Source of the DNA: Verrucomicrobiales bacterium | GTDB taxonomy: Bacteria; Verrucomicrobiota; Verrucomicrobiia; Limisphaerales; UBA9464 | Direction of reading: 5' to 3' | DNA: 64,000 nt | Assembly (NCBI GenBank): GCA_027483345.1 | Contig: JAIXUV010000080.1 | Span: 1,679-65,678, forward strand | Shown here: positions 1 to 64,000 of the stretch, piece after piece | Layout of the letters: every line of letters starts with the position of its first letter | Numbering within the stretch: the first letter of the stretch is position 1 | The notes under the pieces: generated by a model | Told to the model about the DNA's origin: nothing | What the model saw: only the letters and a program-made list of their open reading frames with translations | Database searches by the model: none | Position numbers and translations under genes: made by a program

Positions 1-17
1 GCGATCGGCGGATCGAT

Positions 18-1568
18 GTGGTCCTGTCCACCGAGGTCGCGCGGGGCTCGCGAAGTGGGACGCGTCGTTACCTGGCGCCATCGCCCGGCACACGTTTCGT
101 GGGCTCGGGCATCGCGACGAACCGTCCCGTGAGCCCGTTCTTCGATCCCCCGGGGCGGCCCATGACCGAGACCCGGGATGCGGAGTTGGGTCTCGTCATC
201 GACCCCTTGAACCCTCCACCGCTGCCGACGAACGGATGGTTCCGGATCGACGACAACATCAGCGACGACACCGGCAGGACGAACTGGGGCCTGATCCGCC
301 AGCAGTTCCATCTGGGATTGCTCGTCCAGCGCGACGACGGAGTCCACAGCGGCTGGTTGCGGATGGACAAATCGGCCGCTGGAACCTGGGGAATCCAAGC
401 CTTCGCCCTTCACCCGCAACCCGGACAACCACTGGCCGTTGGAGACAATCCCCCGCCGACGCCTCCGCCCACCGTCGAATGGATGCCCAACTACACCCGG
501 CTCACCGTGTCGAACGACACCACCACCCGACTGATCTTCCTGGGCGTGCATCGGTGGACCAACCATGCCGATCACAGCCATGGTCAGGTCGTGGATCTGC
601 GGGGTCAGGATGACTGGCTCTGGGCAATCCCCTCCGGCGACACCAACACGCTCCTCTCGCTGGAACCCAGGACCCGCCTCGACGTGCTGCCTCCGGGTGG
701 AATCCAGACGCGCTCCCGCCTCGGCCTCATCGTTCTCTCGGTGGCGACCGACGCAGATGGGCTTGTCGAGGAACGTGGCCCGTTGGCAAACCAGCCTTCC
801 GGCTACTTCGGCTTCAAGGGATCCGGATTTGGCGGATGGATCCACCTCGTGCGGGACACCTGGGTCGCCCGCTTCTCGACGTCGGCGACCGTCGTGAATG
901 GTCCTTCGCTGGCCTCCGGCCCGGGCAATTCGGGTTCCGCGCAGAATGTGGATCTCAACAACGATGGCTGGATCGATTTCGTCCTGATGAATGAGGAGTT
1001 CATCAACTCCGACTTCAGCCGGACCGATCGATACTTCCATCCCCTTTCCGACTGCGCGCTCTTCATCCCGAGCGGCGGGGACGACACCCCCTACACTCCC
1101 ATCGGCTCGACTCTGGTGATCGATCCCGCCGGTACCTGGAGTACCAACAGGACCACCTTGGAATTCTCGTGGCGGAGCGGCTTCGTCGCCTCCGACCGGG
1201 GTGGGGCCTACCTCGAGAACGGATACATGGGAGTCCGCTTCACCGGCCGGGATGGCATTCACTACGGATGGCTCCGATGGAACGCCGGATCGCTGCAGTT
1301 TGGGCCTGCCGCGTCGGCGGTGAATCCATGGCCGGGGGAACCGGTCACCGTCGGGCAACCCGCCCCAGGCTCCCTGCGGATCCGACGGACGGCGAATGCG
1401 TTGGCCGCCTATTGGCCGATGGGCACCACGGGTGTTCTGGAGCGACGACCGGCAGTGGAGGGTGGCTCCCTGAACCAAGGATGGACCCCGGTCACTTCCA
1501 GCGCGGCGAACGAGCACGTCGAGGCCAGTCTGGAAGGTGCCCTATTCCGGTTCCGGCCGACGCCCTAG
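18..1568 (+). CDS. hypothetical protein with three G-W-rich repeats, possibly secreted or surface-located
   Basis: 516-aa ORF with a recurring motif (HSGWLRMDK, FGGWIHLVRD, HYGWLRWNAG). No catalytic motif recognised. The start is uncertain because the ORF opens 17 nt from the window edge. Confidence 0.4.
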   Translation: MVLSTEVARGSRSGTRRYLAPSPGTRFVGSGIATNRPVSPFFDPPGRPMTETRDAELGLVIDPLNPPPLPTNGWFRIDDNISDDTGRTNWGLIRQQFHLGLLVQRDDGVHSGWLRMDKSAAGTWGIQAFALHPQPGQPLAVGDNPPPTPPPTVEWMPNYTRLTVSNDTTTRLIFLGVHRWTNHADHSHGQVVDLRGQDDWLWAIPSGDTNTLLSLEPRTRLDVLPPGGIQTRSRLGLIVLSVATDADGLVEERGPLANQPSGYFGFKGSGFGGWIHLVRDTWVARFSTSATVVNGPSLASGPGNSGSAQNVDLNNDGWIDFVLMNEEFINSDFSRTDRYFHPLSDCALFIPSGGDDTPYTPIGSTLVIDPAGTWSTNRTTLEFSWRSGFVASDRGGAYLENGYMGVRFTGRDGIHYGWLRWNAGSLQFGPAASAVNPWPGEPVTVGQPAPGSLRIRRTANALAAYWPMGTTGVLERRPAVEGGSLNQGWTPVTSSAANEHVEASLEGALFRFRPTP

Positions 1569-1600
1569 TAACCCAGAACGGGTCTGTAGGTTCGAAGAGG

Positions 1601-1623
1601 TACGGAGTCCCGGCTTCAGCCGG
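1601..1623. repeat. inverted copy of a short hairpin repeat (core CCGGCTGAAGCCGG)
   Basis: tacggagtcccggcttcagccgg is the reverse complement, with 1 mismatch, of the core of the 40-nt repeats at 1671-1710 and 5298-5337. Confidence 0.6.
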
Positions 1624-1670
1624 CGGAAACCCTCCCGGTCCGAACACCTCGGAATCCAACCTGACGACCT

Positions 1671-1710
1671 GTCGCTGAAGGTCCAAACCGGCTGAAGCCG
1701 GGCCTCCATA
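1671..1710. repeat. 40-nt intergenic repeat, copy 1 (REP-like, contains hairpin ccggc-tgaa-gccgg)
   Basis: gtcgctgaaggtccaaaccggctgaagccgggcctccata matches 5298-5337 at 37/40 positions. Confidence 0.7.
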
Positions 1711-1719
1711 CTGCCGGGG

Positions 1720-2625
1720 TCAAACATGGGGCGACGCCGGTTCCATGCCGGGACCGGACGTCGCGGCACGCCGAGCCGACCAGAGCACACCCGCCACCAC
1801 CGTGAGAGCGCCGAGCAGTGCCCACGGGGTCAGCACTTCCCCCCAGAACGCATAGGCCGACAGCAGGGCGACGACCGGCTCCAACGCCGCGGTGGTCGCA
1901 GCCTGCGCGGGGTGGAGGCGTTGCAGTCCATGGGCGTAGGACAGGTAGGCTCCGAACGTGCAGAAGACCGAGAGAAAGACGAGGGCGGCTCCGCCTCGGA
2001 CGGAGACGGCTCCGAACGTGGTGAACGGGACGAGGGCCACGGCGCCCACCGCAAGTGACCAGGCGAGGACACGCGACGGTGCGTTCCGCGCGAACAACGG
2101 ACGCCCCATCAAGTAGTAGAGGGCGTAGGTGAGTCCCGACAGCAGGCCCCAGCCGAGCGCCCGCCCGTTGAGGTGCGACACGCCCCCGACGCCCGGCGCC
2201 ATGGCCACCAGCACCACCCCCAGCAGCGTCGGCGCCAGGGGCAACGCCGCGCCGAATCCCAGGGGTTCACCCCATCCGAGCCATCCACCGACCGCCACCC
2301 ACAAGGGGGCGGAGTACAGAAGGATCGAGGCGATGGCGACCCCGCCCTCCTGCACCGAGTTCAGATAGGCAAGGTACATCAGCGCCACCCCGCCGACGCC
2401 GAGCGACATGGCACGCAAGCGATCCTCGGGTCTCAGGGGTGCCGCCTGCGACAGCCAGGCATGCAGTCCGAACCACAGGGCCCCCAGCGCCGCCCGCCAG
2501 AAGGCGACCGCAGACGGCGCAATCGACTCGGCCATCGCCACGCGGCCCACGACGCCGATGAGGCCCCACTGCAGGGCGGCCAGCACCATGAACCAGCGGC
2601 CGACGATCTCCGCCCGCACCCTCAT
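1720..2625 (-). CDS. EamA/DMT-family transporter (about 10 TM)
   Basis: Glycine/alanine/leucine-rich polytopic protein with two EamA-like halves. I take the internal ATG at 2625 (MRVRAEIVGRWFMVLAALQWG) as the start because it forms an ATGA overlap with the stop of the upstream gene. The 101-aa upstream extension of the ORF is G/R/P-rich and looks non-coding. Confidence 0.75.
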   Translation of the reverse strand: MRVRAEIVGRWFMVLAALQWGLIGVVGRVAMAESIAPSAVAFWRAALGALWFGLHAWLSQAAPLRPEDRLRAMSLGVGGVALMYLAYLNSVQEGGVAIASILLYSAPLWVAVGGWLGWGEPLGFGAALPLAPTLLGVVLVAMAPGVGGVSHLNGRALGWGLLSGLTYALYYLMGRPLFARNAPSRVLAWSLAVGAVALVPFTTFGAVSVRGGAALVFLSVFCTFGAYLSYAHGLQRLHPAQAATTAALEPVVALLSAYAFWGEVLTPWALLGALTVVAGVLWSARRAATSGPGMEPASPHV

Positions 2626-3416
2626 GGCTTCCACTCCCGGACCACCTCCCAGGCCATCCGCCTCAGGTAGAGCGCATCGGCCTCGTCCATCCCGGCCGGG
2701 ACGTAGGCAAGGGGCTCCGGACTGGTCCGGTACAACGTGGCGTACACGACGCACGTCTCCAGGTACGTGCCCGACAGGCTGGGATGCTCCCGGTCGGGAG
2801 CGAACAACTCCAGCTTGGGCCGCTCCTGGAGGACCCGTTGCCAAGCCACCGCCACCGGCGCCACCTCCGCCCCCAACTCGCTGGCGACCGCCCGGTGTGC
2901 CTCCGCGATCTGTCCGTTGTCGATCCAAGCCAGCCGAGCATACGCCCAGGTCATGAGCAGGACGGGCCGCGCCTTCACCGCCCGAACCGACTCGACGAAC
3001 TTCCGCGCGTTCTCACGGAAGTACGAGACGTTGATCTCCGGGAGGTCTTCCTGCAGCAGGACGTCGGTCCAACTGCCAGCGGCGATCATGGCTCGGGGTT
3101 CCGGGCGTTCCCAATTCGACTTCAGGGTGGCGCCCCCCTGGACGCTCTTACCGGTCTCCAAGCGGACCGCTGCACCGCCGGACGCCGCCAGCTTCTCGAG
3201 ATGCGAGTAAACCCCATCGTTCCAATAGGTGAGGCTGTTGCCGACGAACAGGACCCTACGAACGGGAGTCTCCGCCGGTTGGTGTTTGGAATCCCGATCG
3301 GCAGCCTTGGTGACGGATCCTTCAGCCATGGTCCAACACAGCAGCGCGACGGCGCACCGACCCAGGCGATTCGGGACAGGAATCGACCACCGGCTGTCGC
3401 GCTGGATTCGATTCAT
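2622..3416 (-). CDS. SGNH/GDSL-like hydrolase with N-terminal signal peptide
   Basis: Block I-like VLFVGNSLTYWNDG and C-terminal D-x-x-H (DREHPS). Hydrophobic N-terminus. Stop overlaps the start of the EamA gene (ATGA). Confidence 0.5.
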   Translation of the reverse strand: MNRIQRDSRWSIPVPNRLGRCAVALLCWTMAEGSVTKAADRDSKHQPAETPVRRVLFVGNSLTYWNDGVYSHLEKLAASGGAAVRLETGKSVQGGATLKSNWERPEPRAMIAAGSWTDVLLQEDLPEINVSYFRENARKFVESVRAVKARPVLLMTWAYARLAWIDNGQIAEAHRAVASELGAEVAPVAVAWQRVLQERPKLELFAPDREHPSLSGTYLETCVVYATLYRTSPEPLAYVPAGMDEADALYLRRMAWEVVREWKP

Positions 3417-3662
3417 GCACAGGAGTTCACGGTAGAGAGACGAACGTGGATGGAGGCCGTGGAATGCTCAACAGGAGATCACGTCGCGGAGGAAGTCCGC
3501 CGCCTCCAGCAATGCCCGCTTTCGGCCCTATGCAACGGTTTGCCTCCACCCTCCGGAACTACCTTTTCGCCCCCCGCCAATGGAGATCTCACTGACGGGT
3601 TCTTGAGGGCATCGCCGCTCGCGGAGTCGTTGAGTCGGACGGTTCCCGTCTGAATCCTTGGG

Positions 3663-4583
3663 CTATGGCTCACGCCACGGCCCGCCCTTTGTCCAGTGAC
3701 CGGGCGAACCGCTCCGTGCCCGTGCCGCCTCGGCGGCCGGGAGCAGAAATCGTCCGGCCAGCTTCACCACTTCCGCAAAATCTGGGTTTGGGTCAGTCCG
3801 GACGACCTTTCTCCAGAACGCCTTCCATTGTGTCCGCTTGACGGGTTCGGTTGCGAAGACGGAGCTCAGCCCAACGGGAATGGCCGCCGGAATCTCGGTG
3901 TTTCGCCGGGCGAACGTAGCGGAAATGGCCCGGGCCAGCCGCTCGCCTTGGAAATCGAACCGCTGCGAGAGGAGCCAAACGTCAAAGTAGTCCTTCATCC
4001 GGGTGTTGCGTTCTCCCAGTGAAACCATCGCCTCGAACTTTTCCGCCAAGGCGGTTTCCTTGGTGTAGGCCCGTAGGACGGGCTTTGGCATGTCGAGCAG
4101 GGTGGGAAACTCAATCTCCTCGGGCTCCAAGGTGAACGCGTCGCCGAAGCCGATGTCGGCCTGCACCGGGATGCGGGCATTGCCAACCCGCGCCTGGAGA
4201 GTGACCCGGACACCAACGTACTCTTGGTCTGCGCGGATCGACTCCGCTTCGATGGACTCCACCTCGAACTGCACACCGTCATCCACCGCGATGGAGCAGA
4301 TTTCCCGGAAAGTTTCTGCCGCAACCGAGGGAGAATTGTCGCCGAAGCCGAGCAGGTCGGCGTCGCGTGTCACCCGCTCGCTCGATCCTTCTCCCCAGAC
4401 AATCAGGAGCATGGCTCCCTTCAGGATGAACCGGGAATGGTGCGGCGAACGGGAGAGGCGATAGAGCAGACGCTCCGTGCAGTAGCGCTCCAACAGATCC
4501 TGGAGCGACATCTTGGAGTTGCGAGAGAGCTGCAACAGCCGCGCTTGGACCGACGCGGCGACGTTTGGACCCTTCTGCTTCAC
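3663..4583 (-). CDS. abiEii: AbiEii/AbiGii-family nucleotidyltransferase toxin (type IV TA)
   Basis: N-terminus VQARLLQLSRNSKMSLQDLLERYCTERLLYRLS...FILKGAMLL...TRDADLLG is typical of DUF1814/AbiEii. 4-nt overlap with the upstream AbiEi gene. Confidence 0.8.
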   Translation of the reverse strand: MKQKGPNVAASVQARLLQLSRNSKMSLQDLLERYCTERLLYRLSRSPHHSRFILKGAMLLIVWGEGSSERVTRDADLLGFGDNSPSVAAETFREICSIAVDDGVQFEVESIEAESIRADQEYVGVRVTLQARVGNARIPVQADIGFGDAFTLEPEEIEFPTLLDMPKPVLRAYTKETALAEKFEAMVSLGERNTRMKDYFDVWLLSQRFDFQGERLARAISATFARRNTEIPAAIPVGLSSVFATEPVKRTQWKAFWRKVVRTDPNPDFAEVVKLAGRFLLPAAEAARARSGSPGHWTKGGPWREP

Positions 4584-5173
4584 TCGAGCACTCCTTCCAG
4601 GTAGGGGCGCATGACGTTGAGGACCCGGCAGACACGGGCGAACCGGTAGAGGTCCTCGGTCGTCACCTGCTTCTTTTTCCAGGCGTCCTTAAGCGCCTCG
4701 ATGGCGGTCTTGGTGCCGATCTGGTTTCGGAACTTGAAGCAGTCGGCCACCGTCTTGGCGGCGGAGTAGATCCGGACCGGCACACCGGCGATGGTGTGCG
4801 TCTCGATGCCCTCATGAAACGAAGGCCCGGAGAAGTAGTGGACCTTGAGCTGGAGGGAATCGATCTGTGGTGCGCGGGAATGGCTCTCGATGGCGATCCA
4901 GACCGCCCCAGGGCTTTCGGTGGTGAGTTCGTGGAACCGAAGCGCCGAAAGAAGGCAAACCACGGCGTCGGGCTTCCGCAGCGCGAGGAGCGCTAGGTCC
5001 TCATGGGACTCGAGGGGCGCATCGGCGACACGGTAGATGCCACGCCCCATTTCAATCAGCCGCCCTTCGCGGGCGAGCTTGCGGATGCCCATGCGGTGCA
5101 CTGGGGAGGACCGCACACGAAAGAGCGCGGCGCCCGCCGTTCCTTCCTTTGGTTTCCTCAGATTCGCACCCAC
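4580..5173 (-). CDS. abiEi: AbiEi-family antitoxin / transcriptional regulator
   Basis: wHTH-like N-terminus (MGIRKLAREGRLIEMGRGIYRVAD) and position immediately upstream of AbiEii. GTG start at 5173. Confidence 0.75.
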   Translation of the reverse strand: MGANLRKPKEGTAGAALFRVRSSPVHRMGIRKLAREGRLIEMGRGIYRVADAPLESHEDLALLALRKPDAVVCLLSALRFHELTTESPGAVWIAIESHSRAPQIDSLQLKVHYFSGPSFHEGIETHTIAGVPVRIYSAAKTVADCFKFRNQIGTKTAIEALKDAWKKKQVTTEDLYRFARVCRVLNVMRPYLEGVLE

Positions 5174-5190
5174 ATCGGAACATTTACAAT

Positions 5191-5220
5191 ATGTCGGTAG
5201 TTATGATCAAGTACCGACAT
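5191..5220. promoter_or_regulatory. 9-bp perfect inverted repeat ATGTCGGTA-N12-TACCGACAT, a candidate AbiEi operator
   Basis: Verified by eye: atgtcggta at 5191-5199 and taccgacat at 5212-5220, in an AT-rich stretch 18-47 nt upstream of the abiEi start. Confidence 0.35.
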
Positions 5221-5297
5221 TCTGATCCACGTGTCCTTCGAAGGCTCGCTTCAAGGGACCTGGCGAAGACTGGATACAGCAGGGCTCCGACGGCCCG

Positions 5298-5337
5298 TCG
5301 CTGAAGATCCACACCGGCTGAAGCCGGGACTCCATAC
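5298..5337. repeat. 40-nt intergenic repeat, copy 2
   Basis: gtcgctgaagatccacaccggctgaagccgggactccata, same orientation as 1671-1710. Confidence 0.7.
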
Positions 5338-5582
5338 CCCAGACGCGAACTGCCATTCCGAAGTGTGCTGGGGAACCTACTCAGCCAATACCCTCAAGCG
5401 AAGGTGATCGGGGAAGCGGAGGAGCGGGGGAAGGTGAAGATCCCGAAGGAGGAAGATTGGAGGCGAGGGTCGGAATCGCCCGACTCTCGCCTGTAACCTG
5501 TTGCAAAATATCGGGTTTTGCTGGGGTTTCAAGTAAACTCTGCTTGCGGATGCCATCGCTCCCAGGCCTCAAAGCTTAACCG

Positions 5583-5605
5583 TTTTACTGACACTTTTAC
5601 TGACA
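5583..5605. repeat. tandem direct repeat ttttactgaca x2 (period 12)
   Basis: ttttactgaca-c-ttttactgaca lies in the 590-nt ORF-poor spacer, about 165 nt upstream of the NADAR gene. It may be an operator or promoter element. Confidence 0.3.
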
Positions 5606-5768
5606 GTGTTTCGGTGCTCAAAAGGAGGCGGAGCCGTTCGGTTTTCGCACCCAATTCGCAGATCACTTTCAATCGCCGCCGCAAGGTTGCGCCGGAATTG
5701 CGATCCCAAGTGGACTCACCCAAACTGGGTGAAACGCTTGTTCCACCGCGGGTCCGGCGAAGCCGAAC

Positions 5769-6287
5769 ATGAGCAACGAAGTTCATCCGAAGTGCGAAGG
5801 TCCGAACTGTCCTGAGGGTTCCCCCCTCAGGACAATCCGCTTCTTCAAGCCGGAAACTTCGCACGGCTTCCTCTCGAACTACTTCCGCTGGACGTTCGTT
5901 CTCGAATGCCGCCGTTGGGAGAACGTCGAGCATTACTACCAAGCCGCGAAGTTCAGCCACGATTCAAAGCTGACCGAAGCAATCTGTCGCCATTCCCACC
6001 CCGATGCCACCAAGAGCTTCAGCCGTGAACACGTGTCCGATTGCCGGCCGGATTGGCCGGGAATGAAGCTCCTCGTTATGCGCAAAGCCGTTTGGGCAAA
6101 GTTTGGTCAGTCGGCCCTGCTCACCCGGGAACTCCTTGCGACCGGTAATGCGTCCCTGATCGAGGATTCCCCTTTCGATTCTTTCTGGGGTGTGGGGCCA
6201 ACGGGCAAAGGTGACAACCACCTCGGCATGTTGCTGATGGAGCTCCGCGGTGAACTTCAAAGGGAGTTTGCAGAGCCGCGCCCGTGA
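5769..6287 (+). CDS. NADAR (YbiA/DUF1768) family protein
   Basis: FLSNYF...WENVEHYYQAAKF...DSPFDSFWGVGPTGKGDNHLGMLLMELR are the characteristic NADAR blocks. Confidence 0.8.
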   Translation: MSNEVHPKCEGPNCPEGSPLRTIRFFKPETSHGFLSNYFRWTFVLECRRWENVEHYYQAAKFSHDSKLTEAICRHSHPDATKSFSREHVSDCRPDWPGMKLLVMRKAVWAKFGQSALLTRELLATGNASLIEDSPFDSFWGVGPTGKGDNHLGMLLMELRGELQREFAEPRP

Positions 6288-6374
6288 ACCGAGCGCACAC
6301 AGTTGGCAGTGGCCACCATAACGGGGAAACGGAACGGCAGTCCGCCGTCATTCCCGACCCGATAGAGGATACCC

Positions 6375-6611
6375 ATGCCCACATTCCACCCCCTGCTCTA
6401 CTCCGTTCGTGACGGTGCCGCCATCGGTCAGACGGTCGAGGCAGCCGATGCCAACGAGGCCGTTCGACACGTCGCAGCGGCGGTCTGCAATCTTACTTTT
6501 CCAGAAGTGGATCGGGCGCTTGCCGCTTGGGACTTCGAAGTCATCGCCGTGATGGCTGGCGATCCGAATTTCGTCCCGACCACGAAGCTGCCCCTATTTC
6601 CGGCGCTTTAG
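6375..6611 (+). CDS. small hypothetical protein (78 aa); a truncated paralog lies at 8534-8680
   Basis: The ORF has an ATG start. Its N-terminal 38 aa are clearly similar to the ORF at 8534. Confidence 0.5.
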   Translation: MPTFHPLLYSVRDGAAIGQTVEAADANEAVRHVAAAVCNLTFPEVDRALAAWDFEVIAVMAGDPNFVPTTKLPLFPAL

Positions 6612-6692
6612 GCCATCCAACCGAATGACGGTTCGGTGAGCGGCACATCCCGCGGCGAACCTGCATAACCGGGTCACGGGTCGAATGTATTC

Positions 6693-7340
6693 ATGCCCCA
6701 AGGAGGTAATTCCATGCAGTCCATCGAACAGGCGTCCAACGCCGAGCTTTTGTCCGCCCTCACCGGTGCCGGGCCGGCCCAGTTACTCATGGAACGTTTT
6801 GGCGGTCTCGCGCCGCTTGCCCGGGCGTCACTCGATGACCTCCAACAACTAAAGGGTATTGGCAAAGGCAAGGCGGCAGCGATTCGCTCCGCCTTTCTCC
6901 TTGCCCAGCGTTTGACTCAAGAAACGCACCGTGAGGCACCCATGCTCGACACGCCGGAGCGGGTGGCCGACGTCCTTCGTGAACCCAACCGGCTGTATGC
7001 CGTCGAACATTTCCAAGTCCTCTGCCTCAACACGCGTCGCCGCCTGCTAGCCGTAGAGAGCATCGGCCAAGGCATTCTCGACCAAGTGCTCGTTCATGCT
7101 CGCGAGGTCTTCGCCATCGCCATCGCGAAGCGGGCTTCGGCCATCATTCTTGCGCATAATCATCCCAGCGGGGACCCGACGCCGAGTGATGCGGACATCC
7201 GCGTGACGCGCGACCTCATCCGCGCCGGTCAATTGCTCAAGATCGAGGTATTGGATCACATCATCCTGGGGCAACGCACCATCGAACGTCCTCGCGATTA
7301 CTGCTCCTTGCGGGAGCTTGGCCATTTTGCAGGGTATTGA
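6693..7340 (+). CDS. radC: RadC-like JAB/MPN domain protein
   Basis: HhH-like N-terminus (DLQQLKGIGKGKAAAI) and JAMM motif HNHPSGDPTPSDADIRVT. Confidence 0.85.
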   Translation: MPQGGNSMQSIEQASNAELLSALTGAGPAQLLMERFGGLAPLARASLDDLQQLKGIGKGKAAAIRSAFLLAQRLTQETHREAPMLDTPERVADVLREPNRLYAVEHFQVLCLNTRRRLLAVESIGQGILDQVLVHAREVFAIAIAKRASAIILAHNHPSGDPTPSDADIRVTRDLIRAGQLLKIEVLDHIILGQRTIERPRDYCSLRELGHFAGY

Positions 7341-7477
7341 GTATTGCCGGGCTCGGCACATGGCCCATTTCCATTCCTGTGGGATTGCGAACATTCGGTC
7401 GGCGGCTATTCCGCGAAGCATTCACAGGACCGGTCGGGATCAGAGGCGATTAACCCTCTTTCTAAGGAGAATCGTCT

Positions 7478-7801
7478 ATGTCCAAACAAACCACCGAAAC
7501 CAAAGCCACCCGTCCCGTGCATGAAATCCGGCTGGGCCTGATCAAGGGCGCCATCTGGGCCAACACCACGCGGGAGGGGGTCATGTTCAACGTCACCTTC
7601 GAGCGCAGCTACAAGGACGGAGAGGAGTGGAAAACCACGAACTCTTTCGGCCGCGACGACCTGCTGAAGCTGGCCAAGCTCGCGGATGAAGCCCATTCGT
7701 GGATCACCCGGCAGCCTCCGCCACGCACCCCACAGGGACCCATGAACCGCGGCACCCTGCCGAAGGCCGCTCCGCGGATGGCAGGACGTTCCGCATCCTG
7801 A
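7478..7801 (+). CDS. hypothetical protein (107 aa)
   Basis: Well-formed ORF with an aggag Shine-Dalgarno site 8 nt upstream of the ATG (ctaaggagaatcgtctATG). Mixed-charge N-terminal two-thirds. No motif recognised. Confidence 0.5.
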   Translation: MSKQTTETKATRPVHEIRLGLIKGAIWANTTREGVMFNVTFERSYKDGEEWKTTNSFGRDDLLKLAKLADEAHSWITRQPPPRTPQGPMNRGTLPKAAPRMAGRSAS

Positions 7802-8533
7802 ATCTCCGGCGCTTCCGGCCTTGGAACCGCAAAGATTCTCAGCAAATGGCATAGCTCCCGGCACGGACCCGCAGAGGGTCCTCCGAAAGAATTCCCATGA
7901 ACCAAGACTCTGCTGCCAATGCCCACGATGACAGTCAGTTGGACGTATTGAAGATTAAGCGGATTGTCTTGCCTGCGACGCGCTGGCAGCGCCTGAAGCC
8001 AGCACAGACATTCCATCATAACTGACACCCACCGCCTTGAGGAAGGCTCTCCGCATATCTATATCGGACGACACTTACTGCCGCCGAGCTGCCTCAACGC
8101 CTGGAAGTGCAGGGGCGTACCCTGCCGGAAGCCGGACAGCGCAACCTGACTCGCTGCATAGGCTGGGGAGTTCTGCCGCAAGTCCACCATCGCAACTAGG
8201 ACGAGTGGCGTTTCAGCCGGAACAGCTTGATTCCCTGCTCAAGCCCGGGGCACTCCGTTCATTGTCATCGGGATTGATCCGATTGACCAAGGCGCTGCAT
8301 CCCTCGGTCGATATACCCCTATCTGCATTTAATCGAAGATTCCTGCGATTACTGGTACACCACGACTTCTCTACCCCGTCGCACGGGATAATACCAACTT
8401 CTCACGCGTTCGTCATATCGCGCGGCAGGCTGGACGCCAAGAATACCACTTTGCGCCAGCTCGCCAGTACATAGCATAATCGTATAACGGAACATTGAAC
8501 CCAACGTCATTCCCAACCTGCTGCAGAATGCCA

Positions 8534-8680
8534 ATGCCTAACATTCATCCCTTGTTCTACTCCCATCGCGTCAGTGCCGCCAATAGCCACACAGTCGAGG
8601 CAAAGGATTCCGGTGAAGCCGTTCAACACGTCCCAGCGGCAGTCTGCTGCTGTTTGATATTGCCGCATGAAGAGTTGTGA
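8534..8680 (+). pseudogene. truncated paralog of the 6375-6611 gene
   Basis: MPNIHPLFYSHRVSAANSHTVEAKDSGEAVQHVPAAVC versus MPTFHPLLYSVRDGAAIGQTVEAADANEAVRHVAAAVC. Similarity extends upstream (gtcattccc[ga]acc) and ends where the low-GC 679-aa ORF begins. Confidence 0.4.
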
Positions 8681-10706
8681 TGGCAGTTTCCGCTTACGAA
8701 TCACCTTCAACAACAATAATAGTTGCCGCGATCGGATGAATGACAATGACATTAAAGAGTGCTTCTACGGGCTGCTCTCGGGTGCTTCCCGCCGCCGGTT
8801 GACCCGCAGCCTCGTGATCAAGATGGTGAGAATGCATCCCTTCCTCCAGACTATTCTGATGCAGGAGGCTTTCCAGCTCAATGGATCCTATCAACACGAT
8901 GCATCCAACGTTCTTCTAGAATGGCTGCGTGGACCGGTGCCGTTCCACAGGCTAACGGCGCTGTATGGAGACATTCCCGCTCACGCGCCCAGTACCGATC
9001 ACTTCGCCATTGTAATCGGGTCAAAGTTGATCAGATCCCGACGATTCTGCACAAGTGAAGGTCGTGTTCTTCGCGAACTGCTAAGGTCCCAGGTCGCGCA
9101 CGCTTTCCTGAGAACTGGTCAAGTCACAAACGCGATCGCAACAGCATCAACAGTTGTTTCGAAGCTGCGACAGATCAAATCGGATACACTTGCAAAAGCG
9201 GTGAAAGCCTACGCTCAGACAGTGTGGTCGTTAGGCTTGTTCAAGAAAGGCGAACTCGAGAACGCAGCAAAGCTTTCAACAGAGGCTATGCAAACCTACC
9301 CCAAATGCGGAGGAACTGCGCTGCTCCTCAAATTAAGGGTGATTGTGTTGAACACGTGGGCCGCTCAGATGATCGTCACGGAGCGAGAGCCTGAGGGGAT
9401 TAAAGCAGTTATGGAAGCCTTGGCGATCGTCGAAGGATTGTCAGCAAAGGCCATGGCAACATCGATCGACCTTGCAGCTCAACTCACTATCGTCGCTACG
9501 GCACTTCATAGAACCCCTGATGGTGACAAGGCATGGGAATATTCTCTTGCTGCTTGGAAGACTTCCCAATCCACCGATTCGCCACTCAATCTTGTTGTGA
9601 TATCAGCTGCTGCCAAGATCTATTGCGACACTTTGGGAAGCGATCGTAGCCTTAATGCGGATATTGATATCCACCTGCTTCTGTTGCAGCGGATCACACC
9701 CTTTGCAAAGCTGCATCCTAACTTCTTTCTTTCATTATACTTAACACATTTGGTGTCATTCTTAAGGGCAATCGCGAGGGAGAAGCATTATTTTAGCGGC
9801 ATTCTGACCACCACGCCTGATTTGATCAATGATCCAGATGCCCCTACCCGATCCATTGGTGAACTTGCGCAGAATGAAATTATCGCTGCTATCGACTTGC
9901 TTAAAGAAGCGAGAGCGAGGGGATACAACATTGAGCGCATACTGGAAGCACAACTGAGACATGCGATAGTCCGAGCTATGCTTTACATAGATCCTTCAGC
10001 AGCTTACCAGCATGCAGTTTCAGCATTGCGCCGCTTGCGAGGCCTAAAACCTCATGACGGATCGCTATTTTTTTTGGCCAGGGACTTAAGACAATTGCGA
10101 ATCGAAAGCAATCTCTTCTCGCTTGTACGCTCTGCGAAACAATTTCTTTGGCATGACTACGCCAAACATCGGCCGCCTTGGCCGCGAGGACAATCGAGTC
10201 AGAGCGGAAGTGCAGATGGAGTTCCTAACACCCATGGCTTTATTAAGGACGTCATTCTGGAAACATGGCTCGCACTTTACGAAATAACTACGAGTGGTTC
10301 CAGACCCGTGTTCTTATACGTAGAAGCAGAAGTGATGGAAACTCGTTGTTTAGCACATGTATTAACACTCACACAGTTACCACAGAGAGATTTTTTTGCC
10401 GAAGGAGTTAGTCTGCTAATGTTGGCAGAGCTTCAATGGGCTTTGGGTAAGGCGCGGCTTGCCCGAAGGACTTCGCGATCAGCCATAAAATGCTTCTCTA
10501 AAGTGTCTGGAGGTCATCCCAGGTTTGAGACGGCTGTCTATCACGCGAGCGTGCTAATTGCGTATATTGATTACAGGATAATGTTTTACTCTTTCGGAAC
10601 TGGGAAGGGTTTTTCGAAGGACAAATTGCGCACGGAGAACCTGCTTTCGCTAACCGTGCGGCTGACCATGTATCATGTTACAAGTGCGACCGAAATGGTG
10701 AATTGA
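8667..10706 (+). CDS. large all-alpha (TPR/helical-repeat-like) hypothetical protein in a lower-GC insert
   Basis: 679-aa ORF rich in A/L/K/E helices. No NTPase or nuclease motif seen. The true start is possibly the ATG at 8736 (MNDNDIKE). Confidence 0.5.
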   Translation: MKSCDGSFRLRITFNNNNSCRDRMNDNDIKECFYGLLSGASRRRLTRSLVIKMVRMHPFLQTILMQEAFQLNGSYQHDASNVLLEWLRGPVPFHRLTALYGDIPAHAPSTDHFAIVIGSKLIRSRRFCTSEGRVLRELLRSQVAHAFLRTGQVTNAIATASTVVSKLRQIKSDTLAKAVKAYAQTVWSLGLFKKGELENAAKLSTEAMQTYPKCGGTALLLKLRVIVLNTWAAQMIVTEREPEGIKAVMEALAIVEGLSAKAMATSIDLAAQLTIVATALHRTPDGDKAWEYSLAAWKTSQSTDSPLNLVVISAAAKIYCDTLGSDRSLNADIDIHLLLLQRITPFAKLHPNFFLSLYLTHLVSFLRAIAREKHYFSGILTTTPDLINDPDAPTRSIGELAQNEIIAAIDLLKEARARGYNIERILEAQLRHAIVRAMLYIDPSAAYQHAVSALRRLRGLKPHDGSLFFLARDLRQLRIESNLFSLVRSAKQFLWHDYAKHRPPWPRGQSSQSGSADGVPNTHGFIKDVILETWLALYEITTSGSRPVFLYVEAEVMETRCLAHVLTLTQLPQRDFFAEGVSLLMLAELQWALGKARLARRTSRSAIKCFSKVSGGHPRFETAVYHASVLIAYIDYRIMFYSFGTGKGFSKDKLRTENLLSLTVRLTMYHVTSATEMVN

Positions 10707-11256
10707 AGCACCATTAAATAGGAGCTGAGGAAAATCATGTCATTGCGGCGCTGAGCAGCCATGATGTTAGGATAGGAAGGTTACCTTACAGCTTTGGTGT
10801 CACTGTGGCATGGTGTAGCGGAGATTTAGTGGACTCAGTCCACGCACGATGGCCGTCCTCGTGCCATGCATAGGGTGGAGTAGGCGAGCGGACGGAAGTT
10901 TCGCTCTCGGCGGACACGGCTTTACGGAGCGATGGAGTTCGCGCCGGTTGACTCCCTGATTTAGCGGCGATTGAATCCCGAACAGATTATGGGGCGACGC
11001 CGCCTTGAGGGGCCAGAATTATGCGGTCCAGACCAAGTGTGGCGCAGGAGAATTGCGTCCGTGACGATGGCCAGTGGGTTTACATGTCTGCTTGCGGTGA
11101 TGGACTGGTAGAGCCGGTATATCGTGGCGTGTGAGCTTTCGAGGACGTTGGATGGCGAGTTTTGCATCGGAGCTTTGGAATAGGGCTTGGAGTTTAAACT
11201 TCCCATACCGCACACAAGTCCGCCGGACTGCATAACTCCAATGTAGGAGCTATCCG

Positions 11257-14200
11257 ATGAGCCGATATTCTATCTCCAGACCCCGTGATGACCGTCAGTT
11301 GAACTTCTTCGGCTTTACGCCGGTGGTTTTGCCTGCGAATCGCGGGCCGCCCCTCAGACCTGCACAGCCGCTGCACACGGCCTCCGCTCCAGTCCTGCCG
11401 GTCGTCCAGTGGCCGGAGATTCGCTTGGAGCCAGACCCCAAGCGACCCCTGGCACCGGTCGTTTCCACGCCCAGCCGCTTCGCCATCACCCACACCGACC
11501 GTCTCGGTGAGGGTTCCTTGCGCCAGAAGTGCGACGGCAACCTGACCGCCATCGCGCTGCTTCAACGTTTGGAAGCGGAATGCCGCACCGCGACGGAGAT
11601 CGAACAGCATATGCTCGTTCGTTACGTCGGATGGGGTGGTCTGCCGCAAGTCTTCGACCGCCACAATGACGAGTGGAGTGCTCAGCGGGAACACCTTGAA
11701 TCCCTGCTCACGCCCGAGGAATTGGCGTCGGCCCGCGCCACTACGCTCAACGCACATTACACCTCCTCCGCCATCATCCGGGCGATGTATGCCGCGCTGG
11801 AACGGTTTGGTTTCACCGGCGGACGTATCCTCGAACCCGCCTGCGGCCTCGGCCACTTCCTTGGCCTGATGCCCGAGGGACTCCGTGCCCGCTCCACCTT
11901 CACGGGCATCGAGATTGATTCACTGACGGTCCGTTTGGCCAAGGCGCTCTATCCCGAGGTCGACCTGCGCCATTCGCCCTTCGAGGAGGCCAAGCTGGCG
12001 GACGAATCCTTCGATGTGGCGATTTCTAACGTTCCTTTCGGCGACTACCGCCCTTTCGACCGGCGTTTCCCCCGGTTCCTGATTCACGACTACTTCTTCG
12101 CCGCCTCGCTGGCTCGGGTCCGTCCCGGCGGCTTGATCGCCTTCGTTACCTCACGCGGCACGCTAGACAAGCAGGACCCTGAATTGCGCGAGTTGGTTGC
12201 CCGCCAAGCCGATTTGCTCGGCGCCATCCGGCTCCCGAACGACGCCTTCAAACGCAACGCGAACACCGAGGTCACCACCGACATCGTGTTCCTGCGGAAA
12301 CGATTCGCAGGGGAGCCCCGGTCGGGTCCGGATTGGATCAGGCTGAGTGAAACGACCAACTCCGTCGGCGAAACCATCCCGCTCAACGAATACTTCGCGG
12401 CCCGCCCCGAGATGATGCTCGGCGAAATGCTCCTGGCCGGGCGGATGTATCGCCAGAGCGAACCGACGCTCGTCGGCAACGGACGTGACCTCGGAGAACA
12501 GCTTCAAGCGGCCCTCGAACGTCTGCCGGCTGGCATCTACCAGCCTGCCGCCACTTCGCCCTCGGTCCCGAGTTCCAGCCTTCCCATGCCGGCTCCCGAG
12601 GCTGGGAAACCCAACGCCTTCGCCCTCTGCCATGGCCAATTGGCCCGACGGCAGGGGGACACACTCGTCATCCTGTCGGACCTCAGCGAAACCACCGCCC
12701 AGCGCCTGCGCGGGCTGATCCGGGTCCGGGATGCCCTTCGGCACTGTCTCCAAACTCAGTGGCAGGATCATCCCGAGGAAGACCAGCACCGCGCCCGCAC
12801 CGCCCTGAACCAGGTTTACGACTCCTTCGTCCGGAAGTTCGGTCCGCTTTCCGAACGGCGAAACGTCTCCGCCTTCCGGGGTGACCCCGATCTGCCGCTG
12901 CTACTGTCGGTCGAACATTTTGACCGCGAAGCCGGGACGGCGACCAAGGCCGCCATCTTCCGCGAACGTACCATCGCGGCCCGTTCTGCCCCCCAACGGG
13001 TGGACGATGCCCGCACCGCGTTGCTGGTGACTCTGGCGGAACGCGGGCGGGTGGACTTGGAGCATGTGCAAAGCCTGCTCCGTCTGTCCGAGGCCGAGGT
13101 GTTCTCGCAACTGAAGGGCCTGATCTTCCTCAACCCACAAACCCAACGCTGGGAAACCGACGACGATTACCTTTCCGGCAACGTGCGCGAGAAGCTGCGG
13201 GCCGCGGAAGCCGCCTCCCGCACCGACCACCGCTTCCAGGCCAATGTCGACGCGCTGCGGCAGGTGCAGCCGGAAGACCTGACGCCCGTCGACATCGACG
13301 CCCGGCTCGGCAGTTCGTGGCTGCCCTGCGAGGACATTCAGGCGTTCGCGGAGCACTTGCTCGGCGAGCGCGGCGTGGAGGTGAAACATGCCGACCTCAT
13401 CGGTTCCTGGTCCGTGAAGGGCGCGTGGAATGTCCGGATTGCGGTCGCCAACACCACCGAGTGGGGCACCGACCGGCGCTCCGCCGTGGATCTGTTGGAA
13501 GACGCCCTCAACCTGCGCACGCCGACGGTGTATGACCCGGACCCCGTAGCCGACAAGGCCGTGGTCAACGGTCCCGCCACCGAGGCGGCCCGCGACAAGC
13601 AGCAGAAGCTCAAGGAACGCTTCCAATCTTGGCTCTGGGAGGATGACTCCCGGCGCGAGCGACTCTGCCGGCTCTACAACGACCGGTTCAACGGCCTGCG
13701 GCTGCGCACGTTCAACGGGGACCACTTGCAACTGCCCGGGGCCAGTCACGCCATCGTCCTGCGAGCACACCAGAAGGCCGCCATCTGGCGCATCCTGCAG
13801 ACTTCCAACACGCTGCTCGCGCACGTTGTGGGGGCCGGCAAGACCTACACGATGGTCGCCGCTGCAATGGAGCTGAAGCGGCTCGGGCTGGCCCGCAAGC
13901 CACTCTTCGTGGTGCCCAACCACATGCTCGAACAGTTCGCCTCCGAACTGCTCACGCTCTATCCGGCGGCGAACATCCTAGTCGCCACCAAGGAGGACTT
14001 TGAGAAGCAGCGCCGCCAGACGCTCATGAGCCGCATCGCCACGGGCAATTGGGACGCCGTCATCGTCACGCACTCGGGGTTCGAGAAGATCCCGCTCTCC
14101 ACCGACACTCAGGAGGCCTTCTTCACGGAACAGATTGCCGCCCTGGAAAACGCCATCACCGAACAGCAACGCGAGGACCGGGGCTCCCGGCTGGTGAAGG

Positions 14201-16188
14201 AACTTGAGAAATCGAAGAAGCGGCTCGAAACCAAACTCAAGGAATTGCTGGCCGAAGGCCGCAAGGATGCGGGTCTCACCTTTGAGGAACTCGGCGTGGA
14301 CCGCCTGTTCGTGGACGAAGCCCACCATTTCAAGAACCTTTTCTACGTCTCGAAGATGACTCGCCTCGCCGGGCTGCCACAGACCGCCTCGCAGCGCGCC
14401 TTGGACATGTTCCTCAAGGTGCGGCACGTCCAACGCACCCCGGGCGGCGGCGTGGTCTTCGCCACCGGCACACCTATCGCCAACAGCGTGGCCGAGATGT
14501 TCACCATGCAGCGGTATCTTCAGCTCACCGCCTTGCAGGAATTGAAGGTCGATCACTTCGACGCGTGGGCGGGCACCTTCGGCGAACCCGTCACCGCGAT
14601 GGAACTGTCGCCCGACGGCGCGGGCTACCGCCTCAACACCCGGTTCGCCCGTTTCATCAACGTGCCGGAACTCATGGCCCAGTTCCGGCAGGTGGCGGAC
14701 ATCCAGACCGCTTCGATGCTGAAACTGCCCGTCCCGGAGCTACGCGGCGGCAAGCCCACCATCATCAGCGCGGCCTGCTCGCCCGAACTGAAGGAGATCG
14801 TGCAAAGTCTCGTGGCCCGTGCCGAACGGCTGCGTTCCGGTCAGGTGGACCCGCGCACAGACAACATGCTGCTGGTCACCACCGACGGGCGGAAAGCCGC
14901 CCTCGACCTGCGGCTTTACGACCCCGGTTTGCCGGACCTGCCCGGCAGCAAAACCAATCGGGCGGTCGCTGAGGTGGAACGAATCTGGCGCGAGACGGCT
15001 TCGCAACGCTCCGCCCAACTGGTCTTCTGCGACCTGTCGACGCCGGGCCGTGGGTTCAGCGTTTACACGGACATGCGGGACAAGCTCGCGGCCCGGGGCA
15101 TTCCGGAGGCGGAGATGGCCTTCATTCAGGACTACGACAGTGACGCCGCGAAAGCGGCCCTGTTCAAGGATGTCCGCAGTGGACGGGTCCGCATCCTCTT
15201 CGGCAGCACGGCGAAGATGGGTTCGGGAACCAATGTGCAGGCCAAGTTGATTGCGCTGCATCATTTGGACGCTCCTTGGCGTCCCGCCGATGTCGAACAA
15301 CGCGAAGGTCGCATCCGCCGCCAGGGCAACACCAACCCCGAGGTCAAAATCTACCGCTACGTCACGGCCGAGAGCTTCGACGCCTACATGTGGCAATGCC
15401 TGGAGACCAAGGCGAAGTTCATCGCCCAGGTCATGACGGGCGACACGTCCCTCCGCCGACTGGATGACGTGGACGGCGCAGCGCTAACCTATGCCGAGGT
15501 TAAGGCCATCGCCTCCGGGAACCCCATGGTCATCGAGAAGGCGAATGTGGATGCCGAACTGGCGCGCCTCACGCGCCTGCGTTCCCAACACGTCGAGGCC
15601 AACTACCGGCTGCGCTCGCAGGTGCGTCATCTCACCGACGAAATCCCCCGCCTCGAACGGCGGCTCGAAGCATTGCGGCAGGATCTTGTCCGCCGGGTGG
15701 ACACACGCGGGGACCAGTTCAGCATTCAGCTTGGCACTCAGTCGCTCACGGACCGGGGTATTGCCGGGGAACTGCTCAACCGGCTCGGAGAACGTTCCCG
15801 TGGCCTGGTGGCGGATAAGCTGGTTGGCCGCTTTGCCGGATTCGATCTCCTGATTTCCCCGATGTTGGACACCGAGATTCAGTTGGTCCTGCGCGGCGCG
15901 GCGCAACACTCGGTCCGGCTTCAGGCCACGGCGCACGGCACGACCCGGGCCCTGGAGCATGTCGTCAACCACTTCGACGAAGCCGTCGGGCAGGCCGAGG
16001 AGTTCCTCGCCCAGTCCCGGAAGCGTCTCGCCGACCTGCACGCCCAAGTGGATCAGCCGTTCGAGTATAGGGCTCGTCTCGCAGAAATGGCGCAGCGCCA
16101 ACAGGAGCTGATTGGATCCCTCGACTTGAATCGAAATGCTCAACCACGCGACCTCGGTGGAATCAGCGCACCGGATACAGGGGCTTGA
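11257..16188 (+). CDS. N6-adenine DNA methyltransferase fused to an SNF2/DEAD-like helicase (plasmid/phage anti-restriction-type giant protein)
   Basis: SAM motif ILEPACGLGHFLG and catalytic ISNVPFG. Helicase motifs LAHVVGAGKTY (I), LFVDEAHHFKN (II), FATGTPIANS (III) and QREGRIRRQGN (VI). aggag Shine-Dalgarno site 7 nt upstream of the ATG. Confidence 0.85.
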   Translation: MSRYSISRPRDDRQLNFFGFTPVVLPANRGPPLRPAQPLHTASAPVLPVVQWPEIRLEPDPKRPLAPVVSTPSRFAITHTDRLGEGSLRQKCDGNLTAIALLQRLEAECRTATEIEQHMLVRYVGWGGLPQVFDRHNDEWSAQREHLESLLTPEELASARATTLNAHYTSSAIIRAMYAALERFGFTGGRILEPACGLGHFLGLMPEGLRARSTFTGIEIDSLTVRLAKALYPEVDLRHSPFEEAKLADESFDVAISNVPFGDYRPFDRRFPRFLIHDYFFAASLARVRPGGLIAFVTSRGTLDKQDPELRELVARQADLLGAIRLPNDAFKRNANTEVTTDIVFLRKRFAGEPRSGPDWIRLSETTNSVGETIPLNEYFAARPEMMLGEMLLAGRMYRQSEPTLVGNGRDLGEQLQAALERLPAGIYQPAATSPSVPSSSLPMPAPEAGKPNAFALCHGQLARRQGDTLVILSDLSETTAQRLRGLIRVRDALRHCLQTQWQDHPEEDQHRARTALNQVYDSFVRKFGPLSERRNVSAFRGDPDLPLLLSVEHFDREAGTATKAAIFRERTIAARSAPQRVDDARTALLVTLAERGRVDLEHVQSLLRLSEAEVFSQLKGLIFLNPQTQRWETDDDYLSGNVREKLRAAEAASRTDHRFQANVDALRQVQPEDLTPVDIDARLGSSWLPCEDIQAFAEHLLGERGVEVKHADLIGSWSVKGAWNVRIAVANTTEWGTDRRSAVDLLEDALNLRTPTVYDPDPVADKAVVNGPATEAARDKQQKLKERFQSWLWEDDSRRERLCRLYNDRFNGLRLRTFNGDHLQLPGASHAIVLRAHQKAAIWRILQTSNTLLAHVVGAGKTYTMVAAAMELKRLGLARKPLFVVPNHMLEQFASELLTLYPAANILVATKEDFEKQRRQTLMSRIATGNWDAVIVTHSGFEKIPLSTDTQEAFFTEQIAALENAITEQQREDRGSRLVKELEKSKKRLETKLKELLAEGRKDAGLTFEELGVDRLFVDEAHHFKNLFYVSKMTRLAGLPQTASQRALDMFLKVRHVQRTPGGGVVFATGTPIANSVAEMFTMQRYLQLTALQELKVDHFDAWAGTFGEPVTAMELSPDGAGYRLNTRFARFINVPELMAQFRQVADIQTASMLKLPVPELRGGKPTIISAACSPELKEIVQSLVARAERLRSGQVDPRTDNMLLVTTDGRKAALDLRLYDPGLPDLPGSKTNRAVAEVERIWRETASQRSAQLVFCDLSTPGRGFSVYTDMRDKLAARGIPEAEMAFIQDYDSDAAKAALFKDVRSGRVRILFGSTAKMGSGTNVQAKLIALHHLDAPWRPADVEQREGRIRRQGNTNPEVKIYRYVTAESFDAYMWQCLETKAKFIAQVMTGDTSLRRLDDVDGAALTYAEVKAIASGNPMVIEKANVDAELARLTRLRSQHVEANYRLRSQVRHLTDEIPRLERRLEALRQDLVRRVDTRGDQFSIQLGTQSLTDRGIAGELLNRLGERSRGLVADKLVGRFAGFDLLISPMLDTEIQLVLRGAAQHSVRLQATAHGTTRALEHVVNHFDEAVGQAEEFLAQSRKRLADLHAQVDQPFEYRARLAEMAQRQQELIGSLDLNRNAQPRDLGGISAPDTGA

Positions 16189-16922
16189 AACATTGCCGGG
16201 GCGCCTGTGGCAGGCGGAAGCGATGTAAAGGACGGCCTAGTGTTCTTGGGAGTGGTGAACAGCTTCTTGCAGTTCTGCTGCACACTTGGGAGCACTTCTA
16301 AAGCAACTTTCCCAATTAGGTCCCGACGTGTTTGCTCAAACCAGTCTTCTGCGAATCTGTAGCCCGTGGGGTCGACGGAACTCCACGCGATGCGATTTCG
16401 GTATCCAGGTTCGTCTTCTCTGAGGGCAATATTTGCAAAATAAACGCCTGCGTAATTCATGCCCATTGGAATTCGAGCCGCATGAATAGCTTGATTACGT
16501 TCAGTTAAAAACTTGGCGATTGGATCGCGGATGTAGTTCGCTTTGAGGGCGCAGGCAATTGCCTCGATCATATCGCAGACTTGCCCAATCAACGCAAGAA
16601 ACGTAGATGTGCTTTGGGTCAGACGAATGTAAACATCCGAAGTAAGAGGCTTGTCCTGATTTGAACGGAGGTAGACCAAAGCTTCCTTCGTGCTTGAGTC
16701 GAATATATAGAGGAACAGAGCCATCGAGTAGTGGGACTGGCAGAACATTTCATGTTGCTTGGCAATTTCACCGCCTTGATTCATGTAGCTCTGACGAGGT
16801 TGCCCATGACCGTCATGTCCGATGAACTCGCTCCAAATCTCCTCGTAAAGCGGCAAATGCTTACGAATCCAAGCGGCGTGCGTTTGTTCAAAGAGGTCCC
16901 CGCTCTCCAGTGTCTGGTTCAT
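16140..16922 (-). CDS. hypothetical protein with a HEPN-like R-N-x3-H motif, in a lower-GC patch
   Basis: LTERNQAIHAARIP (Rx4H). Start taken at the internal ATG (MNQTLE). The 3' end overlaps the convergent methylase-helicase gene by 49 nt. Confidence 0.4.
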   Translation of the reverse strand: MNQTLESGDLFEQTHAAWIRKHLPLYEEIWSEFIGHDGHGQPRQSYMNQGGEIAKQHEMFCQSHYSMALFLYIFDSSTKEALVYLRSNQDKPLTSDVYIRLTQSTSTFLALIGQVCDMIEAIACALKANYIRDPIAKFLTERNQAIHAARIPMGMNYAGVYFANIALREDEPGYRNRIAWSSVDPTGYRFAEDWFEQTRRDLIGKVALEVLPSVQQNCKKLFTTPKNTRPSFTSLPPATGAPAMFQAPVSGALIPPRSRG

Positions 16923-17042
16923 GATGATCGCTCGATGTTCATGTCTTCCCAACGGTAGTCAGCAGGTCAAATAAGCGAAATGACATTCGTCTTGCGACGT
17001 CACAACGACCCCCAAGTGCATACTGAGCGGCGAGGACTCTCC

Positions 17043-17459
17043 CTACCGTAACGCCGAACAGATAACCGTCCGCCACTGATCCTCAAACTCGCCCAACGCC
17101 AACCGGTCGTGTGTGGACGGGAGCCGGAAGGATTGCCGCCCCGCGGCCGCACAGAGTTCCGCCTCGGCCCCCATCACGACGGACAGCGCGGCCCGGACGA
17201 TCAAGCCGAGGGGAACCTTGGCCCGGGCGGCTTGCTGCAACCGGAGCAGGAACGCATTCAGTTCCGCATCCTCGCTGCGGGTGAGTACGAAGCGTTTGGT
17301 GATGGTGCCCTCAGGTGGAGGCTCTTCCCGTGGCCGGGGCGCGACCAGTGCAATACCTGTCGCGACGGGAGCCTGCCGCCGCGCTCCGGCTGTCGCGTCC
17401 CGAACGAGGTCGGCGGAAATGGGGTCGTAGGGGCGTTCCTCGAATCGCTTCTTAGGCAT
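17043..17459 (-). CDS. ParG/RHH-like partition adaptor (candidate centromere-binding protein)
   Basis: 138 aa, 8-nt overlap with parA. The segment KRFVLTRSEDAELNAFLLRLQQAA resembles a ribbon-helix-helix. Confidence 0.4.
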   Translation of the reverse strand: MPKKRFEERPYDPISADLVRDATAGARRQAPVATGIALVAPRPREEPPPEGTITKRFVLTRSEDAELNAFLLRLQQAARAKVPLGLIVRAALSVVMGAEAELCAAAGRQSFRLPSTHDRLALGEFEDQWRTVICSALR

Positions 17460-18324
17460 GAATCACCTCCTCGGTCAGCAGGATGGGTGGAGACTGTCGC
17501 AAGGCCGTCAGCCGGTCCTCGAATTCCTTGGCCAGCGTCCGGTATTCGTCGGCAACCGGATGGTCTCCCTGATACTGGAGTATAGTTTGCCCAATCTTCT
17601 GGGCCTCCTGAACCACGACACTGCGGCCGATTTCGGTGCTGAATTTGAGCGTGCGCCCGGCAGCATCGACACAAGTCCGCTCCACGTAGGCCACCAATTC
17701 TCGCGCCAGCCGCGTCTTTGGGCGTGGCACCGCGCAGACGATGACTCCGAGCAGAGCAAGCCGTTCGTTGGCATACCGCTGGGCTGCTACGATGTCGGTC
17801 AGCGCCTCCGCCAGAGCACTTACGGCAAGATGGTCGGGCATGGCACTTAAAACCGCGAAATCAGCGGCCTTCAGGGCCGGGATGATGGTCTTTGTCTTCT
17901 GCGGCGGGGTATCGAGAAACACGTAGTCGTATTTCCCACGCAACCGGTTGATCGGCTCGATGAGCAGGTCCTGGTGAATGAGCCATGGATTCTGCGCCAG
18001 AAAATTGTCCAGTTCGGCCAGCTTTCGCGAACTGGGGACCAGATGGATGTTCGGCGGCAGCGCCACCTCGGGTTCCTCGTTGGTGATGATCGTGTCCTCG
18101 GCGTTCTCCGCGCCGGTCAGCAGCTCGAAGCTGCTGTTCCAGCCATCGGTCGGCGCCCGCAAGGCCTTGGTCGCACCCGAGGTCATGTCGAGGTCGATTA
18201 TGAGCGAGCGTCGCCCGCGCTCGGCCAGTGCCCCGGCCAGTTGGATGGTGTTGGTGGTTTTGCCGACGCCGCCTTTCTGGTTGCCCACGGCGATGACGAC
18301 GGTGTTTCGGATTTTCTCGGACAT
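17452..18324 (-). CDS. parA: ParA-family partition ATPase
   Basis: Deviant Walker A VGNQKGGVGKTTNT. Start set at the ATG at 18324, preceded by AGGAGG at 5-nt spacing. The longer ORF would read through the iteron field. Confidence 0.9.
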   Translation of the reverse strand: MSEKIRNTVVIAVGNQKGGVGKTTNTIQLAGALAERGRRSLIIDLDMTSGATKALRAPTDGWNSSFELLTGAENAEDTIITNEEPEVALPPNIHLVPSSRKLAELDNFLAQNPWLIHQDLLIEPINRLRGKYDYVFLDTPPQKTKTIIPALKAADFAVLSAMPDHLAVSALAEALTDIVAAQRYANERLALLGVIVCAVPRPKTRLARELVAYVERTCVDAAGRTLKFSTEIGRSVVVQEAQKIGQTILQYQGDHPVADEYRTLAKEFEDRLTALRQSPPILLTEEVIHA

Positions 18325-18353
18325 GCTCCTCCTGTTCAAACGGGTTTGTTTTA

Positions 18354-18570
18354 GCCAAAGGGCCAACCGGCGCGGACCGCGCCGTCGGGCCAAGGGGCCA
18401 TTTCGGGGTTATCCCACATTCCGAAGCGCCACGCCATAGACCCACGGTTTCGTTTTGACGCCGATGCAACGGGGTTCCGTGGGCCAAACGGCCGCTTGGC
18501 CAATGGGCGAATCAGTCGGCGGTCGGCCAACGGGCGCACTGGCCTTTTGGCCAACGGGACGGTCCAAAAT
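18354..18570. repeat. iteron/centromere-like field: at least 7 copies of GGCCAA(N)GGG, two within the palindrome TTGGCCAA
   Basis: GGCCAA at 18361, 18388, 18482, 18498, 18525 and 18549, plus degenerate copies at 18354 and 18561. The field lies between divergent parA and the Rep-like gene. Confidence 0.6.
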
Positions 18571-18632
18571 GCAGATCACCCCTTGCGCGAACCCCGCGAA
18601 GTGCGGGATGCATCAGACTCAGGAGCATTCCC

Positions 18633-19940
18633 ATGACGACCGGCTACAAGACCCTCACCCCCATCCAACTCGGCAACCTGCTGCACGCGCTCGCCGCCCG
18701 GCGGTTGCCCTGGCTCGCCGCCCGGGTGTGGCTGGCCTGTGTTGAACTGGTTGCCATCCGGGAGGCGGCCCAACGGGTGCGCCGACTCCGCCGGGACCGA
18801 CGGGTGGTCCAATCCGAGTTTCAACGAAGCGAACTGGAGACATTGACCGGCCTCAACGCCCGATCGGTAGCCCGAGCCTTGGGACGGCTCCAGCAACTCG
18901 GACTGGTCGAGTTCAAGGCGACGGCCGTCGCGCTGTCTGAACTTCCGATGTCGGAAGCGGGGGCAACGATTCGAGATCTCGCCGGTGGTCGCAGCGCCCG
19001 CCGTCCCGTTCCGGTCCCCCGCACGGTGCTTCGCTTCCTTGCGGCCCAAGAGACGGCGGCGCTGGGCCGGGTCATGTTAGGCTACGTCTGCCGTGGGCTT
19101 TCCATCGACCGGGTGAGTGGCGCTCTCCGCGAAGCAGGCACGGTGAAAGCCAGTTGGCTGGCCGACACTCTGGGTCTGAGCCTGCGGTCGGTTCGCTACG
19201 CACAGGCGGAACTACGGGAGAAGGGATGGATTGGTAAGGACGTCGGTTCAAAACAGTGGAAGCTCAACCGCCACGGAGCCTGGTTCCGGATCAATCTGAA
19301 CTGGAGGCTGCCGTCACGGGAGTCAGAAGGGGCTGCCTGCGATGCCACGAACCGCGTGCGCTTTGCACGCCCTACACCGGATTTCTGCACCTCCGTTGCA
19401 CCCCCTAAAGAAGACCGGAAAACTCCTTCGGAATCTAAAAACCAGAAACCTGGTGTTTCCGGAACGGGGACTGGGAAGGAACGACCGGTGTGTCCGCAGC
19501 CGCTGCCAACCCCAACGCTCGCGAACATCCGATTGGCGGATCTCCACGACCGCAGCCGCCTGGGTTCGCTGCGACAGCAAGCCGTCGCTCGGGGGTGGTT
19601 GCGGGATTGTGAGGCCGATGCCCTGAACTTCTTTGCCGCAGCGGTGCGGGCGCGTTCCACGCCCGCCCGGGATCCGGTCCGGGTTTTCGTGGCTTTGGTG
19701 CGCGGACACGGCTGGCGGCACGTCACCCAGGCGCAGGAGGACGAAGCGCGGCGGATGCTCCGGCCCGCCGATTCGGCCAAACTCGGCGAACCCGCCCGAG
19801 TGGGCGCAATCCCCGACCCGCTGCGGGTCGTTATGGGGTCGGTCTTGGCCCGGATTTCCTGCTCAAAATCAGCACCCGCAGTAAACTCGGTCTTACCGCC
19901 TCGGAACCCCGCACAGCCCCACCTCCCGGAAGCAGTTTAG
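18633..19940 (+). CDS. putative replication initiator or DNA-binding protein with two winged-helix modules
   Basis: SVARALGRLQQLGLVEF and LSLRSVRYAQAELREKGWI are wHTH-like. aggag 7 nt upstream of the ATG. Position next to the iterons and parA. Confidence 0.4.
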   Translation: MTTGYKTLTPIQLGNLLHALAARRLPWLAARVWLACVELVAIREAAQRVRRLRRDRRVVQSEFQRSELETLTGLNARSVARALGRLQQLGLVEFKATAVALSELPMSEAGATIRDLAGGRSARRPVPVPRTVLRFLAAQETAALGRVMLGYVCRGLSIDRVSGALREAGTVKASWLADTLGLSLRSVRYAQAELREKGWIGKDVGSKQWKLNRHGAWFRINLNWRLPSRESEGAACDATNRVRFARPTPDFCTSVAPPKEDRKTPSESKNQKPGVSGTGTGKERPVCPQPLPTPTLANIRLADLHDRSRLGSLRQQAVARGWLRDCEADALNFFAAAVRARSTPARDPVRVFVALVRGHGWRHVTQAQEDEARRMLRPADSAKLGEPARVGAIPDPLRVVMGSVLARISCSKSAPAVNSVLPPRNPAQPHLPEAV

Positions 19941-19952
19941 CCCGGGCATACT

Positions 19953-20258
19953 GTGATCCGACAAAGGCACAAAATTATGAGCGATAACCAAAATACTTCC
20001 CATGCTCCCGAGCTTCCCGGCGAAACCATCGACCGGTCCCGGCTCAACGAAATCGGTGACCTGGTCTTCCAGGTATTGGACTTCTGCACGGACGAAGCGA
20101 ACTGGCCCAACTACGAACTCGTCGCCAAGGAACAGGGTGTTCCAGTCGGTCAGGTGATTGCAGCGGCTGTGGCTGGAACTTTCCTCCGGCATTACACGGT
20201 CTTCCCCAAGGCTCCCGCCACGGAATCCACCAACATCCTGGAAGCTAGAAATCCATGA
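19953..20258 (+). CDS. hypothetical protein
   Basis: 101-aa ORF with acidic, non-shadow composition. The start may be the internal ATG (MSDNQ). Confidence 0.4.
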   Translation: MIRQRHKIMSDNQNTSHAPELPGETIDRSRLNEIGDLVFQVLDFCTDEANWPNYELVAKEQGVPVGQVIAAAVAGTFLRHYTVFPKAPATESTNILEARNP

Positions 20259-20388
20259 ATCCTTCCGGCTTCCAAACCCAAGATCTTGGCGGCAGCCGTC
20301 CCTACGAAATCGGCCAGTTGCCTGACGAATTATCGCCTAAGGCGCCTTCAATCGCGGCAGCTGTTTCAACTCTGACTCCGAACTCCCA

Positions 20389-21039
20389 ATGAATCCCAAC
20401 GAAGCAGAAATCTATCCCCTCGGGGGTTGCCTGGCGGTCGCGTGTTGTCTCCCTGAACCAATCAGTTCGCAGTTCACCCACGACCACATGGAAAGCCTCC
20501 GGAGGACGTCTCACCCATCAGAACCGACCACCCCCGGACGCTCTGGTGGACCGGAATCGCCACCCGAGCCGATTCCGGCATTGCTGAACGCGTTGCTAGA
20601 GCTGTGCCGGTCGGAAGTCCACGCTGGATTCAACCGAGTTGGGATTCTGTCACGATACACCTGTCGCGGCGGCGCGTTCGGACGGCTCCGCCTGGCCGAA
20701 GGCGACACGCCCGAACCTCAGCTTCCCGTCGTTTTGGTGTTCCTCCATGTGACGGGCTGTCTTCATGTCACCCATGAGATCGCGCCGGGCAATTCGAGAT
20801 CCGTTCGGATTCCGATTTTCCACGGAGCGGTGGTGGGGCTGCCGATGAACTACCCGCTGATGGTGTTTGAAGACATCAAACCGACCGAAGGCACGATCGG
20901 TTGTGGTGTATCGATTGCCGTCATGGCCGCCGACGTTGTAAGGGCTCGGAGAGGGCCGAAGGCGAGGCCCGGGATAACCGATGTCCGGCAACCTATCGCA
21001 ACCAATAAGGTGGCGAACACGCACGGAGGACAACCGTGA
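20389..21039 (+). CDS. hypothetical protein
   Basis: 216-aa ORF whose stop overlaps the GTG start of the next gene (GTGA). Confidence 0.45.
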   Translation: MNPNEAEIYPLGGCLAVACCLPEPISSQFTHDHMESLRRTSHPSEPTTPGRSGGPESPPEPIPALLNALLELCRSEVHAGFNRVGILSRYTCRGGAFGRLRLAEGDTPEPQLPVVLVFLHVTGCLHVTHEIAPGNSRSVRIPIFHGAVVGLPMNYPLMVFEDIKPTEGTIGCGVSIAVMAADVVRARRGPKARPGITDVRQPIATNKVANTHGGQP

Positions 21040-21830
21040 GCGACAAATCAAAGATTGAATGGACGGATGCGACGTGGAACCCGGTTCGGGGTTGCACGAA
21101 AATCAGCCCCGGCTGTGCCTACTGCTACGCCGAGAAGTTTGCGGAACGGTTCCGGGGCGTTCCTGGTAGTCACTTTGAACAGGGATTCGACCTCCGGCTG
21201 GTTCCCGAAAAGCTCGGCGAACCGCTCCGGTTCGCACAGCCCAAGCGCATCTTCGTAAACTCGATGAGCGACTTGTTCCATGTCGGCGTTTCCGACAATT
21301 ACATCGAACAAGTGACGCAGGTCATGGCAGCTAGTCCGTGGCACACCTATCAAGTCCTCACCAAACGCTCCGAGCGTATGCGGGACCTGCTCCTTGGGCG
21401 GCTGCGGTTTGCCGCCGGGCTGGCGCACATCTGGTGGGGCGTCAGCGTGGAGGACCGGCGCTTCGGCCTGCCGCGTGTGGACCACCTCCGGGAATCGGGC
21501 GCGGCAATGAAGTTCCTTTCGGTCGAACCCCTGCTCGAATACCTCGGGACAGTGGAATTCGCTGGGCTGGACTGGGTGATTATAGGCGGGGAAAGCGGTC
21601 CCGGTGCCCGCCCGATGCCGGCCGAGTGGGCTCGCCCGATTCGCGATCACTGCGTTCAGCGCGGGGTGCCGTTCTTCTTCAAGCAATGGGGTGGCGTCCG
21701 CAAGCACACGACCGGCCGCGTGATAGACGGCCGCACTTGGGATCAGTTTCCAGTCCGACCCAGCGTTGCGGTTCCGCCTTTGGCTCAGCGCCGGGAGTTG
21801 ATGACGCAACTTTCACTTCAATCCACTTAG
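21036..21830 (+). CDS. DUF5131 (phage Gp37/Gp68) family protein
   Basis: N-terminus SKIEWTDATWNPVRGCTKISPGCAYCYAE is the family signature. GGAGGA 5 nt upstream of the GTG. Confidence 0.8.
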   Translation: MSDKSKIEWTDATWNPVRGCTKISPGCAYCYAEKFAERFRGVPGSHFEQGFDLRLVPEKLGEPLRFAQPKRIFVNSMSDLFHVGVSDNYIEQVTQVMAASPWHTYQVLTKRSERMRDLLLGRLRFAAGLAHIWWGVSVEDRRFGLPRVDHLRESGAAMKFLSVEPLLEYLGTVEFAGLDWVIIGGESGPGARPMPAEWARPIRDHCVQRGVPFFFKQWGGVRKHTTGRVIDGRTWDQFPVRPSVAVPPLAQRRELMTQLSLQST

Positions 21831-21833
21831 AAC

Positions 21834-22058
21834 ATGAGCAAAGCAACTTTTGAACTCGGCGAGCTGATCTGCCAGCACCTGACGCTCCGCTACAGTCCCC
21901 ACGGGAAGCGGGCTCTGGCCAAGTTGGCCAAAGAGATGGGGTCCACAGTTGAGCAGATCGTGGCCACGTCCCTTGCGCGGCGGATCGAACAGCGGTTTGA
22001 CCTCACGCCCAAGGCGGAAGGCATTCCTCCAATGGAGGGTCGGACCTTGGTGGAATGA
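21834..22058 (+). CDS. hypothetical small protein
   Basis: 74-aa ORF starting 3 nt after the DUF5131 gene. Confidence 0.4.
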   Translation: MSKATFELGELICQHLTLRYSPHGKRALAKLAKEMGSTVEQIVATSLARRIEQRFDLTPKAEGIPPMEGRTLVE

Positions 22059-22184
22059 GTTTCCCGTCGGTAGTCTGTCTCCCTGGAAGCGCTGGAAGGA
22101 TGCTTGAATCGGCTCGCACCGAAGCCCCATGAGCGGAACCAGTAGGCAGCCCGTCCCTGGATCGAGTCTCAGCCCAACATCCCG

Positions 22185-23174
22185 ATGCCTGAACTCCAAC
22201 CAGAGGTAAGCAGCGACGTCCAACCCGTGCGTCTGAGTGAGCTGCCGAACCTCATCGAAGAGTTTTTCGGGCTGGGTTACAGGGACAATCGTCTTGGCTT
22301 CGGCGGGCTGTGGGCGGGTTCGGATATGGCCCGGCTGGGATTGGACCGGTCGGTGGACCGTGAAACGCTCGGGAACATCTTCAGTTTCCGCTGCCCGGCG
22401 GGCGACCAGCTTCCGCCTCGGGAATGGCGAGAGACAGACCCGGTCATCGCGCAACGCATCAACTTTACGGGCAATCCGCTCGTCTCAACCCTTTGGGGCC
22501 TGGGCGGGCGCAAAGAGTGCCTGGCGCTGATGGAGACGCGCCACCGAGCGATGGATCAGGCAATGAAGCTCCTTCAGCGTGTCGCCGTCCTCGAATCGGA
22601 ATCGAAGCACCCGCTCCTCCGCCGGGGATGTCTTTATGCGGCCTTCCTTTCCGGAGCTGCCCCGGACCAGACGCCGCGTCTGGAAACCAACATCCTGATT
22701 GCCCAGCAGTATCGGCTGCCGAACGGCAAGGCAGTGCATTTCCCGCTCACCTTGGCACCCTGGGCCGTGAGCGAACTGATCGCCCGTTCGGAATGGCGCA
22801 GACTGAGCGAAACATTGGGGACGTTTGGCCTGACAGAGCGCACCCAGGTCCCTGAGAATCTCTTTAGACCCCCTGCCCTGCGGGATTTACGGCCGTCGGA
22901 GCAGCCGCTGCCCGGAAGCGTTGCCGACCGCCGCCTAGCGGGTCCCGAGTTGATTGTGGCCTGGCGGAATCAGGCCGCCGCCAAGGGCTTCGGGCGGGAA
23001 CAGGTGAAGGCGCTGTTCGCCGCCGGTCAATTGCTGGGCAAAGTCGTCCGCTGGGAGCGAAACAACCTGGGCCCCGCGGGAGTCGAAGCAGCCTACCACG
23101 CCGTGGCCCGGACGGGTTCCCGACTTTCGACTGCCTCTCCGGAGAAGGATCACAGCCATGGACCATCACTCTGA
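22185..23174 (+). CDS. degenerate TrwC/MOBF relaxase-domain paralog (predicted catalytically dead)
   Basis: Block-wise similarity to the N-terminus of the relaxase at 54561-57020: GLWAGSDMARLGLDRSVDRETLGNIF vs GKWLGEGAKALGLSGDVGPQVYRNLM, and CLYAAFLSGAAPDQTPRLETNILIAQ vs LLWAAFEHGTSRNLDPQLHIHVVLVN. The His triad and N-terminal Tyr residues are absent. Confidence 0.45.
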   Translation: MPELQPEVSSDVQPVRLSELPNLIEEFFGLGYRDNRLGFGGLWAGSDMARLGLDRSVDRETLGNIFSFRCPAGDQLPPREWRETDPVIAQRINFTGNPLVSTLWGLGGRKECLALMETRHRAMDQAMKLLQRVAVLESESKHPLLRRGCLYAAFLSGAAPDQTPRLETNILIAQQYRLPNGKAVHFPLTLAPWAVSELIARSEWRRLSETLGTFGLTERTQVPENLFRPPALRDLRPSEQPLPGSVADRRLAGPELIVAWRNQAAAKGFGREQVKALFAAGQLLGKVVRWERNNLGPAGVEAAYHAVARTGSRLSTASPEKDHSHGPSL

Positions 23175-23302
23175 TTGCCGTCGCAACGAGGGCGATCAGG
23201 CCAACGGCTGGACGCTCCGGCCTTCGGGGTGAAGCAAACAGTCTGAAAGTCTGGATAGTTGGGCAGGCGGCACCCCACCGGGATTGCCGCAGGAGGAGAC
23301 GA

Positions 23303-24613
23303 ATGAAGCTGCTGGCGGTGACGCCCCTCGGGCGAAACCGCGAAACATCACGCCTATGGATCGAGAGCCGACGGCTCGAAGCGTTGGGGTTTCCGCCCGG
23401 AATGCCCTTCTCCGTGGAGTCGAAGGCTGGGGAACTCCTGCTCAAGCCGGCCATTCTGGCAGAAAATCACGTCTCCAGCCGGCAAATAACCGGTGGACGC
23501 CGCCCGATCATCGACGTCGCCAATCAAGCCATCCTCCAGGGACTCGCGGAATATCCCGAACTCAAAATCACCGGCTGGTTCGAGCGCCTTCAAATCAGTC
23601 CTACCCGTCGGGCGGCAGCCATCCTGCGAAGCCGTCGCCTGACGCCCCCGTTCCGGGTGCTGGAAGTGTTTGCGGGCGGCGGAACCATGACGGCTGCCCT
23701 GACTGCCAACGACCACTTCGTGGTCCAAGGCGGCATCGAAATCGAACCGCGTTTCGCCGACGTCTGGCAGGCGGCCCACCCGGAAGCGGCGTTGATCCAG
23801 GCCGACATCCGAGCGGTGGAGGTCTCGGACTTGCCGCCCTTCGACATCTTGATTGGCGGCATTCCCTGCACCAGCCACTCGAACCTCGGACGGGCCAAAA
23901 AGGCTCTCGCGGGCAAACCCGAGCTGGGCGACACCGGCGATCTGTTCATCCCGGTGTTGTCGATGGTGCGCGACCGGATGCCTGCAGCCATCGTGTTCGA
24001 GAACGTGCCGTCCTTTGGCACCAGTCTCGCCGGGCAGTTGATCGTCACCCATCTCGAACGCCTCGGCTACCACGTCTTCACCACCGTCTTGAAACCCAAC
24101 GCCGAATGGAACGAAATCGAGGACCGGCAACGCTGGCTTCTGGTAGCCACGCTGGACCATCCATTTGAGCTCAAGGTACCCGGAATTCCAAACACCACCC
24201 CCGTATCTGCCTTCCTCGACCCATTGGACCCGGAGCGGGACGCCTCCGATGCGCGGCGAATTGCGGTCACCATTGCCGGACTCCGTCGCCACGCCGAGCG
24301 ACACCGGGAACTAGGGCATGGTTTCGGCTTCACCGTCCTCAATGGTTCCGAGATGCGGATTCCCGTAATCACGAAGAGCTACCACAAGATCAACTCAGGA
24401 CCTTTCGTTCAGACACCTTTCGGTCCACGCCTGCTGCGTCTGGTGGAGTTGGAGCGTATTCGAGAGCTTCCACTCACCACTTCGGATTCTTCAATAGGTG
24501 CAGAATTGATTGGCCAAGGAGTTCAACCAACAGTCTTCAAGGAACTGTTTCACCAGTTAAGTGCGACGCTTTCCACGACAGGGGCACCTGTTCACCTCAG
24601 GCTGGGCGGCTAA
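23303..24613 (+). CDS. dcm: DNA (cytosine-5)-methyltransferase, orphan, with an extra ~100-aa N-terminal domain
   Basis: Motif I VLEVFAGGGTM, motif IV GGIPCTSHS, motif VI VFENVPSF. AGGAGG 6 nt upstream of the ATG. No adjacent endonuclease gene. Confidence 0.85.
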   Translation: MKLLAVTPLGRNRETSRLWIESRRLEALGFPPGMPFSVESKAGELLLKPAILAENHVSSRQITGGRRPIIDVANQAILQGLAEYPELKITGWFERLQISPTRRAAAILRSRRLTPPFRVLEVFAGGGTMTAALTANDHFVVQGGIEIEPRFADVWQAAHPEAALIQADIRAVEVSDLPPFDILIGGIPCTSHSNLGRAKKALAGKPELGDTGDLFIPVLSMVRDRMPAAIVFENVPSFGTSLAGQLIVTHLERLGYHVFTTVLKPNAEWNEIEDRQRWLLVATLDHPFELKVPGIPNTTPVSAFLDPLDPERDASDARRIAVTIAGLRRHAERHRELGHGFGFTVLNGSEMRIPVITKSYHKINSGPFVQTPFGPRLLRLVELERIRELPLTTSDSSIGAELIGQGVQPTVFKELFHQLSATLSTTGAPVHLRLGG

Positions 24614-24824
24614 GGGGGCGTCAGGTAGCGTCGTGGCAATGAACGGCGGCGACCTCACACCAAGTGCGGCAGTGCTTGGGAGCGCGATTGCGCATAAAGC
24701 GCGGGACAGGATCCCAGCAAAACCATTCTGCGACGAATGCCGCTGTTTCAGTTTCGAATTCTGCCCGTCTTGGAGACTGCGGAAGGAGAGTGGACGGACA
24801 ATTGACCGGAAGCGATCGCAGCCT

Positions 24825-25040
24825 TCAGGAATCAGGCTGTGGGCCTGCCCTGTGGTGAGAGTGATCATTGCGATGTCGCTCGACATCCTCTAAAAGATAA
24901 AAGTAGGCGTTACGCTGCCTTCGAAATCGCAACTTTCCCGTCTCACGGAGGTGCATCAGTTCGCAGCTTGAAATGCGAAGCAGTTCGCGGGCCTGTCCGC
25001 TGGAAAGCCAAGAGGCGGTTTGCGGAGTGTGATTGACCAT
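24825..25040 (-). CDS. small helix-turn-helix (excisionase/MerR-like) DNA-binding protein
   Basis: WLSSGQARELLRISSCELMHLRETGKLRF. Divergent from the dnd-associated methyltransferase. Confidence 0.55.
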   Translation of the reverse strand: MVNHTPQTASWLSSGQARELLRISSCELMHLRETGKLRFRRQRNAYFYLLEDVERHRNDHSHHRAGPQPDS

Positions 25041-25145
25041 AAGCTTGCGGACACTTTCCTGCCACTAGGCGGGCGAGACTCAGATGTTTAGCGTCATCGT
25101 CGCCCTTGTCAGGCTACCTTGATTCCGATGAACCTCTACTGAATT

Positions 25146-27419
25146 GTGAATCTGCAGGAATATCTCGGCTGTCTTGAGAGGCTCACCTTCGGGAAGCGAT
25201 TGCCGGGCGCGCTTTACGCGGCCCGGGAGGAAGGGAGTGATTTTGGCCCGGAGCTGAATCAACTGTTAGCGCAATTGGCGGTGGATTTTGAAGTGGGGCC
25301 GGAATTCAACCTGATCAAGTTCCGGACGGGGGAACTGAAGGTCTCGTTTCTGAGCTATCCAAACTTCATGGAGGATCCGCATCCGGCGCTCCGACATGCG
25401 GTCACAATTGATCTAGCCAGTGGCAAGGCGCGCCACACGGATTACGCGGACAATCTAAATCCGCCGATTCTACACCGAAAGGAAACTTTCCTGGCTCCAG
25501 AGCATCCGCGGCGCGCGGGGTTTGCCGCGTTGACCAAGGCCGAAGAGGCGGCGGGGCTCTACGAACACACGGCGACCATCGGCTTCAAGCTGAACTGGGA
25601 ACGACTACTTTGGGAGAAGGGAGTAGTGATCGAGGGGAACGGTCTCCGGAGGCTGGAGAGTTCATCACCGCATGTTGAGCCTGTCCTCGCTCAATCTGGA
25701 GAGGGAGACAGCGGGATTGCAAAGAAGGCAGGGACGATTCTGGTGGATCGGCACAAGACGGCGATGACGAGGTATGACCTTTCCAAGCCGGTGAAAACTC
25801 TGCTGGAGTATGGGATGCTGAACAAAGGCGCGACGTTCTTCGACTACGGGTGTGGGCAAGGGAGCGATGTGCGCGGCCTGCAGGGGCTTGGACACGACGC
25901 GGACGGATGGGACCCGGCGTACCGGCCATCGACGGTCAAGCGCCCCGCCGACATCGTAAACATGGGTTACGTGCTAAACGTAATCGAGGATCCGGTCGAA
26001 CGTCTTGAAGCACTGGTGGACGCGTTCCGGTACGCGCGGCGGCTCTTGGTCGTGTCCGGGCTGATCAACGAGACAGTTGATACCGCGACAGCACAGCAGT
26101 ACGGCGATGGGGTTCTGACGCGAGCAAACACATTTCAGAAGTACTTCGAACAGCAGGAGCTTCAGCAATACATCGAGGATGCGCTGAGTACTACGGCTGT
26201 ACCCGTATCATTGGGAATATTCTACGTGTTCCGTGATCCGGCGGAGCATCAGGACTTCATATCGGCACGGACGCGTCGGACCGTGGACTGGACTCAGATC
26301 AGCGCTCGGCTGGGATTGGGCGAACCCAGAACGATTTGGAAATCGCTGTTCGAAGCACACAAAGAGCTTCTGGACGGCTTCGGAAAAGTAACTTTGGAAC
26401 TGGGGCGAATTCCGAAGCCGTCAGAATACGAGCATCTGGCGCAGATTAACGAGCAACTTGGGTCGGCGAAACGGGCTCTGCGAGCATTCGTGCAAGGCGG
26501 CGGGGCTCAGGGCCTGAAGTGGAATGAAGTTCGGGCCCGGTTCGGAATTGGTCAACCGCCGAAGCCGCGTTGGGAAACCCTTTACGAGGTGAACCGGGAG
26601 CTACTGGATGCGTTCTGGAACTTGATATTGCATCTCGGTCGCTTGCCCCAGCCAGAGGAGTTTCCATCGACGGAGGAGTTGCGGGAGAAGATTGGCTCTC
26701 CGAAACAAGCGCTGAGGATGTTCATCCAAAAGGGCGGCGAAGAAGAAGTGAAGCGCTCGGCGGAGAGCCGGAGGCGGGATCTGCTAGTGTATGTGGCGCT
26801 TGCGAACCTGCGCAAGAAGGTGCCTTTCGGGCATTTGTCGCAAACACTGCGATGGGACATTCGCGAATTCTTCGGAAACTATACGCGTGCGTTGGAGAAA
26901 GGCATCGATCTGCTGTACGCGGCAGGCGACACGGGCGAAATCGAGCTCGCATGCGAGGAATTGAAGGTGGGATGGCAAGATGAGCAGGCGTTGTATCTGC
27001 ACCGAAGCTTGCTGGAAGATCTGCCACCGGTACTGCGGGCCTACGTTGGATGTGCAACAGCGCTGTTCGGTGACGTGTCGCAGGCGGATGTGGTCAAACT
27101 ACACAAGGCCTCGGGCAAAGCGACGTTTCTGGTGTACGACGATTTCGAGGGCAAGCCGCTGCCGGAATTGCAGCATCGCATCAAGGTGAACCTGCGAACA
27201 CGTTGGGTGCAGGTGTTCGACCACCGATCCGACGGTCAATTGCTCTATTTCAAGGAGCGGTTTGTGGGTCCAAAGCATCCACACCGACCTGAAATGGAAG
27301 CATTCAGCGAGAAAATGCGGAGGTTTGGGGTCACTGACACAACTCTAATGGGGCCCACGAAAACAAGGATCGCGCAAATGCTAGAGAATGCGCGGATCAA
27401 TCAACACTTGGAAACGTAG
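25146..27419 (+). CDS. DNA phosphorothioation-associated putative methyltransferase (TIGR04096-like) with a tandemly duplicated C-terminal module
   Basis: FFDYGCGQGSDVRGLQGLGHDADGWDP...VNMGYVLNVIEDPVERLEAL matches my memory of the dnd-associated MTase family. GTG start. Internal ~75-aa repeat at aa 381-455 and 458-533. Confidence 0.7.
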   Translation: MNLQEYLGCLERLTFGKRLPGALYAAREEGSDFGPELNQLLAQLAVDFEVGPEFNLIKFRTGELKVSFLSYPNFMEDPHPALRHAVTIDLASGKARHTDYADNLNPPILHRKETFLAPEHPRRAGFAALTKAEEAAGLYEHTATIGFKLNWERLLWEKGVVIEGNGLRRLESSSPHVEPVLAQSGEGDSGIAKKAGTILVDRHKTAMTRYDLSKPVKTLLEYGMLNKGATFFDYGCGQGSDVRGLQGLGHDADGWDPAYRPSTVKRPADIVNMGYVLNVIEDPVERLEALVDAFRYARRLLVVSGLINETVDTATAQQYGDGVLTRANTFQKYFEQQELQQYIEDALSTTAVPVSLGIFYVFRDPAEHQDFISARTRRTVDWTQISARLGLGEPRTIWKSLFEAHKELLDGFGKVTLELGRIPKPSEYEHLAQINEQLGSAKRALRAFVQGGGAQGLKWNEVRARFGIGQPPKPRWETLYEVNRELLDAFWNLILHLGRLPQPEEFPSTEELREKIGSPKQALRMFIQKGGEEEVKRSAESRRRDLLVYVALANLRKKVPFGHLSQTLRWDIREFFGNYTRALEKGIDLLYAAGDTGEIELACEELKVGWQDEQALYLHRSLLEDLPPVLRAYVGCATALFGDVSQADVVKLHKASGKATFLVYDDFEGKPLPELQHRIKVNLRTRWVQVFDHRSDGQLLYFKERFVGPKHPHRPEMEAFSEKMRRFGVTDTTLMGPTKTRIAQMLENARINQHLET

Positions 27420-27615
27420 CCGGAAGGTGTGCCGGTCTTTTGGAACTTGAAATACTGGCTCCGGATTCTATCCGCCATCTCGATCACTGAGGAGCCCCGA
27501 CCATTGAACTTGCTGCCCCTTTTTAATGCGGATATCAAAATGGCGCGAGTGAGCGTGGTGCTATTGCACACTTGCTCACCGCCGCGAGGCATGTGGCTTT
27601 TCCTGTGCACTGCCC

Positions 27616-29142
27616 CTATGGATTAATGTCGCGAAGCAGCATAGAAAAAAGCGCGGATGCCGCCACACTGTCTGGCTCCAGTTTTGATTCATCCACAAAC
27701 TTTTTCATAGCAAGAGCCGGGTGAACCAGGTTTCTCCATTCCCTTAGTGTATGATTTGGCTCAGGATACGCGCCTTTTATCTTCAGTTTTCTTGCAACAT
27801 TAATGAGATTAAACAGGCTCCACGTCAGTGGATCGGTTTCAATCTCGCGACCAAAGTTCGCCTTCTTTGTCGTATCTGATTCAGCCTTCGCCGCGTTTAC
27901 GGCGGTTTGCAGTTGGCCGGGATTCACACTTAAATGAAGATCTATGAGTAGAGCCTCCATAGCGGAGCCGAATCCAGTCAAAGCAAGCCTATAACTCTCG
28001 TTGCTGTGTGCTTTCACTGCACCGCCGTATGCTGAGAAGCATATCTCTCTCAAGTCCGGATTCTTCATGAAGGCCAGCGCGGTCTTTTCAATTGCGAAGA
28101 CCGATACCTTGCTTGGAGCGACGGTTGCAGCAACTGGAGGTACGAGTTGTGGGCTGGCCTTTGCGACCTGTTGGTAGAGTGAGTTGCGGAATATGAGTTT
28201 TGCATCCTGGCGCTTTGCGAGCCCAATCACTTGCAGAAACGTGTAATCGCTGTCCGCCGGTGCCACGTCAGTCGATCCTTGCTGAACCATCTGCGCGACC
28301 TTTTGGACCAGATTAGTATTCCCAACTATTTTGCTAAATATGCCTTCCAGGTGGGAGCCAATTGAATGCGGAAGGTTCTTTAGCGCTTCCGCGAACGCGA
28401 TCTCAATGGGGAGTTCGCTCTTGCGAAGCGTCTCCTGGAATACAGTTTGAAGAAGGTATGGTTGGCCATTCAAAACATCATGCGCCGCTTTGACGTGGTC
28501 AACCACCGACGGATTAACGGATCTGGCCAACTCGATCGCCTGTTCCAGCGTTATGTCATCAGTGTAAACAGTTTGGCAGACGTTAAATGGTGAATTCCTC
28601 TCATCCACGAGCGTCTCCGGACGGAATGTTCCTGAAAAAACGAAACGAATACGGGACGCGATCGAGTCGGTACTGGCGTCAGCTCTTAAACTCGAGATCT
28701 GACGAATCTGTCCATAGAAGGAGTTTCGATACTGAGGGTTCTCAATACTCCCGGCTTCATCAATGATGATTGCGACCGGTGCTGCTGCTGGCGGGAATGC
28801 CGCTTCCAACCATGCAGCCACTTCGCCCCGATCTTCTATCCTCGGCCGCGGTATGGCCCTCCGGATGTTGCGACCAATTTGGTCGGTGAAGCAGCGTAGC
28901 AAGTCTTCAAATGCTGGACAGGGAGGAAGTCCCTGCAGGTCCACAAGGGCTGCTGTAAATCCGGCCTCCCGTAATCTATTGTTCAGGCGGACAAGACCGG
29001 AACTCTTTCCGTGTTGGCGAGGCCCGAGCAACAGCACCCATCGTCCAGCTGTAATCTCTCCGAAGACCTTTTGTTCGAAGCCCCTTGGAATATAAGCAGC
29101 TGAATCAAGCGGCACGGCTCCTTGGTTGTAGAAATCGCTCAT
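27616..29142 (-). CDS. STAND/AAA_35-like P-loop NTPase with a C-terminal HEPN-like domain
   Basis: Walker A LLGPRQHGKSSGL, Walker B VAIIIDEAGSI, NGQPYLLQTV helix. C-terminal LREWRNLVHP (Rx6H). Last gene of the PT operon, with a 4-nt overlap to the upstream gene. Confidence 0.6.
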   Translation of the reverse strand: MSDFYNQGAVPLDSAAYIPRGFEQKVFGEITAGRWVLLLGPRQHGKSSGLVRLNNRLREAGFTAALVDLQGLPPCPAFEDLLRCFTDQIGRNIRRAIPRPRIEDRGEVAAWLEAAFPPAAAPVAIIIDEAGSIENPQYRNSFYGQIRQISSLRADASTDSIASRIRFVFSGTFRPETLVDERNSPFNVCQTVYTDDITLEQAIELARSVNPSVVDHVKAAHDVLNGQPYLLQTVFQETLRKSELPIEIAFAEALKNLPHSIGSHLEGIFSKIVGNTNLVQKVAQMVQQGSTDVAPADSDYTFLQVIGLAKRQDAKLIFRNSLYQQVAKASPQLVPPVAATVAPSKVSVFAIEKTALAFMKNPDLREICFSAYGGAVKAHSNESYRLALTGFGSAMEALLIDLHLSVNPGQLQTAVNAAKAESDTTKKANFGREIETDPLTWSLFNLINVARKLKIKGAYPEPNHTLREWRNLVHPALAMKKFVDESKLEPDSVAASALFSMLLRDINP

Positions 29143-31769
29143 TTGAGTTTGATGATGTATTGCTCGATTAGCTTTTCCACTGAACCGTAGAACTTTACAG
29201 CGTCAAGAAACCATTCGAGCCTCAACTTGTATCCGGATGCGTTAGAATCAGTGATTCCATACAGCTCGATCATCCGAAGGCCAGCCATAATGTCTGAATC
29301 GGGGCGCGGAATCTCTTTCGATTGCAGGTATTCGCGACAGGACTCCAAGGTTGTTCTGCCTGTTGCGATCAGCATTGTGAGAAGTCGCTCCAATGACGTA
29401 GATTGGCCCCAATAGGTCTCGAGGTAGTGTTCGGCGTATGAATAAGTATCCGCAATTTCGAGGAGGTCGCCAGAAGTCACGGAAGCTCGTGATGCGGGCG
29501 ACCTTTCATTAAGGAGCCCGACGAGACGATCGCCAAGTGTTTGCAATAATTGAGGGTGACCATTAGTCCGATTCCAAGCCACGGAGGCAAACTGATCTTT
29601 GTCGGCGATTGTAATCTGCATAGCCTGTAGGGGCTTCATAAGAAGCTGCTGTGCCGACGCTCGATCAATTTGTCGCAGCATGACGGGGGCGCAGAAATTC
29701 CAGTGGGGAGACTGAGGATCCCACACACGGCTTGAAATCATTCTTTCTCCCGAGAAAACAAATTGTGCTTCACCTTCTTGAGAGACAGTTCTACATGCTC
29801 TAAAGAATGCCTCTGGAACCTCTTCACTCGTGTGCTGTTTGTCCCAATCAAGCAGTTGATCAATTTCGTCAAGAAAGATGACCACTTTTGAACTCGTTGC
29901 TTTCTTAAGCTGCTTCACCAGATCAAACACATTTGCAGGACGAAATTGGTTGGTCGGCTTCACCTGCCAAGCCCTTTGAGCCATCGCAGCAAAATCAGTC
30001 CAATCGCGAACGGTCTGACAGTCGCCGAAGTAGGTCTCAAATCCGGCTTCGCGAAGCCTTGCGGCCGCATGTCGCATCAGAGACGTTTTTCCAATCTTGC
30101 GCCCGCCAAGGAGCGCAATGCTATTTGAAGCGAGCGTCGATACCATGTCGGCCTCTTCCTTTTCGCGACCGTAAAACATCCTTGTGGGCGTTACACTACT
30201 CACAACAAATGGACTGGCCTTCACCAGGTCCGATTGTTCGAGGGCTTGACGTGCCAATATTGCTAGCGGCGGCTCCTTAGATTGCGCAATGGTCAACAGG
30301 AGAGAGGCGTCGAGAACGATTACGCTGGATGTGAGAGATCTCTGCAAGAGCCTAAGTCCGGAAGCGGTTGAGACGTCAGGGGGCGTGGGACAAAGGAGGA
30401 CTGCGATTTTAGATTCAGGGTCTGTGGAAAGGGCGACGCCGGAGATTCTTTTGAATAAATCTGAATTCGCGACAAGCGAGGAAGCCGCGACCACAAGTCG
30501 TTTCGGCAATATATCGCCCCCATCTTTAAGACTCTCCACCGCATAGGTGATGCCATTGTGTTGAGCAATGACTGGCAAGCTGCCACCCGTAGCCATAAAG
30601 AAACACTCTATGGCCTTCTCCGATTGGAAGGCCTTGTTTAATCCGCTTGCCATAGTAACTAGTTCCTTCCTCCTCCAACCGAGGACGACTCCTGTTGGAT
30701 TTAGTGCCAAATCCAATTCTTTGTTCTCGTTCGCATAGGCGGCCAAGGCAATTCTGGCCTGATCGGGCTCATCGGGTAACTCCGTAGTTGAAATGCTTCC
30801 TTTCGAAGTGATTGCAGCGTGAATGAGTTCCTTCAAAGCCCGTCTTTTCCGAGTGGGTGGAGGCGCGGCCGCTAAGCGCAGCATTTCTTGCAGCAATTTT
30901 CCGGATGCGGCTTGTTGGAAGGTCATGCAGCTTGCCACACCAGACATTAGGCTTTGGAGAACAGAATCGCGCGCTCCGCGGACACCCCTACCATCAGCGA
31001 CAAGAATAAGGTTTAGACCATACTCCGCCAAATCTCGCTGCAAAGCTGGATATTCATTTGAGAGTTGAGTCTGCTGCCTTCCGCCGAGAGCTGTTTGAAA
31101 CAGGCTTGTGACTGCAATGCTTTGTCGCGAGCCCACAGCTAACACAGCCTCAACTTTGCCGCGGACGCCAGGAGCCCATTGAGCCTCGGGTTGGATTTCG
31201 ATGACTATATTGTGATTCTGATTGGCCTCAGCGATCGCTTGCTTTAGAACGCTCTGCAAACGTTCTTTAATTGTCGATCCCACACGATATCTTCGATGGC
31301 CTGCGTCCTGACTCAGAAGGGTTATTTTTACAAGGTCTTGAACACTCACTCCCGGTTTAACAATCCTCCCGAAACCCAAGTCAATCAGCAGGGAGGCAAT
31401 ATCTGAATAACGAGATGCCGGGGGTGGGCGGGTTGAATCTGGAAGTTCGCGTCCGTCGCCGAACCCGATTTCTCCCTGTGGAAGTGCCAAAAGAGCGACG
31501 GCCACTTGATACAGGTTTGAGTGTTCGCGGAGACCTTTTTCCAGCGCTTCCTTAGTAAGTACCGTTTCGGAAGTTAGTGATTGGAGAAAGCTTATCGCTC
31601 CTTGATAGCGGGACAAATTCCTTTCTATTTCGGGCCATCCGATATAAGTGCCGATGTCGAAAAGGTCGGGCGTTATCGACTTCCGCAGTTCCTCAATTTG
31701 TTGGGAATTGATCACACTATTTAGATTTGCGTTGAAATTAGGGTGCAGGCTTCGGTAACGCCCCGACAC
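29139..31769 (-). CDS. 876-aa protein: unknown ~530-aa N-terminal region plus a STAND-like P-loop NTPase (paralog of the 508-aa neighbour)
   Basis: Walker A LLGGRKIGKTSLMRH, Walker B VVIFLDEIDQLL, NGHPQLLQTL helix. The N-terminal half has no motif I recognise. 32-nt overlap with the cysteine desulfurase gene. Confidence 0.6.
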   Translation of the reverse strand: MSGRYRSLHPNFNANLNSVINSQQIEELRKSITPDLFDIGTYIGWPEIERNLSRYQGAISFLQSLTSETVLTKEALEKGLREHSNLYQVAVALLALPQGEIGFGDGRELPDSTRPPPASRYSDIASLLIDLGFGRIVKPGVSVQDLVKITLLSQDAGHRRYRVGSTIKERLQSVLKQAIAEANQNHNIVIEIQPEAQWAPGVRGKVEAVLAVGSRQSIAVTSLFQTALGGRQQTQLSNEYPALQRDLAEYGLNLILVADGRGVRGARDSVLQSLMSGVASCMTFQQAASGKLLQEMLRLAAAPPPTRKRRALKELIHAAITSKGSISTTELPDEPDQARIALAAYANENKELDLALNPTGVVLGWRRKELVTMASGLNKAFQSEKAIECFFMATGGSLPVIAQHNGITYAVESLKDGGDILPKRLVVAASSLVANSDLFKRISGVALSTDPESKIAVLLCPTPPDVSTASGLRLLQRSLTSSVIVLDASLLLTIAQSKEPPLAILARQALEQSDLVKASPFVVSSVTPTRMFYGREKEEADMVSTLASNSIALLGGRKIGKTSLMRHAAARLREAGFETYFGDCQTVRDWTDFAAMAQRAWQVKPTNQFRPANVFDLVKQLKKATSSKVVIFLDEIDQLLDWDKQHTSEEVPEAFFRACRTVSQEGEAQFVFSGERMISSRVWDPQSPHWNFCAPVMLRQIDRASAQQLLMKPLQAMQITIADKDQFASVAWNRTNGHPQLLQTLGDRLVGLLNERSPASRASVTSGDLLEIADTYSYAEHYLETYWGQSTSLERLLTMLIATGRTTLESCREYLQSKEIPRPDSDIMAGLRMIELYGITDSNASGYKLRLEWFLDAVKFYGSVEKLIEQYIIKLK

Positions 31770-32898
31770 TTGCGATCGCCTTTCTCGGGAGCGTCTGAAG
31801 CGCCTGCAAAAGGCGCGAAATATCTTCAGCAGTTGAGAATCGCGACAAGCTAACTCTCAATGCACTCAGAGCTATTTCGTGAGCAACATGCATCGCCATT
31901 AGCGTCTTTGATGGGTGAATAGCACCTGAAGAACAAGCTGCACCTGTCCCCACGAGTATTCCGGCGGAGCCAAGAATATCAACAGCATCTCCGGCAACGA
32001 TGCCAGGCAGTGAAAAGAATGTAGTGTTTGGTAGACGCGGGGCCCGAACAGAATGGATAATCACATCCGGGAATATATCTATTAACCGTTGTTCGAACTC
32101 GTTTCGCAAACTCTGAATGTGCTCAGACATGTCTGCGCGGGCTTCGTGTGCTGCCTGGGCCAACCCCGCAAGTCCAGCGGTATTGAGTGTTCCTGGCCTA
32201 AGGCCTTGCTGTTGTCCTCCGCCTAGCATCATCGGGGCGATGTCGATTCCGGGGCGCACATAAATCCCTCCCACCCCCTTTGGTGCGTGACATTTATGAC
32301 CTGAGAATGAAAGCAGGTCAATATCGTGCCATTTACCCTGTAAATCTATGGCGTTCTTTCCTACCGCCTGGGTGGCATCTGTGTGGAAAAGCGCGGCTGG
32401 ACATCGCTCGCGGATGATTCGGCCAATTTCCTGAATTGGCTGAAGAACTCCTGTCTCGTTATTTGCGGCGATTACCGAAACGAAGAGTGTGTCGTCTCGC
32501 AGCGCATTGCTAAGAGCATCCAATCGGATAACACCATCTTGATCCACCGGCACTTCGATCAGGTCCAGACCACCTTTGGCTAACTCACGCGCAGGCTCGG
32601 TGATCGAGGGGTGTTCAATTGCCGAAATGATAACTCGCCCCGTTCCCTTCCCCCTGCAGGACGACATCAAGACCCAGTTGTTTGACTCTGTTGCGCCGGA
32701 CGTAAAAGCGAAGCAATTCGGCTCCTCGGCGTTCAATAAGTGTGCCAACGCTCTCGCGGCATCCACTCTTGGTTTGTCTGCTCCTGTAAATGGCGCGGAT
32801 GAGGCGTTGAAATAGCAATCCCCTAAATACGGCAAAACCGCATCAATTACCGTTTGTGACGGCCGAGTCGTAGCGTTGTTGTCGAGATAAATCAGCAT
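31738..32898 (-). CDS. class-V aminotransferase / cysteine desulfurase (SspA/DndA/IscS-like)
   Basis: MLIYLDNNATTRP start, PLP-lysine motif SFSGHKCHAPKG, 386 aa. Confidence 0.9.
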   Translation of the reverse strand: MLIYLDNNATTRPSQTVIDAVLPYLGDCYFNASSAPFTGADKPRVDAARALAHLLNAEEPNCFAFTSGATESNNWVLMSSCRGKGTGRVIISAIEHPSITEPARELAKGGLDLIEVPVDQDGVIRLDALSNALRDDTLFVSVIAANNETGVLQPIQEIGRIIRERCPAALFHTDATQAVGKNAIDLQGKWHDIDLLSFSGHKCHAPKGVGGIYVRPGIDIAPMMLGGGQQQGLRPGTLNTAGLAGLAQAAHEARADMSEHIQSLRNEFEQRLIDIFPDVIIHSVRAPRLPNTTFFSLPGIVAGDAVDILGSAGILVGTGAACSSGAIHPSKTLMAMHVAHEIALSALRVSLSRFSTAEDISRLLQALQTLPRKAIASVGALPKPAP

Positions 32899-32904
32899 GA
32901 CTTG

Positions 32905-33840
32905 TTATTCTCGAGCTGGGGCGAGGAACACTTGTTCCGTGTGCCATTTTGTGTAGTCAACCTTTGGCATGTAGCTATCCCGATTTGGTTTCAACAAAGG
33001 CTTTTTGTGGAAACGTCCAAGATTTTCCACGAACCCTTCCGATCCATACGCCTTCTCTGAAATCAATACACATCCCGCTTGATTAATTGTAAACGCCCCA
33101 CGGTCAAACAGCTTGTGGTGCAAAGAACATAGTGCAAGACCGTTTTCGCGAATGTCCGGTCCTGCTGCTTGATGCCATTTAATGTGAGCGGCTTCCAGTG
33201 CAATTGGAACATGTCCGATCCGAACATTAAATCCGCAAACGGCGCAGCGATACTCATAAGCAGACAAAACCATTTCCCTGAACTCCGGATCGCGGTTGTT
33301 GCTTCGTTGCATGCCACTTGGAATTACCAAGCCCAAGGAGAGCAGTATATCCTCATGCAATGTCTCCGGGAAATGAGATTGCAGCAGTGTGTCAATAACC
33401 TTCGCGCGCAATTCATCGTTCTGCCTTAGTTCATTGTAGACGTCTTCTTGAAATCCTCCCTGTGCTTTCGAGGAGAGGAGCGCGCGGCGTGAGGGATAAC
33501 CATTCCCGGGTCTCAGAGTCGACAATGCGGAACGGACTTCCCAGATGCCCTTCTCGCTTTGCAAGGCCCAAAACGGGTATTCCGGATGACATACTTTGCG
33601 TGGCGGGCCAAACTCCGTAAGCAGCCGACGAAGGGGATTCTGGATCTTGTCAAATGGAACTAGTCGCTGGTTCTCGGTGAAAAGCTCTGAGATTGCCAGC
33701 AGGCATAATAGAGGCTTGTGAGGGGCACGTTGGCCAGCTTTGCGCCAAACGGAAAGGGAGCGAAAGCGATGCGCAACATCTTCCTCTTTCAAGAGAGACG
33801 AAACTTCAAGGGTAGGACGTTGTCGCGCTTGGTTACGCAT
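32905..33840 (-). CDS. SBD-HNH endonuclease (ScoMcrA-type phosphorothioate-DNA-binding domain plus HNH)
   Basis: N-terminal RAPHKPLLCLLAISEL and HPEYPFWAL (Y-P-x-x-A sulfur-pocket motif). C-terminal HNH CAVCGF...LEAAHIKWH...NGLALCSLHHKLFD. Start set at the ATG at 33840, which overlaps the dptH-like stop (ATGCGTAA). Confidence 0.7.
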   Translation of the reverse strand: MRNQARQRPTLEVSSLLKEEDVAHRFRSLSVWRKAGQRAPHKPLLCLLAISELFTENQRLVPFDKIQNPLRRLLTEFGPPRKVCHPEYPFWALQSEKGIWEVRSALSTLRPGNGYPSRRALLSSKAQGGFQEDVYNELRQNDELRAKVIDTLLQSHFPETLHEDILLSLGLVIPSGMQRSNNRDPEFREMVLSAYEYRCAVCGFNVRIGHVPIALEAAHIKWHQAAGPDIRENGLALCSLHHKLFDRGAFTINQAGCVLISEKAYGSEGFVENLGRFHKKPLLKPNRDSYMPKVDYTKWHTEQVFLAPARE

Positions 33841-36800
33841 CGGTTTTGCTCGCGGGCCTTCCGTGTTGCAGACGTATGAGGCGCACAATCTGAGGAACCG
33901 TGGTTTCGATATCAATAAAGGGCACTTGGGCGAAGATCGGATCAGCCGCATCTCCCGTCTTGGCGAGCATGTGACCTCGTCCGAGCAACCTCTCCGCACC
34001 TGAGTTCTTGCTCCCCATGGCGATCTCCGCGGTTCCAGCATTATCGACCTTGAGGATTAGCCGGTTCCCGAGCTGGGAACGGAGTTGCATCGGCATCACG
34101 TCCTTGTCCGGTCTCTGGGCGGCGAATAGCAGAAAAATTCCGGCGGCTCGCGCCTTCACACTCAGGCGTCCGACGATGTTGGGTACCGAGTCTTTGTAGT
34201 CCTCGGTCTGCATCCAGTCAGCGAACTCGTCGTGGATGATCCAGAGTGTCGGCAGCGGCTTGCCAGTCGCGCGACGGTAGCCGTGGATGTTGGCGACTTT
34301 GGCCTGCTTGAAGAGTTCGTAGCGCGCATTCATCTCCTCGACTAGTCCTCCGAGGACCTGCACAGCCGTTGCGGGATCATCAATGATGCCACCTGAACCG
34401 ACTTCCACGTGTGGTAACTCGTCGAGCGGACGGTAATCCACACCATACTTCGGGTCGATGAGGTAAATATGCGCCTCCTCCGGTGAGCGGGTAGCGGCGA
34501 TGCTCAAGATGAGGTTTTGCATCAGCACGGATTTTCCGCTTCCCGTGATCCCCGCGATGAGAGTGTGGGGTTGGTTGAGCGGGTCCAGTAACAATGGTTT
34601 GCCATCCTCTTCGCGGATACCGACGCATAGCTTTTCGCCAAGCATACCCTCGCTGTAGCTACGAAGATAGGCGAGGAGCACGGGTTCTGTGTGCAGGACT
34701 TGCCGATTCGGACGCTCCACGGCGATGGAAACTCGTCCCGATTCGGGAGTGGTGTTGATGATCTTGATTCCATCAGACGTGTATATTTCATCCACGCGTG
34801 ACTCCACCGCTTGAACGGTGAGATCCTTTGATCCCTGCAACTTAATGATGCCGGCATTGGGGGTAAGAATCGGCGCCAGACCTTCGATAAGCTTGGCGGG
34901 AAGTCCTCGTGTGACTAACGCCTGCCGGAGTTGCACAGTAGTCGCCTCAAGCCATGACCGGCCTTCTTCTTCCGTGCTCTGAAACATCGCTGCGCGCGAT
35001 TCGAGCAAGGCAATCAGTGGTGCCGACGATGCACGGGCAGTGCTGCCATGCGTTGCGCTGGAATCGGCGACTTGCTTCTCAACCGAACCGGGGACTTGCA
35101 CACCTGACGCCGCGCTCGGAGGCGTGACTAGCGCGGGCGGTTCCGGGTTAAGCGCTGCACCGGATTCACCCTGCGTGTCATCGGGCGGATTCTTTTGTTC
35201 ACTCTTCTTTGACGGTGCCTTGCCCTCAGCCTTGCTGGCCAAGTGGTAGAGCTTTGATTTTCCGAACGCAGGATGGCCATTGCGCAGACGTAGCTCGGCG
35301 GTCGCCTTGTGGTTGGCGTCGTGATAGTGAATCAGGAGTTCGCGAACATGCCCTGGCCCGAAAGTCTCCTGAAGCGAATCGAGGCCAGCCCTTCCTTTTC
35401 CAGCTGGGATTCCCTTAACCGTGGAAACTTGCGCAGTGAGATCGTGCGGCTCGTTCACGAAGACATGGGAGTATCCCCAAATGCGGACGGTGCATTGACG
35501 CTGCCGGATCGCTCGACGCCAAGCAACGGTATCCAAGGGCGGCTGACCGGGCGCGACGACTGTTTGGGAAACAAGAAGGTCAGACAGTCGAGCCAGCCAG
35601 ATGTCTTGGTCGATGGTGCGAGCCTCCCCGTCCATCGCCTCGGTCAACTGAGAGAGTGTGTCCATCAGTTGCTTGGCCGAAGTGCTTGCCGCTCCACCTA
35701 GCGCGTCATGCGTGACGAACTTCGCCTCCGTCACCACAACGTCGAGGTGCTTGGAGCCGTCGGCATTCGTCTTCGGTGCGAGCACGAGCAGATCAGCGAT
35801 GTTAGCCCCTTCTTTCTTGCCTAGCCATTGGCTGTAATCGTCAAGAAAGCACCAAGCGATTGGTCGACCCGCGCCCAACTCCGATTGGACGAGGTAGCGA
35901 GAGAGCACCATGCCGAGTAGCTCGTTGGTGTTGTTCGCTCGGCGGGCTGCCTTGAGAACGAGGCCGCCAGAAATCTTGTTGGCATCCTCCATGAAATGCT
36001 TGCAGAGACGGTCGATGACATCCACAGGTGTATCCGAGGCCAACAACGCCTTAAGCTTCTCCTTGAGCGTGTTCACCAGCAGAGTCTCGCGGGCATCCGA
36101 GGAAATGATCAGGTTCCGTCCGTGCGTCGCGGACTGGACGTAGCGAATGACTTTAACGTGTTGTGCCTCCAAAAGCTTTCGGTCGAGCAGTTCGTCCTGA
36201 TTTACCACCCAATTCGCAAGTTCGTGTGTCTCCCGGAAAATGCGCTCAACCCTCTGATCGTCGAAGTCGAGACACCGCATGAGCACGGGACACTTGCCAA
36301 CCACCCATGCATCATCTGCGCCGGGCGCGCACAGGACTGCAAGGGAGTAGAGGTAAGCCCATCCGGTTTCCGTCTGAGCGGGGCAGGCGAGTTGGAGGCG
36401 GACTTTCCTATCGCCCTCACTCACCGGAAGGCGACGGCTCCATTGGTGAGGTTGGAGTTCTTGCGGAGTAGCGGTCTCCCTCGAGAGCCACTCCCAAACG
36501 GGTTTCGCCTCACGGGAAATCAAATCGCGGCAGTATGCAATATCAACCGGCTGCGAACGGCCTTCGCGGCGCAATCGGTTGGCCGCGGTGATGTTCACGC
36601 GGACCTTGGCGAGGAAATCACCGGAGGCTTCTGTCGGATCCGCCTCGGTATCCACGCCTCGCGCCACAAGATCGCGATAAATCTGCCGCAAGTGATCTTC
36701 ATCCCGATGCATGAGCAGCACCTGGCAGGTGATCTTGTCATCCTCCCGTTTCGCATTGATGCGGTTGATACTCTCGACTACCGCGGTCGGTAGATCTGGA

Positions 36801-39289
36801 GAGTCGCAGTTGTAGAGTAGCACCGAAAAGTTGTCCCGCTCGTGCGGCTGGAGCCGGAGATATTCGATCATCTCGTGCTCAATCGCTGCGGCGGCGGTGC
36901 TCGACTCATCATCGAGAGAAGGCATCGCCGACTCGCTCGATGGCTCGGGCGGTTGATGCAGGGTGTAACCGGCAAAAGCCTGCGTCACGACACGAGGAAG
37001 CGCCTGGGTGTTCTCCCAGACCACCGTCATTTCGGGATAGAGAGGGTGTGCGAGAAGTTGTTCCACTTCCCGGAAGAAAAGCGCCCCAGTAGTGCCATCC
37101 GAGAATGGTGGCCGATCCTTCACGAGCAGCTGTTCGATCAGACCGAGGACCTGTTGCTGACGGCCTGTTGCGGCTTCCATGCGCAACGGGTGCCACGGGC
37201 AAATGACCGTCATGGGAGGACGCCTCCCAGAGCGCTGCACTTGGGCGAGGCCCACCCTCAAGACGATGCGCAGCAGTTGCCGTCTAGCATCCTGATGTTT
37301 GATGCCGTTGATGGTAAGCAGCAGTGCTCGATACCTGGCAGCGACATCGGCAACCTTTTCGCCAGCTAGGGCGCTTTTGCGCAGCGCGAGCACGGCCTCG
37401 GCATATACGGATTCAAACCTGGCAAAGTCCGCCGAAAGCTCCGAGATCTGGTCGGGCAACAGCCAATGGCGGGAAGCGGCGCCCTCTAGCGTTTCCTTCC
37501 ACTGGGCGGCCAGGGATTTGATGCGGTCTTGGGCCGGAATGAATGCGCCACGCCCTCCGCCGCGAGCCACGTCTGCGAAACCTTCCACGCTCTCAAGTGA
37601 CAGCGAAACCGGCAGCCCTTTTCGACCGACGACTTCGTATTCAGCTACGCACTCGACCAAGGCAGTCCCGCGTTGCGCTTGATAGCGGCAAATCGCATCG
37701 AAGTCGGCTGCCTCCTGCCCAAGGACTGAACCGATTGGAAACTTCCAAGATAGCGACAACGTAACAACCTTACGATCCATTCCACCTCGCTGCTTTTGAA
37801 AGACCGAGACGAAGAAGTTCAGGGTCGTTGCCCGTCCCGACTTGCTTGCCCCCTTGAACTTTGGCTTGTCTTTAATCTTCGGGAGAACGTCTTGGGAGTA
37901 GTTGCAAACCAGGGTTTCGGAGAACTGAATCTTCTTTTTGGTGCGAATTTCGAGAGAGCCGTAGGCGCGTTCGAAGAACTCGCAGGCGCGCTGGTTCATC
38001 TCCATGAAGCTGTTCGGCTTCTTTTGCTGCCGCCCTTCAATGACGACATAGGCCCCTTCGAGAGACGACAATCCGCGAATCGCGCGCTGCACGCACTCGA
38101 AGATGCCCTGGAACAGGTCCACACATTCGATCTTCTTCCCGTGAACAAAGTCCTCCCATTCGAGATAAAGAGGGGTGTCCTTCTCCAGTGCATCCGTCCG
38201 GCGTTCAAAAAACTCTCGGAACTCCTCCGATGCGGAGCCGGGCTTGCGCGCGACTTTGGTGAGAGCGTGAAGCACTAAATCGTCGTCCGGCGTAGGGGTG
38301 ATCGCTTCGGCCTCCAAGGCGCTGCGCGTTCGCTCAGCAAAATCCTTGGCAGAGGTCTTCTTCGCTCGGTCGAAACAATGATTGGTGTGATTCCAATCAA
38401 ATTTGAAGAGCAGGTTCCCTGTCGCGGAATTCCTCGTGCCTGTGGATTCGATGTAATCGTGAAACGCAGCCAGGACCGGATCTGGAATGGGCGGCTGCTG
38501 GTCAGGCGACCGAAGTTGAGCGAGCCGACCCCGAAGAACATCCGGGTCCAAGAGTTCCTGGGCTAGCCCGCGCTTATCGAGGTAGCACTCCAGCGAATAG
38601 TGGCTCTTGAACTTGGCCGCCCACTGCGATGGCTGCGCCATCTTTGCTTCGTTCAGTGAACTGAAGCAGTCCTCGAACAGAGGCAGACCAATAATCGGAA
38701 GAGCTTTTCCCGCAGCACGGTTGAGAACTTCGCCCCTGTGAAAATGGGTAAGAACCTCGGTAAGAAACTCCCCGGCTTTCGCCGTCGGGCAGCGTCCGGT
38801 ATCGAACAGGCCCTTGAGCATCGCCTCTGCTTTCCTGCGGTCTTCTGGCAGAAGATTGATGCCGACGTTCTTGGCAACGAAATCGATCCAAATGTGCGCG
38901 ATCTCCTTGGCCTTCAAATCCGAAGCGTCGGTTCTGTCGCTATCGGCAAGTGACGCTTCTGCGTCGTTCTCCACTTCTGCAGTGAGGGTCACTGAACCAT
39001 CGCGCTCCCGATTGCGGACATTCACTGACGACTCAGTCGTCGTGTAGGAAGGATCAACGCCGTGTCCGCGCAATTCGAACTCAGGAAACTTGATTTGGAG
39101 ACGCGTGGCTCTGGCACCGGCTGCATCCTTCGCTCGGATAAAGCCGACCAACTGCTCCGCGGAGAATCCGGAAAGGACGTGAAAGGCGCCCCGAAAATCC
39201 GGATCCTCCTCAAGCTGCGGCCTGAGTTTAAGCAAGACGTATTCAAGTGCGATGGCCCCCACCAGGGCGTCGGGTGCTTTGATGCTCAT
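33833..39289 (-). CDS. dptH: DptH/DndH-like giant restriction protein with a C-terminal FtsK/HerA-type ATPase
   Basis: 1818 aa. C-terminal motifs IAGITGSGKSVLMQNL, LWIIHDEFADWM and FAAQRPDKD. Size and third position in an F-G-H-like trio. ATGA overlap with the upstream gene. Confidence 0.6.
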   Translation of the reverse strand: MSIKAPDALVGAIALEYVLLKLRPQLEEDPDFRGAFHVLSGFSAEQLVGFIRAKDAAGARATRLQIKFPEFELRGHGVDPSYTTTESSVNVRNRERDGSVTLTAEVENDAEASLADSDRTDASDLKAKEIAHIWIDFVAKNVGINLLPEDRRKAEAMLKGLFDTGRCPTAKAGEFLTEVLTHFHRGEVLNRAAGKALPIIGLPLFEDCFSSLNEAKMAQPSQWAAKFKSHYSLECYLDKRGLAQELLDPDVLRGRLAQLRSPDQQPPIPDPVLAAFHDYIESTGTRNSATGNLLFKFDWNHTNHCFDRAKKTSAKDFAERTRSALEAEAITPTPDDDLVLHALTKVARKPGSASEEFREFFERRTDALEKDTPLYLEWEDFVHGKKIECVDLFQGIFECVQRAIRGLSSLEGAYVVIEGRQQKKPNSFMEMNQRACEFFERAYGSLEIRTKKKIQFSETLVCNYSQDVLPKIKDKPKFKGASKSGRATTLNFFVSVFQKQRGGMDRKVVTLSLSWKFPIGSVLGQEAADFDAICRYQAQRGTALVECVAEYEVVGRKGLPVSLSLESVEGFADVARGGGRGAFIPAQDRIKSLAAQWKETLEGAASRHWLLPDQISELSADFARFESVYAEAVLALRKSALAGEKVADVAARYRALLLTINGIKHQDARRQLLRIVLRVGLAQVQRSGRRPPMTVICPWHPLRMEAATGRQQQVLGLIEQLLVKDRPPFSDGTTGALFFREVEQLLAHPLYPEMTVVWENTQALPRVVTQAFAGYTLHQPPEPSSESAMPSLDDESSTAAAAIEHEMIEYLRLQPHERDNFSVLLYNCDSPDLPTAVVESINRINAKREDDKITCQVLLMHRDEDHLRQIYRDLVARGVDTEADPTEASGDFLAKVRVNITAANRLRREGRSQPVDIAYCRDLISREAKPVWEWLSRETATPQELQPHQWSRRLPVSEGDRKVRLQLACPAQTETGWAYLYSLAVLCAPGADDAWVVGKCPVLMRCLDFDDQRVERIFRETHELANWVVNQDELLDRKLLEAQHVKVIRYVQSATHGRNLIISSDARETLLVNTLKEKLKALLASDTPVDVIDRLCKHFMEDANKISGGLVLKAARRANNTNELLGMVLSRYLVQSELGAGRPIAWCFLDDYSQWLGKKEGANIADLLVLAPKTNADGSKHLDVVVTEAKFVTHDALGGAASTSAKQLMDTLSQLTEAMDGEARTIDQDIWLARLSDLLVSQTVVAPGQPPLDTVAWRRAIRQRQCTVRIWGYSHVFVNEPHDLTAQVSTVKGIPAGKGRAGLDSLQETFGPGHVRELLIHYHDANHKATAELRLRNGHPAFGKSKLYHLASKAEGKAPSKKSEQKNPPDDTQGESGAALNPEPPALVTPPSAASGVQVPGSVEKQVADSSATHGSTARASSAPLIALLESRAAMFQSTEEEGRSWLEATTVQLRQALVTRGLPAKLIEGLAPILTPNAGIIKLQGSKDLTVQAVESRVDEIYTSDGIKIINTTPESGRVSIAVERPNRQVLHTEPVLLAYLRSYSEGMLGEKLCVGIREEDGKPLLLDPLNQPHTLIAGITGSGKSVLMQNLILSIAATRSPEEAHIYLIDPKYGVDYRPLDELPHVEVGSGGIIDDPATAVQVLGGLVEEMNARYELFKQAKVANIHGYRRATGKPLPTLWIIHDEFADWMQTEDYKDSVPNIVGRLSVKARAAGIFLLFAAQRPDKDVMPMQLRSQLGNRLILKVDNAGTAEIAMGSKNSGAERLLGRGHMLAKTGDAADPIFAQVPFIDIETTVPQIVRLIRLQHGRPASKTDA

Positions 39290-40851
39290 TCGCGTGAATC
39301 CATCGGGTTGATGACGTAGGTGCAGGCGTCGCTCATGCGGTGCGCCAGACCCATGCCGATGAGGTGCTGAGCAAGCCTGTCTCTGTTCTTTTTGAAATCA
39401 GTTTCGTCGAAGAGGTAATTGAGCACCTCTGCCTTCGCTTCCGTCGGGCCAATCACGATCCGATAGCGTTTGTGGATGTGATTCAAGAAAGCGCTCTCCT
39501 CCAGCGGTGCATTCACGTTCGCAAGCACCAGTGCGCGAAGGAGGTCATCCGTGGGCGCGTAACGATAGCGGTTAGTTCCTCGTTTCGAGGCCAAGCCACA
39601 TCCAGTGGCGAGCGCGGTCAGACCATCAGCCGTCCCATTACGATATAACCGATCTGCGAAGCTGTAGAATTTCTGCGTGAGCGTCTTAGCATCGGGCGCT
39701 TCGAGACGATCCTTCTTGAAGGCGCAAGTGCGAACGAGGTGGTCCGCCAAGTAGTCCTTCTTCGCCAAATCATCTAGCGCGGGATCGGCAAGCGTCTTGT
39801 GGAGTTCGGGGTCGGAGAAGGCCGACTCGTCGATGAACTTGCGGACAGCCATGGCACCAAGACTGTCGTTCTGGAGGTATGAGCCAACTGCCGCTTTCCT
39901 TACGAGATCAGATTTTGGCGCGAGAATTTCACAGATGATCGAGGGCAATTGCGCGTCACCCAGCAAATAGTTCGCAGTCTCGATTCCGTAGAGATAGAGA
40001 TGCAAACCGAGTAACGGCTGTAGATATTGAAAGGCGTCTTGGTCCGGAAGATTCAAACTCAAGATCGCAGCAACGTCATTTGCCATCCGGTCGAATGCTG
40101 GGTGCCTTTTGTAAGGAAGGTATGTCCCTCCCTTCAGGTCACCGCGATCAGGTTCGGGCGACGAGATTAATCGCAGGACCAGTTTGTTGCGTGAAGTATT
40201 CGGGTCGAACGAGGGCGCCAGACTTTCCCGAATCCTAGTGCGTAGTGGTTCAGAAGCGCGCGAAAGCATCAGATACGCGAGCTCACCTGTCCGCGTGAAT
40301 ACGCGCCTTGTTCTTTCAAAGCCTTCGCCCTTTTCCAAAATGGCTTCGTAGAGTGCTGCTGGCCCGATTGGGAAAACGAACTGTGTTGTCCAACTGCGCT
40401 CGCTACCTGGATCTACCGTGATACGGCGCAGTAGCCGGACCACGCTGACCAACTCAGCAAACGTGTCGAAGCGATCGCGAAGATACGAGAAATCTGCCGT
40501 CAGGTGTTCTCCAAGCGAAGCGCCTTCCTTCATTACTCGCAACCAAGTGCTCCAACCCTCCTCGTCGCTCCCTTGAGCATTTCGGAGGATCTCCTCCATC
40601 CGAGGATTGTTGAAAAGCAGGTTACGGAGTTGCAGAGATCGATTGGCAACGTATTCGGGGTTCTCTCCGGGGCGGGTTTCGGAGAGCAGCTTCCCTTGAC
40701 GAAACATCCCCTCCGCCATGCCGAGAAATTCGAGCATCAATGCTGAGAACGGCTGGCGCTCCAAACGGTGGCCCCAAATCGCTTCGGCGATCCATGCCTC
40801 ATTTCTGTCCTTCGAGCCAAAGAACTCCTCGGTGTTTTCTGGAGAAATCAT
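39286..40851 (-). CDS. dptG: DptG/DndG-like protein (middle gene of the trio)
   Basis: 521 aa, no enzymatic motif recognised. The call rests on size, position and ATGA coupling on both sides. Confidence 0.45.
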   Translation of the reverse strand: MISPENTEEFFGSKDRNEAWIAEAIWGHRLERQPFSALMLEFLGMAEGMFRQGKLLSETRPGENPEYVANRSLQLRNLLFNNPRMEEILRNAQGSDEEGWSTWLRVMKEGASLGEHLTADFSYLRDRFDTFAELVSVVRLLRRITVDPGSERSWTTQFVFPIGPAALYEAILEKGEGFERTRRVFTRTGELAYLMLSRASEPLRTRIRESLAPSFDPNTSRNKLVLRLISSPEPDRGDLKGGTYLPYKRHPAFDRMANDVAAILSLNLPDQDAFQYLQPLLGLHLYLYGIETANYLLGDAQLPSIICEILAPKSDLVRKAAVGSYLQNDSLGAMAVRKFIDESAFSDPELHKTLADPALDDLAKKDYLADHLVRTCAFKKDRLEAPDAKTLTQKFYSFADRLYRNGTADGLTALATGCGLASKRGTNRYRYAPTDDLLRALVLANVNAPLEESAFLNHIHKRYRIVIGPTEAKAEVLNYLFDETDFKKNRDRLAQHLIGMGLAHRMSDACTYVINPMDSRE

Positions 40852-42686
40852 TGTTCTGCGAGGTGGATAGGGAGTCGTTGAATCGTGCCAGTCCCGTGAA
40901 CTTCGATCAGGTGCAACGATCGTGAGCTTGCTTTGAGTCGAAGGTCACGGAGGCAGCGTTGTTTGAGCGACATGAAGTCGGCGCAAGATTCCCGCGAAAA
41001 GCTCGACGGCATGGCGCCATCCGCCACGCGGCAGAGGAACTCAAAGCGGGGAAGCGTGAGATGGAATCGAAATTCCCTGCCGTTGGTGCGGAGCAACGCT
41101 TCGGGGACACTGCCGGACTCTTTACGAAGGATCTCCAGGCCGGGCGGGTCCGAATCCAATTCGAGTTGTGCGAGGTGAATGTCACTCACTGGCGACGTCG
41201 TCAGGTCGAGCCCCGTGGCGAGATAGACTTCGTTGGCATTCTCCGCGAGCAGCAGACCGGTCCAGATCCGGTTCAGCCCCGATGCAAGTTTGCGGAGATG
41301 CAGACGGGCTGGTGTTTTTCCTTCCTCAAGCGGTTTGAGGATTTCTTCGAGGTATTCCCGCGCGTGATGGAAGACGGTGATTTTCCACAGCAGATATTTC
41401 TGAAGCTGCGCTTGGGACGCTTGAAGGAAAACTCGGCGTCGCTCAGCGGCAAGCTCGGCCAAAAAGAAGGACATTTCTTCTTCGTCGTTGATGTCGCCGC
41501 GGATGTAGCGCTTGAGCAGGGCATCGAAATCCGGGTTTCGCTGACTAAAGGTGTCAGGCAAGACCAGTTCGTCATGCGCCGTTTTGAGTTCTCCGTCTCT
41601 CGTTCCGAAGATGAGGAGTTCGTCGAGATCATTGGTCGTCTCATCTCCGACGTGGAGCATGGAGAGGAAGCGGTACACTTCACGCTTCCGCCGGTTGCTG
41701 ACGGTGAGGTTTTCTCCAAAAAGTGTCCGATGCAGAGCGGCTTTATGAGCTGTCCTGGACTTCCCGATTGTATTGGCTTCCGCTCCCGGGCGAATGACTC
41801 GGTCTCTGGCGTCGGGATGTCCTAGCAATGCGTTGGAAAGCAAGCAAAGCACCCCTCGCGTTGGCAAATGATGGCCCGTCACATCCGCAATGCGCGCCAG
41901 CATGATGAGCTTGGCCCTCACTTCGGGAGTATTGAGAGCGCGATAATTCCTCGAAAGCGACGAAGACTCCGAGAAGAGGGGCTTGTCGCTCTCTTCTGTG
42001 AAACAGACCCATTCCGGACGGTCGAGAACGGCACCAAGGCAGAGGCTCATGATCTGTTCGCTTGGGACCATGCTCAGATTGATGAGTCGAAGGCGATTGC
42101 CGCTGTCCCTTTCGCAGCGCGCGTGAAGGCCAATCAAATTTTTCTGTAGCCTGCGAACGAGTTCGGGCGTGTCCGTCGGCAGGGCCCGAAACAACTCATG
42201 CATCTGGCCGTCGTTGACGGCTAGGACAAAGAACTCTTCGCTTTCGGCGAACGCAGACTCCGCCATCCTGGCGAGCACGGCGACGTGTTCCGGGCTGAGG
42301 TGACCGTTCGTCTTCTTCCGCCATGCGGTGACATCGTAGATCAAGGTAATCGTGCGCCGTCCTGCGTGAGTTTCGACGGCGACGATTTCAATCCCGCTGT
42401 GTCCCTCGGCGGACTTCCCGGTCAACGCTTGTACCAACTCAAAGCAGAGCGAGGTTTTCCCCTCTCCAGCGGTACCCGTCAGCACTACATTGCGAAATGA
42501 GCCTTTGGAGACTGGAAAACAGTCGAGGATGAGCTGTAGCGCTGGATGATTGAAGGCGAGCTTGGGAACGCCATAATGAGCGGCCAATTTACCGACATGC
42601 TCCGCTTGCATAGCCTCGTTGTCCGCGACAGGACCGTAGGCCCTTAGCAACCGAATCCATTTCTCTCCTTTGGTGAGCGCTGACAT
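40848..42686 (-). CDS. dptF: DptF/DndF-like P-loop ATPase
   Basis: Walker A VVLTGTAGEGKTSLCF about 100 aa from the N-terminus. Start set at the ATG at 42686 (MSALTKGEKW), 13 nt after the sspD-like stop. Confidence 0.5.
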   Translation of the reverse strand: MSALTKGEKWIRLLRAYGPVADNEAMQAEHVGKLAAHYGVPKLAFNHPALQLILDCFPVSKGSFRNVVLTGTAGEGKTSLCFELVQALTGKSAEGHSGIEIVAVETHAGRRTITLIYDVTAWRKKTNGHLSPEHVAVLARMAESAFAESEEFFVLAVNDGQMHELFRALPTDTPELVRRLQKNLIGLHARCERDSGNRLRLINLSMVPSEQIMSLCLGAVLDRPEWVCFTEESDKPLFSESSSLSRNYRALNTPEVRAKLIMLARIADVTGHHLPTRGVLCLLSNALLGHPDARDRVIRPGAEANTIGKSRTAHKAALHRTLFGENLTVSNRRKREVYRFLSMLHVGDETTNDLDELLIFGTRDGELKTAHDELVLPDTFSQRNPDFDALLKRYIRGDINDEEEMSFFLAELAAERRRVFLQASQAQLQKYLLWKITVFHHAREYLEEILKPLEEGKTPARLHLRKLASGLNRIWTGLLLAENANEVYLATGLDLTTSPVSDIHLAQLELDSDPPGLEILRKESGSVPEALLRTNGREFRFHLTLPRFEFLCRVADGAMPSSFSRESCADFMSLKQRCLRDLRLKASSRSLHLIEVHGTGTIQRLPIHLAEQ

Positions 42687-42699
42687 AGCTATGGTGGTA

Positions 42700-43551
42700 T
42701 CAGAGTTGGCAGAGCAGGCATCCTTCGCGCCGCCGTGGCGCTGCTTCGAGACCACCAAGAGTCTGAGCCAGCGAACGGTTCGGCTGGCGTTTTGCAAGCC
42801 GTTCTTGAGTCTTGCGCCAATTCTCTTCGATTTGAGTCATACGAGTGGGTTGCTCCAGGTCTGCGAGTGACTCGTCGCCGCACCAGTAAAACACATTGCC
42901 ATTCACGCGGTTTGGCTTCTCGTAAGCCTTGGCCTGCTCGTAGTATTCCGGGTAGCGCTGCTTCAGGCGAACCCACTCGATCTTCTGCTGGTAAAAGCAA
43001 AAGAAGCAGCCGCTTCGAGTGCGCCCCCACTCTGTGTAGGGAGGCATACCGAGACCCGAATTTTCAAGGATTCGCTGAACGCCCTCGTAGTCAATCCCGT
43101 CTTCTCGAAACGGAAATGCCGCACGAATGTTTGGCTTGTGACTGATGTAACCGACCCGCTCCTCATCCGCTCGAATGCCTACGTAGTTAATGCAAAAGCC
43201 GCTACCAATATAATCCTCAAAGGGCTTTAGTTTCATCAACTCGGTGCACCATCTCCGATGACTGGAGGGGAGCATCCCACCTTTCATGCGCAGCAAATGA
43301 TCAAACGTAGTTCCGAAAGTCGTTCGGACGATCTTGCGGCCCAGATACCCTTCCAAGCGCTCTAGATATTCGTAGGTGTCTGGGAGTTCCTTCGCAGTAT
43401 CATGGAAGATGTATTCCATGTTCGTCACACGATCGCGTAGATAGACTGCGAGCGCCGCGCTGTCCTTGCCTCCGGAAAGACTCAAGACATGACGAACCAT
43501 GGCGGGGTCTTCCGGCCATTTATTGTCCCGAACGAGAGCTTGAGTCGTCAT
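42700..43551 (-). CDS. sspD: PAPS-reductase/PP-loop ATP pyrophosphatase, short form (SspD-like rather than DndC-like)
   Basis: PP-loop VLSLSGGKDSAALAVYL, C-terminal cysteine motif GCFFCFYQ. At 283 aa it is much shorter than the ~500-aa size I recall for DndC. Confidence 0.75.
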   Translation of the reverse strand: MTTQALVRDNKWPEDPAMVRHVLSLSGGKDSAALAVYLRDRVTNMEYIFHDTAKELPDTYEYLERLEGYLGRKIVRTTFGTTFDHLLRMKGGMLPSSHRRWCTELMKLKPFEDYIGSGFCINYVGIRADEERVGYISHKPNIRAAFPFREDGIDYEGVQRILENSGLGMPPYTEWGRTRSGCFFCFYQQKIEWVRLKQRYPEYYEQAKAYEKPNRVNGNVFYWCGDESLADLEQPTRMTQIEENWRKTQERLAKRQPNRSLAQTLGGLEAAPRRREGCLLCQL

Positions 43552-43554
43552 GTG

Positions 43555-46500
43555 TCAGGGTTTCTTGGATTTCTCTACAGCGTTGAGTTCAGTCCAGATC
43601 GCACGCATGGCGGCGGCGAGGCCGTGACGCCCGTGCTTGGACAAGAGCTGCCGAATTTCCGTCTCGACGGCACCGATGCGGCTTTCATCCATTCCATTCC
43701 AATCCACAAGGTCACCAACTTCAGTTCCATCGCTTTTGGTGATGGCAATGCGACAGGCGTGGCCATTGAGCTTTCTGGTCGTGCCGATGAACGTCATCTC
43801 AGTCCGCTTAAACCGACCGGCGGCAATTTCGAGTTGGTGGTGAAACTCCGTCTCGTCGTTGTCCAACCAGCGCTCTGGCGATTTTCGCGCAAGGAGATTC
43901 GCCACGGATTCAACCCAGGCCCGGTCATCGAGCACGGTGTCAGCGAGTCGCAGGGCAAAGGCTTTGAGCGCCGGTTCGGTTACGGCAGCGGCCAGTTGGG
44001 CGGCGCGGTCGGCGATGTTGCTCCTTGCCGCAGGCGTCTTCGCCTCCACATAGAAGGCAGCACAGATCGCGTTGCGCAGGCGTTCGATAAGCTTCGGATA
44101 AGCCGTGCGAATCTCGTGCAGTGCAGTGCGCAAGCGGGCGGCCAGTTCGTCTGGCGTCTTGAGCCCTTCTCCGCCGATAGGTGGGAGGCCACATGCTTCA
44201 GGCAATGCAGTGAAGACCAGTTTCACCGGTTCTCGGCCGTCGAGAAGCGCACGCCGGACGGCCACGGCAGCAGCCGGAAGGTTGTTCGTCTTGCGGCAGT
44301 ATTCGGGAACTTCCCGGCCGATGAAGACAGCCAACGGACGCACGAGATCAATCAGATCCGTTTTGGTGGCATCGCGCGCGTCGATTTGAAGCAAGCGCAG
44401 CAGTTTCGAGAAAACATCAGCACGGACGCCGCTCAGCTCGCAGTATTGGAGGGAAAAGAACTCAGGCTCTTTGGTGATCCGCAGGAAGACGTCGCCGCCA
44501 ACCTCGTGAAGATATGTGCCATCCTCGTAGAGAGCGACGCGCTGGTGGTGTGTCGCAAGATAAATGGCGAGGATAAACGGCTGGAGACCTTCGCGGACTC
44601 CGAATGATGGCATCGAGAGAGCGCGGAGGACCTCGGGAACTGGAACCAAGGCGTCGATGCCTTTCGCCTTTAGCGTATCCGTGATGAGAGCAAGCGACGG
44701 GAGCAAGTTGCACCGATCCTCGCCAGGACTGGGGGCTCGAAACATCCAACCGGACTCGGTCTCTACGTGGAATCCGCCCTGCTTAAGGATAGAGAGATAG
44801 AGCGCCATCTCGGCCGGGCGCTTCGTGTCGTCCATGCCCAGATACGGTTTGTCGGACGCGGTCGCCATGGCCTCGGCCAACTTTGTTCGAGCACTAACCG
44901 CAGCGCTGCTTGGCGAACGGCGATTGATGAGTTCGTTCAAAACTTTCGGAGCTTCCGAATAAATTCGTCGGCACCTGTCCCCAAGGAACGTTAGGAGTTC
45001 TCGCCCGGTGCCCAATTCCTTTGGGCTGCTAGTCCCGTTGTAAAACCACTGGATGCTCTTCCCCGTGGGGATGGCAAGATTATCTAATCCGCCGAGACGA
45101 ATACGGAGGTTCCGTTTGGCCTGATTAATTTGGCGGGAGACCTCTTCGCGAGCATACCGATCCCCCGAGAGTTGCGGAGTGTTCCTCATCACCCACTCCC
45201 ACGCTACCAAGTCGGTAAGCGCAGTTGCAGCCTGGTCAGGCGGTGCGACGACAGCCACGTAAAGCCCCTTGGCGAGGCTGGCCTGCCGTTCGAACAAGAC
45301 CTCTCTGGCTAAGCGCTCCTGTGCTCGGTCAGCCGGCAGGAGGACCCGTAGGTTCAAATCAGCCCCTTCGCCGTCGAGTTGGGGCTGGGTGGCGAGCAGA
45401 TCGCTCAGGCAACTTGCCGGGACGAGTTTTACCTCGGCATACCGCAGCGTGCCGGTCCGCGCGTAGTAGGCCCGCGGAACAAGATGCTCAGAAATAACAT
45501 GGTCGCAGAGGCGCTTGGTGCCGTCACCTTTGCTGGAGGTCGCTTCGACTGCCTTGGCGAAAAGCTCATCGAGGTTCACGGATGTGTGCGGCCAGAGACA
45601 CAGACCTTTGACGGTGCCGCGCTCGTAAATCACACCGCGAGCCCGCAGTGACTTAATCGCGGAACCGACAGCACTCGGGGCACCGCCTACTGATGCGCTA
45701 ACGATCTCCTCCGTAGCGGGGAGGTCAGGAGCATCCAGAAGGCTGAGCATCGCTACCGTCTTGAGCACCGCTTGCTCCTCGGGTGTTTCGCATGGAGTAG
45801 ATGCCAAGACTGACTCGACGACTCCCCAATGCGTGTGCGAGTGCCCCGTCGAAATTGTTGGGAGGAGGTTCAACCGGACAAAATCGAAGAGGTGATGAAT
45901 TCGGTAGTGTCCGGCGATTTCGGCGTGATGCGCAGCGTGCTGCTGAAGCGCCATCGGTTCGGCTGACGAAACGAAGCTAAACAGTGACCGCTCGTTCTGG
46001 CCAAACTTGCGAATAGTCCGTACAAGCACCGGGAGCGTTGCCGGGTGCAACGGGAAAAGTTTCGGCCCGAGGTTGGAGAGGGAAGCGGGGGCAGTTGGTC
46101 CGTAGATTCCGGTCTTGAGAGCAATCACCATGGCCGCGTTCGACTCTTTTATCAGGGCGTCGGGCAGTCGGTGAGTTTCAACGTTAAGCGTTGCGGCGAC
46201 TAACGCAGTGACCTGCTCGATCGGCTGTGCGTAGACTATTTCTTCGAAGCGCCCCGCGACCTTGTCCCATTCGCGGCGTGCCGCCGAATCCAACCCTGCG
46301 GCATATGCGGCAACGCCTTGATGTAGGGTGGCGACAATCACAAAGGCCTTGTCTCCGCTGCGGGCGGCTTCCTCAGCGAGTCGCTGAAGAAGAAAAACAT
46401 CTTCGGACTCAGGGTTCCGCGCGGCGTATTCCAAGTTCTTGCCAAGCTCATCAAGAATGAGGAGTAGTCCCGCATGGCGCTGGATCTTCGCTATATCAAC

Positions 46501-46926
46501 GCACGCCCGGACTGCTTGTAGTACCTCTTCGGTGTTTGGTCGGCCACGACTACTGTCCCATTTCAAGCCAATCGCCCGAAAAACCGTCACGCCGAGCGGC
46601 TCGCTGTCGCCAGTTGCCAATACTGCGCCAAATGTTTTCTGGCCGATAAACCGCCGGAGATCTTTTGGGAGTTCATTCCTAGAGCCTTTCGCAATACGCG
46701 CCAACGCGAGGGCGAAGTCAGTTTTACCCGAACCGTAGTCGCCCGCGATGCGCCACGCACGCTGCGTGGAATTTATCTGAAAACCTGCGGTAATCCGTTC
46801 AATTGCTTGCTGTGCTACGGGTGTGAGGATGTACCCCAGCGAAGAAGTGGGGTCCTTGATGTCGCGCTCAAGGTGAACCGACCGCATGAAGCGTGGGTGA
46901 ATTCGGAGCAATGAGGAAATGTGCAT
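43555..46926 (-). CDS. sspC: large P-loop ATPase (SspC-like)
   Basis: Walker A GDYGSGKTDFALAL and Walker B-like LLLILDELGKN. 1123 aa, sandwiched between the DUF4007 and PAPS-reductase genes with 21-nt and 3-nt gaps. Confidence 0.55.
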   Translation of the reverse strand: MHISSLLRIHPRFMRSVHLERDIKDPTSSLGYILTPVAQQAIERITAGFQINSTQRAWRIAGDYGSGKTDFALALARIAKGSRNELPKDLRRFIGQKTFGAVLATGDSEPLGVTVFRAIGLKWDSSRGRPNTEEVLQAVRACVDIAKIQRHAGLLLILDELGKNLEYAARNPESEDVFLLQRLAEEAARSGDKAFVIVATLHQGVAAYAAGLDSAARREWDKVAGRFEEIVYAQPIEQVTALVAATLNVETHRLPDALIKESNAAMVIALKTGIYGPTAPASLSNLGPKLFPLHPATLPVLVRTIRKFGQNERSLFSFVSSAEPMALQQHAAHHAEIAGHYRIHHLFDFVRLNLLPTISTGHSHTHWGVVESVLASTPCETPEEQAVLKTVAMLSLLDAPDLPATEEIVSASVGGAPSAVGSAIKSLRARGVIYERGTVKGLCLWPHTSVNLDELFAKAVEATSSKGDGTKRLCDHVISEHLVPRAYYARTGTLRYAEVKLVPASCLSDLLATQPQLDGEGADLNLRVLLPADRAQERLAREVLFERQASLAKGLYVAVVAPPDQAATALTDLVAWEWVMRNTPQLSGDRYAREEVSRQINQAKRNLRIRLGGLDNLAIPTGKSIQWFYNGTSSPKELGTGRELLTFLGDRCRRIYSEAPKVLNELINRRSPSSAAVSARTKLAEAMATASDKPYLGMDDTKRPAEMALYLSILKQGGFHVETESGWMFRAPSPGEDRCNLLPSLALITDTLKAKGIDALVPVPEVLRALSMPSFGVREGLQPFILAIYLATHHQRVALYEDGTYLHEVGGDVFLRITKEPEFFSLQYCELSGVRADVFSKLLRLLQIDARDATKTDLIDLVRPLAVFIGREVPEYCRKTNNLPAAAVAVRRALLDGREPVKLVFTALPEACGLPPIGGEGLKTPDELAARLRTALHEIRTAYPKLIERLRNAICAAFYVEAKTPAARSNIADRAAQLAAAVTEPALKAFALRLADTVLDDRAWVESVANLLARKSPERWLDNDETEFHHQLEIAAGRFKRTEMTFIGTTRKLNGHACRIAITKSDGTEVGDLVDWNGMDESRIGAVETEIRQLLSKHGRHGLAAAMRAIWTELNAVEKSKKP

Positions 46927-46947
46927 GTCTGTCGTGACGGGGTGCGA

Positions 46948-47904
46948 CTAGAGGAATCGTGGTTTCTCGTAAGCGCCATGCAGATCGGCGTGGCCATCGC
47001 TTCGGCGAAGCCTTTGGAGTTGGCGCAGATTTGACGATTCGGTGACCTGAAAGATATGTGGCTGTGTCTGCGCTAAGTTGGACACGCGTTGCAGAATCTC
47101 GCTTTCTGCAATTCTCAGGATGCGTCCGGGACTGTGGCGCCCCGCGACCAATTCCCGCAACGCAACGGTCTGCTCGGAAGGAAAAGCCCGATTCCACCAG
47201 TCGTGAACAAAGAATGCGAAAAGCTGCTGCGGGATGGCTGTCTTCGGGCCGGCATCGAACGCATAGAGCGTCTCCCATTTCCCGGCTGTATTTTGCCTTT
47301 CACCAGCTTCTTGAATCAATCCAAGAACGGACAGGGCGCAGTCGAGGTGATCTTCTCCTCGCGTCCCACGCGGCGGGCGGTAGCTGTGAAGAAAGACTTC
47401 CCAATGCTGTTTGAGCGTGATGAGCGAAGCAGCCCTTTGATTTTGCTCGGCCTCCTTTCGGAATGCTTCGACCACGGCGCTGCTACTGAATTCTATGGTC
47501 GGCCAGCGATTGAATAAGCACTCCCACGCGAAAAAGGGCGCACTTCTGTTCGTGCTGATGAGCCAGTGGAGCAGCCAATTGCTGGAGTGATCTTCGAGGT
47601 ACGGATCGAGACCGGCATTGGGGGCGAAAACCAATTCGCCTATAGGGCTCAAGACCCACCGGGTGTCCTCCTTCGAGGCGATCTGGAACGCCTCAATCCA
47701 GCATCGGAGCGCCTCTACCATGTTTTTACCAAGCCCGAGGGAGACGATGCCCTCATCAATGTTCGTCAGCGGATCCCGACCAGAACCAATTTCTCGAATC
47801 GCCTTCGGCAGCCACGCAATACGGAGGGGGAACGTTTGGTGCCCACTGAAGCGAAAGGCGGGAGCCTGAACCTGGGGCTGATTAATTGTGGACATCAAGT
47901 TCAC
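46948..47904 (-). CDS. sspB: DUF4007 family protein (SspB-like nickase)
   Basis: FRFSGHQTFPLRIAWLPKAI matches the DUF4007 N-terminal signature as I recall it. The start is GTG at 47904 or ATG at 47895. Confidence 0.65.
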   Translation of the reverse strand: MNLMSTINQPQVQAPAFRFSGHQTFPLRIAWLPKAIREIGSGRDPLTNIDEGIVSLGLGKNMVEALRCWIEAFQIASKEDTRWVLSPIGELVFAPNAGLDPYLEDHSSNWLLHWLISTNRSAPFFAWECLFNRWPTIEFSSSAVVEAFRKEAEQNQRAASLITLKQHWEVFLHSYRPPRGTRGEDHLDCALSVLGLIQEAGERQNTAGKWETLYAFDAGPKTAIPQQLFAFFVHDWWNRAFPSEQTVALRELVAGRHSPGRILRIAESEILQRVSNLAQTQPHIFQVTESSNLRQLQRLRRSDGHADLHGAYEKPRFL

Positions 47905-48120
47905 AGTCGTAACCAGTTAAAAGATTGCAGCTAGGGGAAGGTAGCCCACTGCTGACTAAAAAAGTCGCCATAGTATAAACAACCTCGGCAGTGTACGGCT
48001 CTTGGCAGCGACTTGGACGAGGGCTGGAGTGCCGCTGCGCGGGTTGAACATCCCGTTGGGCACGGCCTTGTCGGAGGCATGTGCTACAAATGGAAGTTAC
48101 GAAAAGCATGGGGAAACGGG

Positions 48121-48351
48121 TCATCGCTGGGCTAGGTTCCGCTGGGTGGCAGTATCAGCGGTGGCACTTGAGACGTCCTGAGCCGCATGACCGCTTTTGA
48201 CCCATTCGTCGATTTCTGAAGCTAGAAACTTCCAAAGCTTTCCCACTTTGTGCGAGGGCATCCCTTTCCGGCTAATCCATTTGTAGATCGTGTCCGGATT
48301 CACTCCGAGATGCATTGCGATTTCTTCCACGGATAACCAACGTTCTGGCAT
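48121..48351 (-). CDS. excisionase-family helix-turn-helix protein, a candidate regulator upstream of the PT operon
   Basis: WLSVEEIAMHLGVNPDTIYKWISRKGMPSHKVGKLWKF is HTH_17-like. Start set at the internal ATG at 48351. Confidence 0.65.
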   Translation of the reverse strand: MPERWLSVEEIAMHLGVNPDTIYKWISRKGMPSHKVGKLWKFLASEIDEWVKSGHAAQDVSSATADTATQRNLAQR

Positions 48352-48561
48352 AGAATACCTTTCCGCAATCCACCACTCTTGGGCGTGATTGCAGGGCACC
48401 AACGGCTTAAGGGCAGGATCTTGCCGGAATTGTCCAGCAAAGCCAGTCAAAAGCCAGATGAATCGGTTAACCACGCGGTAACCGCTTCCGTCTATGGTTC
48501 AGAGTCGTTGGGCGCTTTTTCGATCAGGTTTCGAACGCCGAGCCTCCCGGGTGCGCCGTGC

Positions 48562-49017
48562 TCAACCGAGGTGGTGTACCTGCAGGTCACCCCAGTGCTG
48601 CGCGAGGTAGTCCACGACGAGGCGCCGGTGGCAGTAGTGGGGCGTTGCCTCGCTACACAGCAAACAACCGCCCTTGATGACGGCGGGATCGATCTGCTTC
48701 TCAATCTCCCGCTTCTTCATGAGTTCCAGGAAGGCCAACTCGTAGTCCGGCCAGTCCTTCTTGTGCTTCCCAAAGGCAGCCAGAATGTCGGCCGACGGAG
48801 CCAGCACCGGGAGATGGACGTAGTCGATGTGGCAGATTTCCTTGAGGAAATACCGCAGGTCGTCGCGCTTCGAGAATCCCGCGAGTTGGGAAACGTTGTT
48901 GAGGCGAACGTCGACGACACGCTGGGTGCGGCTGCCCCGCAGAAGTTCGAAAAACTCCGCGGCCGTCTTCTTCGTGAATCCAATGGTGTGGATGGTTGCG
49001 GTTGATTCAGTGTTCAT
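48562..49017 (-). CDS. DUF488 family protein
   Basis: IHTIGFTKKTAAEFFELL...VVDVR...LLCSEATPHYCHRRLV are DUF488 signature blocks. Confidence 0.8.
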   Translation of the reverse strand: MNTESTATIHTIGFTKKTAAEFFELLRGSRTQRVVDVRLNNVSQLAGFSKRDDLRYFLKEICHIDYVHLPVLAPSADILAAFGKHKKDWPDYELAFLELMKKREIEKQIDPAVIKGGCLLCSEATPHYCHRRLVVDYLAQHWGDLQVHHLG

Positions 49018-49077
49018 GGGTTGTTGGGGTGATTTTGCGAGCTGAAGATCTACCTGTCGATAGGGGACGGTTTGGTG

Positions 49078-49425
49078 CTATTCGGAGTCGCAAACCGAAA
49101 GCTGAGTGCCGGCTTGCAGAGTCGAACGGCCCGTGTCGGTGAGGGTGATCCGGTAATCCGGTTCATCATCGACGAGGCGGGTCTCCAACCACATGAGCTC
49201 GACAATGCCCTGTTGCTCCAACTGCGCGGCCGCGTTGTCGATCAATGCTTCCGCGGAATACCATTCACCGTCATCGACGGTAATTCCGATGCCCTCGCAC
49301 AGGCGAAAGTTGGTCTCCTCGTTGCCGTCGTAGAACGACGAGTAGAGAACTGAGCCTTGGGTTTGGAGGACGGCCAGCAGATGGAGCGCTGCCTGCTCGA
49401 TGAGTTCAGAAGGTCGGAGACCCAT
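49078..49425 (-). CDS. hypothetical acidic protein
   Basis: 115-aa ORF on the same strand as its neighbours. No motif recognised. Confidence 0.4.
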   Translation of the reverse strand: MGLRPSELIEQAALHLLAVLQTQGSVLYSSFYDGNEETNFRLCEGIGITVDDGEWYSAEALIDNAAAQLEQQGIVELMWLETRLVDDEPDYRITLTDTGRSTLQAGTQLSVCDSE

Positions 49426-49455
49426 AGGTTGTTCGCTGGCTGTTGTTGCGGAAGA

Positions 49456-50172
49456 TCACTTCTTCGCGCCCTGGAGGAGATCCAAGACTTGGCGGAGCAG
49501 GCCATTGGCCCGAGTCAATTCGCGACTCGGGGCACCCGGCGGGGTTGTGTTGATCAGGTCGGTGACGGCGTCGATGGCGTCGGCAACCCGGCGCTGCTCC
49601 GGGGCCCGCAAGCGGACGGTGTCCCAGCGGTCCATCTCTCCCGAGGCAATCAAGGCCTCCCGAAGTGCCTCTTCACCGATGTGACCGTCAAACCAAGCGG
49701 TAAACACCTCCCGGACGGCTGTCCGGTTGTTGCTGTCGAGAACGTCCTTCATGCGCCAGAGATTCAGGGCGTGGTGACCGTTCCAAATGGACCAGACAAA
49801 CCGGCGGAGATGCTGACCGCTGTGTGTGTCGGGACTCTCTCGGATACTCGTGGCGATGTTCTTGAGGGCTTCCTCGGCGGTGCGTTGCCGGGCGGCACGT
49901 TGATCGAGTTCGGATTGAGAAAGGAACGAAGGTGCGGCGAGGACCAACGTCAGAAGTTGGCGGATTGCGCCAGGCGGGGCCTCCCTAAGTTCTGAGCGCC
50001 ACTGTTTCGAACCGTCGCCCGGGATCGCGTGGAGCACCGAGCCGTCCACCCGGACCGTGGCGCGGCCATTGGTGAACGCCCCGGGGGCCGAGCGCTGGAA
50101 GCCGCGGTCAGCGAGGAAGTCCGCAAACCAAGGCTGTTCAGCGAGGGGTGGACGGGCGATTTCTGGTGCCAT
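49456..50172 (-). CDS. hypothetical protein, resembling a conserved ICE/plasmid backbone family
   Basis: FVWSIWNGHHALNLWRMKDVLDSNNRTAV resembles an (Y/W)NG...L...LD block that I associate with ICE-borne proteins. This recollection is weak. Confidence 0.4.
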   Translation of the reverse strand: MAPEIARPPLAEQPWFADFLADRGFQRSAPGAFTNGRATVRVDGSVLHAIPGDGSKQWRSELREAPPGAIRQLLTLVLAAPSFLSQSELDQRAARQRTAEEALKNIATSIRESPDTHSGQHLRRFVWSIWNGHHALNLWRMKDVLDSNNRTAVREVFTAWFDGHIGEEALREALIASGEMDRWDTVRLRAPEQRRVADAIDAVTDLINTTPPGAPSRELTRANGLLRQVLDLLQGAKK

Positions 50173-50364
50173 CCATCGATTTTATCACGCTGACGGAGCG
50201 TCCCGAAAGAGGTGAACTGGCAACTCCGCCGAACGACTCAAGAATTCTTGTTCTACGTGGCTTAACTCCGGATCACTTGACAGAACCGACGGCCAGATTG
50301 ACCTGCGGCAAGGTCACAAGTTCATCACAACCTGCCATAATGACCGCCAGGAGGGTCGAGTGCC

Positions 50365-50727
50365 ATGAGCTTGGAATATCGAAACTGGGAGGGGGTTCGA
50401 ATGACGTTTGTCGCGGGGAAGGCGGAGCCGGTTTGGCTGGTGGCCGACCTCGTTAAAAAGCTCGGCCATGTTCCCCGGGCGGCGCGACGGCTGCGCTGGA
50501 ATCGGCAGCTCGTGCGCATGGCCGTCTACCATGCGGAGTGGAACGCCACGACGATGGCGAGGGAGCGCTCGGCCGCTCTCGATGCCGGCTTTCGGGCTGA
50601 GGTCCTGATGGATTCGCCGCACGGACTGGTCTTTCCAGGATCAGATCTAGCAGACAAACCGATTCGGCCGAGACGTCGCGGCTGCTACTACTGTCGGAAG
50701 CGCACACATTTTGGGAGACTTCCATAA
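50365..50727 (+). CDS. hypothetical protein, weak Bro-N-like N-terminus
   Basis: WEGVRMTFVAGKAEPVWLVADLVKKLGH. The C-terminal half is arginine-rich, so coding status is uncertain. Confidence 0.3.
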   Translation: MSLEYRNWEGVRMTFVAGKAEPVWLVADLVKKLGHVPRAARRLRWNRQLVRMAVYHAEWNATTMARERSAALDAGFRAEVLMDSPHGLVFPGSDLADKPIRPRRRGCYYCRKRTHFGRLP

Positions 50728-50894
50728 CCTTGGTCATGGCAAACTTGCTGTTACCATCCTTCTTCCGCCGCGCATCGGGTCCGATTTCCCGGACGTGTAT
50801 TCCGAACAAACTTGGTGTCCGAGGCGAAATTCCGGTGCGCGACCGCGAAGTGGCACATGGTCATTGGCGGGCACGGGATGACATATCAGCGATA

Positions 50895-51194
50895 TCATCC
50901 GGCCCGCCTTGTGCGGGCTTGCTTCTTTTCCGGCCGGGAATCTCCTCCCGAACGGACGTCGCCGGTCGCACGCTGCAATATCTCACCCAAGTCAACGCCT
51001 AGGACTTCAGCGATCTTGACTAGCGAATCTAGGCTCGGTTTTCGCTCACCCCGGTCGAGCAGGCTGATGGTCGACTGGTGCAGGCCGCTACGAATCGCCA
51101 ATTGTTTGCCGCTGATCTGCTTCTCCTCCCTTACTGCACGAAGCAATTGCATCACGCGGGAGCAAACTCGAACAGCTTGGTCATCCAGTTTCAC
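50895..51194 (-). CDS. XRE-family HTH transcriptional regulator
   Basis: LLRAVREEKQISGKQLAIRSGLHQSTISLLDRGERKPSLDSLVKIAEVLGVDLGEIL. Confidence 0.75.
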   Translation of the reverse strand: MKLDDQAVRVCSRVMQLLRAVREEKQISGKQLAIRSGLHQSTISLLDRGERKPSLDSLVKIAEVLGVDLGEILQRATGDVRSGGDSRPEKKQARTRRAG

Positions 51195-51255
51195 GGCCTA
51201 TGACAATAGTGCGTTTGCTAGTTGACGGCGCTATGACAATTGTCAATATGCAGCC

Positions 51256-51492
51256 ATGTTCATTCGACGCCTTGGAGTTCAATCGAACGCCACTCTGCAA
51301 CAGTGTGCAGGCGGACGAGCCTGCCCGGACATCCTCGAACTTGCTGACGGAGACTTCGCCATCATCGGGAAGGACATCACCGAATTTGCCGGACAACTCC
51401 CCGCCGGGTCTGGATGTGGACCGGACGAACGACTGATCCGCATTCCCCGGGCGCTTCTTGTCCGCGCACGAAGCGAAATCCCGGTGGTCTGA
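51256..51492 (+). CDS. small hypothetical protein divergent from the XRE regulator
   Basis: 78-aa ORF, ATG start. CAGGRACPDILELADGDFAIIGKD is vaguely DUF397-like. Confidence 0.35.
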   Translation: MFIRRLGVQSNATLQQCAGGRACPDILELADGDFAIIGKDITEFAGQLPAGSGCGPDERLIRIPRALLVRARSEIPVV

Positions 51493-51545
51493 ATGGGCAT
51501 CCAGGGACTTTCGGAACAAAGCCCATCTGTGGTAGACTACCATGG

Positions 51546-52037
51546 ATGGACAGCACCCTCGCATACCTGATCAACCACTGGCATTCCCTACTGGAAAGTG
51601 TGGGGATCATCGGAGGTCTGCTGTTCACGGGAATCACTGTTCGCCGGGATCTAGAGGCACGCCGGGTGTCCGAGCAGTTGACCCTCGCCACCCAGCACCG
51701 CCGCCTCTGGGGGCAATTGCATCGGCGGAAGAGCCTTTCCCGAATGCTCGAAGCGGATCGGGATCTGGAAGCCTGTCCGGTTTCCCGAGAGGAGGAACTC
51801 TTCCTTTCCCTGTCCTTCGTCCATTTCCACACCGGTTGGTTGATTTGCCGTGATGAAGGTTCCCTGACGCCGCTGTCGGTACTCGCCGCTGACGCCGGAC
51901 ACTTCTTCCGATTGCCCGTGCCAAGGGCGGTGTGGCAAAAGGTCCGCGCTACCCACCAGCCGGAGTTTGTCACATTCATCGAAGATTCGGTCCGATTGGT
52001 CCCCGTCGCGAGCGAAGATCCGAATACACAGCTCTAA
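51546..52037 (+). CDS. hypothetical membrane protein
   Basis: Start set at the internal ATG (MDSTLAYLINHWHSLLESVGIIGGLLFTGITV), which gives one clear N-terminal TM segment. Confidence 0.4.
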   Translation: MDSTLAYLINHWHSLLESVGIIGGLLFTGITVRRDLEARRVSEQLTLATQHRRLWGQLHRRKSLSRMLEADRDLEACPVSREEELFLSLSFVHFHTGWLICRDEGSLTPLSVLAADAGHFFRLPVPRAVWQKVRATHQPEFVTFIEDSVRLVPVASEDPNTQL

Positions 52038-52858
52038 ACTTCCCCGGCATGTTCCTCCTGCACCCAGAGCAAAACGGGCAGCAATAGGATGGTCACCGTA
52101 GCCACGATGCCGGCCCATACCGGATGGGCGCGCCCGAGCAAGGCATCGTAGGCACCATGGAGGAAGGCAATGGGCAACAGCCGCAATGCAGTGTTCCACC
52201 AGCGATCAGAGTCCCACCAATCGTGCGGCAGGGACAGAACGGCGACCGCGCTCATGCAACCGTGGAAACCGACGCAGAAGAAAAATCGGAGAACGTAAAC
52301 GACCCAATCGGCATTCTCCGGGATGTAATGGTGATATGAATATTGCACGGCTTCCGCCAGCCCAAAACCAACCCCGGACACAAAACCAAAGGCCGCTCTG
52401 GTGCGCATGCCGTCGATGATGTCCGAACGAGCAGCAATCGCTTTCGCTGCTTCCTCGGTCAGGCCAACGCCGAGGGTGTAGCCGAGAATCGAAACCCAGA
52501 GTGGCAGGGACTCGACATCCTTGATGGCGTTAGCCATTCCAACCCCACTGAATGCGTATCCGGCCGGTCCACCGAGAAACAATTTGGCGAGGCTGGGATA
52601 CCCCATTGCGTAGGTCAGCAAGTGCACGAGCCCGAGGCCACCAATTGAACTCCACGCCAGACGGGAGATGGAAGCCAGGCAATCGTCTCGATCCAGCTTG
52701 AAGAGCCACCAGGCCTTTGGGAGGAACAGAAGCGCGCTGAATGCTGCGTAAGCCAGGGGCGTCAAACAGGGACCTGCGAGGTGGGGTGTCCCTTGCGGGT
52801 GTTGGATCCAGACCCAATACGGGATCAGGAGCAGTAAGAGCCAAATGAATCGTTTCAT
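52034..52858 (-). CDS. PrsW-family intramembrane metalloprotease
   Basis: Polytopic protein with GLTEEAAKAI, GFGLAEAVQY and FLHGAYDAL motifs. Starts 2 nt after the T4CP stop. Confidence 0.7.
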   Translation of the reverse strand: MKRFIWLLLLLIPYWVWIQHPQGTPHLAGPCLTPLAYAAFSALLFLPKAWWLFKLDRDDCLASISRLAWSSIGGLGLVHLLTYAMGYPSLAKLFLGGPAGYAFSGVGMANAIKDVESLPLWVSILGYTLGVGLTEEAAKAIAARSDIIDGMRTRAAFGFVSGVGFGLAEAVQYSYHHYIPENADWVVYVLRFFFCVGFHGCMSAVAVLSLPHDWWDSDRWWNTALRLLPIAFLHGAYDALLGRAHPVWAGIVATVTILLLPVLLWVQEEHAGEV

Positions 52859-52860
52859 GG

Positions 52861-54510
52861 TCAATCGTTTTGAATGGTTTTGAGTTGAGCCAAGAGCAGG
52901 TCCGGCTGGGAGTTGGGAAGACGAAGAAACTCGGGCGGGAGGCGCAGGCGCTTGGCATCCGCAGGCTTCCATTCGGGCAGAGTCATCTCCTTGGGTAGCA
53001 CTTCAATGACGTTCGGAATTCGCGGGTCGGGCGCGACATTTCGTTTCAGGAAGTTGCGCACATGAATGTAGGCGACGAAGGACCCGATGCGCGGCACGTC
53101 ATTGAACATCACGACCGGCTGTGATTCCGAAGGGCGAGGAATCCCCATCAGCTCGGAGCCCAGACGAGCCTTTTCCATTCGCCGAGTCTCCTCGATGGAC
53201 GTTCCGTACGTCGTGCCTCCCTTGGAGTTATAGCTGGTTGAAGAGTTAATCTTCCGAACGAGAATTTCGACTTCGCCGAAGAATTTGACGAAGGCATCGG
53301 CGGTGTGGGCGCTGCTGGTCCTGAGCCAGGATACGTTCGACAAATTCGCGAGAATCTCCCGTGCCAGGTGTTCACTGCCATAGGCTTCCGTAAACCCTTC
53401 AATCGACTGAATTCCCAAGACCAATGACACGCCCTTTGAGCGACCCAGGTTCGCGAGCCGATTCAGCTTTTCCACCCGACCGAGGTCACGCGCTTCATCC
53501 AGGAAAAACCAAGACCGGCGCGTGTGCGAATCGGGCTCGCTCAAGACGAGGTCGGCGAGGAAATCGATGATCGCCTGATGAATCGGCTGGAGCACCGCGG
53601 CAAACTTGGGGTGCCCTGGCACCAACAACACGGAATCCGACTTCACCCATTCCTTGAGGCTCAGCTTCCGCGGGCAGCGGTGCCACACGGCGGCAACAAC
53701 GTCGTAACGCTGTAAGAAGGAATTGAACGACTCCATAAGGTTAGCGGTGGTTTTTTCGTCACGGCAATCCTCAGACCACAGATGAGATGTCTCCGGCAGG
53801 AGACTAAGGACGTGGGCGATACGCTTGGGGTGACGCATCACGAGAAGTGCGTCCCGAAGCGTCCAGCGATTTGGGAAGAGTTCCGCAAAGACCGTAAAGA
53901 CCCCGCCGAGAATGTTCCGGGTGGCTTCGATCCAGAATCGGTCACTCTCATTCTTTCCACCCTGAATCAGAACCCTAGCGAGCTGCCGTGCTTCCGCCGG
54001 GCTGGTAACGTCCGAGGCGATGTCCCACGCGACTCCCCTCTGATCCATGGGATCCATCAAGTGAACGGGAACCGAAAGCTTTTGGTTCATCAGGCGGGAA
54101 TACTTCTCGCGCTTCAAATCGAAGATAAACGCGCGTTGGTCGCTACCCGGCCGGAAATGGCTGAGTGCAGACTGTTCCAGCGAGTCGATGGTCAGTGATT
54201 TGCCGCTACCGGAGCTTCCAATGATCAGGAAGTGGCCGGTTGCCTCACTCAGCGGCAGGTGCAGCCCAGCCCACCAGAGCCGATTGGGATTCGGGGGCAG
54301 AGGCTCAGGAATCCGCGGATTCTTTCTCAGTCGCAGCCGCAACCACACGAAGGTTAAGAGGCGCCGCCACCAAGGCGGGACCAGAGGAAATGGAATCGAG
54401 TCTCCCAAGGCAGCAGCCGCACGATTTGCCGCCTCCGTGAAGTCGATGAAACGACGGCCCCTTTCATAATAGCGATATTCAGGCATACGGCTAAGAGGGG
54501 GCCACAGCAT
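52861..54510 (-). CDS. type IV coupling protein (TraD/TrwB/VirD4-like ATPase)
   Basis: Walker A FLIIGSSGSGKSLTI and Walker B SWFFLDEARDLG. Downstream of the relaxase. Confidence 0.8.
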   Translation of the reverse strand: MLWPPLSRMPEYRYYERGRRFIDFTEAANRAAAALGDSIPFPLVPPWWRRLLTFVWLRLRLRKNPRIPEPLPPNPNRLWWAGLHLPLSEATGHFLIIGSSGSGKSLTIDSLEQSALSHFRPGSDQRAFIFDLKREKYSRLMNQKLSVPVHLMDPMDQRGVAWDIASDVTSPAEARQLARVLIQGGKNESDRFWIEATRNILGGVFTVFAELFPNRWTLRDALLVMRHPKRIAHVLSLLPETSHLWSEDCRDEKTTANLMESFNSFLQRYDVVAAVWHRCPRKLSLKEWVKSDSVLLVPGHPKFAAVLQPIHQAIIDFLADLVLSEPDSHTRRSWFFLDEARDLGRVEKLNRLANLGRSKGVSLVLGIQSIEGFTEAYGSEHLAREILANLSNVSWLRTSSAHTADAFVKFFGEVEILVRKINSSTSYNSKGGTTYGTSIEETRRMEKARLGSELMGIPRPSESQPVVMFNDVPRIGSFVAYIHVRNFLKRNVAPDPRIPNVIEVLPKEMTLPEWKPADAKRLRLPPEFLRLPNSQPDLLLAQLKTIQND

Positions 54511-54560
54511 GACTAGGCCGTCAGCGGGGTACCGTCGGGGTTGACGGGAGTTATCCGTGC

Positions 54561-57020
54561 TCAGAGGGAGTGCGTGTGTTCCCGTTCCCGCTTCCGACTT
54601 CTCTGAGCATCCGTGGCCTCACGCAGTCCGGCAGTGCCGGCCAAGTCGATGGCGTTGGTTTTGGCCTGCGATTGCTCCATTGCGCGAATCGCGTCGCGCA
54701 GATTTGCCTCTCCGGCTTGTTCGCGGCTGAGAAACAGCTTGGTCCATTCCCGCGCGCGACTCACCTGCACGTACGTGGCTTCACGCGACTGCATGGAGTC
54801 CGAGAAGTGCACAAATGCCCTTTCCACCGTGGCCCCCTGTGATTTGTGGGTGGTGGTCGCGTAACCGAGCCGGACATGCTCGTGGTTCAAGGGGACAAAC
54901 ACCCGCTTGAAGTCGTGGTCGAGTTGGACGATCGCCGATCCGCGACGCTCTTCCACCAAGGTGCCAAAGGTTCCGTTCTTGACGCCTAGTTTTCGGTCAT
55001 TGCGCCCGAAGATCACGCGGTCGCCCGGAAAGAACTCCCTGCCACCGATCACGCAGGGTTTGGCTCCGAGTTTGCCCGCGTCGCGTCGTAGCTGCTGCGC
55101 TTCCCGATTCAGCCAGTTTACCTCCTCACGTGTGCCGGCCAGGATCAGCACCTTTGGCAGGTTGAGTTCCTTCGCCCATTCGGTGAGCAAGGCACGGGAA
55201 GCTCCTTCGGCGGTTGCCGCGACGTGGAGCAGTCCCTGCTTTTGAAGAATCGCCACACCTTTCCGCACATCGCCGTCAGCGAATTCCCGGACCAAGTCCC
55301 GACCCCACTGCGCGAACTGACGACGAATGTCCGTCAACTGAGCCATTCCCAGAAACTTTCCGAGGCTGCGGAAGGGCGCACCGGCTTCAATGGCGGGAAG
55401 CTGGCGGTGGTCGCCCACCAAAATGACCCGACAGCACGCCGTCTCGGCGTGTTTCAGGAGCTCGGCTAGGCGTCGGGTACCCACCATGGCAGCCTCGTCG
55501 ATGACCAGCACCGTCTTAGCGTTGAGCCGAGGAACCTCCGAGCGATGCTTTGCCCACTGGTGCAGGAGACGGGCGATGGTGTGGCTCGGGATTCCTGAGG
55601 CTTCCTGTAGTCCGTCGGCGGCCTTACCGCTGAGGGCGCATCCAATTACCTGGTATCCCTCCGCCTCAAAGCCTTCCCGCGCTGCTTTCAAGGCGGTGCT
55701 CTTCCCGGTACCCGCCAGCCCCTGCACCACCTGGATGGTGCCGGGACGCTGGGTCATGTGGCGCAGTGCGGCTTCTTGCTCGGGGGACAGAGTATGCCGA
55801 GGCAAAATCTTACCCAGAGTGGTGTGGGCCAAAGTTTGCCGCATGCTATCACGCCCGGCGAGCGCCTTGGCGATGATCTCTCGCTCAAGATCCAAGGTGG
55901 CCTGTGTTGTGAACTGCCGTTCCCCAGCGAACACACCGAGTGGGATCAGCTGTTTCAGTCCGTCTCGCACTGCCGCCAGAATCCGATCTACGGGAATCCC
56001 CATTGCCTGGCTCTTCTCGGCGACGCCGCGCACGATTTCTCGCTCTGAGAAAAAGCTGTGCCGTTCCAGCACTGATTCAACGGTTTGGGTAAAGAATCGG
56101 GCGGGAACTTGCTCTGGAACCCGGGTGTGTCCCGGACGCAGCAGATTGCGGATTTGCTCCAATCCGAAACCATGTCGGGCTGCGATCCTTCCCCATTGCT
56201 CGAAGAGCTTTTCTCGGGGGACGATTTCTTTGGCGCTCCGAGTGTCACGCGCGGCCCGCTTGGCTGCCTTGGCGCTTGAAAAACCGACCTTTTCCAGCGC
56301 TTCCAGGATCTCATGTCGCCGACTACTGCCAGCTTCGCACAGGCTGGCGGGAACACCGCTGACTTCAAACCACGACTGTTTGGCTTCAAGCGCCAAACCC
56401 AAGCGCTGGCGCAACTGGCTCGCCAACTCCGCTCGATAAACCGCCCCGGCGGCCATTTTGGCCTTGTAGATCTCCTTCGTGGAGAGGGTTCGAGCACGCC
56501 CCTCGGTGATGCCGGTGTTAACAAGAACGACGTGAATGTGGAGCTGCGGATCCAAGTTCCGACTGGTTCCGTGTTCGAAGGCTGCCCACAAAAGAAGCAC
56601 TGGAACACGGCCGTTGCCGCCAAGTCCTTCCCGACCGAAGGCGACCGTTTCCTGCAGGTAGGCCATCGCCCGTTCCACCGCGGCCCACTGTGCATCACGA
56701 ATGGCTCGTTCTAGGTTGGGTAGTCCACACGATGCTGCCCAGAGTTCACTGACGCTTTTCGGAGCGGAAAAGGTCAGATCGGTCCCCGGCCTGCGGCTGG
56801 CCTCCCCAGAGTTCTTGAAGTAGGCGGTTTGGCGGTCAGGGCTGAACCCGGCCATGAGGTTCCGGTAGACCTGAGGGCCCACATCGCCGGACAGGCCGAG
56901 GGCTTTAGCCCCCTCCCCCAACCACTTTCCAAAGGGTTCCCCACCATTCAAATAGTAGTCATCCTTCCCCATCAAGGTGTAGTACGAGCCATCACCGTGG
57001 ATTTGACTGATGGAAAGCAT
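54561..57020 (-). CDS. MOBF-type relaxase (TrwC domain) fused to a RecD-like helicase
   Basis: N-terminal Tyr pairs (GSYYTL, DDYYL) and His triad DPQLHIHVVLVN. Helicase Walker A VQGLAGTGKST and Walker B VLVIDEAAMV. C-terminal YATTTHKSQG. Confidence 0.9.
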   Translation of the reverse strand: MLSISQIHGDGSYYTLMGKDDYYLNGGEPFGKWLGEGAKALGLSGDVGPQVYRNLMAGFSPDRQTAYFKNSGEASRRPGTDLTFSAPKSVSELWAASCGLPNLERAIRDAQWAAVERAMAYLQETVAFGREGLGGNGRVPVLLLWAAFEHGTSRNLDPQLHIHVVLVNTGITEGRARTLSTKEIYKAKMAAGAVYRAELASQLRQRLGLALEAKQSWFEVSGVPASLCEAGSSRRHEILEALEKVGFSSAKAAKRAARDTRSAKEIVPREKLFEQWGRIAARHGFGLEQIRNLLRPGHTRVPEQVPARFFTQTVESVLERHSFFSEREIVRGVAEKSQAMGIPVDRILAAVRDGLKQLIPLGVFAGERQFTTQATLDLEREIIAKALAGRDSMRQTLAHTTLGKILPRHTLSPEQEAALRHMTQRPGTIQVVQGLAGTGKSTALKAAREGFEAEGYQVIGCALSGKAADGLQEASGIPSHTIARLLHQWAKHRSEVPRLNAKTVLVIDEAAMVGTRRLAELLKHAETACCRVILVGDHRQLPAIEAGAPFRSLGKFLGMAQLTDIRRQFAQWGRDLVREFADGDVRKGVAILQKQGLLHVAATAEGASRALLTEWAKELNLPKVLILAGTREEVNWLNREAQQLRRDAGKLGAKPCVIGGREFFPGDRVIFGRNDRKLGVKNGTFGTLVEERRGSAIVQLDHDFKRVFVPLNHEHVRLGYATTTHKSQGATVERAFVHFSDSMQSREATYVQVSRAREWTKLFLSREQAGEANLRDAIRAMEQSQAKTNAIDLAGTAGLREATDAQRSRKREREHTHSL

Positions 57021-57028
57021 AGTGCCCT

Positions 57029-57322
57029 TTAACCTTTGAGGGTCTGTTCAACCCAGTCCTTCGCCTGCTCGTGACTGAAGCGGCCGAATACCACCAGCGC
57101 TGAGCGCAAAACCTTCCGCAGCTCCTGGCGAAGCTCGGTGACCTGTTGCTCCTGTCGGTCAAGCCGAACCTGAACGCCGCCTACGACCTGTTCCGCATGG
57201 AGCGCCTGGAGCATGAGTTCGCGGGCATAGCTGCCGGGAGATCCGCCATTAGTGGAACGCGCCAGCAACTGAGCATAGTGCTCATCGGCGACTCGGAATG
57301 AGATGATTCTTCCTTTGCTCAC
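57029..57322 (-). CDS. MobC/RHH relaxosome accessory protein
   Basis: GRIISFRVADEHYAQLLARS...SYARELMLQAL, immediately upstream of the relaxase. Confidence 0.65.
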   Translation of the reverse strand: MSKGRIISFRVADEHYAQLLARSTNGGSPGSYARELMLQALHAEQVVGGVQVRLDRQEQQVTELRQELRKVLRSALVVFGRFSHEQAKDWVEQTLKG

Positions 57323-57429
57323 GTTTGTTTACTCCTTTGGCTTGTTGACGGCTGTTATGGGCTTGTATCAATAGGATGTGCGGTTTACGGCGGCTGTTTG
57401 TCGGCACGTTGTGCCTCCGGTGTGGGGTT

Positions 57430-58030
57430 CTAGATTAAAGGGTTAATAGTTGCGGATTTTTCCGGATAGTCTTGAGGGTCCAGGATGGACAAAACACCGG
57501 TAAAGAAGGGCTCCAGATTGGGCGGGAAATGGAACAATGAGTCGATGATGAGAAGTTGTCGGCTGGCGGATGGCTGCTGAAATGGAAAGGAAGATGGGAG
57601 CAGGCAAATAGGCTGAGAGTGCCGCCCTGCATGGAGCCGAGAGGCTCCGTCCCGGCTTGTTCCGGGACAAATGGAGTCCGAGGAGGGGCCCAAGAAGAGC
57701 CCGACGACGAGGACCGATTTCCGAAACAAGTGGCCTTCGGAGGTTTGCCCTCGCAATGCCCGATGAACGGAAGGACGCGACACCAGTGCATTCGTCCGCC
57801 TGCGTAGGTAGGGGCGACCACCGCCCTGCTTTCCAAAGGCGGCGGTCAAGGCGGGAATCACTTTGACTCGGCTGGAGCATGAGGCGTGAGGGGCGGTAGT
57901 GGACATTCGGACGGTGCGTGAAAGGTGGCCCGAGACGGTTGCCAAACGGTCGGAAGGTGGTGGCAGAGCCCTCCGAACTGGGGCCCGAAGGGCAACCAAA
58001 GGGGGGAAGCAAGGCAGCGCTGTCGTTTAG
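57430..58030 (+). other. ~600-nt purine-rich, ORF-implausible region with adjacent perfect hairpins (candidate structured RNA or oriT/leading-region element)
   Basis: All three minus-strand frames are open at once and none looks protein-like. ggagcc-GAGA-ggctcc lies at 57633-57648, directly followed by gtcccgg-cttgtt-ccgggac at 57649-57668. Confidence 0.3.
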
Positions 58031-58272
58031 AAACCCACCAGGCACTGGATTGACGGCCGGGGTGTGCCGACAGTCCCCGCAGCCGTCCCCGCCTTAGACT
58101 TCAGGTTTGCACCGTCAAAGACCAGTTGCCCGTCCCTCGTTCGGCCGATGGGGTGAAGACGATTGGCAGCCAGCAGAGTCCAGACTTCGGCCTCGGACAG
58201 TCGAAGGATTGCCGCGGCGGTGGCCAAGCTGCAGGGGAACACACCGCAAGGTTTGAGAAGTGGAAAGTTCAT
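58027..58272 (-). CDS. small HTH-like protein
   Basis: LATAAAILRLSEAEVWTLLAANRLHPIGRT resembles the excisionase-type HTH and the two modules in the neighbouring gene. Confidence 0.35.
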   Translation of the reverse strand: MNFPLLKPCGVFPCSLATAAAILRLSEAEVWTLLAANRLHPIGRTRDGQLVFDGANLKSKAGTAAGTVGTPRPSIQCLVGF

Positions 58273-58349
58273 GGAGTGGTCCGGTTTGATTCCGCGCAGG
58301 TCGGCGAGGGCGCCCGGCCGGGGTCGGACCGGCCGGGCGAACGGCCCCT

Positions 58350-58997
58350 TCAGATGGCCGCGGCGCCGCGGCTTTTGCGCGCGTTCTTCTCGGCCCAGTG
58401 CTGGTTGATCACAATGGTGGCCTCCGCCAGCCAGGATTCGTTGCTCACCAGCCCCAGGATATACTCCCGGCTATGCAACTTCCGGGCGCGCCGACTCTCG
58501 GCGTTGAGACACTTGAGCGTCCCCGCTTTGCGTAAAGGGGGCAGATCGTGCTTCCTGAACCCCAGGACGTTGGCCACTGCGGCATCGTCGACATTTGCCG
58601 GGAGAAATGTCCCGGTAGTATGGTCGAAGGCCATGGAGGCAAGCATTGCTTCCACCATCCATTGGCCGGTCCCAGCGGGAGCGTCGGGTTTGACGTCGTC
58701 GCGAGCGAGTCCACGCGGACGCTTCTTCGCTTGGACCGAACCGGGGCAATTGAACTGCCGCACGTCACCCCCGTTTAGAAAAGTGGTGGCGTTCAACTGC
58801 CACTTTGGATCGGCTGTCAATCGCAAAAGAGCTACTGTCGAGCAGTACTTCACCGCGAACCTGCTTTCCGGATTCAGATAGAACAACAGGCCAACGCTGG
58901 CGAGGCGGGGTACCTGATACGGTTGGCACCCGATGATGGCGGCGGCGGCTTGGTTGTCGGAACGGGCTTTTAGGCGAACGCATGCTGGGATGTTCAT
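58350..58997 (-). CDS. hypothetical protein with two HTH-like modules
   Basis: AAAAIIGCQPYQVPRLASVGLL and DAAVANVLGFRKHDLPPLRKAGTL. Start set at the internal ATG at 58997. Confidence 0.4.
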   Translation of the reverse strand: MNIPACVRLKARSDNQAAAAIIGCQPYQVPRLASVGLLFYLNPESRFAVKYCSTVALLRLTADPKWQLNATTFLNGGDVRQFNCPGSVQAKKRPRGLARDDVKPDAPAGTGQWMVEAMLASMAFDHTTGTFLPANVDDAAVANVLGFRKHDLPPLRKAGTLKCLNAESRRARKLHSREYILGLVSNESWLAEATIVINQHWAEKNARKSRGAAAI

Positions 58998-59243
58998 GGC
59001 TTCGGAGGCCAGGCGAGAACCGAGCAATGCGGGCAAGGACGAGAGCATCGGTCCTGGAGGGGAGTGTCCTCGCCGCACTGCTTGATTCCTGCGTGTTGGC
59101 ATGATCTATTTTTGCGAGTGCGTTCCCGAACCAGATGGTCCGGACAAGAACGCCCTCTGACACATGCGAGCATCCGGAGAAATCCTGGGGGCCGTGCCCT
59201 TTGGACCGGCAAAAAATCAGCAAATCGTCAGCAACAGGTAGGT

Positions 59244-60548
59244 ATGCCGACCGTCGAACTGATCACCGGTGAGCAACTCCAGGCGCGGCGGGAGGCACTC
59301 GGACTTACTCAGGAGGCTTTCGCCGAGCTCGCGGGCGTCAGCACAAAGACGGTCTCCAACTACGAGTCGAAGGACTTGGTTTCGGGGCGAACCCGTCGCC
59401 TTTGCGAGCATGCCATCACGTTTGAGGAAGAGGCTCGGAAGCCCACCTCCGGCACAGAGGATTTTCCTTGGCTGAGACTAGAGACCAAAAGATGGAGCAA
59501 GGATACCTGCGGACCCGCATCGTTGCTCCGCCCCGAATTTGAGATCGTCCCATTTCACGGCACGCAACGCCTCAGCGACCTTGAAAGCCTGTCAACGTGG
59601 TGCAAAGGCGACTCCAAGTTTTCAGCACGCGCCTATATCGCAGACGGCGGGTTTGGAAAATCACGGCTCGCCCGAGAACTCTGCCATTGGGCCCGGAAAA
59701 GGGGGTGGATTGCTGGGTTCGCTGAACCGGAAGAATTCCGTTCGGGCCAGATGCTGGAATCCGCTCTGGCTGCTTTGAAGACGCCGATGCTGATCGTTGT
59801 GGATTACGCTGGGGACCGCGAAAAGGTGCCGATGCTGGAACGCATCCTTAAAGCATCAGGAGATTGCAAGGCACCCCGCATTCGAGTGTTGATGCTGGAC
59901 CGAGACAGTCTGTGGCTTTCTCGGTTGGAGGCCTTGCTGGGTACCGACGACCGACTGGCGGCCGGGGGCGTAACCCGTCAACCCTGGAAGCTCGACTTGA
60001 AACCGGCGGCGCCGGATGAAGCTGAGCGAAAGGAGACTTACAAGATTGCTGCCACAGTGTTTTCTGATCGTTTGGGATCGACCCCACTCGTTGCGCCGTC
60101 AGATCTGGCCGATGGTGAGGTCTACCAGAACCTGCTGATGATCCATGCGCGCGCGTTGGTTTCACCCAAAAGGAAGACTGGTCCCTCGCGTGATGCTTCA
60201 ATTCTGGATGCGTTGTTGGATCGTGAGCGCAACTACTGGCGAAAGCGCCTTGATGCCATCGGCGGATCAAGACTCCTCCTCAGCAAATTGGAGGAGGCCG
60301 AAGCACTGATTAACCTTCGCCGCGGCGCAAAGACAGCTGACGCCGCGCGGAGTTGGCTGATCAGCTATAAGCCATTTCGGGGACTGCCTCAGGACTCCGT
60401 CGAGGCCATTCTTTCGGTGCTTCGGGAATGTTATCCACTGGGAACCGACGGGATCGGCCCCTTGCAACCGGACTTGTTACGCGAGCACTTCCGGGATGTG
60501 AGTTTCGCCAAGTATCCAAGTTTGCAGCGATGGATCACGAAGTTGTAA
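59244..60548 (+). CDS. XRE-HTH fused to a P-loop (STAND-like) NTPase
   Basis: LQARREALGLTQEAFAELAGVSTKTVSNYE, then Walker A IADGGFGKSRLAREL and Walker B-like MLIVVDYAGD. Start at the internal ATG at 59244. Confidence 0.65.
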   Translation: MPTVELITGEQLQARREALGLTQEAFAELAGVSTKTVSNYESKDLVSGRTRRLCEHAITFEEEARKPTSGTEDFPWLRLETKRWSKDTCGPASLLRPEFEIVPFHGTQRLSDLESLSTWCKGDSKFSARAYIADGGFGKSRLARELCHWARKRGWIAGFAEPEEFRSGQMLESALAALKTPMLIVVDYAGDREKVPMLERILKASGDCKAPRIRVLMLDRDSLWLSRLEALLGTDDRLAAGGVTRQPWKLDLKPAAPDEAERKETYKIAATVFSDRLGSTPLVAPSDLADGEVYQNLLMIHARALVSPKRKTGPSRDASILDALLDRERNYWRKRLDAIGGSRLLLSKLEEAEALINLRRGAKTADAARSWLISYKPFRGLPQDSVEAILSVLRECYPLGTDGIGPLQPDLLREHFRDVSFAKYPSLQRWITKL

Positions 60549-60883
60549 CTCGGCTGACGGATCTCCTCCACGGAGCGGCGCGGAGTGCGGGAGTCAGGAA
60601 GGCTGCTGTTACCTTGGTTAGTCGCCACCCGGGGATCCTGCTCCCTGTGTTGGTGCAGGCTGCGGCCGACCCACGAGGTCGAGAGCAGGCAGATGCCGTT
60701 CGAATCGTCGGAGATTGGATGAAATCCCAGCCCAGCGTGTCCAATCTCGGATTGCTATTTGGCCTGCTTCCAGACGGATCGCCCCAAGTATGTACCATTG
60801 TTGCTTGCGGTGGCCTGCAGTTTGACGCGTTCGACCCAGCTCAGGTCCCGGAATGGGAGAATGCTTCGCGAAGCAATTCGTAG
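60530..60883 (+). CDS. hypothetical protein, or a frameshifted continuation of the NTPase
   Basis: ATG overlaps the upstream gene by 19 nt. Helical composition. See the frameshift finding at 59244-61409. Confidence 0.3.
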   Translation: MDHEVVTRLTDLLHGAARSAGVRKAAVTLVSRHPGILLPVLVQAAADPRGREQADAVRIVGDWMKSQPSVSNLGLLFGLLPDGSPQVCTIVACGGLQFDAFDPAQVPEWENASRSNS

Positions 60884-61409
60884 TTCCCTGGCCGACACCC
60901 TCAGGAAAGTTGGGCACGCCCGGGAAGCGGAGCCCCTCGCACGAAGGGCCGCGGCGGAACTCAGCCAAAGGACCTTGGCGAGCCTGGCGGAGCTTGCGAA
61001 AAAGAATGATCGCGACTATCTCCGGCCATACTTGGAGGAGCTGATCTTGTTTGGCAGCTATTCGTTGGCCGCAGACCGATTGAGGGAATCCCGCGATGCC
61101 GCACGCCTGGCGTTCGAGATTATTCCACCGTTCGAGTCGGTCAACGGTGGCCGGGACTTTCGGATAGAGGGCAAGGCATTCCTGCTGGCCAGCCGGATCC
61201 ATGGCATGGACGGGGAGACTGCAAATGCCGTCAAGGCATGCAACACGGCGCTTCGCTGCTTCCGGCACCTCGCGGTGACGGACTTTGAACGAGCTGACTT
61301 GCTCGGGGAGGCCGAAGAAGTTCGGGAAGCATTGAAGGAGCTTCCCAAACGAGCCTGCGGTCGTGTCTCCACCAGCCGAATATCCTCAAGAAAAGCGTCA
61401 GCTGCCTAA
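60861..61409 (+). CDS. helical-repeat (TPR-like) hypothetical protein
   Basis: A/L/R/E-rich helices. It is in the same reading frame as the 59244 NTPase gene. Start set at the internal ATG at 60861. Confidence 0.4.
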   Translation: MLREAIRSSLADTLRKVGHAREAEPLARRAAAELSQRTLASLAELAKKNDRDYLRPYLEELILFGSYSLAADRLRESRDAARLAFEIIPPFESVNGGRDFRIEGKAFLLASRIHGMDGETANAVKACNTALRCFRHLAVTDFERADLLGEAEEVREALKELPKRACGRVSTSRISSRKASAA

Positions 61410-61417
61410 ACTCGGCC

Positions 61418-62569
61418 TTGGGAACCGGCTGCTCGGTTTCCCGTGCGGCCGGGATGCACGACAACCAGCTCGTGCTCACTACTAGCTGTCCACCAGAGCC
61501 TCCGGATCCGGGCTCGACTGATCGGATCACCACTCAACCCGCACTTGAGAGCGTCCTAGGACCGGCCTTCTTGCCGGGCTTGGCCCGCCCTCAAATCGAC
61601 GAGGACCTCATCGATAAGACCGTCGGTTCCAACGCACGTTGGAAACGGTTTCTTGTCATCACCCGACACCGGGAATTGTTCAACACTTGCTGTGGGTCCG
61701 CGATCGTGGAACTCCGCAATGAGTATAGCCGCCTGAAGTATCGGACCATCATGACCTGGTTTCAGGCCCAAGGTTGCCGATGGAAGTATACTTTTACCCC
61801 CGAACGGACTTGGTTCGCAAAGTGGCCCAGTTGGTCCGTCTTCCTTCTCGGGATGGTGCTGTTGGTCGGAACCGGGTTGATGGCCACTTCGATTGTCGGA
61901 GTCTACAAGCTCCTCAGGAACACTCCGGGAGTGGCCGATTCGCCGATTTCCTGCCTCATCATCGCGACCATCGCCGGTGGCTGTGTTTTCGGTGTCAAAT
62001 GCGGCTTGGCTTCGGTTGAAGGTGGAGCCTGGAAGCGGCGCTTTTGCCTGATCTTTACGGCACTCACGGGAGTTCTGACCGTCACCTTCTTCGTCCTGCT
62101 GGCCCTGCTGACGGGCGGTTTGGCTGCGACCGTGGTGCCGGTGGATCATTGGGGTGGTGACATGCCCGTCATCGGACAACCGTGGCTGAGTCCCCACCTC
62201 CAGTATGTTCAGCTCCTGCTGGAGTGGACCGCTTCCCTGACTGTGTTTCTCTTTGGTGATGTCCTGATTGATCGCCACGGGACGCCGAACAGCGACCAAA
62301 ACCCGTTGAAGTTTTTCCGGCATCGCCAGTGGAAGGCGGCTGAAGAGGCCCTCCGGGACGACCGCCAGTCCCGCGGCCGCGCTCGTGGAAACCTGATCCA
62401 ACTGCTGGCCGAACGTAAGGCGTTTGTCGTCAGCGCCCTGGCCAGTTTTGAGCGAAAGGCGGAACTCGCACGACGTCAGGAGGACGGCCTTCGTCGTCAG
62501 CGGGGCGAGCCTGCCGCCGTCCCCACCTCCCGTCTCCGCGCCCTGATTCGTCGTCTGTTCAACCTCTGA
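61418..62569 (+). CDS. membrane protein (about 4 TM) with a charged coiled-coil C-terminus
   Basis: Hydrophobic segments WSVFLLGMVLLVGTGLMATSIV, LIIATIAGGCVFGV, LIFTALTGVLTVTFFVLLALL and LLEWTASLTVFLFG. Confidence 0.5.
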   Translation: MGTGCSVSRAAGMHDNQLVLTTSCPPEPPDPGSTDRITTQPALESVLGPAFLPGLARPQIDEDLIDKTVGSNARWKRFLVITRHRELFNTCCGSAIVELRNEYSRLKYRTIMTWFQAQGCRWKYTFTPERTWFAKWPSWSVFLLGMVLLVGTGLMATSIVGVYKLLRNTPGVADSPISCLIIATIAGGCVFGVKCGLASVEGGAWKRRFCLIFTALTGVLTVTFFVLLALLTGGLAATVVPVDHWGGDMPVIGQPWLSPHLQYVQLLLEWTASLTVFLFGDVLIDRHGTPNSDQNPLKFFRHRQWKAAEEALRDDRQSRGRARGNLIQLLAERKAFVVSALASFERKAELARRQEDGLRRQRGEPAAVPTSRLRALIRRLFNL

Positions 62570-62579
62570 CCCACACGCA

Positions 62580-63899
62580 ATGAAATCCAAATTCTGCATT
62601 CTCTCGATGGCTGCCGCTTCGCTGACGTTCGCCGCCGCCCCTCCGCAGCACCTGATTGTCGCGGTTGCTCCGGACCTTCCTGAACCGGTTCGGCGCGAGG
62701 TCGCAAAAACCGTCGGGGAGGCCTTGATTCGAAGCCCAGCCGGCACCCAGATCACGCTGGTTCAGGCGGATCCACCGAGCAGCGTTGCGGATGTTCGAGT
62801 TCCGGAGGGATCACTCGTTCTCCGTCAGCAATTGGTTGGAAGCTCGATCGCGCGTTTCAATGCCCTGATGAAGGCGGCCACGAATAGCGCCAAGCTCTGG
62901 GTCTTGCCCCGCCTGATCGATGAGGCGGGGAGGAACTGGATCGGCCCAAACGATGTGCTCGTGCTGGTAGGGCCAGCCCTCCATGCGGATCCGCGTCGTC
63001 CGAACTTCAATTTCACCACCAACTGGCCCAGCGATGGCCATCTGCTTGCCGACCCGCAGCGCTCCCCGTTCTCCACGGTCGAGCGGCGCCATCTGCTAGA
63101 GGGTGTCCGTGTATTCTGGGTGGTAACCGATGCTTCGAAGATGGTCAGCGACGAACAGGCCTCGGCGGTTCGTCGGTTCTGGGCGGTGTACTTTGCCCTG
63201 CAAGGCGGCGTGCTGGTCAATTATTCCTCGGATGTCGGCAGCGTATTCGCCAATGCGTCATCGGGACGTTCGAATCCCATGCTGACCGCGGCGATTGATC
63301 CGAAAGACACCAATGTGGTCATGCGTCCGGAGCCGCCGCAGTTGCCGGTTCAGCGTGTGCAGGAGCAGGAACCAAGGGTGGCGAGGGTTCAGGAGAATTC
63401 TCGCACCAACATCGACGCTCACGCGAACATAGTTGAGCCGTTGAAGGTGCCAGATTTTCCAAAGCCGCCTCCGGGCAAGGTGGTGGTTGGCGCGGTGTGG
63501 TGGCGGTCTCTAGGTGAGTCCATGAATGTTGATTTCGACATTTACGTGCGCGTGCCTCGGGACAGGGTGGAATTGTCGTTCCAGCGTACGAATTCCCCAA
63601 GTGGACGCTATTTCCGCGATATCCGACACGCCCAAGGCACGACCACTGGCGATTGGAGAGCCTCGTGGGAAGCGGTCGAGTTGGATGGCGATGAATTGCC
63701 GCCTGAAATGTGGATCAATCTCTATTCTGGCCGTGGTCCCGCCCAAGGCGAAGTCCGGGTGCTGCGCAAAGGTCGGGAACACCGCATCGCCTTCACGTTC
63801 CCGGCAGTGAACGGCAACCGCGGAGTCGACGCTTCCCGCCGCGAACGAAGCGAACACTGGATCCGAATCGACCTGCAACCCATTGCGCGTGAGCCATGA
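62580..63899 (+). CDS. secreted hypothetical protein
   Basis: Signal peptide MKSKFCILSMAAASLTFAAAPP. 439 aa. ATGA overlap with a following ORF. Confidence 0.55.
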   Translation: MKSKFCILSMAAASLTFAAAPPQHLIVAVAPDLPEPVRREVAKTVGEALIRSPAGTQITLVQADPPSSVADVRVPEGSLVLRQQLVGSSIARFNALMKAATNSAKLWVLPRLIDEAGRNWIGPNDVLVLVGPALHADPRRPNFNFTTNWPSDGHLLADPQRSPFSTVERRHLLEGVRVFWVVTDASKMVSDEQASAVRRFWAVYFALQGGVLVNYSSDVGSVFANASSGRSNPMLTAAIDPKDTNVVMRPEPPQLPVQRVQEQEPRVARVQENSRTNIDAHANIVEPLKVPDFPKPPPGKVVVGAVWWRSLGESMNVDFDIYVRVPRDRVELSFQRTNSPSGRYFRDIRHAQGTTTGDWRASWEAVELDGDELPPEMWINLYSGRGPAQGEVRVLRKGREHRIAFTFPAVNGNRGVDASRRERSEHWIRIDLQPIAREP

Positions 63900-64000
63900 G
63901 GGTCAACATCGTCCCCATTCTCTCGGCGGATGTGGAGAAGACCACGCAAGCGTTCTTCACGCCGGAGTTCGCGTCCCAAAGCTTGGGTCAAACCGGACAG
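63896..64000 (+). CDS. 5' end of a further coupled ORF, truncated by the window
   Basis: The ATG at 63896 overlaps the stop of the previous gene. The reading MRVNIVPILSADVEKTTQAFF stays open to the window end. Confidence 0.3.
   Translation, partial: MRVNIVPILSADVEKTTQAFFTPEFASQSLGQTGQ

Follow-up and report, generated by a model that had tools for sequence, protein, structure and literature searches.

An SspBCD-SspFGH-SspA phosphorothioation array, probably canonical, extended by accessory defence genes on a conjugative element

The window, a stretch of 64,000 nt, contains ten tightly packed, co-directional ORFs on the minus strand (47904 to 27616). They very probably represent a canonical SspBCD-SspFGH-SspA phosphorothioate (PT) system with its genes in the customary order, which rides on a conjugative element and has gained accessory defence genes at its sspH/sspA end. 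The core is a known system and as such an ordinary finding, which corrects an overscored claim, made in a sequence-only reading of the same DNA, that the array is a hybrid of two systems. Less ordinary are an unusual SBD-HNH gene inside the Ssp operon and an uncharacterised cassette of two ATPase genes, p876 and p508, behind it.

Rechecking of the ORFs and junctions bore out the ten consecutive genes of the sequence-only reading; internal stops are absent, and every motif that it had quoted was found in the translations. The first three genes are followed by gaps of 21, 3 and 13 nt, and the further junctions are two ATGA overlaps, an 8-nt ATGCGTAA overlap, a 6-nt gap, a 32-nt overlap and a 4-nt overlap. 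This list holds for the ORFs as called, but the 32-nt overlap should be revised: all 11 of the 11 p876 homologues begin about 18 codons downstream of the window ORF start, and the window ORF has a GTG at codon 19, so that the true start is probably 31715 (858 aa), which replaces the overlap with a 22-nt gap after the desulfurase gene. The spacing of the genes, on which this view is based, suggests that the ten ORFs form one expression unit; scans for sigma-70 promoters and terminators gave counts at or below the shuffled expectation, and the promoters of the host may not be sigma-70-like. Position 27616 is not the end of the unit, and the count of ten overlooked an eleventh gene, a convergent PT-associated ORF on the plus strand (25146-27419), which belongs to TIGR04096.

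All seven core proteins match the PADLOC models for SspA, SspB, SspC, SspD, SspF, SspG and SspH over their full length, and all are encoded on the minus strand. The first gene, sspB (46948..47904), codes for a DUF4007 protein of 318 aa from a GTG (or from an ATG at codon 4), with 363.9 bits for SspB (E=1e-109) and 194 bits for Pfam DUF4007, and is colinear with sspB in 27 loci. The product of sspC (43555..46926) is a BrxC/PglY-like P-loop ATPase of 1123 aa, residues 13-1045 of which align to positions 1-1050 of the 1053 in the SspC model (1324 bits), while sspD (42700..43551) codes for a PP-loop, PAPS-reductase-like ATP pyrophosphatase of 283 aa (SspD 362.7 bits; Pfam PAPS_reduct). The earlier assignment of this trio to SspB, SspC and SspD is upheld by these PADLOC and Pfam matches. 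The adjoining restriction genes are sspF (40848..42686), for a 612-aa Walker-A ATPase (1028.8 bits, E=0, model 1-572 of 572); sspG (39286..40851), for a protein of 521 aa (517.4 bits, E=1e-155), the C-terminus of which shows a weak remote match to MADS7 in NCBIfam; and sspH (33833..39289), for a protein of 1818 aa (1765 bits, E=0, residues 7-1806 on model 4-1766) with a C-terminal FtsK/SpoIIIE translocase ATPase (Pfam FtsK_SpoIIIE, 1554-1727). The Walker-A motif of SspF and the FtsK/SpoIIIE-like C-terminus of SspH are both present, as expected for SspFGH. Beyond sspH, sspA (31738..32898) codes for a class-V PLP cysteine desulfurase of 386 aa (Pfam Aminotran_5 209 bits), the PADLOC scores of which for SspA (341.9 bits) and DndA (340.9 bits) are indistinguishable. 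The array contains the elements of an SspABCD-SspFGH system, namely an sspBCD writer cluster, adjoining sspFGH and a cysteine desulfurase as the sulfur donor. The SBD-HNH protein, the desulfurase and the two additional P-loop proteins recognised earlier were recovered by PADLOC, NCBIfam and Pfam.

The hybrid reading saw in these genes an Ssp-type single-strand PT writer feeding a Dnd-type DptF/G/H restriction complex. Its sole support is a superficial likeness in size and order (a P-loop protein, a mid-size protein and one of about 1700-1800 aa with a translocase-like C-terminus), and the likeness between SspFGH and DndFGH has been remarked upon (PMC8092258): DndABCDE-DndFGH also combines a PT writer with a three-protein restriction module which damages unmodified DNA and includes a Walker-A protein and a large translocase-like protein. 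Yet the SspF, SspG and SspH models match the window proteins end to end with very high scores, and the same FGH genes come after sspBCD in dozens of loci. No Dpt or DndFGH model matched the 612-, 521- and 1818-aa proteins, in PADLOC to E<=10 or in NCBIfam to E<=0.001, although these searches did return other Dnd models (DndA, DndC and TIGR03235); the libraries searched presumably contained the Dpt models, TIGR03238, TIGR03236 and TIGR03237 as well as those of PADLOC. These three TIGR models had been proposed as the check on F/G/H, and where none of them matched, SspFGH scored instead. The ten proteins have no match to DndB, DndD or DndE, an absence already pointed out, and the array lacks the pairing with DndB, DndC, DndD and DndE writer genes; the DndC models of PADLOC reach E~6e-5 at best on SspD, which is only marginally DndC-like. 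The sequence-only reading had itself named, among the signs that would refute it, F/G/H proteins that score as the published SspFGH; these proteins do so, and the hybrid is refuted. Dnd-type FGH identity is ruled out by the HMM scans at permissive thresholds, and virtually no likelihood attaches to the hybrid.

SspBCD-SspFGH is a published system of 196 strains, which writes C-ps-CA and restricts T1, T4, JMPW2 and EEP, and in which SspFGH is toxic without PT (PMC8092258). By homology to the V. anguillarum and V. cyclitrophicus systems, SspA would take sulfur from cysteine; SspD (PP-loop), SspC (ATPase) and SspB (DUF4007) would install a single-strand PT, the site being C-ps-CA in the characterised systems; and SspF, SspG and the FtsK-like translocase SspH would damage PT-free DNA. 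The system of Vibrio anguillarum FF-93 (Wang et al. 2021, PMC8092258) has the same seven components, sspBCD followed immediately by sspFGH, and an SspH with an FtsK-like C-terminus. In the window, however, a desulfurase gene in cis follows sspH, whereas the FF-93 system was reconstituted with iscS. The window also differs by the SBD-HNH gene between sspH and sspA, by the added two-ATPase cassette and TIGR04096 gene, and by its setting, as its host likely belongs to a Verrucomicrobiota lineage and the array travels on a conjugative element. Genes for a TrwC relaxase and a T4 coupling protein are found at 52.9-57.0 kb, and a tRNA, as a possible integration site, is absent from the window.

The sequence-only reading held that SspA normally leads the Ssp operon, but in this clade sspA normally comes after sspH. 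Of 80 related loci, 27 have the order B-C-D-F-G-H-A, in which sspA closes the row, and they belong to many phyla (Verrucomicrobiota, Acidobacteriota, Alphaproteobacteria, Cyanobacteria, Chloroflexota and others); a desulfurase gene lies directly 3' of sspH in 37 of the 80. The right-hand end of the array is of mosaic origin. The nearest relative of its SspH is that of Verrucomicrobia bacterium IMCC26134 (91% identity), and the genes from sspB to sspH share 80-94% identity with this organism, as against 59% for sspA. The four right-hand genes have a GC content of 0.50-0.53, compared to 0.54-0.585 in sspB-sspH, and the identity profile of SspH switches partner within its last ~20 residues.

The gene between sspH and sspA (32905..33840, minus strand) codes for a predicted SBD-HNH phosphorothioate-binding nuclease of 311 aa, which overlaps the sspH stop by 8 nt and matches NCBIfam NF045808 (PT-DNA_restrict) with 329 bits, against a cut-off of 180, and Pfam HNH_2 with 44.6 bits. 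Its SBD aligns to that of ScoMcrA (5ZMO) with E=6e-9 and retains the HK and YPFWA pocket residues (ALHRPVLLL against APHKPLLCL and RYPFWAL against EYPFWAL in the comparison of the window with 5ZMO), and its homologues bear PF26340 (DNA-SBD_ScoMcrA). Among 25 members, SBD residues P40, H41 and P89 and HNH residues C199, H219, N233, C238 and H242 are invariant and K42 is nearly so (at least 90%), while the pocket tyrosine is variable (A, F or L in three). The protein has the sulfur pocket (H-R/K, Y-P...A), the HNH catalytic His/Asn/His and the zinc ligands of the ScoMcrA/SprMcrA/EcoWI family, and its predicted role is that of an active nuclease, binding the PT sulfur and cutting close to it. It shares its two-domain architecture, sulfur-pocket residues and HNH motif with these type IV enzymes (PMC7461809, PMC7470945), yet their characterised members stand alone and are rarely (<3.6%) found near PT writers, whereas the sub-clade of the window is translationally coupled inside a PT operon.

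Most likely, the SBD-HNH protein serves as a type IV arm against invaders with foreign double-stranded Dnd-type PT. It would be tolerated by the host because the characterised SBD-HNH enzymes do not read hemi-modified C-ps-CA; the only enzyme reported to read it is Hga, a non-HNH enzyme which restricts C-ps-CA 100-fold less than double-strand PT (PMC10602919). The protein might alternatively be integral to Ssp and read self PT, either as an SspE-like effector licensed by it or as the PT-recognition and nuclease subunit that shows the translocating SspFGH complex where self DNA lies. Its slot between sspH and sspA is kept in 7 of 7 contexts checked (including L081, SRR26290402, L084/85, L086, L087/88 and ERZ1426816), and all seven retain an overlap of 4-8 nt between its start and the sspH stop despite the divergence of the homologues (57-81% identity). 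This retained overlap means that SBD-HNH is not a loose neighbour in the island, which counts against the preferred reading. Separate SBD-HNH-like genes just upstream of sspB in two more loci (L002, L031) hint that the protein is functionally linked to the PT of its host, and distant homologues lie beside a short PAPS-reductase gene (L089) or beside DUF4007 and an SspC-like fragment (L091). SspE, a PT-sensing nickase co-encoded with the SspABCD writer and found together with SspFGH in 36 genomes (PMC8092258), provides a precedent, but the window protein is an SBD-HNH without an NTPase domain or detectable SspE homology, and none of the ten operon proteins matched a PADLOC SspE model, Pfam GmrSD_N or GmrSD_C.

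Several observations speak against the reading of self PT. The validated SspFGH system functions without SBD-HNH, and the gene is optional, since it is missing from all 80 species-representative loci, the closest SspH relatives (81-91%) included. Its occurrence on the SspH tree is scattered, and sspA is exchanged along with it as one block (identity pairs 81/79, 65/59, 62/42 and 57/52). Characterised SBD-HNH enzymes cut PT-DNA and would thus be autoimmune if C-ps-CA were targeted, and the sole SBD known for C-ps-CA, that of Hga, is not HNH-linked. A reader of self PT is accordingly considered somewhat unlikely. It is rather doubtful that SBD-HNH acts as a built-in sensor of the operon's own PT with p876/p508, linked by fusion to TIGR04096, as a further PT-connected arm.

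The cassette consists of p876 (29139..31769, start probably 31715) and p508 (27616..29142), both on the minus strand. The former combines an ORC/Cdc6-like AAA+/STAND ATPase (Pfam AAA_22, ATPase_2 and nSTAND1 at residues 530-756, the last with 27.5 bits) with a putative DpnII-like nuclease domain at its N-terminus, as suggested by Pfam PF04556, whose match to the window protein (residues 28-287) is weak, with homologues scoring higher. The AF2 model of p876 matches ORC/Cdc6, the archaeal ATPase 2fna and Avs4 (Foldseek, 8e-7), a PDB search dominated by the ATPase half; the N-terminus is modelled with a mediocre mean pLDDT of 71.7. The p508 protein is an AAA_35 ORC/Cdc6-like ATPase (Pfam, 77.9 bits), the model of which (pLDDT 89.6) matches 2fna, 2qen, ORC/Cdc6 and Avs3 in Foldseek. 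Its conserved helical C-terminal domain carries the invariant motif R467..R470-N471..H474-P475; a HEPN assignment for this domain is unsupported, as Pfam on the domain alone (E<=10) returned nothing relevant and Foldseek on the whole model returned only the ATPase core. The two genes travel together: of the 44 other loci with p508, 43 have it immediately 3' of a p876 homologue, and the remaining one (L131) is a fragment of 1.2 kb. They resemble STAND/Avs-type and ORC/Cdc6-like AAA+ defence NTPases, including the PADLOC candidates PDC-S27 and PDC-S01, in the ORC/Cdc6-like AAA+ plus winged-helix fold and in the variable N-terminal effector, which is DpnII-like or TIGR04096-like in p876-type proteins. 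In contrast to Avs, the unit is a two-gene pair rather than a single giant protein, and has no long C-terminal sensor repeat. Its PADLOC matches are marginal (E 2e-5 or weaker), and none of the named systems in the libraries searched corresponds to it.

Elsewhere the pair is found without Ssp genes, and p876/p508 is therefore probably an independent sensor-effector defence unit in the same island. Around the pairs at 34-47% identity (L099, L100, L103, L104, L111, L124), Ssp genes are absent over 2.5-10 kb, and those in L098 and L114 (53-54%) are not beside Ssp loci. Pfam found no consistent methylase or modification partner among the neighbours in L100, L103, L104, L111 and L124, which are housekeeping genes or unrelated RM genes. 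About 50 full-length clusters at 50% identity, with swappable N-terminal domains, make up the family. A different view would make all eleven genes one PT-centred machine, in which p876/p508 and the TIGR04096 gene are PT-dependent restriction or regulatory components of Ssp. In the contexts that could be read, every pair with a DpnII-type N-terminus at 55% identity or more adjoins Ssp genes, in three arrangements: it follows sspA and overlaps it by 4 nt, follows SBD-HNH-sspA, or diverges from sspB. The TIGR04096 gene (dnd_rel_methyl) codes for a putative phosphorothioation-associated methyltransferase of 757 aa (NCBIfam 614.9 bits against a cut-off of 150; no PADLOC model matched) and is a recurrent, uncharacterised neighbour of PT loci, its homologues flanking Ssp genes in L081, L002, L093, L038, L075, L047, L057 and L005; in L108 its domain is fused to a p876-type ATPase. 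Pairs at 34-54% and this fusion nevertheless occur in non-Ssp contexts (PutA, GH127, EmrAB, an unrelated RM system), and only one of the 80 SspH-anchored loci has the pair and six have TIGR04096. The ATPase module of p876 is, moreover, shuffled onto many other N-termini, as is typical of autonomous STAND-type defence proteins. A single machine is thus judged improbable, and the independence of p876/p508 from PT is not proven, given the adjacency to Ssp and the L108 fusion.

The claim that the ten-gene unit was undescribed stands in part. No account of it, of SBD-HNH inside Ssp operons, of AAA_35 defence systems or of TIGR04096 was found in a literature search whose coverage mostly excluded subscription journals, but the two ATPases probably form an autonomous cassette rather than Ssp parts. 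One would expect a PT writer and a PT-dependent nuclease to be mutually exclusive, and the rare cases in which the two occur together have gone without explanation (PMC7461809); self/non-self discrimination, with PT filling only some of the sites, was likewise flagged as open (PMC8092258). The SBD-HNH sub-clade coupled inside the SspBCD-FGH-A operon offers a system for asking how a reader and a writer of PT can coexist, and whether the reader contributes to such discrimination. As a candidate defence cassette, p876/p508 is compact and uncharacterised. Should SBD-HNH prove to be a sensor of self PT, it would provide a sequence-defined handle on PT self/non-self discrimination with partly modified sites.

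Homology and synteny together identify the core of the operon as an SspBCD-SspFGH-SspA system. Scanned against PADLOC, NCBIfam and Pfam, the core proteins match SspB/DUF4007 (318 aa, 364 bits), SspC (1123 aa, 1324 bits), SspD/PAPS_reduct (283 aa, 363 bits), SspF (612 aa, 1029 bits over model positions 1-572 of 572), SspG (521 aa, 517 bits) and SspH (1818 aa, 1765 bits over positions 4-1766 of 1766, with FtsK_SpoIIIE at residues 1554-1727), together with a class-V cysteine desulfurase of 386 aa, which scores 342 bits with SspA and 341 bits with DndA. The sequence-only reading had proposed a hybrid, in which an Ssp-type phosphorothioate (PT) writer is joined to a Dnd-type restriction trio, and this proposal is refuted. 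The DptF, DptG and DptH (DndFGH) models give no match to the 612-, 521- and 1818-aa proteins, either in an E<=10 scan or in NCBIfam, which, along with the SspF, SspG and SspH matches, rules out a Dnd-type identity for the trio; its assignment to SspFGH is an outcome that the proposal itself had named as refuting.

SspABCD-SspFGH has already been published (Wang et al. 2021, PMC8092258) as a defence system, reported from 196 strains, in which IscS-SspBCD writes PT as C-ps-CA. It restricts the phages T1, T4, JMPW2 and EEP, and SspFGH, without significant sequence identity to DndFGH, poisons cells that lack PT, leaving them TUNEL-positive and filamentous (PMC8092258). The core found here would write single-strand PT and damage DNA that is PT-less. 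Xiong et al. 2020 reportedly assigned a nickase role to SspB and detailed those of SspC and SspD. The C-terminus of SspG (39286-40851) carries a weak MADS7 match (NCBIfam, 6.6e-7) and the ATPase of SspH (33833-39289) matches PADLOC mad8 at 3e-18, which suggests that SspFGH may be remotely related to the methylation-associated defence system MADS.

A scan with SspH, taking one genome per species, returned at least 193 relatives, the closest (91%) being that of Verrucomicrobia bacterium IMCC26134, followed at 72-87% by other Verrucomicrobiota, Acidobacteriota and Betaproteobacteria MAGs. The ten window proteins were mapped onto 80 of these SspH loci. The order B-C-D-F-G-H-A is fully colinear in 27 of the 80, and the desulfurase lies directly 3' of sspH in 10 further loci; another arrangement, FGH followed by inverted BCD without sspA, occupies 25 of the 80, mostly in Betaproteobacteria. 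Because of the 27 colinear loci and the 10 others with a desulfurase after sspH, a terminal rather than leading sspA is, as judged from this survey, the normal state of this clade and no rewiring.

The ORF map, its starts, stops and junctions checked directly, agrees exactly with the earlier description of ten consecutive minus-strand ORFs, uninterrupted from 47904 to 27616, separated by gaps of 21, 3 and 13 nt, two ATGA junctions, an 8-nt ATGCGTAA overlap, a 6-nt gap and overlaps of 32 and 4 nt. The 32-nt overlap, between the desulfurase gene and that of the 876-aa ATPase (p876), holds for the ORFs as annotated but probably not for the genes: all 11 of 11 homologues in the databases start about 18 residues further in, and the window ORF carries a GTG at codon 19, so that the real start is probably 31715, yielding a protein of 858 aa and a 22-nt gap. 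Consensus promoter and terminator scans gave counts not above shuffled expectation and were hence uninformative, and it is thus from spacing alone that we infer a single expression unit.

The 311-aa gene between sspH and sspA (SBD-HNH) matches NCBIfam NF045808, the "phosphorothioated DNA-binding restriction endonuclease", with 329 bits against a curated cut-off of 180. The N-terminal domain can be aligned with the ScoMcrA sulfur-binding domain of solved structure (5ZMM/5ZMO), the H-R of the sulfur pocket being replaced by H-K and the Y-P-F-W-A being kept. In an alignment of 25 sequences, pocket residues P40, H41 and P89 and the HNH/zinc residues C199, H219, N233, C238 and H242 are invariant, K42 is nearly so, and the pocket tyrosine differs in three members. 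The domain score and the retention of these residues make SBD-HNH look like an active nuclease that reads PT. Between sspH and sspA, none of the 80 species-representative SspH loci carries a gene of this kind, and two of them (L002 and L031) have SBD-HNH-like genes just upstream of sspB. Among the closest homologues in metagenome assemblies (57-81% identity), the gene is inserted between sspH and sspA in seven of seven contexts, its start overlapping the sspH stop (L081, SRR26290402, L084/85, L086, L087/88 and ERZ1426816, with L082/83 as fragments). Homologues of about 48-49% identity occur in differing contexts: alone within an RM island (L090), 3' of a 200-aa PAPS-reductase gene (L089, 9257-10909, ~48%), and 3' of DUF4007, an SspC-like fragment and an AAA_15 ATPase (L091, 6233-10873, ~48%). 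At the latter two loci, PT writers that have degenerated, or alternative ones, may persist as remnants next to the PT readers.

Lutz et al. expected PT-dependent nucleases to avoid PT writers and found them near dnd-type clusters in <3.6% of cases, which they left unresolved (PMC7461809). The only reported reader of hemi-modified C-ps-CA is Hga, a PD-(D/E)XK enzyme, which restricts C-ps-CA 10-fold versus 1000-fold for double-strand PT (PMC10602919). No description of SBD-HNH inside an Ssp operon was found in the searched literature, itself an incomplete collection. The more interesting reading, by which SBD-HNH would sense self-PT on behalf of Ssp, is kept alive by its tight and conserved coupling to sspH, and is nonetheless rather unlikely. 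Most likely SBD-HNH adds a type IV arm directed against foreign Dnd-type PT, and the host would tolerate this arm because hemi-modified C-ps-CA would be a poor or unrecognised substrate.

The right-hand genes (SBD-HNH, sspA, p876 and that of the 508-aa ATPase, p508) have a history of their own. Compared with IMCC26134, sspB to sspH are 80-94% identical and sspA only 59%; compared with L081, SBD-HNH (81%), sspA (79%), p876 (88%) and p508 (79%) are more similar than sspC to sspH (74-79%). The GC content is 0.50-0.53 in the four right-hand genes and 0.54-0.585 in sspB-sspH, and the identity profile of SspH turns from IMCC26134-like to L081-like within its last ~20 residues. On the strength of these identity shifts, the GC step and the profile switch, the block was brought in by recombination at the 3' terminus of sspH, replacing what stood there. 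The identities of SBD-HNH and sspA covary across loci (81/79, 65/59, 62/42 and 57/52) while SspH stays at 74-80%, and the ERZ1426816 contig shares 91% with p876, 95% with p508 and 62% with SBD-HNH. By these comparisons SBD-HNH is an optional, exchangeable accessory. At the SBD-HNH-containing Ssp locus L084 (12114-13843), the place after sspA is taken by a 165-aa gene and a 411-aa DndB-domain (PF14072) protein in lieu of p876/p508, with AbiJ-like genes further downstream; the region 3' of sspA behaves as a variable cargo slot.

In p876, an AAA_22/ATPase_2/nSTAND1 ATPase (residues 530-756) is preceded by an N-terminal region whose DpnII-like match (PF04556) is weak yet recurrent, and p508 is an AAA_35 protein; their AF2 models (pLDDT 71.7 and 89.6, respectively) match ORC/Cdc6, the archaeal ATPases 2fna/2qen and Avs3/Avs4. 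PADLOC returns marginal matches only (PDC-S27 and PDC-S01). Wherever a locus is long enough to include the two genes, p508 directly follows p876, usually with a 4-nt overlap. DpnII-type pairs of at least 55% identity all adjoin Ssp genes where the context is readable, in three arrangements: after SBD-HNH-sspA (the window, L081, SRR26290402, ERZ1426816), immediately 3' of sspA and overlapping it by 4 nt (L006, L092/L105, L093/L094/L097), or divergent from sspB (JGI 3300059473). Pairs of 34-54% identity, recovered from metagenomes with a p508 profile, lack Ssp genes wherever their flanks can be seen; by Pfam, neighbours in L100, L103, L104, L111 and L124 include PutA, a GH127 glycosidase, a metallopeptidase-like gene and an unrelated C5-methylase/XamI RM. 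An exhaustive phmmer search yielded 1998 relatives (401 at E<1e-30; about 50 full-length representatives at 50% identity), many others of which bear the same ATPase half on different N-termini. The pair is thus a candidate defence cassette of two genes, probably independent, one branch of which accompanies Ssp loci, and it probably acts as a STAND-like sensor-effector in its own right. The helical C-terminal domain of p508 (27616-29142) contains an R..RN..HP motif at residues 467-475, invariant in 27 homologues; it recalls the Rx4-6H motif of HEPN, a reading that neither Pfam nor the fold search supported. In L081 (16256-16642) and on the SRR26290402 contig, the p508 homologue is followed by a small LigD_N (3'-phosphoesterase-like) gene, which the window lacks.

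An eleventh gene, overlooked in the sequence-only reading, lies convergent with the operon on the plus strand (25146-27419); its 757-aa product belongs to TIGR04096 ("phosphorothioation-associated putative methyltransferase"), scoring 615 bits where the cut-off is 150. Its homologues adjoin Ssp genes in L081, L002, L093/94/97, L038 (between sspC and sspD), L075, L047, L057 and L005, an association recurring across several phyla; a literature search found no functional work on the family. In L107, L108 (7329-10004, beside EmrAB efflux genes) and L125, an N-terminal TIGR04096 part (271 bits) is fused to a p876-type ATPase half in an 891-aa protein, with a p508 homologue following it and in a non-Ssp context. 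This fusion is the single piece of evidence linking the cassette to PT-associated proteins, as a predicted Rosetta-stone link standing outside any Ssp locus.

On one side the array is flanked by a C-5 cytosine DNA methylase (23303-24613, plus strand; PF00145, 84 bits) and a 1643-aa fusion (11257-16188, plus strand), which joins a MADS2-like SAM methyltransferase (residues 165-350) to a SNF2/ResIII helicase with a DrmD/BrxH-like C-terminus. No obvious cognate nuclease was identified near the methylase, which may be an orphan or an element-borne protective enzyme; the fusion may be a further defence gene of this element or may serve anti-restriction. On the other side, all on the minus strand, lie an HTH_17 (AlpA/excisionase-type) gene 216 nt upstream of the sspB start (48121-48474), which may have a regulatory role or belong to the mobile element, a DUF488 gene also just upstream of sspB (48562-49017), a TrwB/TraG-like T4 coupling protein (52861-54510) and a TrwC relaxase/helicase (54561-57020). 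A second, weak TrwC-like ORF is found at 22185-23174 (plus strand), the 64-kb window holds no tRNA, and GC falls across the locus from 0.60-0.66 to 0.51-0.59. In L092, as in the window, the Ssp array is linked to TrwC/TrwB genes. The Ssp array is carried on a conjugative or mobilisable element as cargo. With the hybrid refuted, the whole represents a variant of a known Ssp system.

Follow-up and report, generated by a model that had tools for sequence, protein, structure and literature searches.

The window (the whole stretch of DNA that was analysed, 64,000 nucleotides from a Verrucomicrobiales bacterium) contains two adjacent genes, here called A and B, which directly follow a cysteine desulfurase gene at the tail of an Ssp operon. 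The genes and protein features considered here are as follows, listed by position in the window.

25146..27419, plus strand: 'DNA phosphorothioation-associated putative methyltransferase' gene (TIGR04096), convergent
27616..29142, minus strand: gene B, 508 aa, ATG start, encoding an AAA_35 NTPase, a winged helix and an HEPN domain
27619..28080, minus strand: DUF4145-like HEPN domain of B, all-helical, aa 355-508
27718..27744, minus strand: Rx6H motif of B, R467-E-W-R-N-L-V-H474-P, predicted RNase active site
28153..29142, minus strand: AAA_35 NTPase module of B, aa 1-330 (Pfam AAA_35, 77.9 bits)
29139..31769, minus strand: gene A, 876 aa as the longest ORF, GTG start
29490..30182, minus strand: NTPase module of A, aa 530-760
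30234..30572, minus strand: conserved alpha/beta domain of A, family unassigned, aa 400-512
30675..30851, minus strand: winged-helix-like segment of A, aa 307-365 (AF2 secondary structure only)
30870..31706, minus strand: DpnII-family REase fold of A, aa 22-300 (Pfam, phmmer, hhalign)
31738..32898, minus strand: sspA/dndA-type cysteine desulfurase gene, immediately upstream of A (PADLOC)
32905..33840, minus strand: SBD-HNH, PT-DNA-binding HNH restriction endonuclease (NCBIfam NF045808, 328 bits); its longest ORF reaches 34041
33833..47904, minus strand: sspB, sspC, sspD, sspF, sspG and sspH, the operon head (PADLOC)

A sequence-only reading of this DNA had described the two ORFs, and both are present with the lengths it gave. 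Every motif it named was located as well, with LLGGRKIGKTSLMRH at aa 553, VVIFLDEIDQLL at aa 629 and NGHPQLLQTL at aa 736 of A, and LLGPRQHGKSSGL at aa 38, VAIIIDEAGSI at aa 123, NGQPYLLQTV at aa 225 and LREWRNLVHP at aa 466 of B. The 4-nt overlap of the pair was confirmed, as the stop of A and the start of B share ATGA, and the neighbouring cysteine desulfurase is of the SspA/DndA type (PADLOC, 342 bits). By contrast, the reported 32-nt overlap between A and the desulfurase gene hinges on choosing the longest ORF for A and is probably an artefact, since 11 homologues of A start about 18 codons downstream of the longest-ORF start and favour the GTG at 31715; this is probably the true start, yielding an 858-aa protein and a 22-nt spacer from the sspA stop at 31738. 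Both A and B are genuine genes: a search of 1.84 billion cluster representatives gave 121 relatives of A at E<=1e-3, and the full-length homologues of B number more than 263.

The proposal that both proteins are STAND-like P-loop NTPases is borne out by matches of the pair to the Pfam families nSTAND1, ATPase_2 and AAA_35 and by Foldseek, where the best matches of the models of A and B were archaeal ATPases (2fna/2qen), ORC/Cdc6 and Avs3/Avs4. The module of A comprises an FYGRE lead-in, the Walker A motif GGRKIGKTS (K561), the Walker B motif FLDEID (D634, E635) and a GHP motif (G737-P739), and that of B comprises the Walker A motif GPRQHGKS (K46), the Walker B motif IIDEA (D128, E129) and a GQP motif (G226-P228); the Walker A and Walker B residues are invariant across both families. 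With regard to the suggested paralogy of A and B, profile comparison of the two NTPase modules upheld it (hhalign 97.3%, E 2e-11, 270 columns, 21% identity), while BLASTP aligned the P-loop alone. A sequence search found no relative in the PDB. Foldseek with whole-chain models of A and B returned NTPase matches only, so that the HEPN and DpnII folds described below are assigned from profiles rather than by comparing structures.

The C-terminus of B is HEPN-like, as had been suggested, and the Rx6H motif is invariant in it, as are R385, G392, E396, R467, R470, N471, H474 and P475. The profile of this region matches a 283-aa family (E about 1e-5 among 5.8 billion sequences; hhalign 97.5%, E 5e-12), 24 of 34 members of which match Pfam DUF4145; when compared with Pfam directly, the B C-terminus matches DUF4145 weakly, in 4 of 34 members and with a best E of 0.036. 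DUF4145 belongs to the HEPN families (PMC3710099) and is the catalytic RNase of the defence protein RAZR (PMC13017515). The C-terminal domain of B is also swapped between loci: L021 has a nucleoside phosphorylase domain (PNP_UDP_1, 59 bits) and L045 an alpha/beta-hydrolase-like domain in place of HEPN, and the C-terminal domain is missing altogether from the B proteins of L042 and L043, so that some versions must work differently.

Protein A is composed, in order, of a DpnII-like domain, a wHTH-like segment, an unassigned alpha/beta domain, a STAND/ORC-like NTPase and a C-terminal helical/winged-helix region. The N-terminal region of about 530 aa, in which no motif had been recognised at first, thus holds a DpnII-like domain, spanning aa 24-302, that is made up of an N-terminal helical part and a PD-(D/E)XK-type core and whose active site is degenerate. 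Against the canonical DpnII family, hhalign gave 99.9% and E 6e-31 over the whole enzyme, and phmmer with A reached standalone DpnII-family proteins; A itself scores 20.5 bits against PF04556, under the cut-off of 23, which the relatives P0132 and P0134 exceed. In A, T221, L223 and R231 occupy the positions of the canonical invariant Glu, Asn and Lys; 12 of 12 canonical enzymes have the Glu and the Lys, while Glu at 221 and Lys at 231 each occur in 0 of 63 A-family members, and the alignment of these 63 fused proteins shows none of the three canonical residues in any of them. We infer that the domain lacks canonical catalysis. Its family-specific motif is FQTxxGGRQQ ... ADGRG. Residues 307 to 365, which had no match in a Pfam search, are modelled as helix-strand-helix-strand-strand with pLDDT 65-89, within an AF2 model of A that is mediocre (pLDDT 71.7, pTM 0.36, 12 sequences). 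The alpha/beta domain also occurs in relatives of about 800 aa that bear another N-terminus.

Pairing of the two genes is obligate. Besides the window, 31 further loci from several phyla were examined, and in every one of these 32 A is followed by B; all 17 genome loci from the A-profile search and all 22 from the B-profile search carry A directly followed by B, and the metagenome contigs do likewise. In 16 of 23 loci the distance from the A stop to the B start is -4, -8 or -1 nt, and in six it is +12 to +27 nt, the longest-ORF start of B being uninformative in three other loci. The pairwise identities of A track those of B (r=0.96), indicating co-inheritance, and no conserved third gene stands beside the pair among the loci compared. 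The pair is widespread without PT genes: neither an SspA-H homologue nor a cysteine desulfurase lies within 10 kb of it in 25 of 32 loci, which belong to Acidobacteriota, Proteobacteria, Bacteroidota and Actinomycetota. Ssp genes lie within this distance in the other seven only; these, the window among them, form one clade in which A is at least 56% identical. Elsewhere the pair sits in defence islands and among mobile elements, next to restriction-modification systems, other defence genes and integrases (C5-MTase with XamI, C5-MTase with HNH, HsdR, SNF2 with N6-MTase, AbiE, PIN, integrases and relaxases). PADLOC on 117 neighbouring ORFs gave no family more than four matches, and the 25 families listed were all C5-MTase-type models. 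Of the two options raised earlier, these data speak for the joining of an independent module to the operon and against a PT-coupled effector layer in general.

We thus favour, with moderate confidence, the view that A and B form an autonomous NTP-switched conflict module in which A is a DNA sensor or scaffold and B carries the effector, and which in this lineage was captured together with sspA. This would be a two-gene module directed against phages or mobile genetic elements, and it would have been added, along with sspA, to the 3' end of an SspBCD-SspFGH operon carried by a conjugative element. In line with this reading, GC3 is 0.50-0.53 for SBD-HNH, sspA, A and B versus 0.60-0.66 for sspB-H. 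The DpnII-derived domain of A, its canonical catalytic Glu and Lys lost, and the winged-helix-like segment would read DNA; the STAND/ORC-like NTPase of A would turn this input into nucleotide-dependent assembly; and the homologous NTPase of B would co-assemble with A, placing the HEPN domains of B in the dimeric arrangement that a HEPN RNase site requires. Cleavage of RNA (tRNA, rRNA or mRNA) would then stop growth of the infected cell. The hetero-oligomer, the DNA trigger, the RNase activity and the abortive-infection outcome are all predictions.

Among known systems, Avs1-5 likewise join a P-loop STAND-type NTPase to a swappable nuclease-type effector, the NTPase fold of the pair matches Avs3 (8dgc) and Avs4 (8dgf), and oligomerisation-dependent activation is the logic expected for the pair. 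However, the pair consists of two polypeptides with two NTPases, has its effector C-terminal on B, lacks the TPR-like C-terminal sensor and has a REase-like domain on A without canonical catalytic residues; A and B have no large repeat sensor such as STAND immune receptors typically possess, and no PADLOC Avs model matches either, so that 'Avs-like' holds as an analogy only. B resembles PrrC-EcoprrI and RloC in its N-terminal NTPase, predicted to regulate a C-terminal HEPN RNase; PrrC sits inside a DNA-modification/restriction operon as a second defence line (PMC3710099), and the window supplies a comparable operon context. The NTPase of B is STAND/ORC-like (AAA_35) and theirs is ABC/Rad50-like, and the pair has an obligate partner, A, and linkage to a modification system in one clade only. 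RAZR combines a zinc finger with a DUF4145 HEPN RNase that has essential Arg and His residues and is switched on by higher-order assembly, leading to abortive infection (PMC13017515); it is a single small protein without an NTPase, triggered by phage ring proteins, and the DUF4145-type likeness to B is transitive and at the family level only. DpnII/MboI enzymes (PF04556) align with A including the helical 'DpnII/MboI-NTD', which has been found fused to DUF4145 HEPN domains (PMC3710099), but A is NTPase-fused, lacks the invariant Glu, Asn and Lys and has no cognate methyltransferase. Finally, HerA/FtsK 'capture systems' share an ORC/Cdc6-STAND-type ATPase, an apparently inactive REase, a wHTH and mobile defence neighbourhoods (PMC10853773), and in the window the pair sits beside an SspH that ends in a HerA/FtsK ATPase. 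In those systems the iREase interrupts the ATPase, lying between the core and the wHTH, and HerA/FtsK is a core partner (PMC10853773); the REase-like domain of A is N-terminal and of DpnII type, A is partnered by a second NTPase that bears HEPN, and most pair loci lack HerA/FtsK.

An alternative that we regard as rather unlikely is that the pair and Ssp are functionally coupled in this clade, either because the degenerate DpnII/wHTH region of A reads PT status or unmodified DNA, or because A and B watch Ssp integrity and the HEPN RNase is freed when a phage blocks PT restriction. The seven Ssp-linked loci, whose A proteins are 56-91% identical among themselves, lend this some weight: six are ordered sspH-(SBD-HNH)-sspA-A-B, their genes overlapping or lying close together, the seventh has the pair divergent from sspB, and in the window, L024 and L025 PT genes flank the pair on both sides, with the TIGR04096 methyltransferase downstream. 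A distinct GC3 is common to sspA, A and B in every Ssp-linked locus tested. A role as back-up suicide effectors has been proposed for HEPN nucleases at Dnd locus edges (PMC10853773), and PrrC monitoring EcoprrI provides a precedent (PMC3710099). Against this stand the 25 Ssp-free loci and the scatter of PADLOC families among the neighbours; moreover, the conserved motifs of A show no residue pattern that sets the Ssp-linked clade apart, and the linkage may be plain inheritance of one ICE-borne island.

We consider it more doubtful still that the pair is an NTP-dependent restriction enzyme, in which the DpnII-like domain of A is active and gated by its NTPase, as in Avs1-4 or McrBC, with B acting as an accessory or as a second effector. 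The active site would be a shifted constellation of D/E207, Q/E225, R231 and D259; of 63 A-family members, 62 have D259, 55 have Q/E225 and 44 have an acidic residue at 207. Q/E225 and D259 might together make up a substitute active site, and E-x-Q motifs or migrated residues occur in other PD-(D/E)XK enzymes (e.g., BglII and BamHI). The homology spans the entire DpnII fold, the N-terminal domain of A is exchanged in some relatives, as effector domains often are, and A may supply an effector in L042 and L043, as B carries none there. Nevertheless, the canonical residues are missing from all fused members, and there is no cognate Dam-type methyltransferase with the pair, the nearby C5 MTases having their own REases. 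A non-defence role, as an ORC/Cdc6- or TniB-like pair for replication, partition or transposition of the carrier element, is very improbable: Foldseek matches to ORC/Cdc6, DnaA and MuB, one relative with a weak TniB match and the frequent integrases, relaxases or D5 primase point towards it, but B ends in a toxin-type domain, which may be HEPN, PNP or hydrolase depending on the locus, there is no steady linkage to any single integrase, transposase or origin-type gene, and searches of 72,556 plasmids (weak ATPase-level matches to A only) and, for B, of 50,697 phages gave no full-length match and no match, respectively.

In keeping with the earlier statement that the pair is absent from published PT modules, no PADLOC Ssp or Dnd model matches A or B, and neither the PADLOC models nor the literature searched yielded a description of the pair. 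The synteny with sspA, kept over 57% divergence, could reflect a functional coupling that the autonomous reading plays down. Most likely, the pair in this operon provides an independent or back-up layer beside PT-based restriction and is not a PT reader; it is a so far unnamed candidate anti-phage cassette that is fused to the Ssp operon only in this lineage.

Proteins A and B are encoded by adjoining genes on the minus strand, directly after sspA, at the tail of a phosphorothioation (PT) operon in which PADLOC recognized sspB, sspC, sspD, sspF, sspG and sspH as well as an SspA/DndA-type cysteine desulfurase, all upstream of the pair. The genes listed at and beyond this end of the operon are:

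25146..27419, plus strand, convergent and downstream of the pair: 'DNA phosphorothioation-associated putative methyltransferase' (NCBIfam TIGR04096, 615 bits)
27616..29142, minus strand: gene B, 508 aa, ATG start
29139..31769, minus strand: gene A, 876 aa, GTG start (longest ORF)
32905..34041, minus strand (longest ORF): phosphorothioated-DNA-binding HNH restriction endonuclease, SBD-HNH (NCBIfam NF045808, 328 bits)
33833-39289: sspH, adjoining the SBD-HNH gene

With ssp genes upstream and a PT-associated methyltransferase downstream (the latter with three matched stretches and a weak HNH_repeat match), the A/B pair thus lies within a PT island. The motifs that a sequence-only reading had quoted for both proteins are each present where that reading placed them, and the overlap that it described between the two genes was confirmed, with the stop of A and the start of B forming ATGA. 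Its 32-nt overlap between A and sspA probably does not hold; because 11 of 11 close homologues begin approximately 18 codons downstream of the longest-ORF start, the GTG at 31715 is a fitting start for A, and 22 nt then separate it from the stop of sspA. A promoter and terminator scan of 27-34.5 kb found sites no more numerous than in shuffled sequence and is therefore uninformative with regard to internal transcription units.

The longest ORF of SBD-HNH overlaps sspH by 209 nt, a value that falls to 8 nt with the ATG at 33840. This gene shares an operon with the PT-writing genes sspBCD and sspA; unless its product has a specificity for sequence or strand that is not that of the Ssp mark, it would target the host's own DNA. 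The window and the P0003 contig, which likewise carries the pair, both have the gene, and it is missing from L001, L002 and L025, three other loci carrying the pair; at a further locus, L024, its first ~107 codons remain ahead of sspA (87% identical). A C5 cytosine DNA methyltransferase gene (23303-24613, plus strand) without an obvious cognate endonuclease lies 0.5 kb upstream of the TIGR04096 gene, and both are convergent with the ssp operon.

The N-terminal part of A appears to derive from a restriction enzyme. Pfam placed AAA_22 (37.5 bits), ATPase_2 and nSTAND1 at aa 530-756, the last of these marginally (27.5 bits against a cut-off of 27.1), and gave a sub-threshold DpnII match (PF04556) at aa 28-287 (20.5 bits against a cut-off of 23). 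An exhaustive phmmer search of 1.84 billion cluster representatives with aa 1-530 matched 121 proteins, most of them ~860 aa long and of identical architecture, along with a set of ~290-aa proteins that align to aa 22-300 only; of the ~290-aa proteins that were scanned, most are genuine enzymes of the DpnII family, seven scoring 109-173 bits on PF04556 and one, P0193, just 23.1. Two full-length relatives of A exceed the Pfam DpnII cut-off, and hhalign aligned the A family with canonical standalone DpnII enzymes across 277 columns (99.9%, E 6e-31), a span that makes A homologous to the whole restriction enzyme.

The residues that canonical enzymes keep invariant have changed. In canonical enzymes the pattern VDF ... 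A-V-E-x-N-F-Y ... G-S-K-P carries D, E, N and K in 12 of 12 sequences each. Among 63 sequences of the fused family to which A belongs, position 207 is acidic in 44, position 221 is never Glu (A, V, T or S instead), the six commonest residues at position 223, the only ones tallied, are V35 L8 T6 I4 A3 R2 (58/63) and do not include Asn, and position 231 is Arg in 56 and Lys in none; the fused family has a near-invariant pattern of its own, F-Q-[TA]-x-x-G-G-R-Q-Q ... A-D-G. By this residue test, A was rejected as a DpnII/MboI enzyme of the active type, since the family-invariant E, N and K are not kept. As judged from these substitutions, the domain has probably lost canonical catalysis and taken on the role of a DNA-binding reader. 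A PDB sequence search with the canonical DpnII profile found no structure of the DpnII family.

Between this domain and the NTPase, where Pfam gave no match (aa 300-530), the AlphaFold2 (AF2) model (mean pLDDT 71.7) shows winged-helix-like secondary structure at aa 307-365 and an alpha/beta domain at aa 400-512. Some relatives of 780-860 aa resemble A just in this middle part and in the NTPase, and their N-termini are different; Pfam found no match in the alternative N-termini of P0217, P0227, P0229, P0234 and P0237. The NTPase of A has intact Walker A (GxxxxGK[ST]) and Walker B (hhhhDE) motifs with invariant K561, T562, D634 and E635; G737-H-P739 is invariant as well, and just ~115 aa follow the module.

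Protein B matches AAA_35 at aa 6-325 (Pfam, 77.9 bits against a cut-off of 27), with invariant G45, K46, D128 and E129 in intact Walker A and B motifs and an invariant G226-x-P228. Its AF2 model is confident (pLDDT 92.5) and suggests a winged helix after the NTPase core, where a strand hairpin follows helices at aa 309-318. The C-terminal region (aa 361-508, pLDDT 82-97) is almost wholly helical in the model save for a loop at aa ~420-442 and two isolated bridge residues, and R385, G392, E396, R467, R470, N471, H474 and P475 are invariant within these ~150 aa. The Rx4-6H motif of HEPN domains occurs as R467-E...H474 (x6), with a polar residue following the Arg and accompanied by R470-N471; across 45 sequences, none of the four residues R467, R470, N471 and H474 varies. 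DUF4145 (PF13643) was matched directly, and weakly, by 4 of 34 members of this C-terminal family (best E 0.036); a profile of the domain retrieved a family of 283-aa proteins from a 5.8-billion-sequence database (E ~1e-5), and hhalign aligned the two families (97.5%, E 5e-12) with the motif L-R-x-[WF]-R-N-x-x-H-P common to both. In the 283-aa family, 24 of 34 members match DUF4145, one of them (P0262) above the curated cut-off. DUF4145 is a recognized HEPN family, and catalytic Arg-His spacers of up to six residues are documented (PMC3710099). RAZR, a defence protein that has been studied by experiment, also has DUF4145 as its catalytic RNase (PMC13017515). The HEPN/Rx6H call of the sequence-only reading is hence supported at the profile level, chiefly by the transitive hhalign link to DUF4145, and the C-terminal domain of B is a putative HEPN domain. 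PDB sequence searches with A, B and the profile of the C-terminal domain of B yielded nothing useful. The widespread ~283-aa proteins (P0260-P0345, alignment A4), whose DUF4145-type HEPN domain shares the LRxFRNxxHP motif with B, have a conserved N-terminal domain with a single weak AbiJ_NTD3 match and may represent an AbiJ-like single-gene system.

A and B are distant paralogues of the STAND/ORC-like kind. BLASTP aligns their P-loops alone; hhalign aligns A 534-824 with B 19-314 (97.3%, E 2e-11), and Walker A, Walker B and the G-x-P motif are kept in both. Foldseek searches with the full-length models, whose matches fell on the NTPase module alone, gave the archaeal ATPases 2fna and 2qen, ORC/Cdc6 and Avs3/Avs4 as the nearest structures. 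Both proteins combine Walker A/B and GxP motifs with a curated profile match above cut-off, and neither contains a Pfam repeat family (TPR, WD40 or LRR) that could form a C-terminal sensor array. Membership of the Avs (AVAST) class was rejected, the sequence-only reading having proposed an Avs-like module as one option: the Avs models of PADLOC match neither protein, A having just weak P-loop-level matches to PDC-S27 and PDC-S01 (<=21.6 bits) and B none, and while an Avs is a single protein that joins effector, STAND module and a TPR-like sensor binding phage terminase or portal, A and B form a dyad without TPR. Membership of Ssp/Dnd was likewise rejected, as PADLOC models match eight neighbouring genes and neither A nor B. 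PrrC has an ABC-type NTPase, unlike the pair. In its presumed mode of action the pair resembles Avs-type and PrrC-type systems, but it belongs to neither. PADLOC 2.0 and NCBIfam hold no family model for A or B, and a literature search found no description of the dyad, though its incomplete coverage leaves absence unproven. We thus consider the pair a candidate two-component STAND-like/HEPN defence cassette.

A scan of one genome per species identified 17 loci with the A profile and 22 with the B profile, and in every one of them, as on the metagenome contigs looked up, A is directly followed by B. The 32 distinct loci (window included) come from an Opitutae MAG, Acidobacteriota, Alpha-, Beta- and Gammaproteobacteria, Hymenobacter and Actinomycetota/Solirubrobacterales. 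Of 23 loci, 16 have a distance of -4, -8 or -1 nt from the stop of A to the start of B, and six have one of +12 to +27 nt; the other three (L009, L011 and L037), where B was taken as the longest ORF, have no usable distance. Pairwise identities of A correlate with those of B (r=0.96), which argues that the partners have not been shuffled. No third gene conserved beside the pair was found across the loci. At the loci lacking nearby Ssp genes, neighbours include C5-MTase with XamI, C5-MTase with HNH, type I HsdR, SNF2 with N6-MTase, AbiE, PIN, integrases and relaxases; when PADLOC was run on 117 pooled neighbouring ORFs, redundant C5-MTase models made up most of the matches, and no family was common to more than four neighbours. 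At L005 (2-3497, minus strand) a trypsin-nSTAND1-WD40 protein and a Trypco1 gene adjoin one copy of the pair. Kaur et al. reportedly described ternary conflict systems of this type, and the finding places the pair in defence islands. On the Hymenobacter qilianensis chromosome (L029, 7419-11524), GC3 values of 0.28 and 0.23 for the pair in a locus of 49% GC are a clear sign of recent horizontal acquisition. Searches by tblastn gave just weak matches of A to plasmids, in which 26-37% of the query, all in the ATPase part, aligned at 24-27% identity, and no match of B to phages.

While the NTPase of B is conserved, its terminal domain is not constant across these loci:

L021, 12324-14303: a PNP_UDP_1 nucleoside-phosphorylase domain (59 bits) replaces HEPN at the end of B
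L045, 9489-10763: B ends in an alpha/beta-hydrolase-like domain with a hydrophobic C-terminal tail; the gene is possibly split
L042, 11077-12105: B stops after the NTPase module, HEPN absent
L043, 10001-11026: B stops after the NTPase module, HEPN absent; the N-terminal domain of A also differs

A conserved NTPase chassis on which toxin-type domains at the end are swapped is what usually marks the effector of a conflict system.

The best-supported reading is that A and B constitute an autonomous two-gene NTP-switch module. The DpnII-derived and winged-helix-like parts of A would read DNA, the homologous NTPases of A and B would co-assemble, and this assembly would bring together the HEPN domains of B, which need dimerization to form an active site (PMC13017515); RNA cleavage by the predicted HEPN RNase would then arrest the infected cell. 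The analysis directly shows the profile-level identity of the domains, the pairing and joint inheritance of the genes, the swapping of effector domains and the genomic context; from these we infer the A-B hetero-oligomer, its trigger and the RNase activity.

A PT-specific role for the pair, one of two options in the sequence-only reading, is not supported by the distribution. When co-occurrence was scored within 10 kb of each locus, Ssp homologues were present at only 7 of the 32 loci, all in one clade whose A proteins share 56% identity or more with that of the window (the window, L001, L002, L024, L025 and the P0003 and P0006 contigs). Ssp genes and cysteine desulfurase were absent within 10 kb at L005, L007 and L049 (A 52% identical), at L050 (47%) and at every locus of ~35-40% A identity. 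Inside this clade, the order sspH-(SBD-HNH)-sspA-A-B is kept in six of the seven loci; in the seventh, the pair is divergent from sspB and no sspA lies between. Between the window and L001/L002/L025, SspF, SspG and SspH are 71-76% identical, A 56-57%, B 55-64% and SspA just 42-45%. GC3 in the window is 0.50-0.53 for SBD-HNH, sspA, A and B (27616-33840), 0.60-0.66 for sspB-H (33833-47904) and 0.67 for the downstream methyltransferase (25146-27419). The drop for sspA-A-B recurs in L001, L002, L024 and L025, the four further Ssp-linked loci for which DNA was available. The tail block thus seems to have been acquired, or to be evolving, as a unit apart from the rest of the operon, with sspA travelling with the pair. 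True functional coupling of the pair to PT within the Ssp-linked clade, with this shared tail on one side and the Ssp-free loci on the other, is unlikely, although it is the strongest of the alternatives. Somewhat more doubtful is a version in which sspA-A-B is one functional unit and the NTPase pair guards the PT system, a dead DpnII-like reader or direct Ssp contact sensing that PT marks have been lost or that a phage inhibits SspFGH, upon which the HEPN RNase is unleashed; if true, this would give a backbone-modification system a PrrC-like second line of defence, built as a paired-NLR-like dyad of sensor and executor.

It is improbable, to a still greater degree, that A is an active NTP-gated nuclease. 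A conserved Q/E at 225 and D259 may leave room for an altered active site; no cognate methyltransferase for the DpnII-type domain was found beside A, nor a conserved third gene, and the C5 MTases in four loci adjoin XamI or HNH enzymes of their own.

The Ssp island and the pair are cargo of a conjugative or mobilizable element. A TrwC relaxase and a TrwB coupling protein lie at 52.9-57.0 kb, and TrwC/TrwB genes likewise adjoin the copy in L001; no tRNA gene was found within the window. The genes concerned are:

52861-57020, minus strand: TrwB-type coupling protein and TrwC relaxase-helicase
22185-23174, plus strand: TrwC-like fragment
21036-21830, plus strand: DUF5131 gene

Despite this setting, a non-defence role of the pair in the mobile element is very improbable. 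The window also encodes a 1643-aa fusion (11257-16188, plus strand) of a SAM-methyltransferase domain (aa ~190-260) with an SNF2/ResIII helicase (aa ~820-1360), a kind of fusion borne by conjugative elements.

Within the window operon, the autonomous NTP-switch module most likely supplements PT restriction or backs it up. A comparable role has been proposed for nucleases that border Dnd loci (PMC10853773) and is known for PrrC-EcoprrI, where PrrC backs up restriction (PMC3710099).

If validated, the pair would be a further, two-component STAND-like entry among the known immune modules of bacteria, one that spans Verrucomicrobiota-like, Acidobacteriota, Proteobacteria, Bacteroidota and Actinomycetota genomes. 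On one NTPase a restriction-enzyme fold seems to have given up cutting DNA and come to read it, and the paralogous NTPase bears an exchangeable toxin (HEPN, nucleoside phosphorylase or hydrolase), an arrangement that resembles plant sensor/helper NLR pairs and for which A and B would, if validated, be a tractable bacterial model. For PT biology the message is mostly one of caution, in that a place at the end of an ssp operon does not by itself make a gene a PT component; the point of note is that sspA and the pair travel together consistently in one lineage.

Follow-up and report, generated by a model that had tools for sequence, protein, structure and literature searches.

A putative EcoWI-type phosphorothioate-dependent endonuclease gene embedded in an SspBCD-SspFGH-SspA operon

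We suggest that the 311-aa protein encoded at 33840..32905 on the minus strand of the window (the whole stretch of 64,000 nucleotides that was analysed) is an active EcoWI-type, phosphorothioate (PT)-dependent (type IV) endonuclease, and that its gene is a dedicated, optional eighth gene of one SspBCD-SspFGH-SspA lineage, translationally coupled to sspH; we put the chance that this reading is correct at about even. The protein, here referred to as SBD-HNH, is a two-domain putative PT-dependent endonuclease in which a sulfur-binding domain (SBD) is followed by an HNH nuclease domain. Most likely, it serves as a type IV arm directed against DNA with a foreign PT pattern, which it would cut while sparing the single-strand CpsCA marks of the host.

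Results

Gene and domain architecture

The SBD-HNH ORF begins with the ATG at 33840 and ends with the stop codon at 32907-32905. The earlier note on this DNA had quoted SBD and HNH motifs from a 311-aa ORF and all of them are found in the translation: residues 38-53 read RAPHKPLLCLLAISEL, HPEYPFWAL occupies residues 85-93, CAVCGF residues 199-204, AAHIKWH residues 217-223 and CSLHHKLFD residues 238-246. The junction with the upstream gene reads ATGCGTAA, with the TAA of sspH at 33835-33833, and the two genes overlap by 8 nt. The overlap between the ATG and an upstream stop codon that the earlier note had described therefore stands, whereas its description of the upstream gene as dptH-like does not, this gene being matched as SspH by PADLOC (1765 bits). 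A longer ORF of 378 aa starting at the ATG at 34041 was rejected: it would overlap sspH by 200 nt, and the extension is absent or unconserved in homologues, which begin at or downstream of the position equivalent to 33840.

The assignment of SBD-HNH to family and fold is far above chance. The NCBIfam profile NF045808 ("phosphorothioated DNA-binding restriction endonuclease"; cut-off 180 bits) matches almost end to end (E=1.7e-98, 329.3 bits), with residues 21-305 aligned to profile positions 2-283 of 284, and Pfam HNH_2 matches residues 199-253 (E=1.3e-11). With SBD-HNH as query, phmmer finds the SBDs of ScoMcrA (E=9e-11) and SprMcrA in the PDB. The AlphaFold model of residues ~18-170 (pLDDT 80-95) superimposes on the ScoMcrA SBD (5zmo) with a TM-score of 0.82 and an rmsd of 2.4 A, and Foldseek with this N-terminal model also retrieves the SBDs of SprMcrA (7ccd, E=4e-8) and Hga (8h0l); moreover, relatives of SBD-HNH carry the precomputed Pfam annotation PF26340 (DNA-SBD_ScoMcrA). 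Thus, the N-terminal domain, for which a lack of SBD profile or structure matches had been named beforehand as the outcome speaking against an SBD, is matched by NF045808, phmmer and Foldseek alike. The model of the HNH half has a pLDDT below 50 and is too poor for use.

Based on the ScoMcrA alignment, invariant columns and model confidence, the SBD (~residues 18-170) is encoded at 33331..33789 on the minus strand, and based on HNH_2 and invariant residues, the HNH domain (~residues 183-253) is encoded at 33082..33294 on the minus strand. No SRA (SAD) domain was found in the 311-aa protein, HNH_2 being the sole Pfam match at E<=0.01. The architecture is therefore EcoWI-like (SBD-HNH) and not ScoMcrA-like (SBD-SRA-HNH), and the three-domain architecture is ruled out. 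The protein has no match to SspE, DndB or DUF262 in PADLOC, Pfam or NCBIfam, does not match the DndI model of PADLOC and lacks an NTPase switch domain.

Sulfur pocket, base-reading loop and active site

In a residue-by-residue alignment, the cavity residues H116/R117/Y164/P165/A168 that define the sulfur cavity of the ScoMcrA SBD (PMC6224610) correspond to H41/K42/Y88/P89/A92 in SBD-HNH. All of 38 homologues compared share H41 and P89, conservation of K42 and Y88 among them is 90% or higher, and these four residues are also kept over about 90 loci. In the same 38 sequences and about 90 loci, C199, C202, H219, N233, C238, H241 and H242 are invariant; H219 and N233 are predicted to be catalytic, and C199, C202, C238 and H241/H242 are putative zinc ligands. 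The Y-P-x-x-A sulfur pocket and the complete HNH domain recognized in the earlier note are accordingly both intact. At position 92, an alanine as opposed to an arginine is uninformative because the A168R variant of ScoMcrA retains binding (PMC6224610).

The putative base-reading loop R110-P-G-N-G-Y-P116 takes the place of the ScoMcrA loop S187RGRR191. This base-contact region is the most variable part of the SBD-HNH family, as expected of a specificity determinant. Reading the sequence specificity off the SBD loop was rejected as unworkable. The SBDs of the clade to which the window's protein belongs share a signature consisting of PHKPLLC, YPFWA (not YPFWR) and an NGYPT[RK] loop (not SGDAKK).

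A complete Ssp system on a conjugative element

The locus is a complete SspBCD-SspFGH-SspA system in which all seven genes are matched by PADLOC models. The genes are co-oriented on the minus strand and tightly packed in the order sspB-C-D-F-G-H-[SBD-HNH]-sspA, followed by two ATPase genes, and wherever start codons are secure, overlaps and gaps within the ssp cluster amount to a few nt. The PT writer is encoded by sspB (46948..47904; 318 aa, 364 bits), sspC (43555..46926; 1123 aa, an ATPase, 1324 bits) and sspD (42700..43551; 283 aa, PAPS-reductase-like, 363 bits and Pfam PAPS_reduct), together with the cysteine desulfurase gene sspA (31738..32898; 386 aa, 342 bits and Aminotran_5), which starts 6 nt beyond the SBD-HNH stop codon; these matches bear out the earlier placement of SBD-HNH inside a PT-writer operon. 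The remaining genes are sspF (40848..42797; 649 aa as listed, 1028 bits over residues 48-619), which probably starts just 3' of the sspD stop codon as the family match begins at residue 48, sspG (39286..40851; 521 aa, 517 bits) and sspH (33833..39289; 1818 aa). SspH matches the PADLOC model PDLC02806 over residues 7-1806 and has a C-terminal FtsK/HerA-type ATPase (FtsK_SpoIIIE). DptH and DndH families are absent from the NCBIfam matches (E<=0.01) and PADLOC matches of the 1818-aa protein, and a DptH/DndFGH identity of this gene was rejected given the score for SspH and the lack of Dnd/Dpt model matches.

The two ATPase genes, g876 and g508 (27616..31769, minus strand), are co-oriented and belong to the same low-GC 3' cassette as SBD-HNH. 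In Pfam searches, g876 has a weak DpnII-like N-terminus and an AAA_22/STAND-like ATPase, and g508 has an AAA_35 domain. The pair is kept 3' of sspA in four further loci (L001, L006, L108 and L109) and is an optional module, the presence of which is independent of that of SBD-HNH. A linkage of the HNH gene to downstream modules (g876 and g508, or a pair consisting of a 166-aa protein and a DndB-like protein) was rejected because each occurs with and without it. GC3 is 0.50-0.53 in the 3' cassette as compared to 0.60-0.66 in sspB-H; SBD-HNH reached the window's operon on this separate, lower-GC 3' cassette. The window lies on a conjugative element with genes for a TrwC relaxase, a type IV coupling protein, Dcm and an MTase-helicase. 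Neither a tRNA gene nor an obvious site of integration was found within the window, and scans for promoters and terminators gave signals at or below background.

A dedicated and optional operon gene

In the clade with at least 56% identity, SBD-HNH occupies the slot between sspH and sspA at each of the 13 independent readable loci (the window, L001, L004, L006, L092, L093, L095, L113, L114, L115, L140, L141 and L142), and in each of the 8 clade loci checked its start shares 4 or 8 nt with the end of sspH. This constant slot and the overlap at every checked junction rule out a chance neighbour in a defence island. Between pairs of operon-embedded SBD-HNH genes, dN/dS over the full length is 0.09-0.26 (0.165 against the L001 orthologue); SBD-HNH is therefore functional and not a decaying passenger, and for the clade a decaying or inactive passenger gene is rejected by these values together with the invariant catalytic residues. 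The nearest named relatives are Verrucomicrobiota MAGs, and most of the relatives were sampled from soil or peat.

SBD-HNH is missing from 18 of the 28 junction-spanning loci in an SspG-anchored sample, including the closest relatives L086 and L088, and an obligatory role as a component of SspFGH was therefore rejected. The operons of these two loci are 87% identical at the nucleotide level over 14 kb, with SspG 94-96% and SspH 91-94% identical at the amino acid level, and sspA directly abuts sspH (with a 4-nt overlap in L086). The same writer and FGH genes therefore work with or without the gene. Presence or absence of a gene next to an unchanged writer is what would be expected for an add-on arm. 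Together, the dedicated clade, the purifying selection and a writer that is unchanged with or without the gene show that SBD-HNH has long been compatible with the writer.

A sister clade is located directly 3' of sspD in about 12 GTDB loci that are sspBCD-only (with a 4-nt overlap in L049), and no other effectors were found within 10 kb of these loci. Further placements are 3' of sspA in L105 and 5' of sspB in L128. Many family members are encoded on their own within defence islands, a setting that they share with canonical type IV enzymes.

Discussion

A model for a type IV arm in an Ssp operon

Combining the domain, pocket and operon data, we infer PT-dependent cleavage by SBD-HNH, a sequence context that it reads, a means of sparing self and a biological target as follows: (i) SspABCD would write single-strand (hemi) PT marks on host DNA, (ii) SspFGH would attack PT-free DNA, and (iii) SBD-HNH would bind Rp-PT by means of the H-K/Y-P/A pocket with the HNH domain cutting nearby, while the hemi-PT sites of the host would be spared either because the base-reading loop is divergent or because cutting requires PT sites that are paired or double-strand. 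To our knowledge, CpsCA is the sole Ssp motif characterised so far. In this model, the operon would restrict unmodified invaders (FGH) as well as invaders with foreign PT (HNH), for example phages or plasmids from Dnd or BREX-4 hosts or an element with a rival PT writer. This two-arm logic would be the same as that of BREX and the type IV enzyme BrxU, which provide complementary protection (PMC8565348).

Precedents bear on how self could be spared. For Hga, introduced in the literature as the first reported PT-dependent enzyme able to recognise CpsCA, restriction is 10-fold on hemi-PT Ssp DNA as compared to 1000-fold on double-strand Dnd PT (PMC10602919). EcoWI cuts hemi-modified sites in its own sequence context (PMC7461809); therefore, hemi-modification alone cannot guarantee sparing of self, and we assume that self is spared through exclusion of its sequence context. 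A BREX-4 brxP-mcrA-brxC construct is tolerated with PT being made (PMC12914056), which, like the restriction of PT DNA by EcoWI and Hga and the BREX/BrxU precedent, we count in favor of the type IV reading. Besides the cutting of hemi-modified sites by EcoWI, three points count against it. Coupling to sspH in every case is not obviously needed by a generic add-on, and the recurrence right after sspD in effector-free sspBCD-only loci fits a cognate effector better. Also, we know of no documentation of phages with Dnd-type PT as a major threat in soil or peat.

Relation to known systems

SBD-HNH resembles EcoWI-type enzymes most closely (NF045808; Lutz et al. 2020, PMC7461809), sharing with them the same two domains, the size (311 aa here, 33.4 kDa in EcoWI), the end-to-end NCBIfam match, the H-K and Y-P sulfur pocket and a CCCH-type HNH; it is ~38% identical to E. 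coli proteins that carry the NF045808 family name. EcoWI, an SBD-HNH dimer, cuts GpsAAC/GpsTTC PT DNA and restricts dnd+ plasmids (PMC7461809). However, the enzymes characterised so far come from PT-free hosts and are encoded by stand-alone genes, whereas the window's gene is embedded in a PT-writer operon and overlaps sspH, and its clade differs by an SBD signature of its own. With ScoMcrA and SprMcrA (SBD-SRA-HNH; PDB 5zmm, 5zmo and 7cc9), SBD-HNH shares the SBD fold (TM 0.75-0.82), the cavity residues and the HNH effector, but the head and SRA domains of these enzymes are absent from the window's protein. Moreover, the loop SRGRR of ScoMcrA is replaced by PGNGY and, therefore, GpsGCC specificity is not expected of SBD-HNH. 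ScoMcrA and the PT writer that it encounters are incompatible, whereas the window's protein is co-inherited with such a writer.

The operon agrees with the published SspABCD-SspFGH system (Wang et al. 2021, PMC8092258) in its seven genes, their order with sspA last and the FtsK-like C-terminus of SspH. In the prototype, that of V. anguillarum FF-93, FGH is a three-gene cassette and iscS is used, with no HNH or SBD being mentioned in PMC8092258, whereas the window's operon has SBD-HNH between sspH and sspA and further optional modules 3' of sspA. HNH nucleases of the PT-reader type next to PT-writer genes have been described elsewhere: Aravind's group reported wHTH(SBD)+SAD+HNH genes in Dnd loci of 698 taxa (PMC10853773), and in the BREX type 4 PT operon mcrA lies between brxP and brxC and is co-expressed with the writer, with PT being made (PMC12914056). 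In BREX-4, mcrA adjoins the gene for the SspD homologue BrxP, as the sister clade adjoins sspD, and the B. salyersiae McrA may be an SBD-HNH protein. In contrast to these reader nucleases, the window's gene accompanies an Ssp writer and an SspFGH module, encodes two domains without SAD/SRA and occupies a fixed slot with a start/stop overlap.

Alternative explanations

A rather unlikely alternative is that SBD-HNH is a cognate PT-sensing effector similar to SspE or DndI, in which docking of the SBD on host hemi-PT would license, position or restrain the HNH domain against non-PT invader DNA. Such an effector would be the sole restriction partner in sspBCD-only loci and a second effector next to sspFGH here, as is dndI next to dndFGH. 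The close linkage to Ssp writers, which recurs independently (the sspH/sspA slot in 13 of 13 loci, the sspD-linked placement and those in L105 and L128), fits this explanation, and so do several precedents: SspE itself unites PT sensing with an HNH nuclease (PMC13251355), DndI senses PT and is co-transcribed with dndFGH (PMC11662687), SspE and SspFGH coexist with additive protection (PMC8092258), and HNH proteins with an SBD have been put forward by Aravind's group as the true partners in restriction for many Dnd writers (PMC10853773). Like SBD-HNH, both SspE and DndI combine a PT-recognising module with a nuclease (a C-terminal HNH of the DUF1524 type in SspE) and are tied to a PT writer. However, they are not homologous to SBD-HNH: their DUF262/DndB-like GTPase/ATPase domain is absent here and their PT pocket has a different fold, and the PADLOC models for SspE and DndI do not match SBD-HNH. 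SspE and DndI use an NTPase switch domain, which SBD-HNH lacks, for coupling PT sensing to release or licensing (PMC13251355, PMC11662687). Whereas SspE and DndI attack non-PT DNA, all characterised SBD-nucleases cleave PT and not non-PT DNA (PMC7461809, PMC10602919). Finally, most sampled family members have no adjoining PT writer, and a missing or split SspB or SspC gives several of the sspD-linked loci a decayed appearance. It is similarly doubtful, and we consider it unlikely, that sspBCD plus SBD-HNH constitutes an undescribed minimal PT defence system (L049, L071 and Poribacteria loci) with a DndI-like role of the nuclease in SspFGH operons, in which self hemi-PT would be read by a classical SBD without an NTPase switch.

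Alternatively, though in our estimate improbably, SBD-HNH could be a weapon of the mobile element that uses the same biochemistry as the type IV arm to kill cells, or destroy incoming DNA, with a rival PT writer (Dnd or BREX-4). The Ssp element would thereby remain the sole PT system of its host, which resembles the action of ScoMcrA against the dnd cluster. The conjugative nature of the window, the arrival on a 3' cassette with a GC3 distinct from that of sspB-H and the patchy distribution over near-identical operons are consistent with this idea, and SBD-nucleases block transfer of a dnd cluster (PMC7461809). However, a long history of vertical inheritance alongside sspH, down to 56% identity, and purifying selection fit a stable host benefit equally well, and from sequence data this explanation and the type IV explanation are inseparable.

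It is very improbable that SBD-HNH acts mainly by binding PT sites without cutting them, to regulatory or protective effect, or that it is a weak, tolerated nuclease with too little activity to matter, as Lutz et al. suggested for Bsp48385I, which adjoins dndA-E/FGH (PMC7461809): although one dnd-linked enzyme tested by these authors had only residual, PT-independent activity and they consider that DNA might be restricted by tight binding in the absence of cleavage (PMC7461809), H219, N233 and the Cys/His zinc ligands do not vary within the clade or the whole family, the low dN/dS extends over the full length of the gene, and decay of the active site is not seen save for one disrupted copy, which lies at a different operon position in L105.

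Writers and readers of phosphorothioate in one operon

The self-targeting problem to which the earlier note drew attention is real but not new; both the problem and the same two ways out of the paradox were already discussed by Lutz et al. 2020 (PMC7461809). Co-residence of a PT writer and a PT-destroying nuclease is an acknowledged open problem, which was raised for Dnd in 2020, again in 2024, and implicitly for BREX type 4 in 2026. Reader nucleases in writer loci have thus been reported for Dnd and BREX type 4; in open-access papers and preprints, we found no report of an SBD or HNH protein arranged with SspFGH, sspBCD or SspABCD. The window's locus extends the writer/reader problem to the Ssp family and does so with clean material: a clade that occurs only between sspH and sspA, natural operons of ~87% DNA identity that differ in whether they carry the gene, and a sister arrangement that is sspBCD-only. 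Operons with and without SBD-HNH provide a direct way to test how cells tolerate the nuclease. SBDs of new sequence specificity might also be obtained from the SBD-HNH clade for use in PT mapping tools. If SBD-HNH reads only foreign PT, PT systems would have arms against unmodified as well as wrongly modified DNA, like methylation systems; if it reads self PT instead, it would represent a new effector logic for PT-based immunity.

The SBD-HNH gene in a complete Ssp operon

The gene for the SBD-HNH protein lies on the minus strand at 33840-32905 (ATG at 33840, stop codon at 32907-32905) and encodes 311 amino acids. All motifs quoted in the earlier note, which had proposed a phosphorothioate (PT)-reading nuclease inside a PT-writing operon, are present in the translation of this ORF, i.e. 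RAPHKPLLCLLAISEL at residues 38-53, HPEYPFWAL at residues 85-93, CAVCGF at residues 199-204, AAHIKWH at residues 217-223 and CSLHHKLFD at residues 238-246. Similarly, the ATG was confirmed to overlap the stop codon of the upstream gene, 8 nt being shared with this 1818-aa gene (ATGCGTAA). A 378-aa ORF starting at 34041 extends inside the upstream gene, lacks support from homologues and was rejected.

Gene identities in the operon were assigned with PADLOC models, which identified SspB (47904-46948), SspC (46926-43555), SspD (43551-42700), SspF (42797-40848), SspG (40851-39286), SspH (39289-33833) and SspA (32898-31738), all on the minus strand. The upstream neighbour had been described as dptH-like; it is identified over its full length as SspH (1765 bits) and matches no DptH or DndH model. 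The operon genes overlap or are separated by a few nucleotides wherever their start codons are secure, and promoter- and terminator-like matches are at or below shuffled background. In total, the locus is a complete SspABCD-SspFGH system plus one extra gene. In the published account of SspABCD-SspFGH, the FGH cassette has three genes, and neither an HNH nor an SBD is mentioned (PMC8092258); the operon described here differs in additionally having SBD-HNH.

An EcoWI-like member of a curated nuclease family

SBD-HNH is a new member of the curated family NF045808 ("phosphorothioated DNA-binding restriction endonuclease"), which it matches end to end (329 bits, E=1.7e-98; cut-off 180 bits). Pfam detected HNH_2 and no SRA domain in the 311 residues. 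In an AlphaFold model for which 38 homologues were used, residues ~18-170 have a pLDDT of 80-95 and the HNH half is poor; the former superpose on the SBD of ScoMcrA (5zmo; TM 0.82, rmsd 2.4 A) as well as on those of SprMcrA (7ccd, E=4e-8) and Hga (8h0l). The earlier assignment of the N-terminal half as an SBD, tested against SBD profiles and structures, found matches and was kept.

The residues of the ScoMcrA sulfur cavity, H116/R117/Y164/P165/A168 (PMC6224610), align with H41/K42/Y88/P89/A92. Lysine at the R117 position is the common variant. H41 and P89 together with the HNH/zinc residues C199, C202, H219, N233, C238, H241 and H242 are invariant in the 38 homologues, K42 and Y88 reach at least 90% conservation in the same set, and the HNH residues are also invariant across ~90 loci. 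The loop with which ScoMcrA reads GpsGCC (S187RGRR191) aligns with PGNGY, which is where the family varies most. Thus, the assignment of an SBD and an HNH domain stands; the domain architecture is different from that of ScoMcrA and, without an SRA domain, is the same two-domain architecture as in EcoWI, a 33.4 kDa dimeric SBD-HNH enzyme (PMC7461809).

Two clades of SBD-HNH linked to ssp genes

The family comprises at least 6796 proteins at E<=1e-10, and the nearest relatives of the window protein are metagenomic (56-81% identity). Homologous loci fetched from other genomes are denoted by L numbers; their genes were called crudely as longest ORFs and by tblastn, and the neighbour-joining tree is approximate. 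SBD-HNH lies between sspH and sspA in 13 of 13 independent readable loci of its clade (the window, L001, L004, L006, L092, L093, L095, L113, L114, L115, L140, L141 and L142), and in all eight loci in which the junction with sspH was examined, its start and the sspH stop overlap, by either 4 or 8 nt. The clade has the SBD signature PHKPLLC, YPFWA as opposed to YPFWR in most of the family, and the loop NGYPT[RK] as opposed to SGDAKK in the rest of the family; pairwise dN/dS within it is 0.09-0.26. Judged from these sequences, the nuclease is retained in the sspH/sspA slot over long divergence. In L004/L005 (4597-10004), sspH is split into ORFs of 1110 and 438 aa that flank a small ORF in reverse orientation, and SBD-HNH downstream is intact.

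In the best 80 loci from GTDB (one genome per GTDB species; 43-49% identity, except L006 at 60%), most SBD-HNH genes stand alone in defence islands, and such fractions are indicative only, the samples being the best-scoring 80 or 50 loci and not random draws. Neighbours of stand-alone genes include HKD-helicase type IV enzymes, Nudix, Dcm/Vsr and DISARM-like genes, and annotated plasmid examples have the same kind of setting. A sister clade of ~12 loci from Poribacteria and Gemmatimonadota (L022, L025, L030, L031, L040, L042, L049, L053, L059, L071, L078 and L079) carries SBD-HNH immediately downstream of sspD, with a 4-nt overlap between its start and the sspD stop in L049. SspB and SspC are often encoded upstream, and SspE and SspFGH are absent within 10 kb. 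In the Poribacteria loci L053, L059, L025, L078 and L079, the sspD-SBD-HNH pair is kept where sspB or sspC is missing, split or several kb off; such pairs could be what is left of Ssp modules that have decayed or, alternatively, could have a function of their own as a two-gene unit. The genes 3' of the sspD-linked SBD-HNH are variable, defence-related and typical of defence islands, e.g. a prokaryotic Argonaute in L049 (10902-12962) and a Schlafen/AlbA_2 protein in L022 (10985-12301).

SBD-HNH as part of an exchangeable 3' cassette

Relatives of SspG are far closer (up to 96% identity) than those of SBD-HNH. Among 28 SspG-anchored loci spanning the sspH/sspA junction, SBD-HNH is located between the two genes in eight (six after near-duplicates were dropped), 18 have no SBD-HNH, and a divergent copy is found once before sspB (L128) and once, disrupted, after sspA (L105; 8967-9859, split into two ORFs). 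Because related operons occur with and without the gene, the same writer and FGH module function both in the presence and in the absence of the nuclease.

Of the related operons, L086 and L088 are the closest; their collinearity with the window begins at sspB and ends 20 nt short of the sspH stop, at 86-87% nucleotide identity across 14 kb. There, sspH runs straight into a different sspA with 60-63% amino acid identity to that of the window, overlapping the sspH stop by 4 nt in L086. GC3 is 0.60-0.66 in sspB-sspH (33833-47904) versus 0.50-0.53 in SBD-HNH, sspA and the following genes g876 and g508 (27616-33840), and this sharp break is exactly at the sspH/SBD-HNH junction and coincides with the end of the L086/L088 homology. 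The 3' part is closest to L001 (79.4% nucleotide identity); the 5' part has 68.7% identity to L001. The break marks a recombination joint at the sspH 3' end and, together with the proximity of the 3' part to L001, shows that SBD-HNH entered the operon when its 3' cassette was swapped.

The co-oriented genes g876 and g508 (27616-31769, minus strand) encode 876 aa with a weak DpnII-like endonuclease N-terminus and an AAA_22/STAND-like ATPase, and 508 aa with an AAA_35 domain (Pfam); neither has a strong match among curated defence models. The pair recurs in L001 (12126-16231), L006 (2270-2746), L108 (18095-21558) and L109 (18077-21552) and is a candidate extra effector or independent defence pair. 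A 166-aa protein without family match and a ~412-aa DndB-domain protein occupy this position in L004 (12114-13843) and likewise occur in L097, L098, L102, L104, L111-L115 and L125; since domains of the DndB type act in PT regulation or sensing in Dnd and SspE, this pair may have a regulatory or sensing role in the SspFGH lineage. Other related operons have neither pair, and each module is present with and without SBD-HNH.

A ~680-770-aa protein with a sub-threshold methyltransferase-like match (25146-27419, plus strand) has homologues flanking the operon in L001, L086, L088, L092, L104, L105, L107, L111 and L112; it occurs at no fewer than 10 Ssp loci, to the left or right of the operon and in both orientations, and may belong to the island and not to the host backbone. 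Conjugative-element genes surround the island (52861-57020, minus strand; 22185-23174, 23303-24613 and 11257-16188, plus strand). They encode an 819-aa TrwC relaxase-helicase, a 549-aa type IV coupling protein and a second, fragmentary TrwC-like protein, as well as a cytosine methyltransferase of the Dcm type and a methyltransferase fused to an SNF2 helicase (1643 aa). The window probably belongs to an ICE or a large conjugative plasmid, and it contains no tRNA gene.

Discussion

Characterised SBD nucleases bind Rp-PT, cleave nearby and restrict dnd+ DNA, and for this reason the most economical reading is that SBD-HNH would be a type IV arm that reads PT whose context or configuration differs from that of the host, a reading to which we give about an even chance. 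EcoWI cuts GpsAAC/GpsTTC sites whether they are fully or hemi-modified, and works better when two sites are present (PMC7461809). For Hga, described as the first PT-dependent enzyme with reported recognition of CpsCA, restriction of hemi-PT DNA of the Ssp type is 10-fold, versus 1000-fold for double-strand Dnd PT. SspFGH attacks PT-free DNA (PMC8092258) and SBD-HNH would act on foreign PT patterns, giving complementary arms in a pairing that would parallel that of BREX with BrxU, by which it is complemented (PMC8565348). Here, we infer both the motif written by SspBCD and all biochemical properties of the nuclease.

The main alternative, which we consider unlikely, is that SBD-HNH is a cognate PT-sensing effector like SspE, which combines a PT sensor, a GTPase and an HNH domain, or DndI, which is co-transcribed with dndFGH. 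The repeated tight coupling to Ssp writers, above all in the loci with only sspBCD, argues for such a role; however, the protein has no NTPase switch, and the polarity of every known SBD nuclease is the opposite one. Somewhat more doubtful is a role in exclusion or competition for the mobile element, with the same biochemistry as the type IV arm. A non-cutting binder is highly improbable, as the active site is invariant and the gene is under purifying selection.

PT-writer loci that contain a PT-reader nuclease had already been reported. Lutz et al. found <3.6% of predicted PT-dependent enzymes near dnd (PMC7461809), and the self-targeting problem raised in the earlier note holds, with two escape routes that the same authors had already listed (PMC7461809). 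Aravind's group described wHTH(SBD)+SAD+HNH genes from the Dnd loci of 698 taxa, with the proposal that they serve as alternative partners for restriction (PMC10853773). In Bacteroides salyersiae, a BREX type 4 operon has mcrA between brxP and brxC; in B. thetaiotaomicron brxP-mcrA-brxC is expressed and PT is made, mcrA being dispensable for PT synthesis (PMC12914056). For Ssp systems, we found no report of a PT-reader nuclease in the open-access literature, and what appears to be new is the clade dedicated to the sspH/sspA slot, the fact that it is optional and carried on a cassette, and the sister clade linked to sspD. The paradox of a reader within a writer locus has already been recognised, and these Ssp loci make it directly testable.
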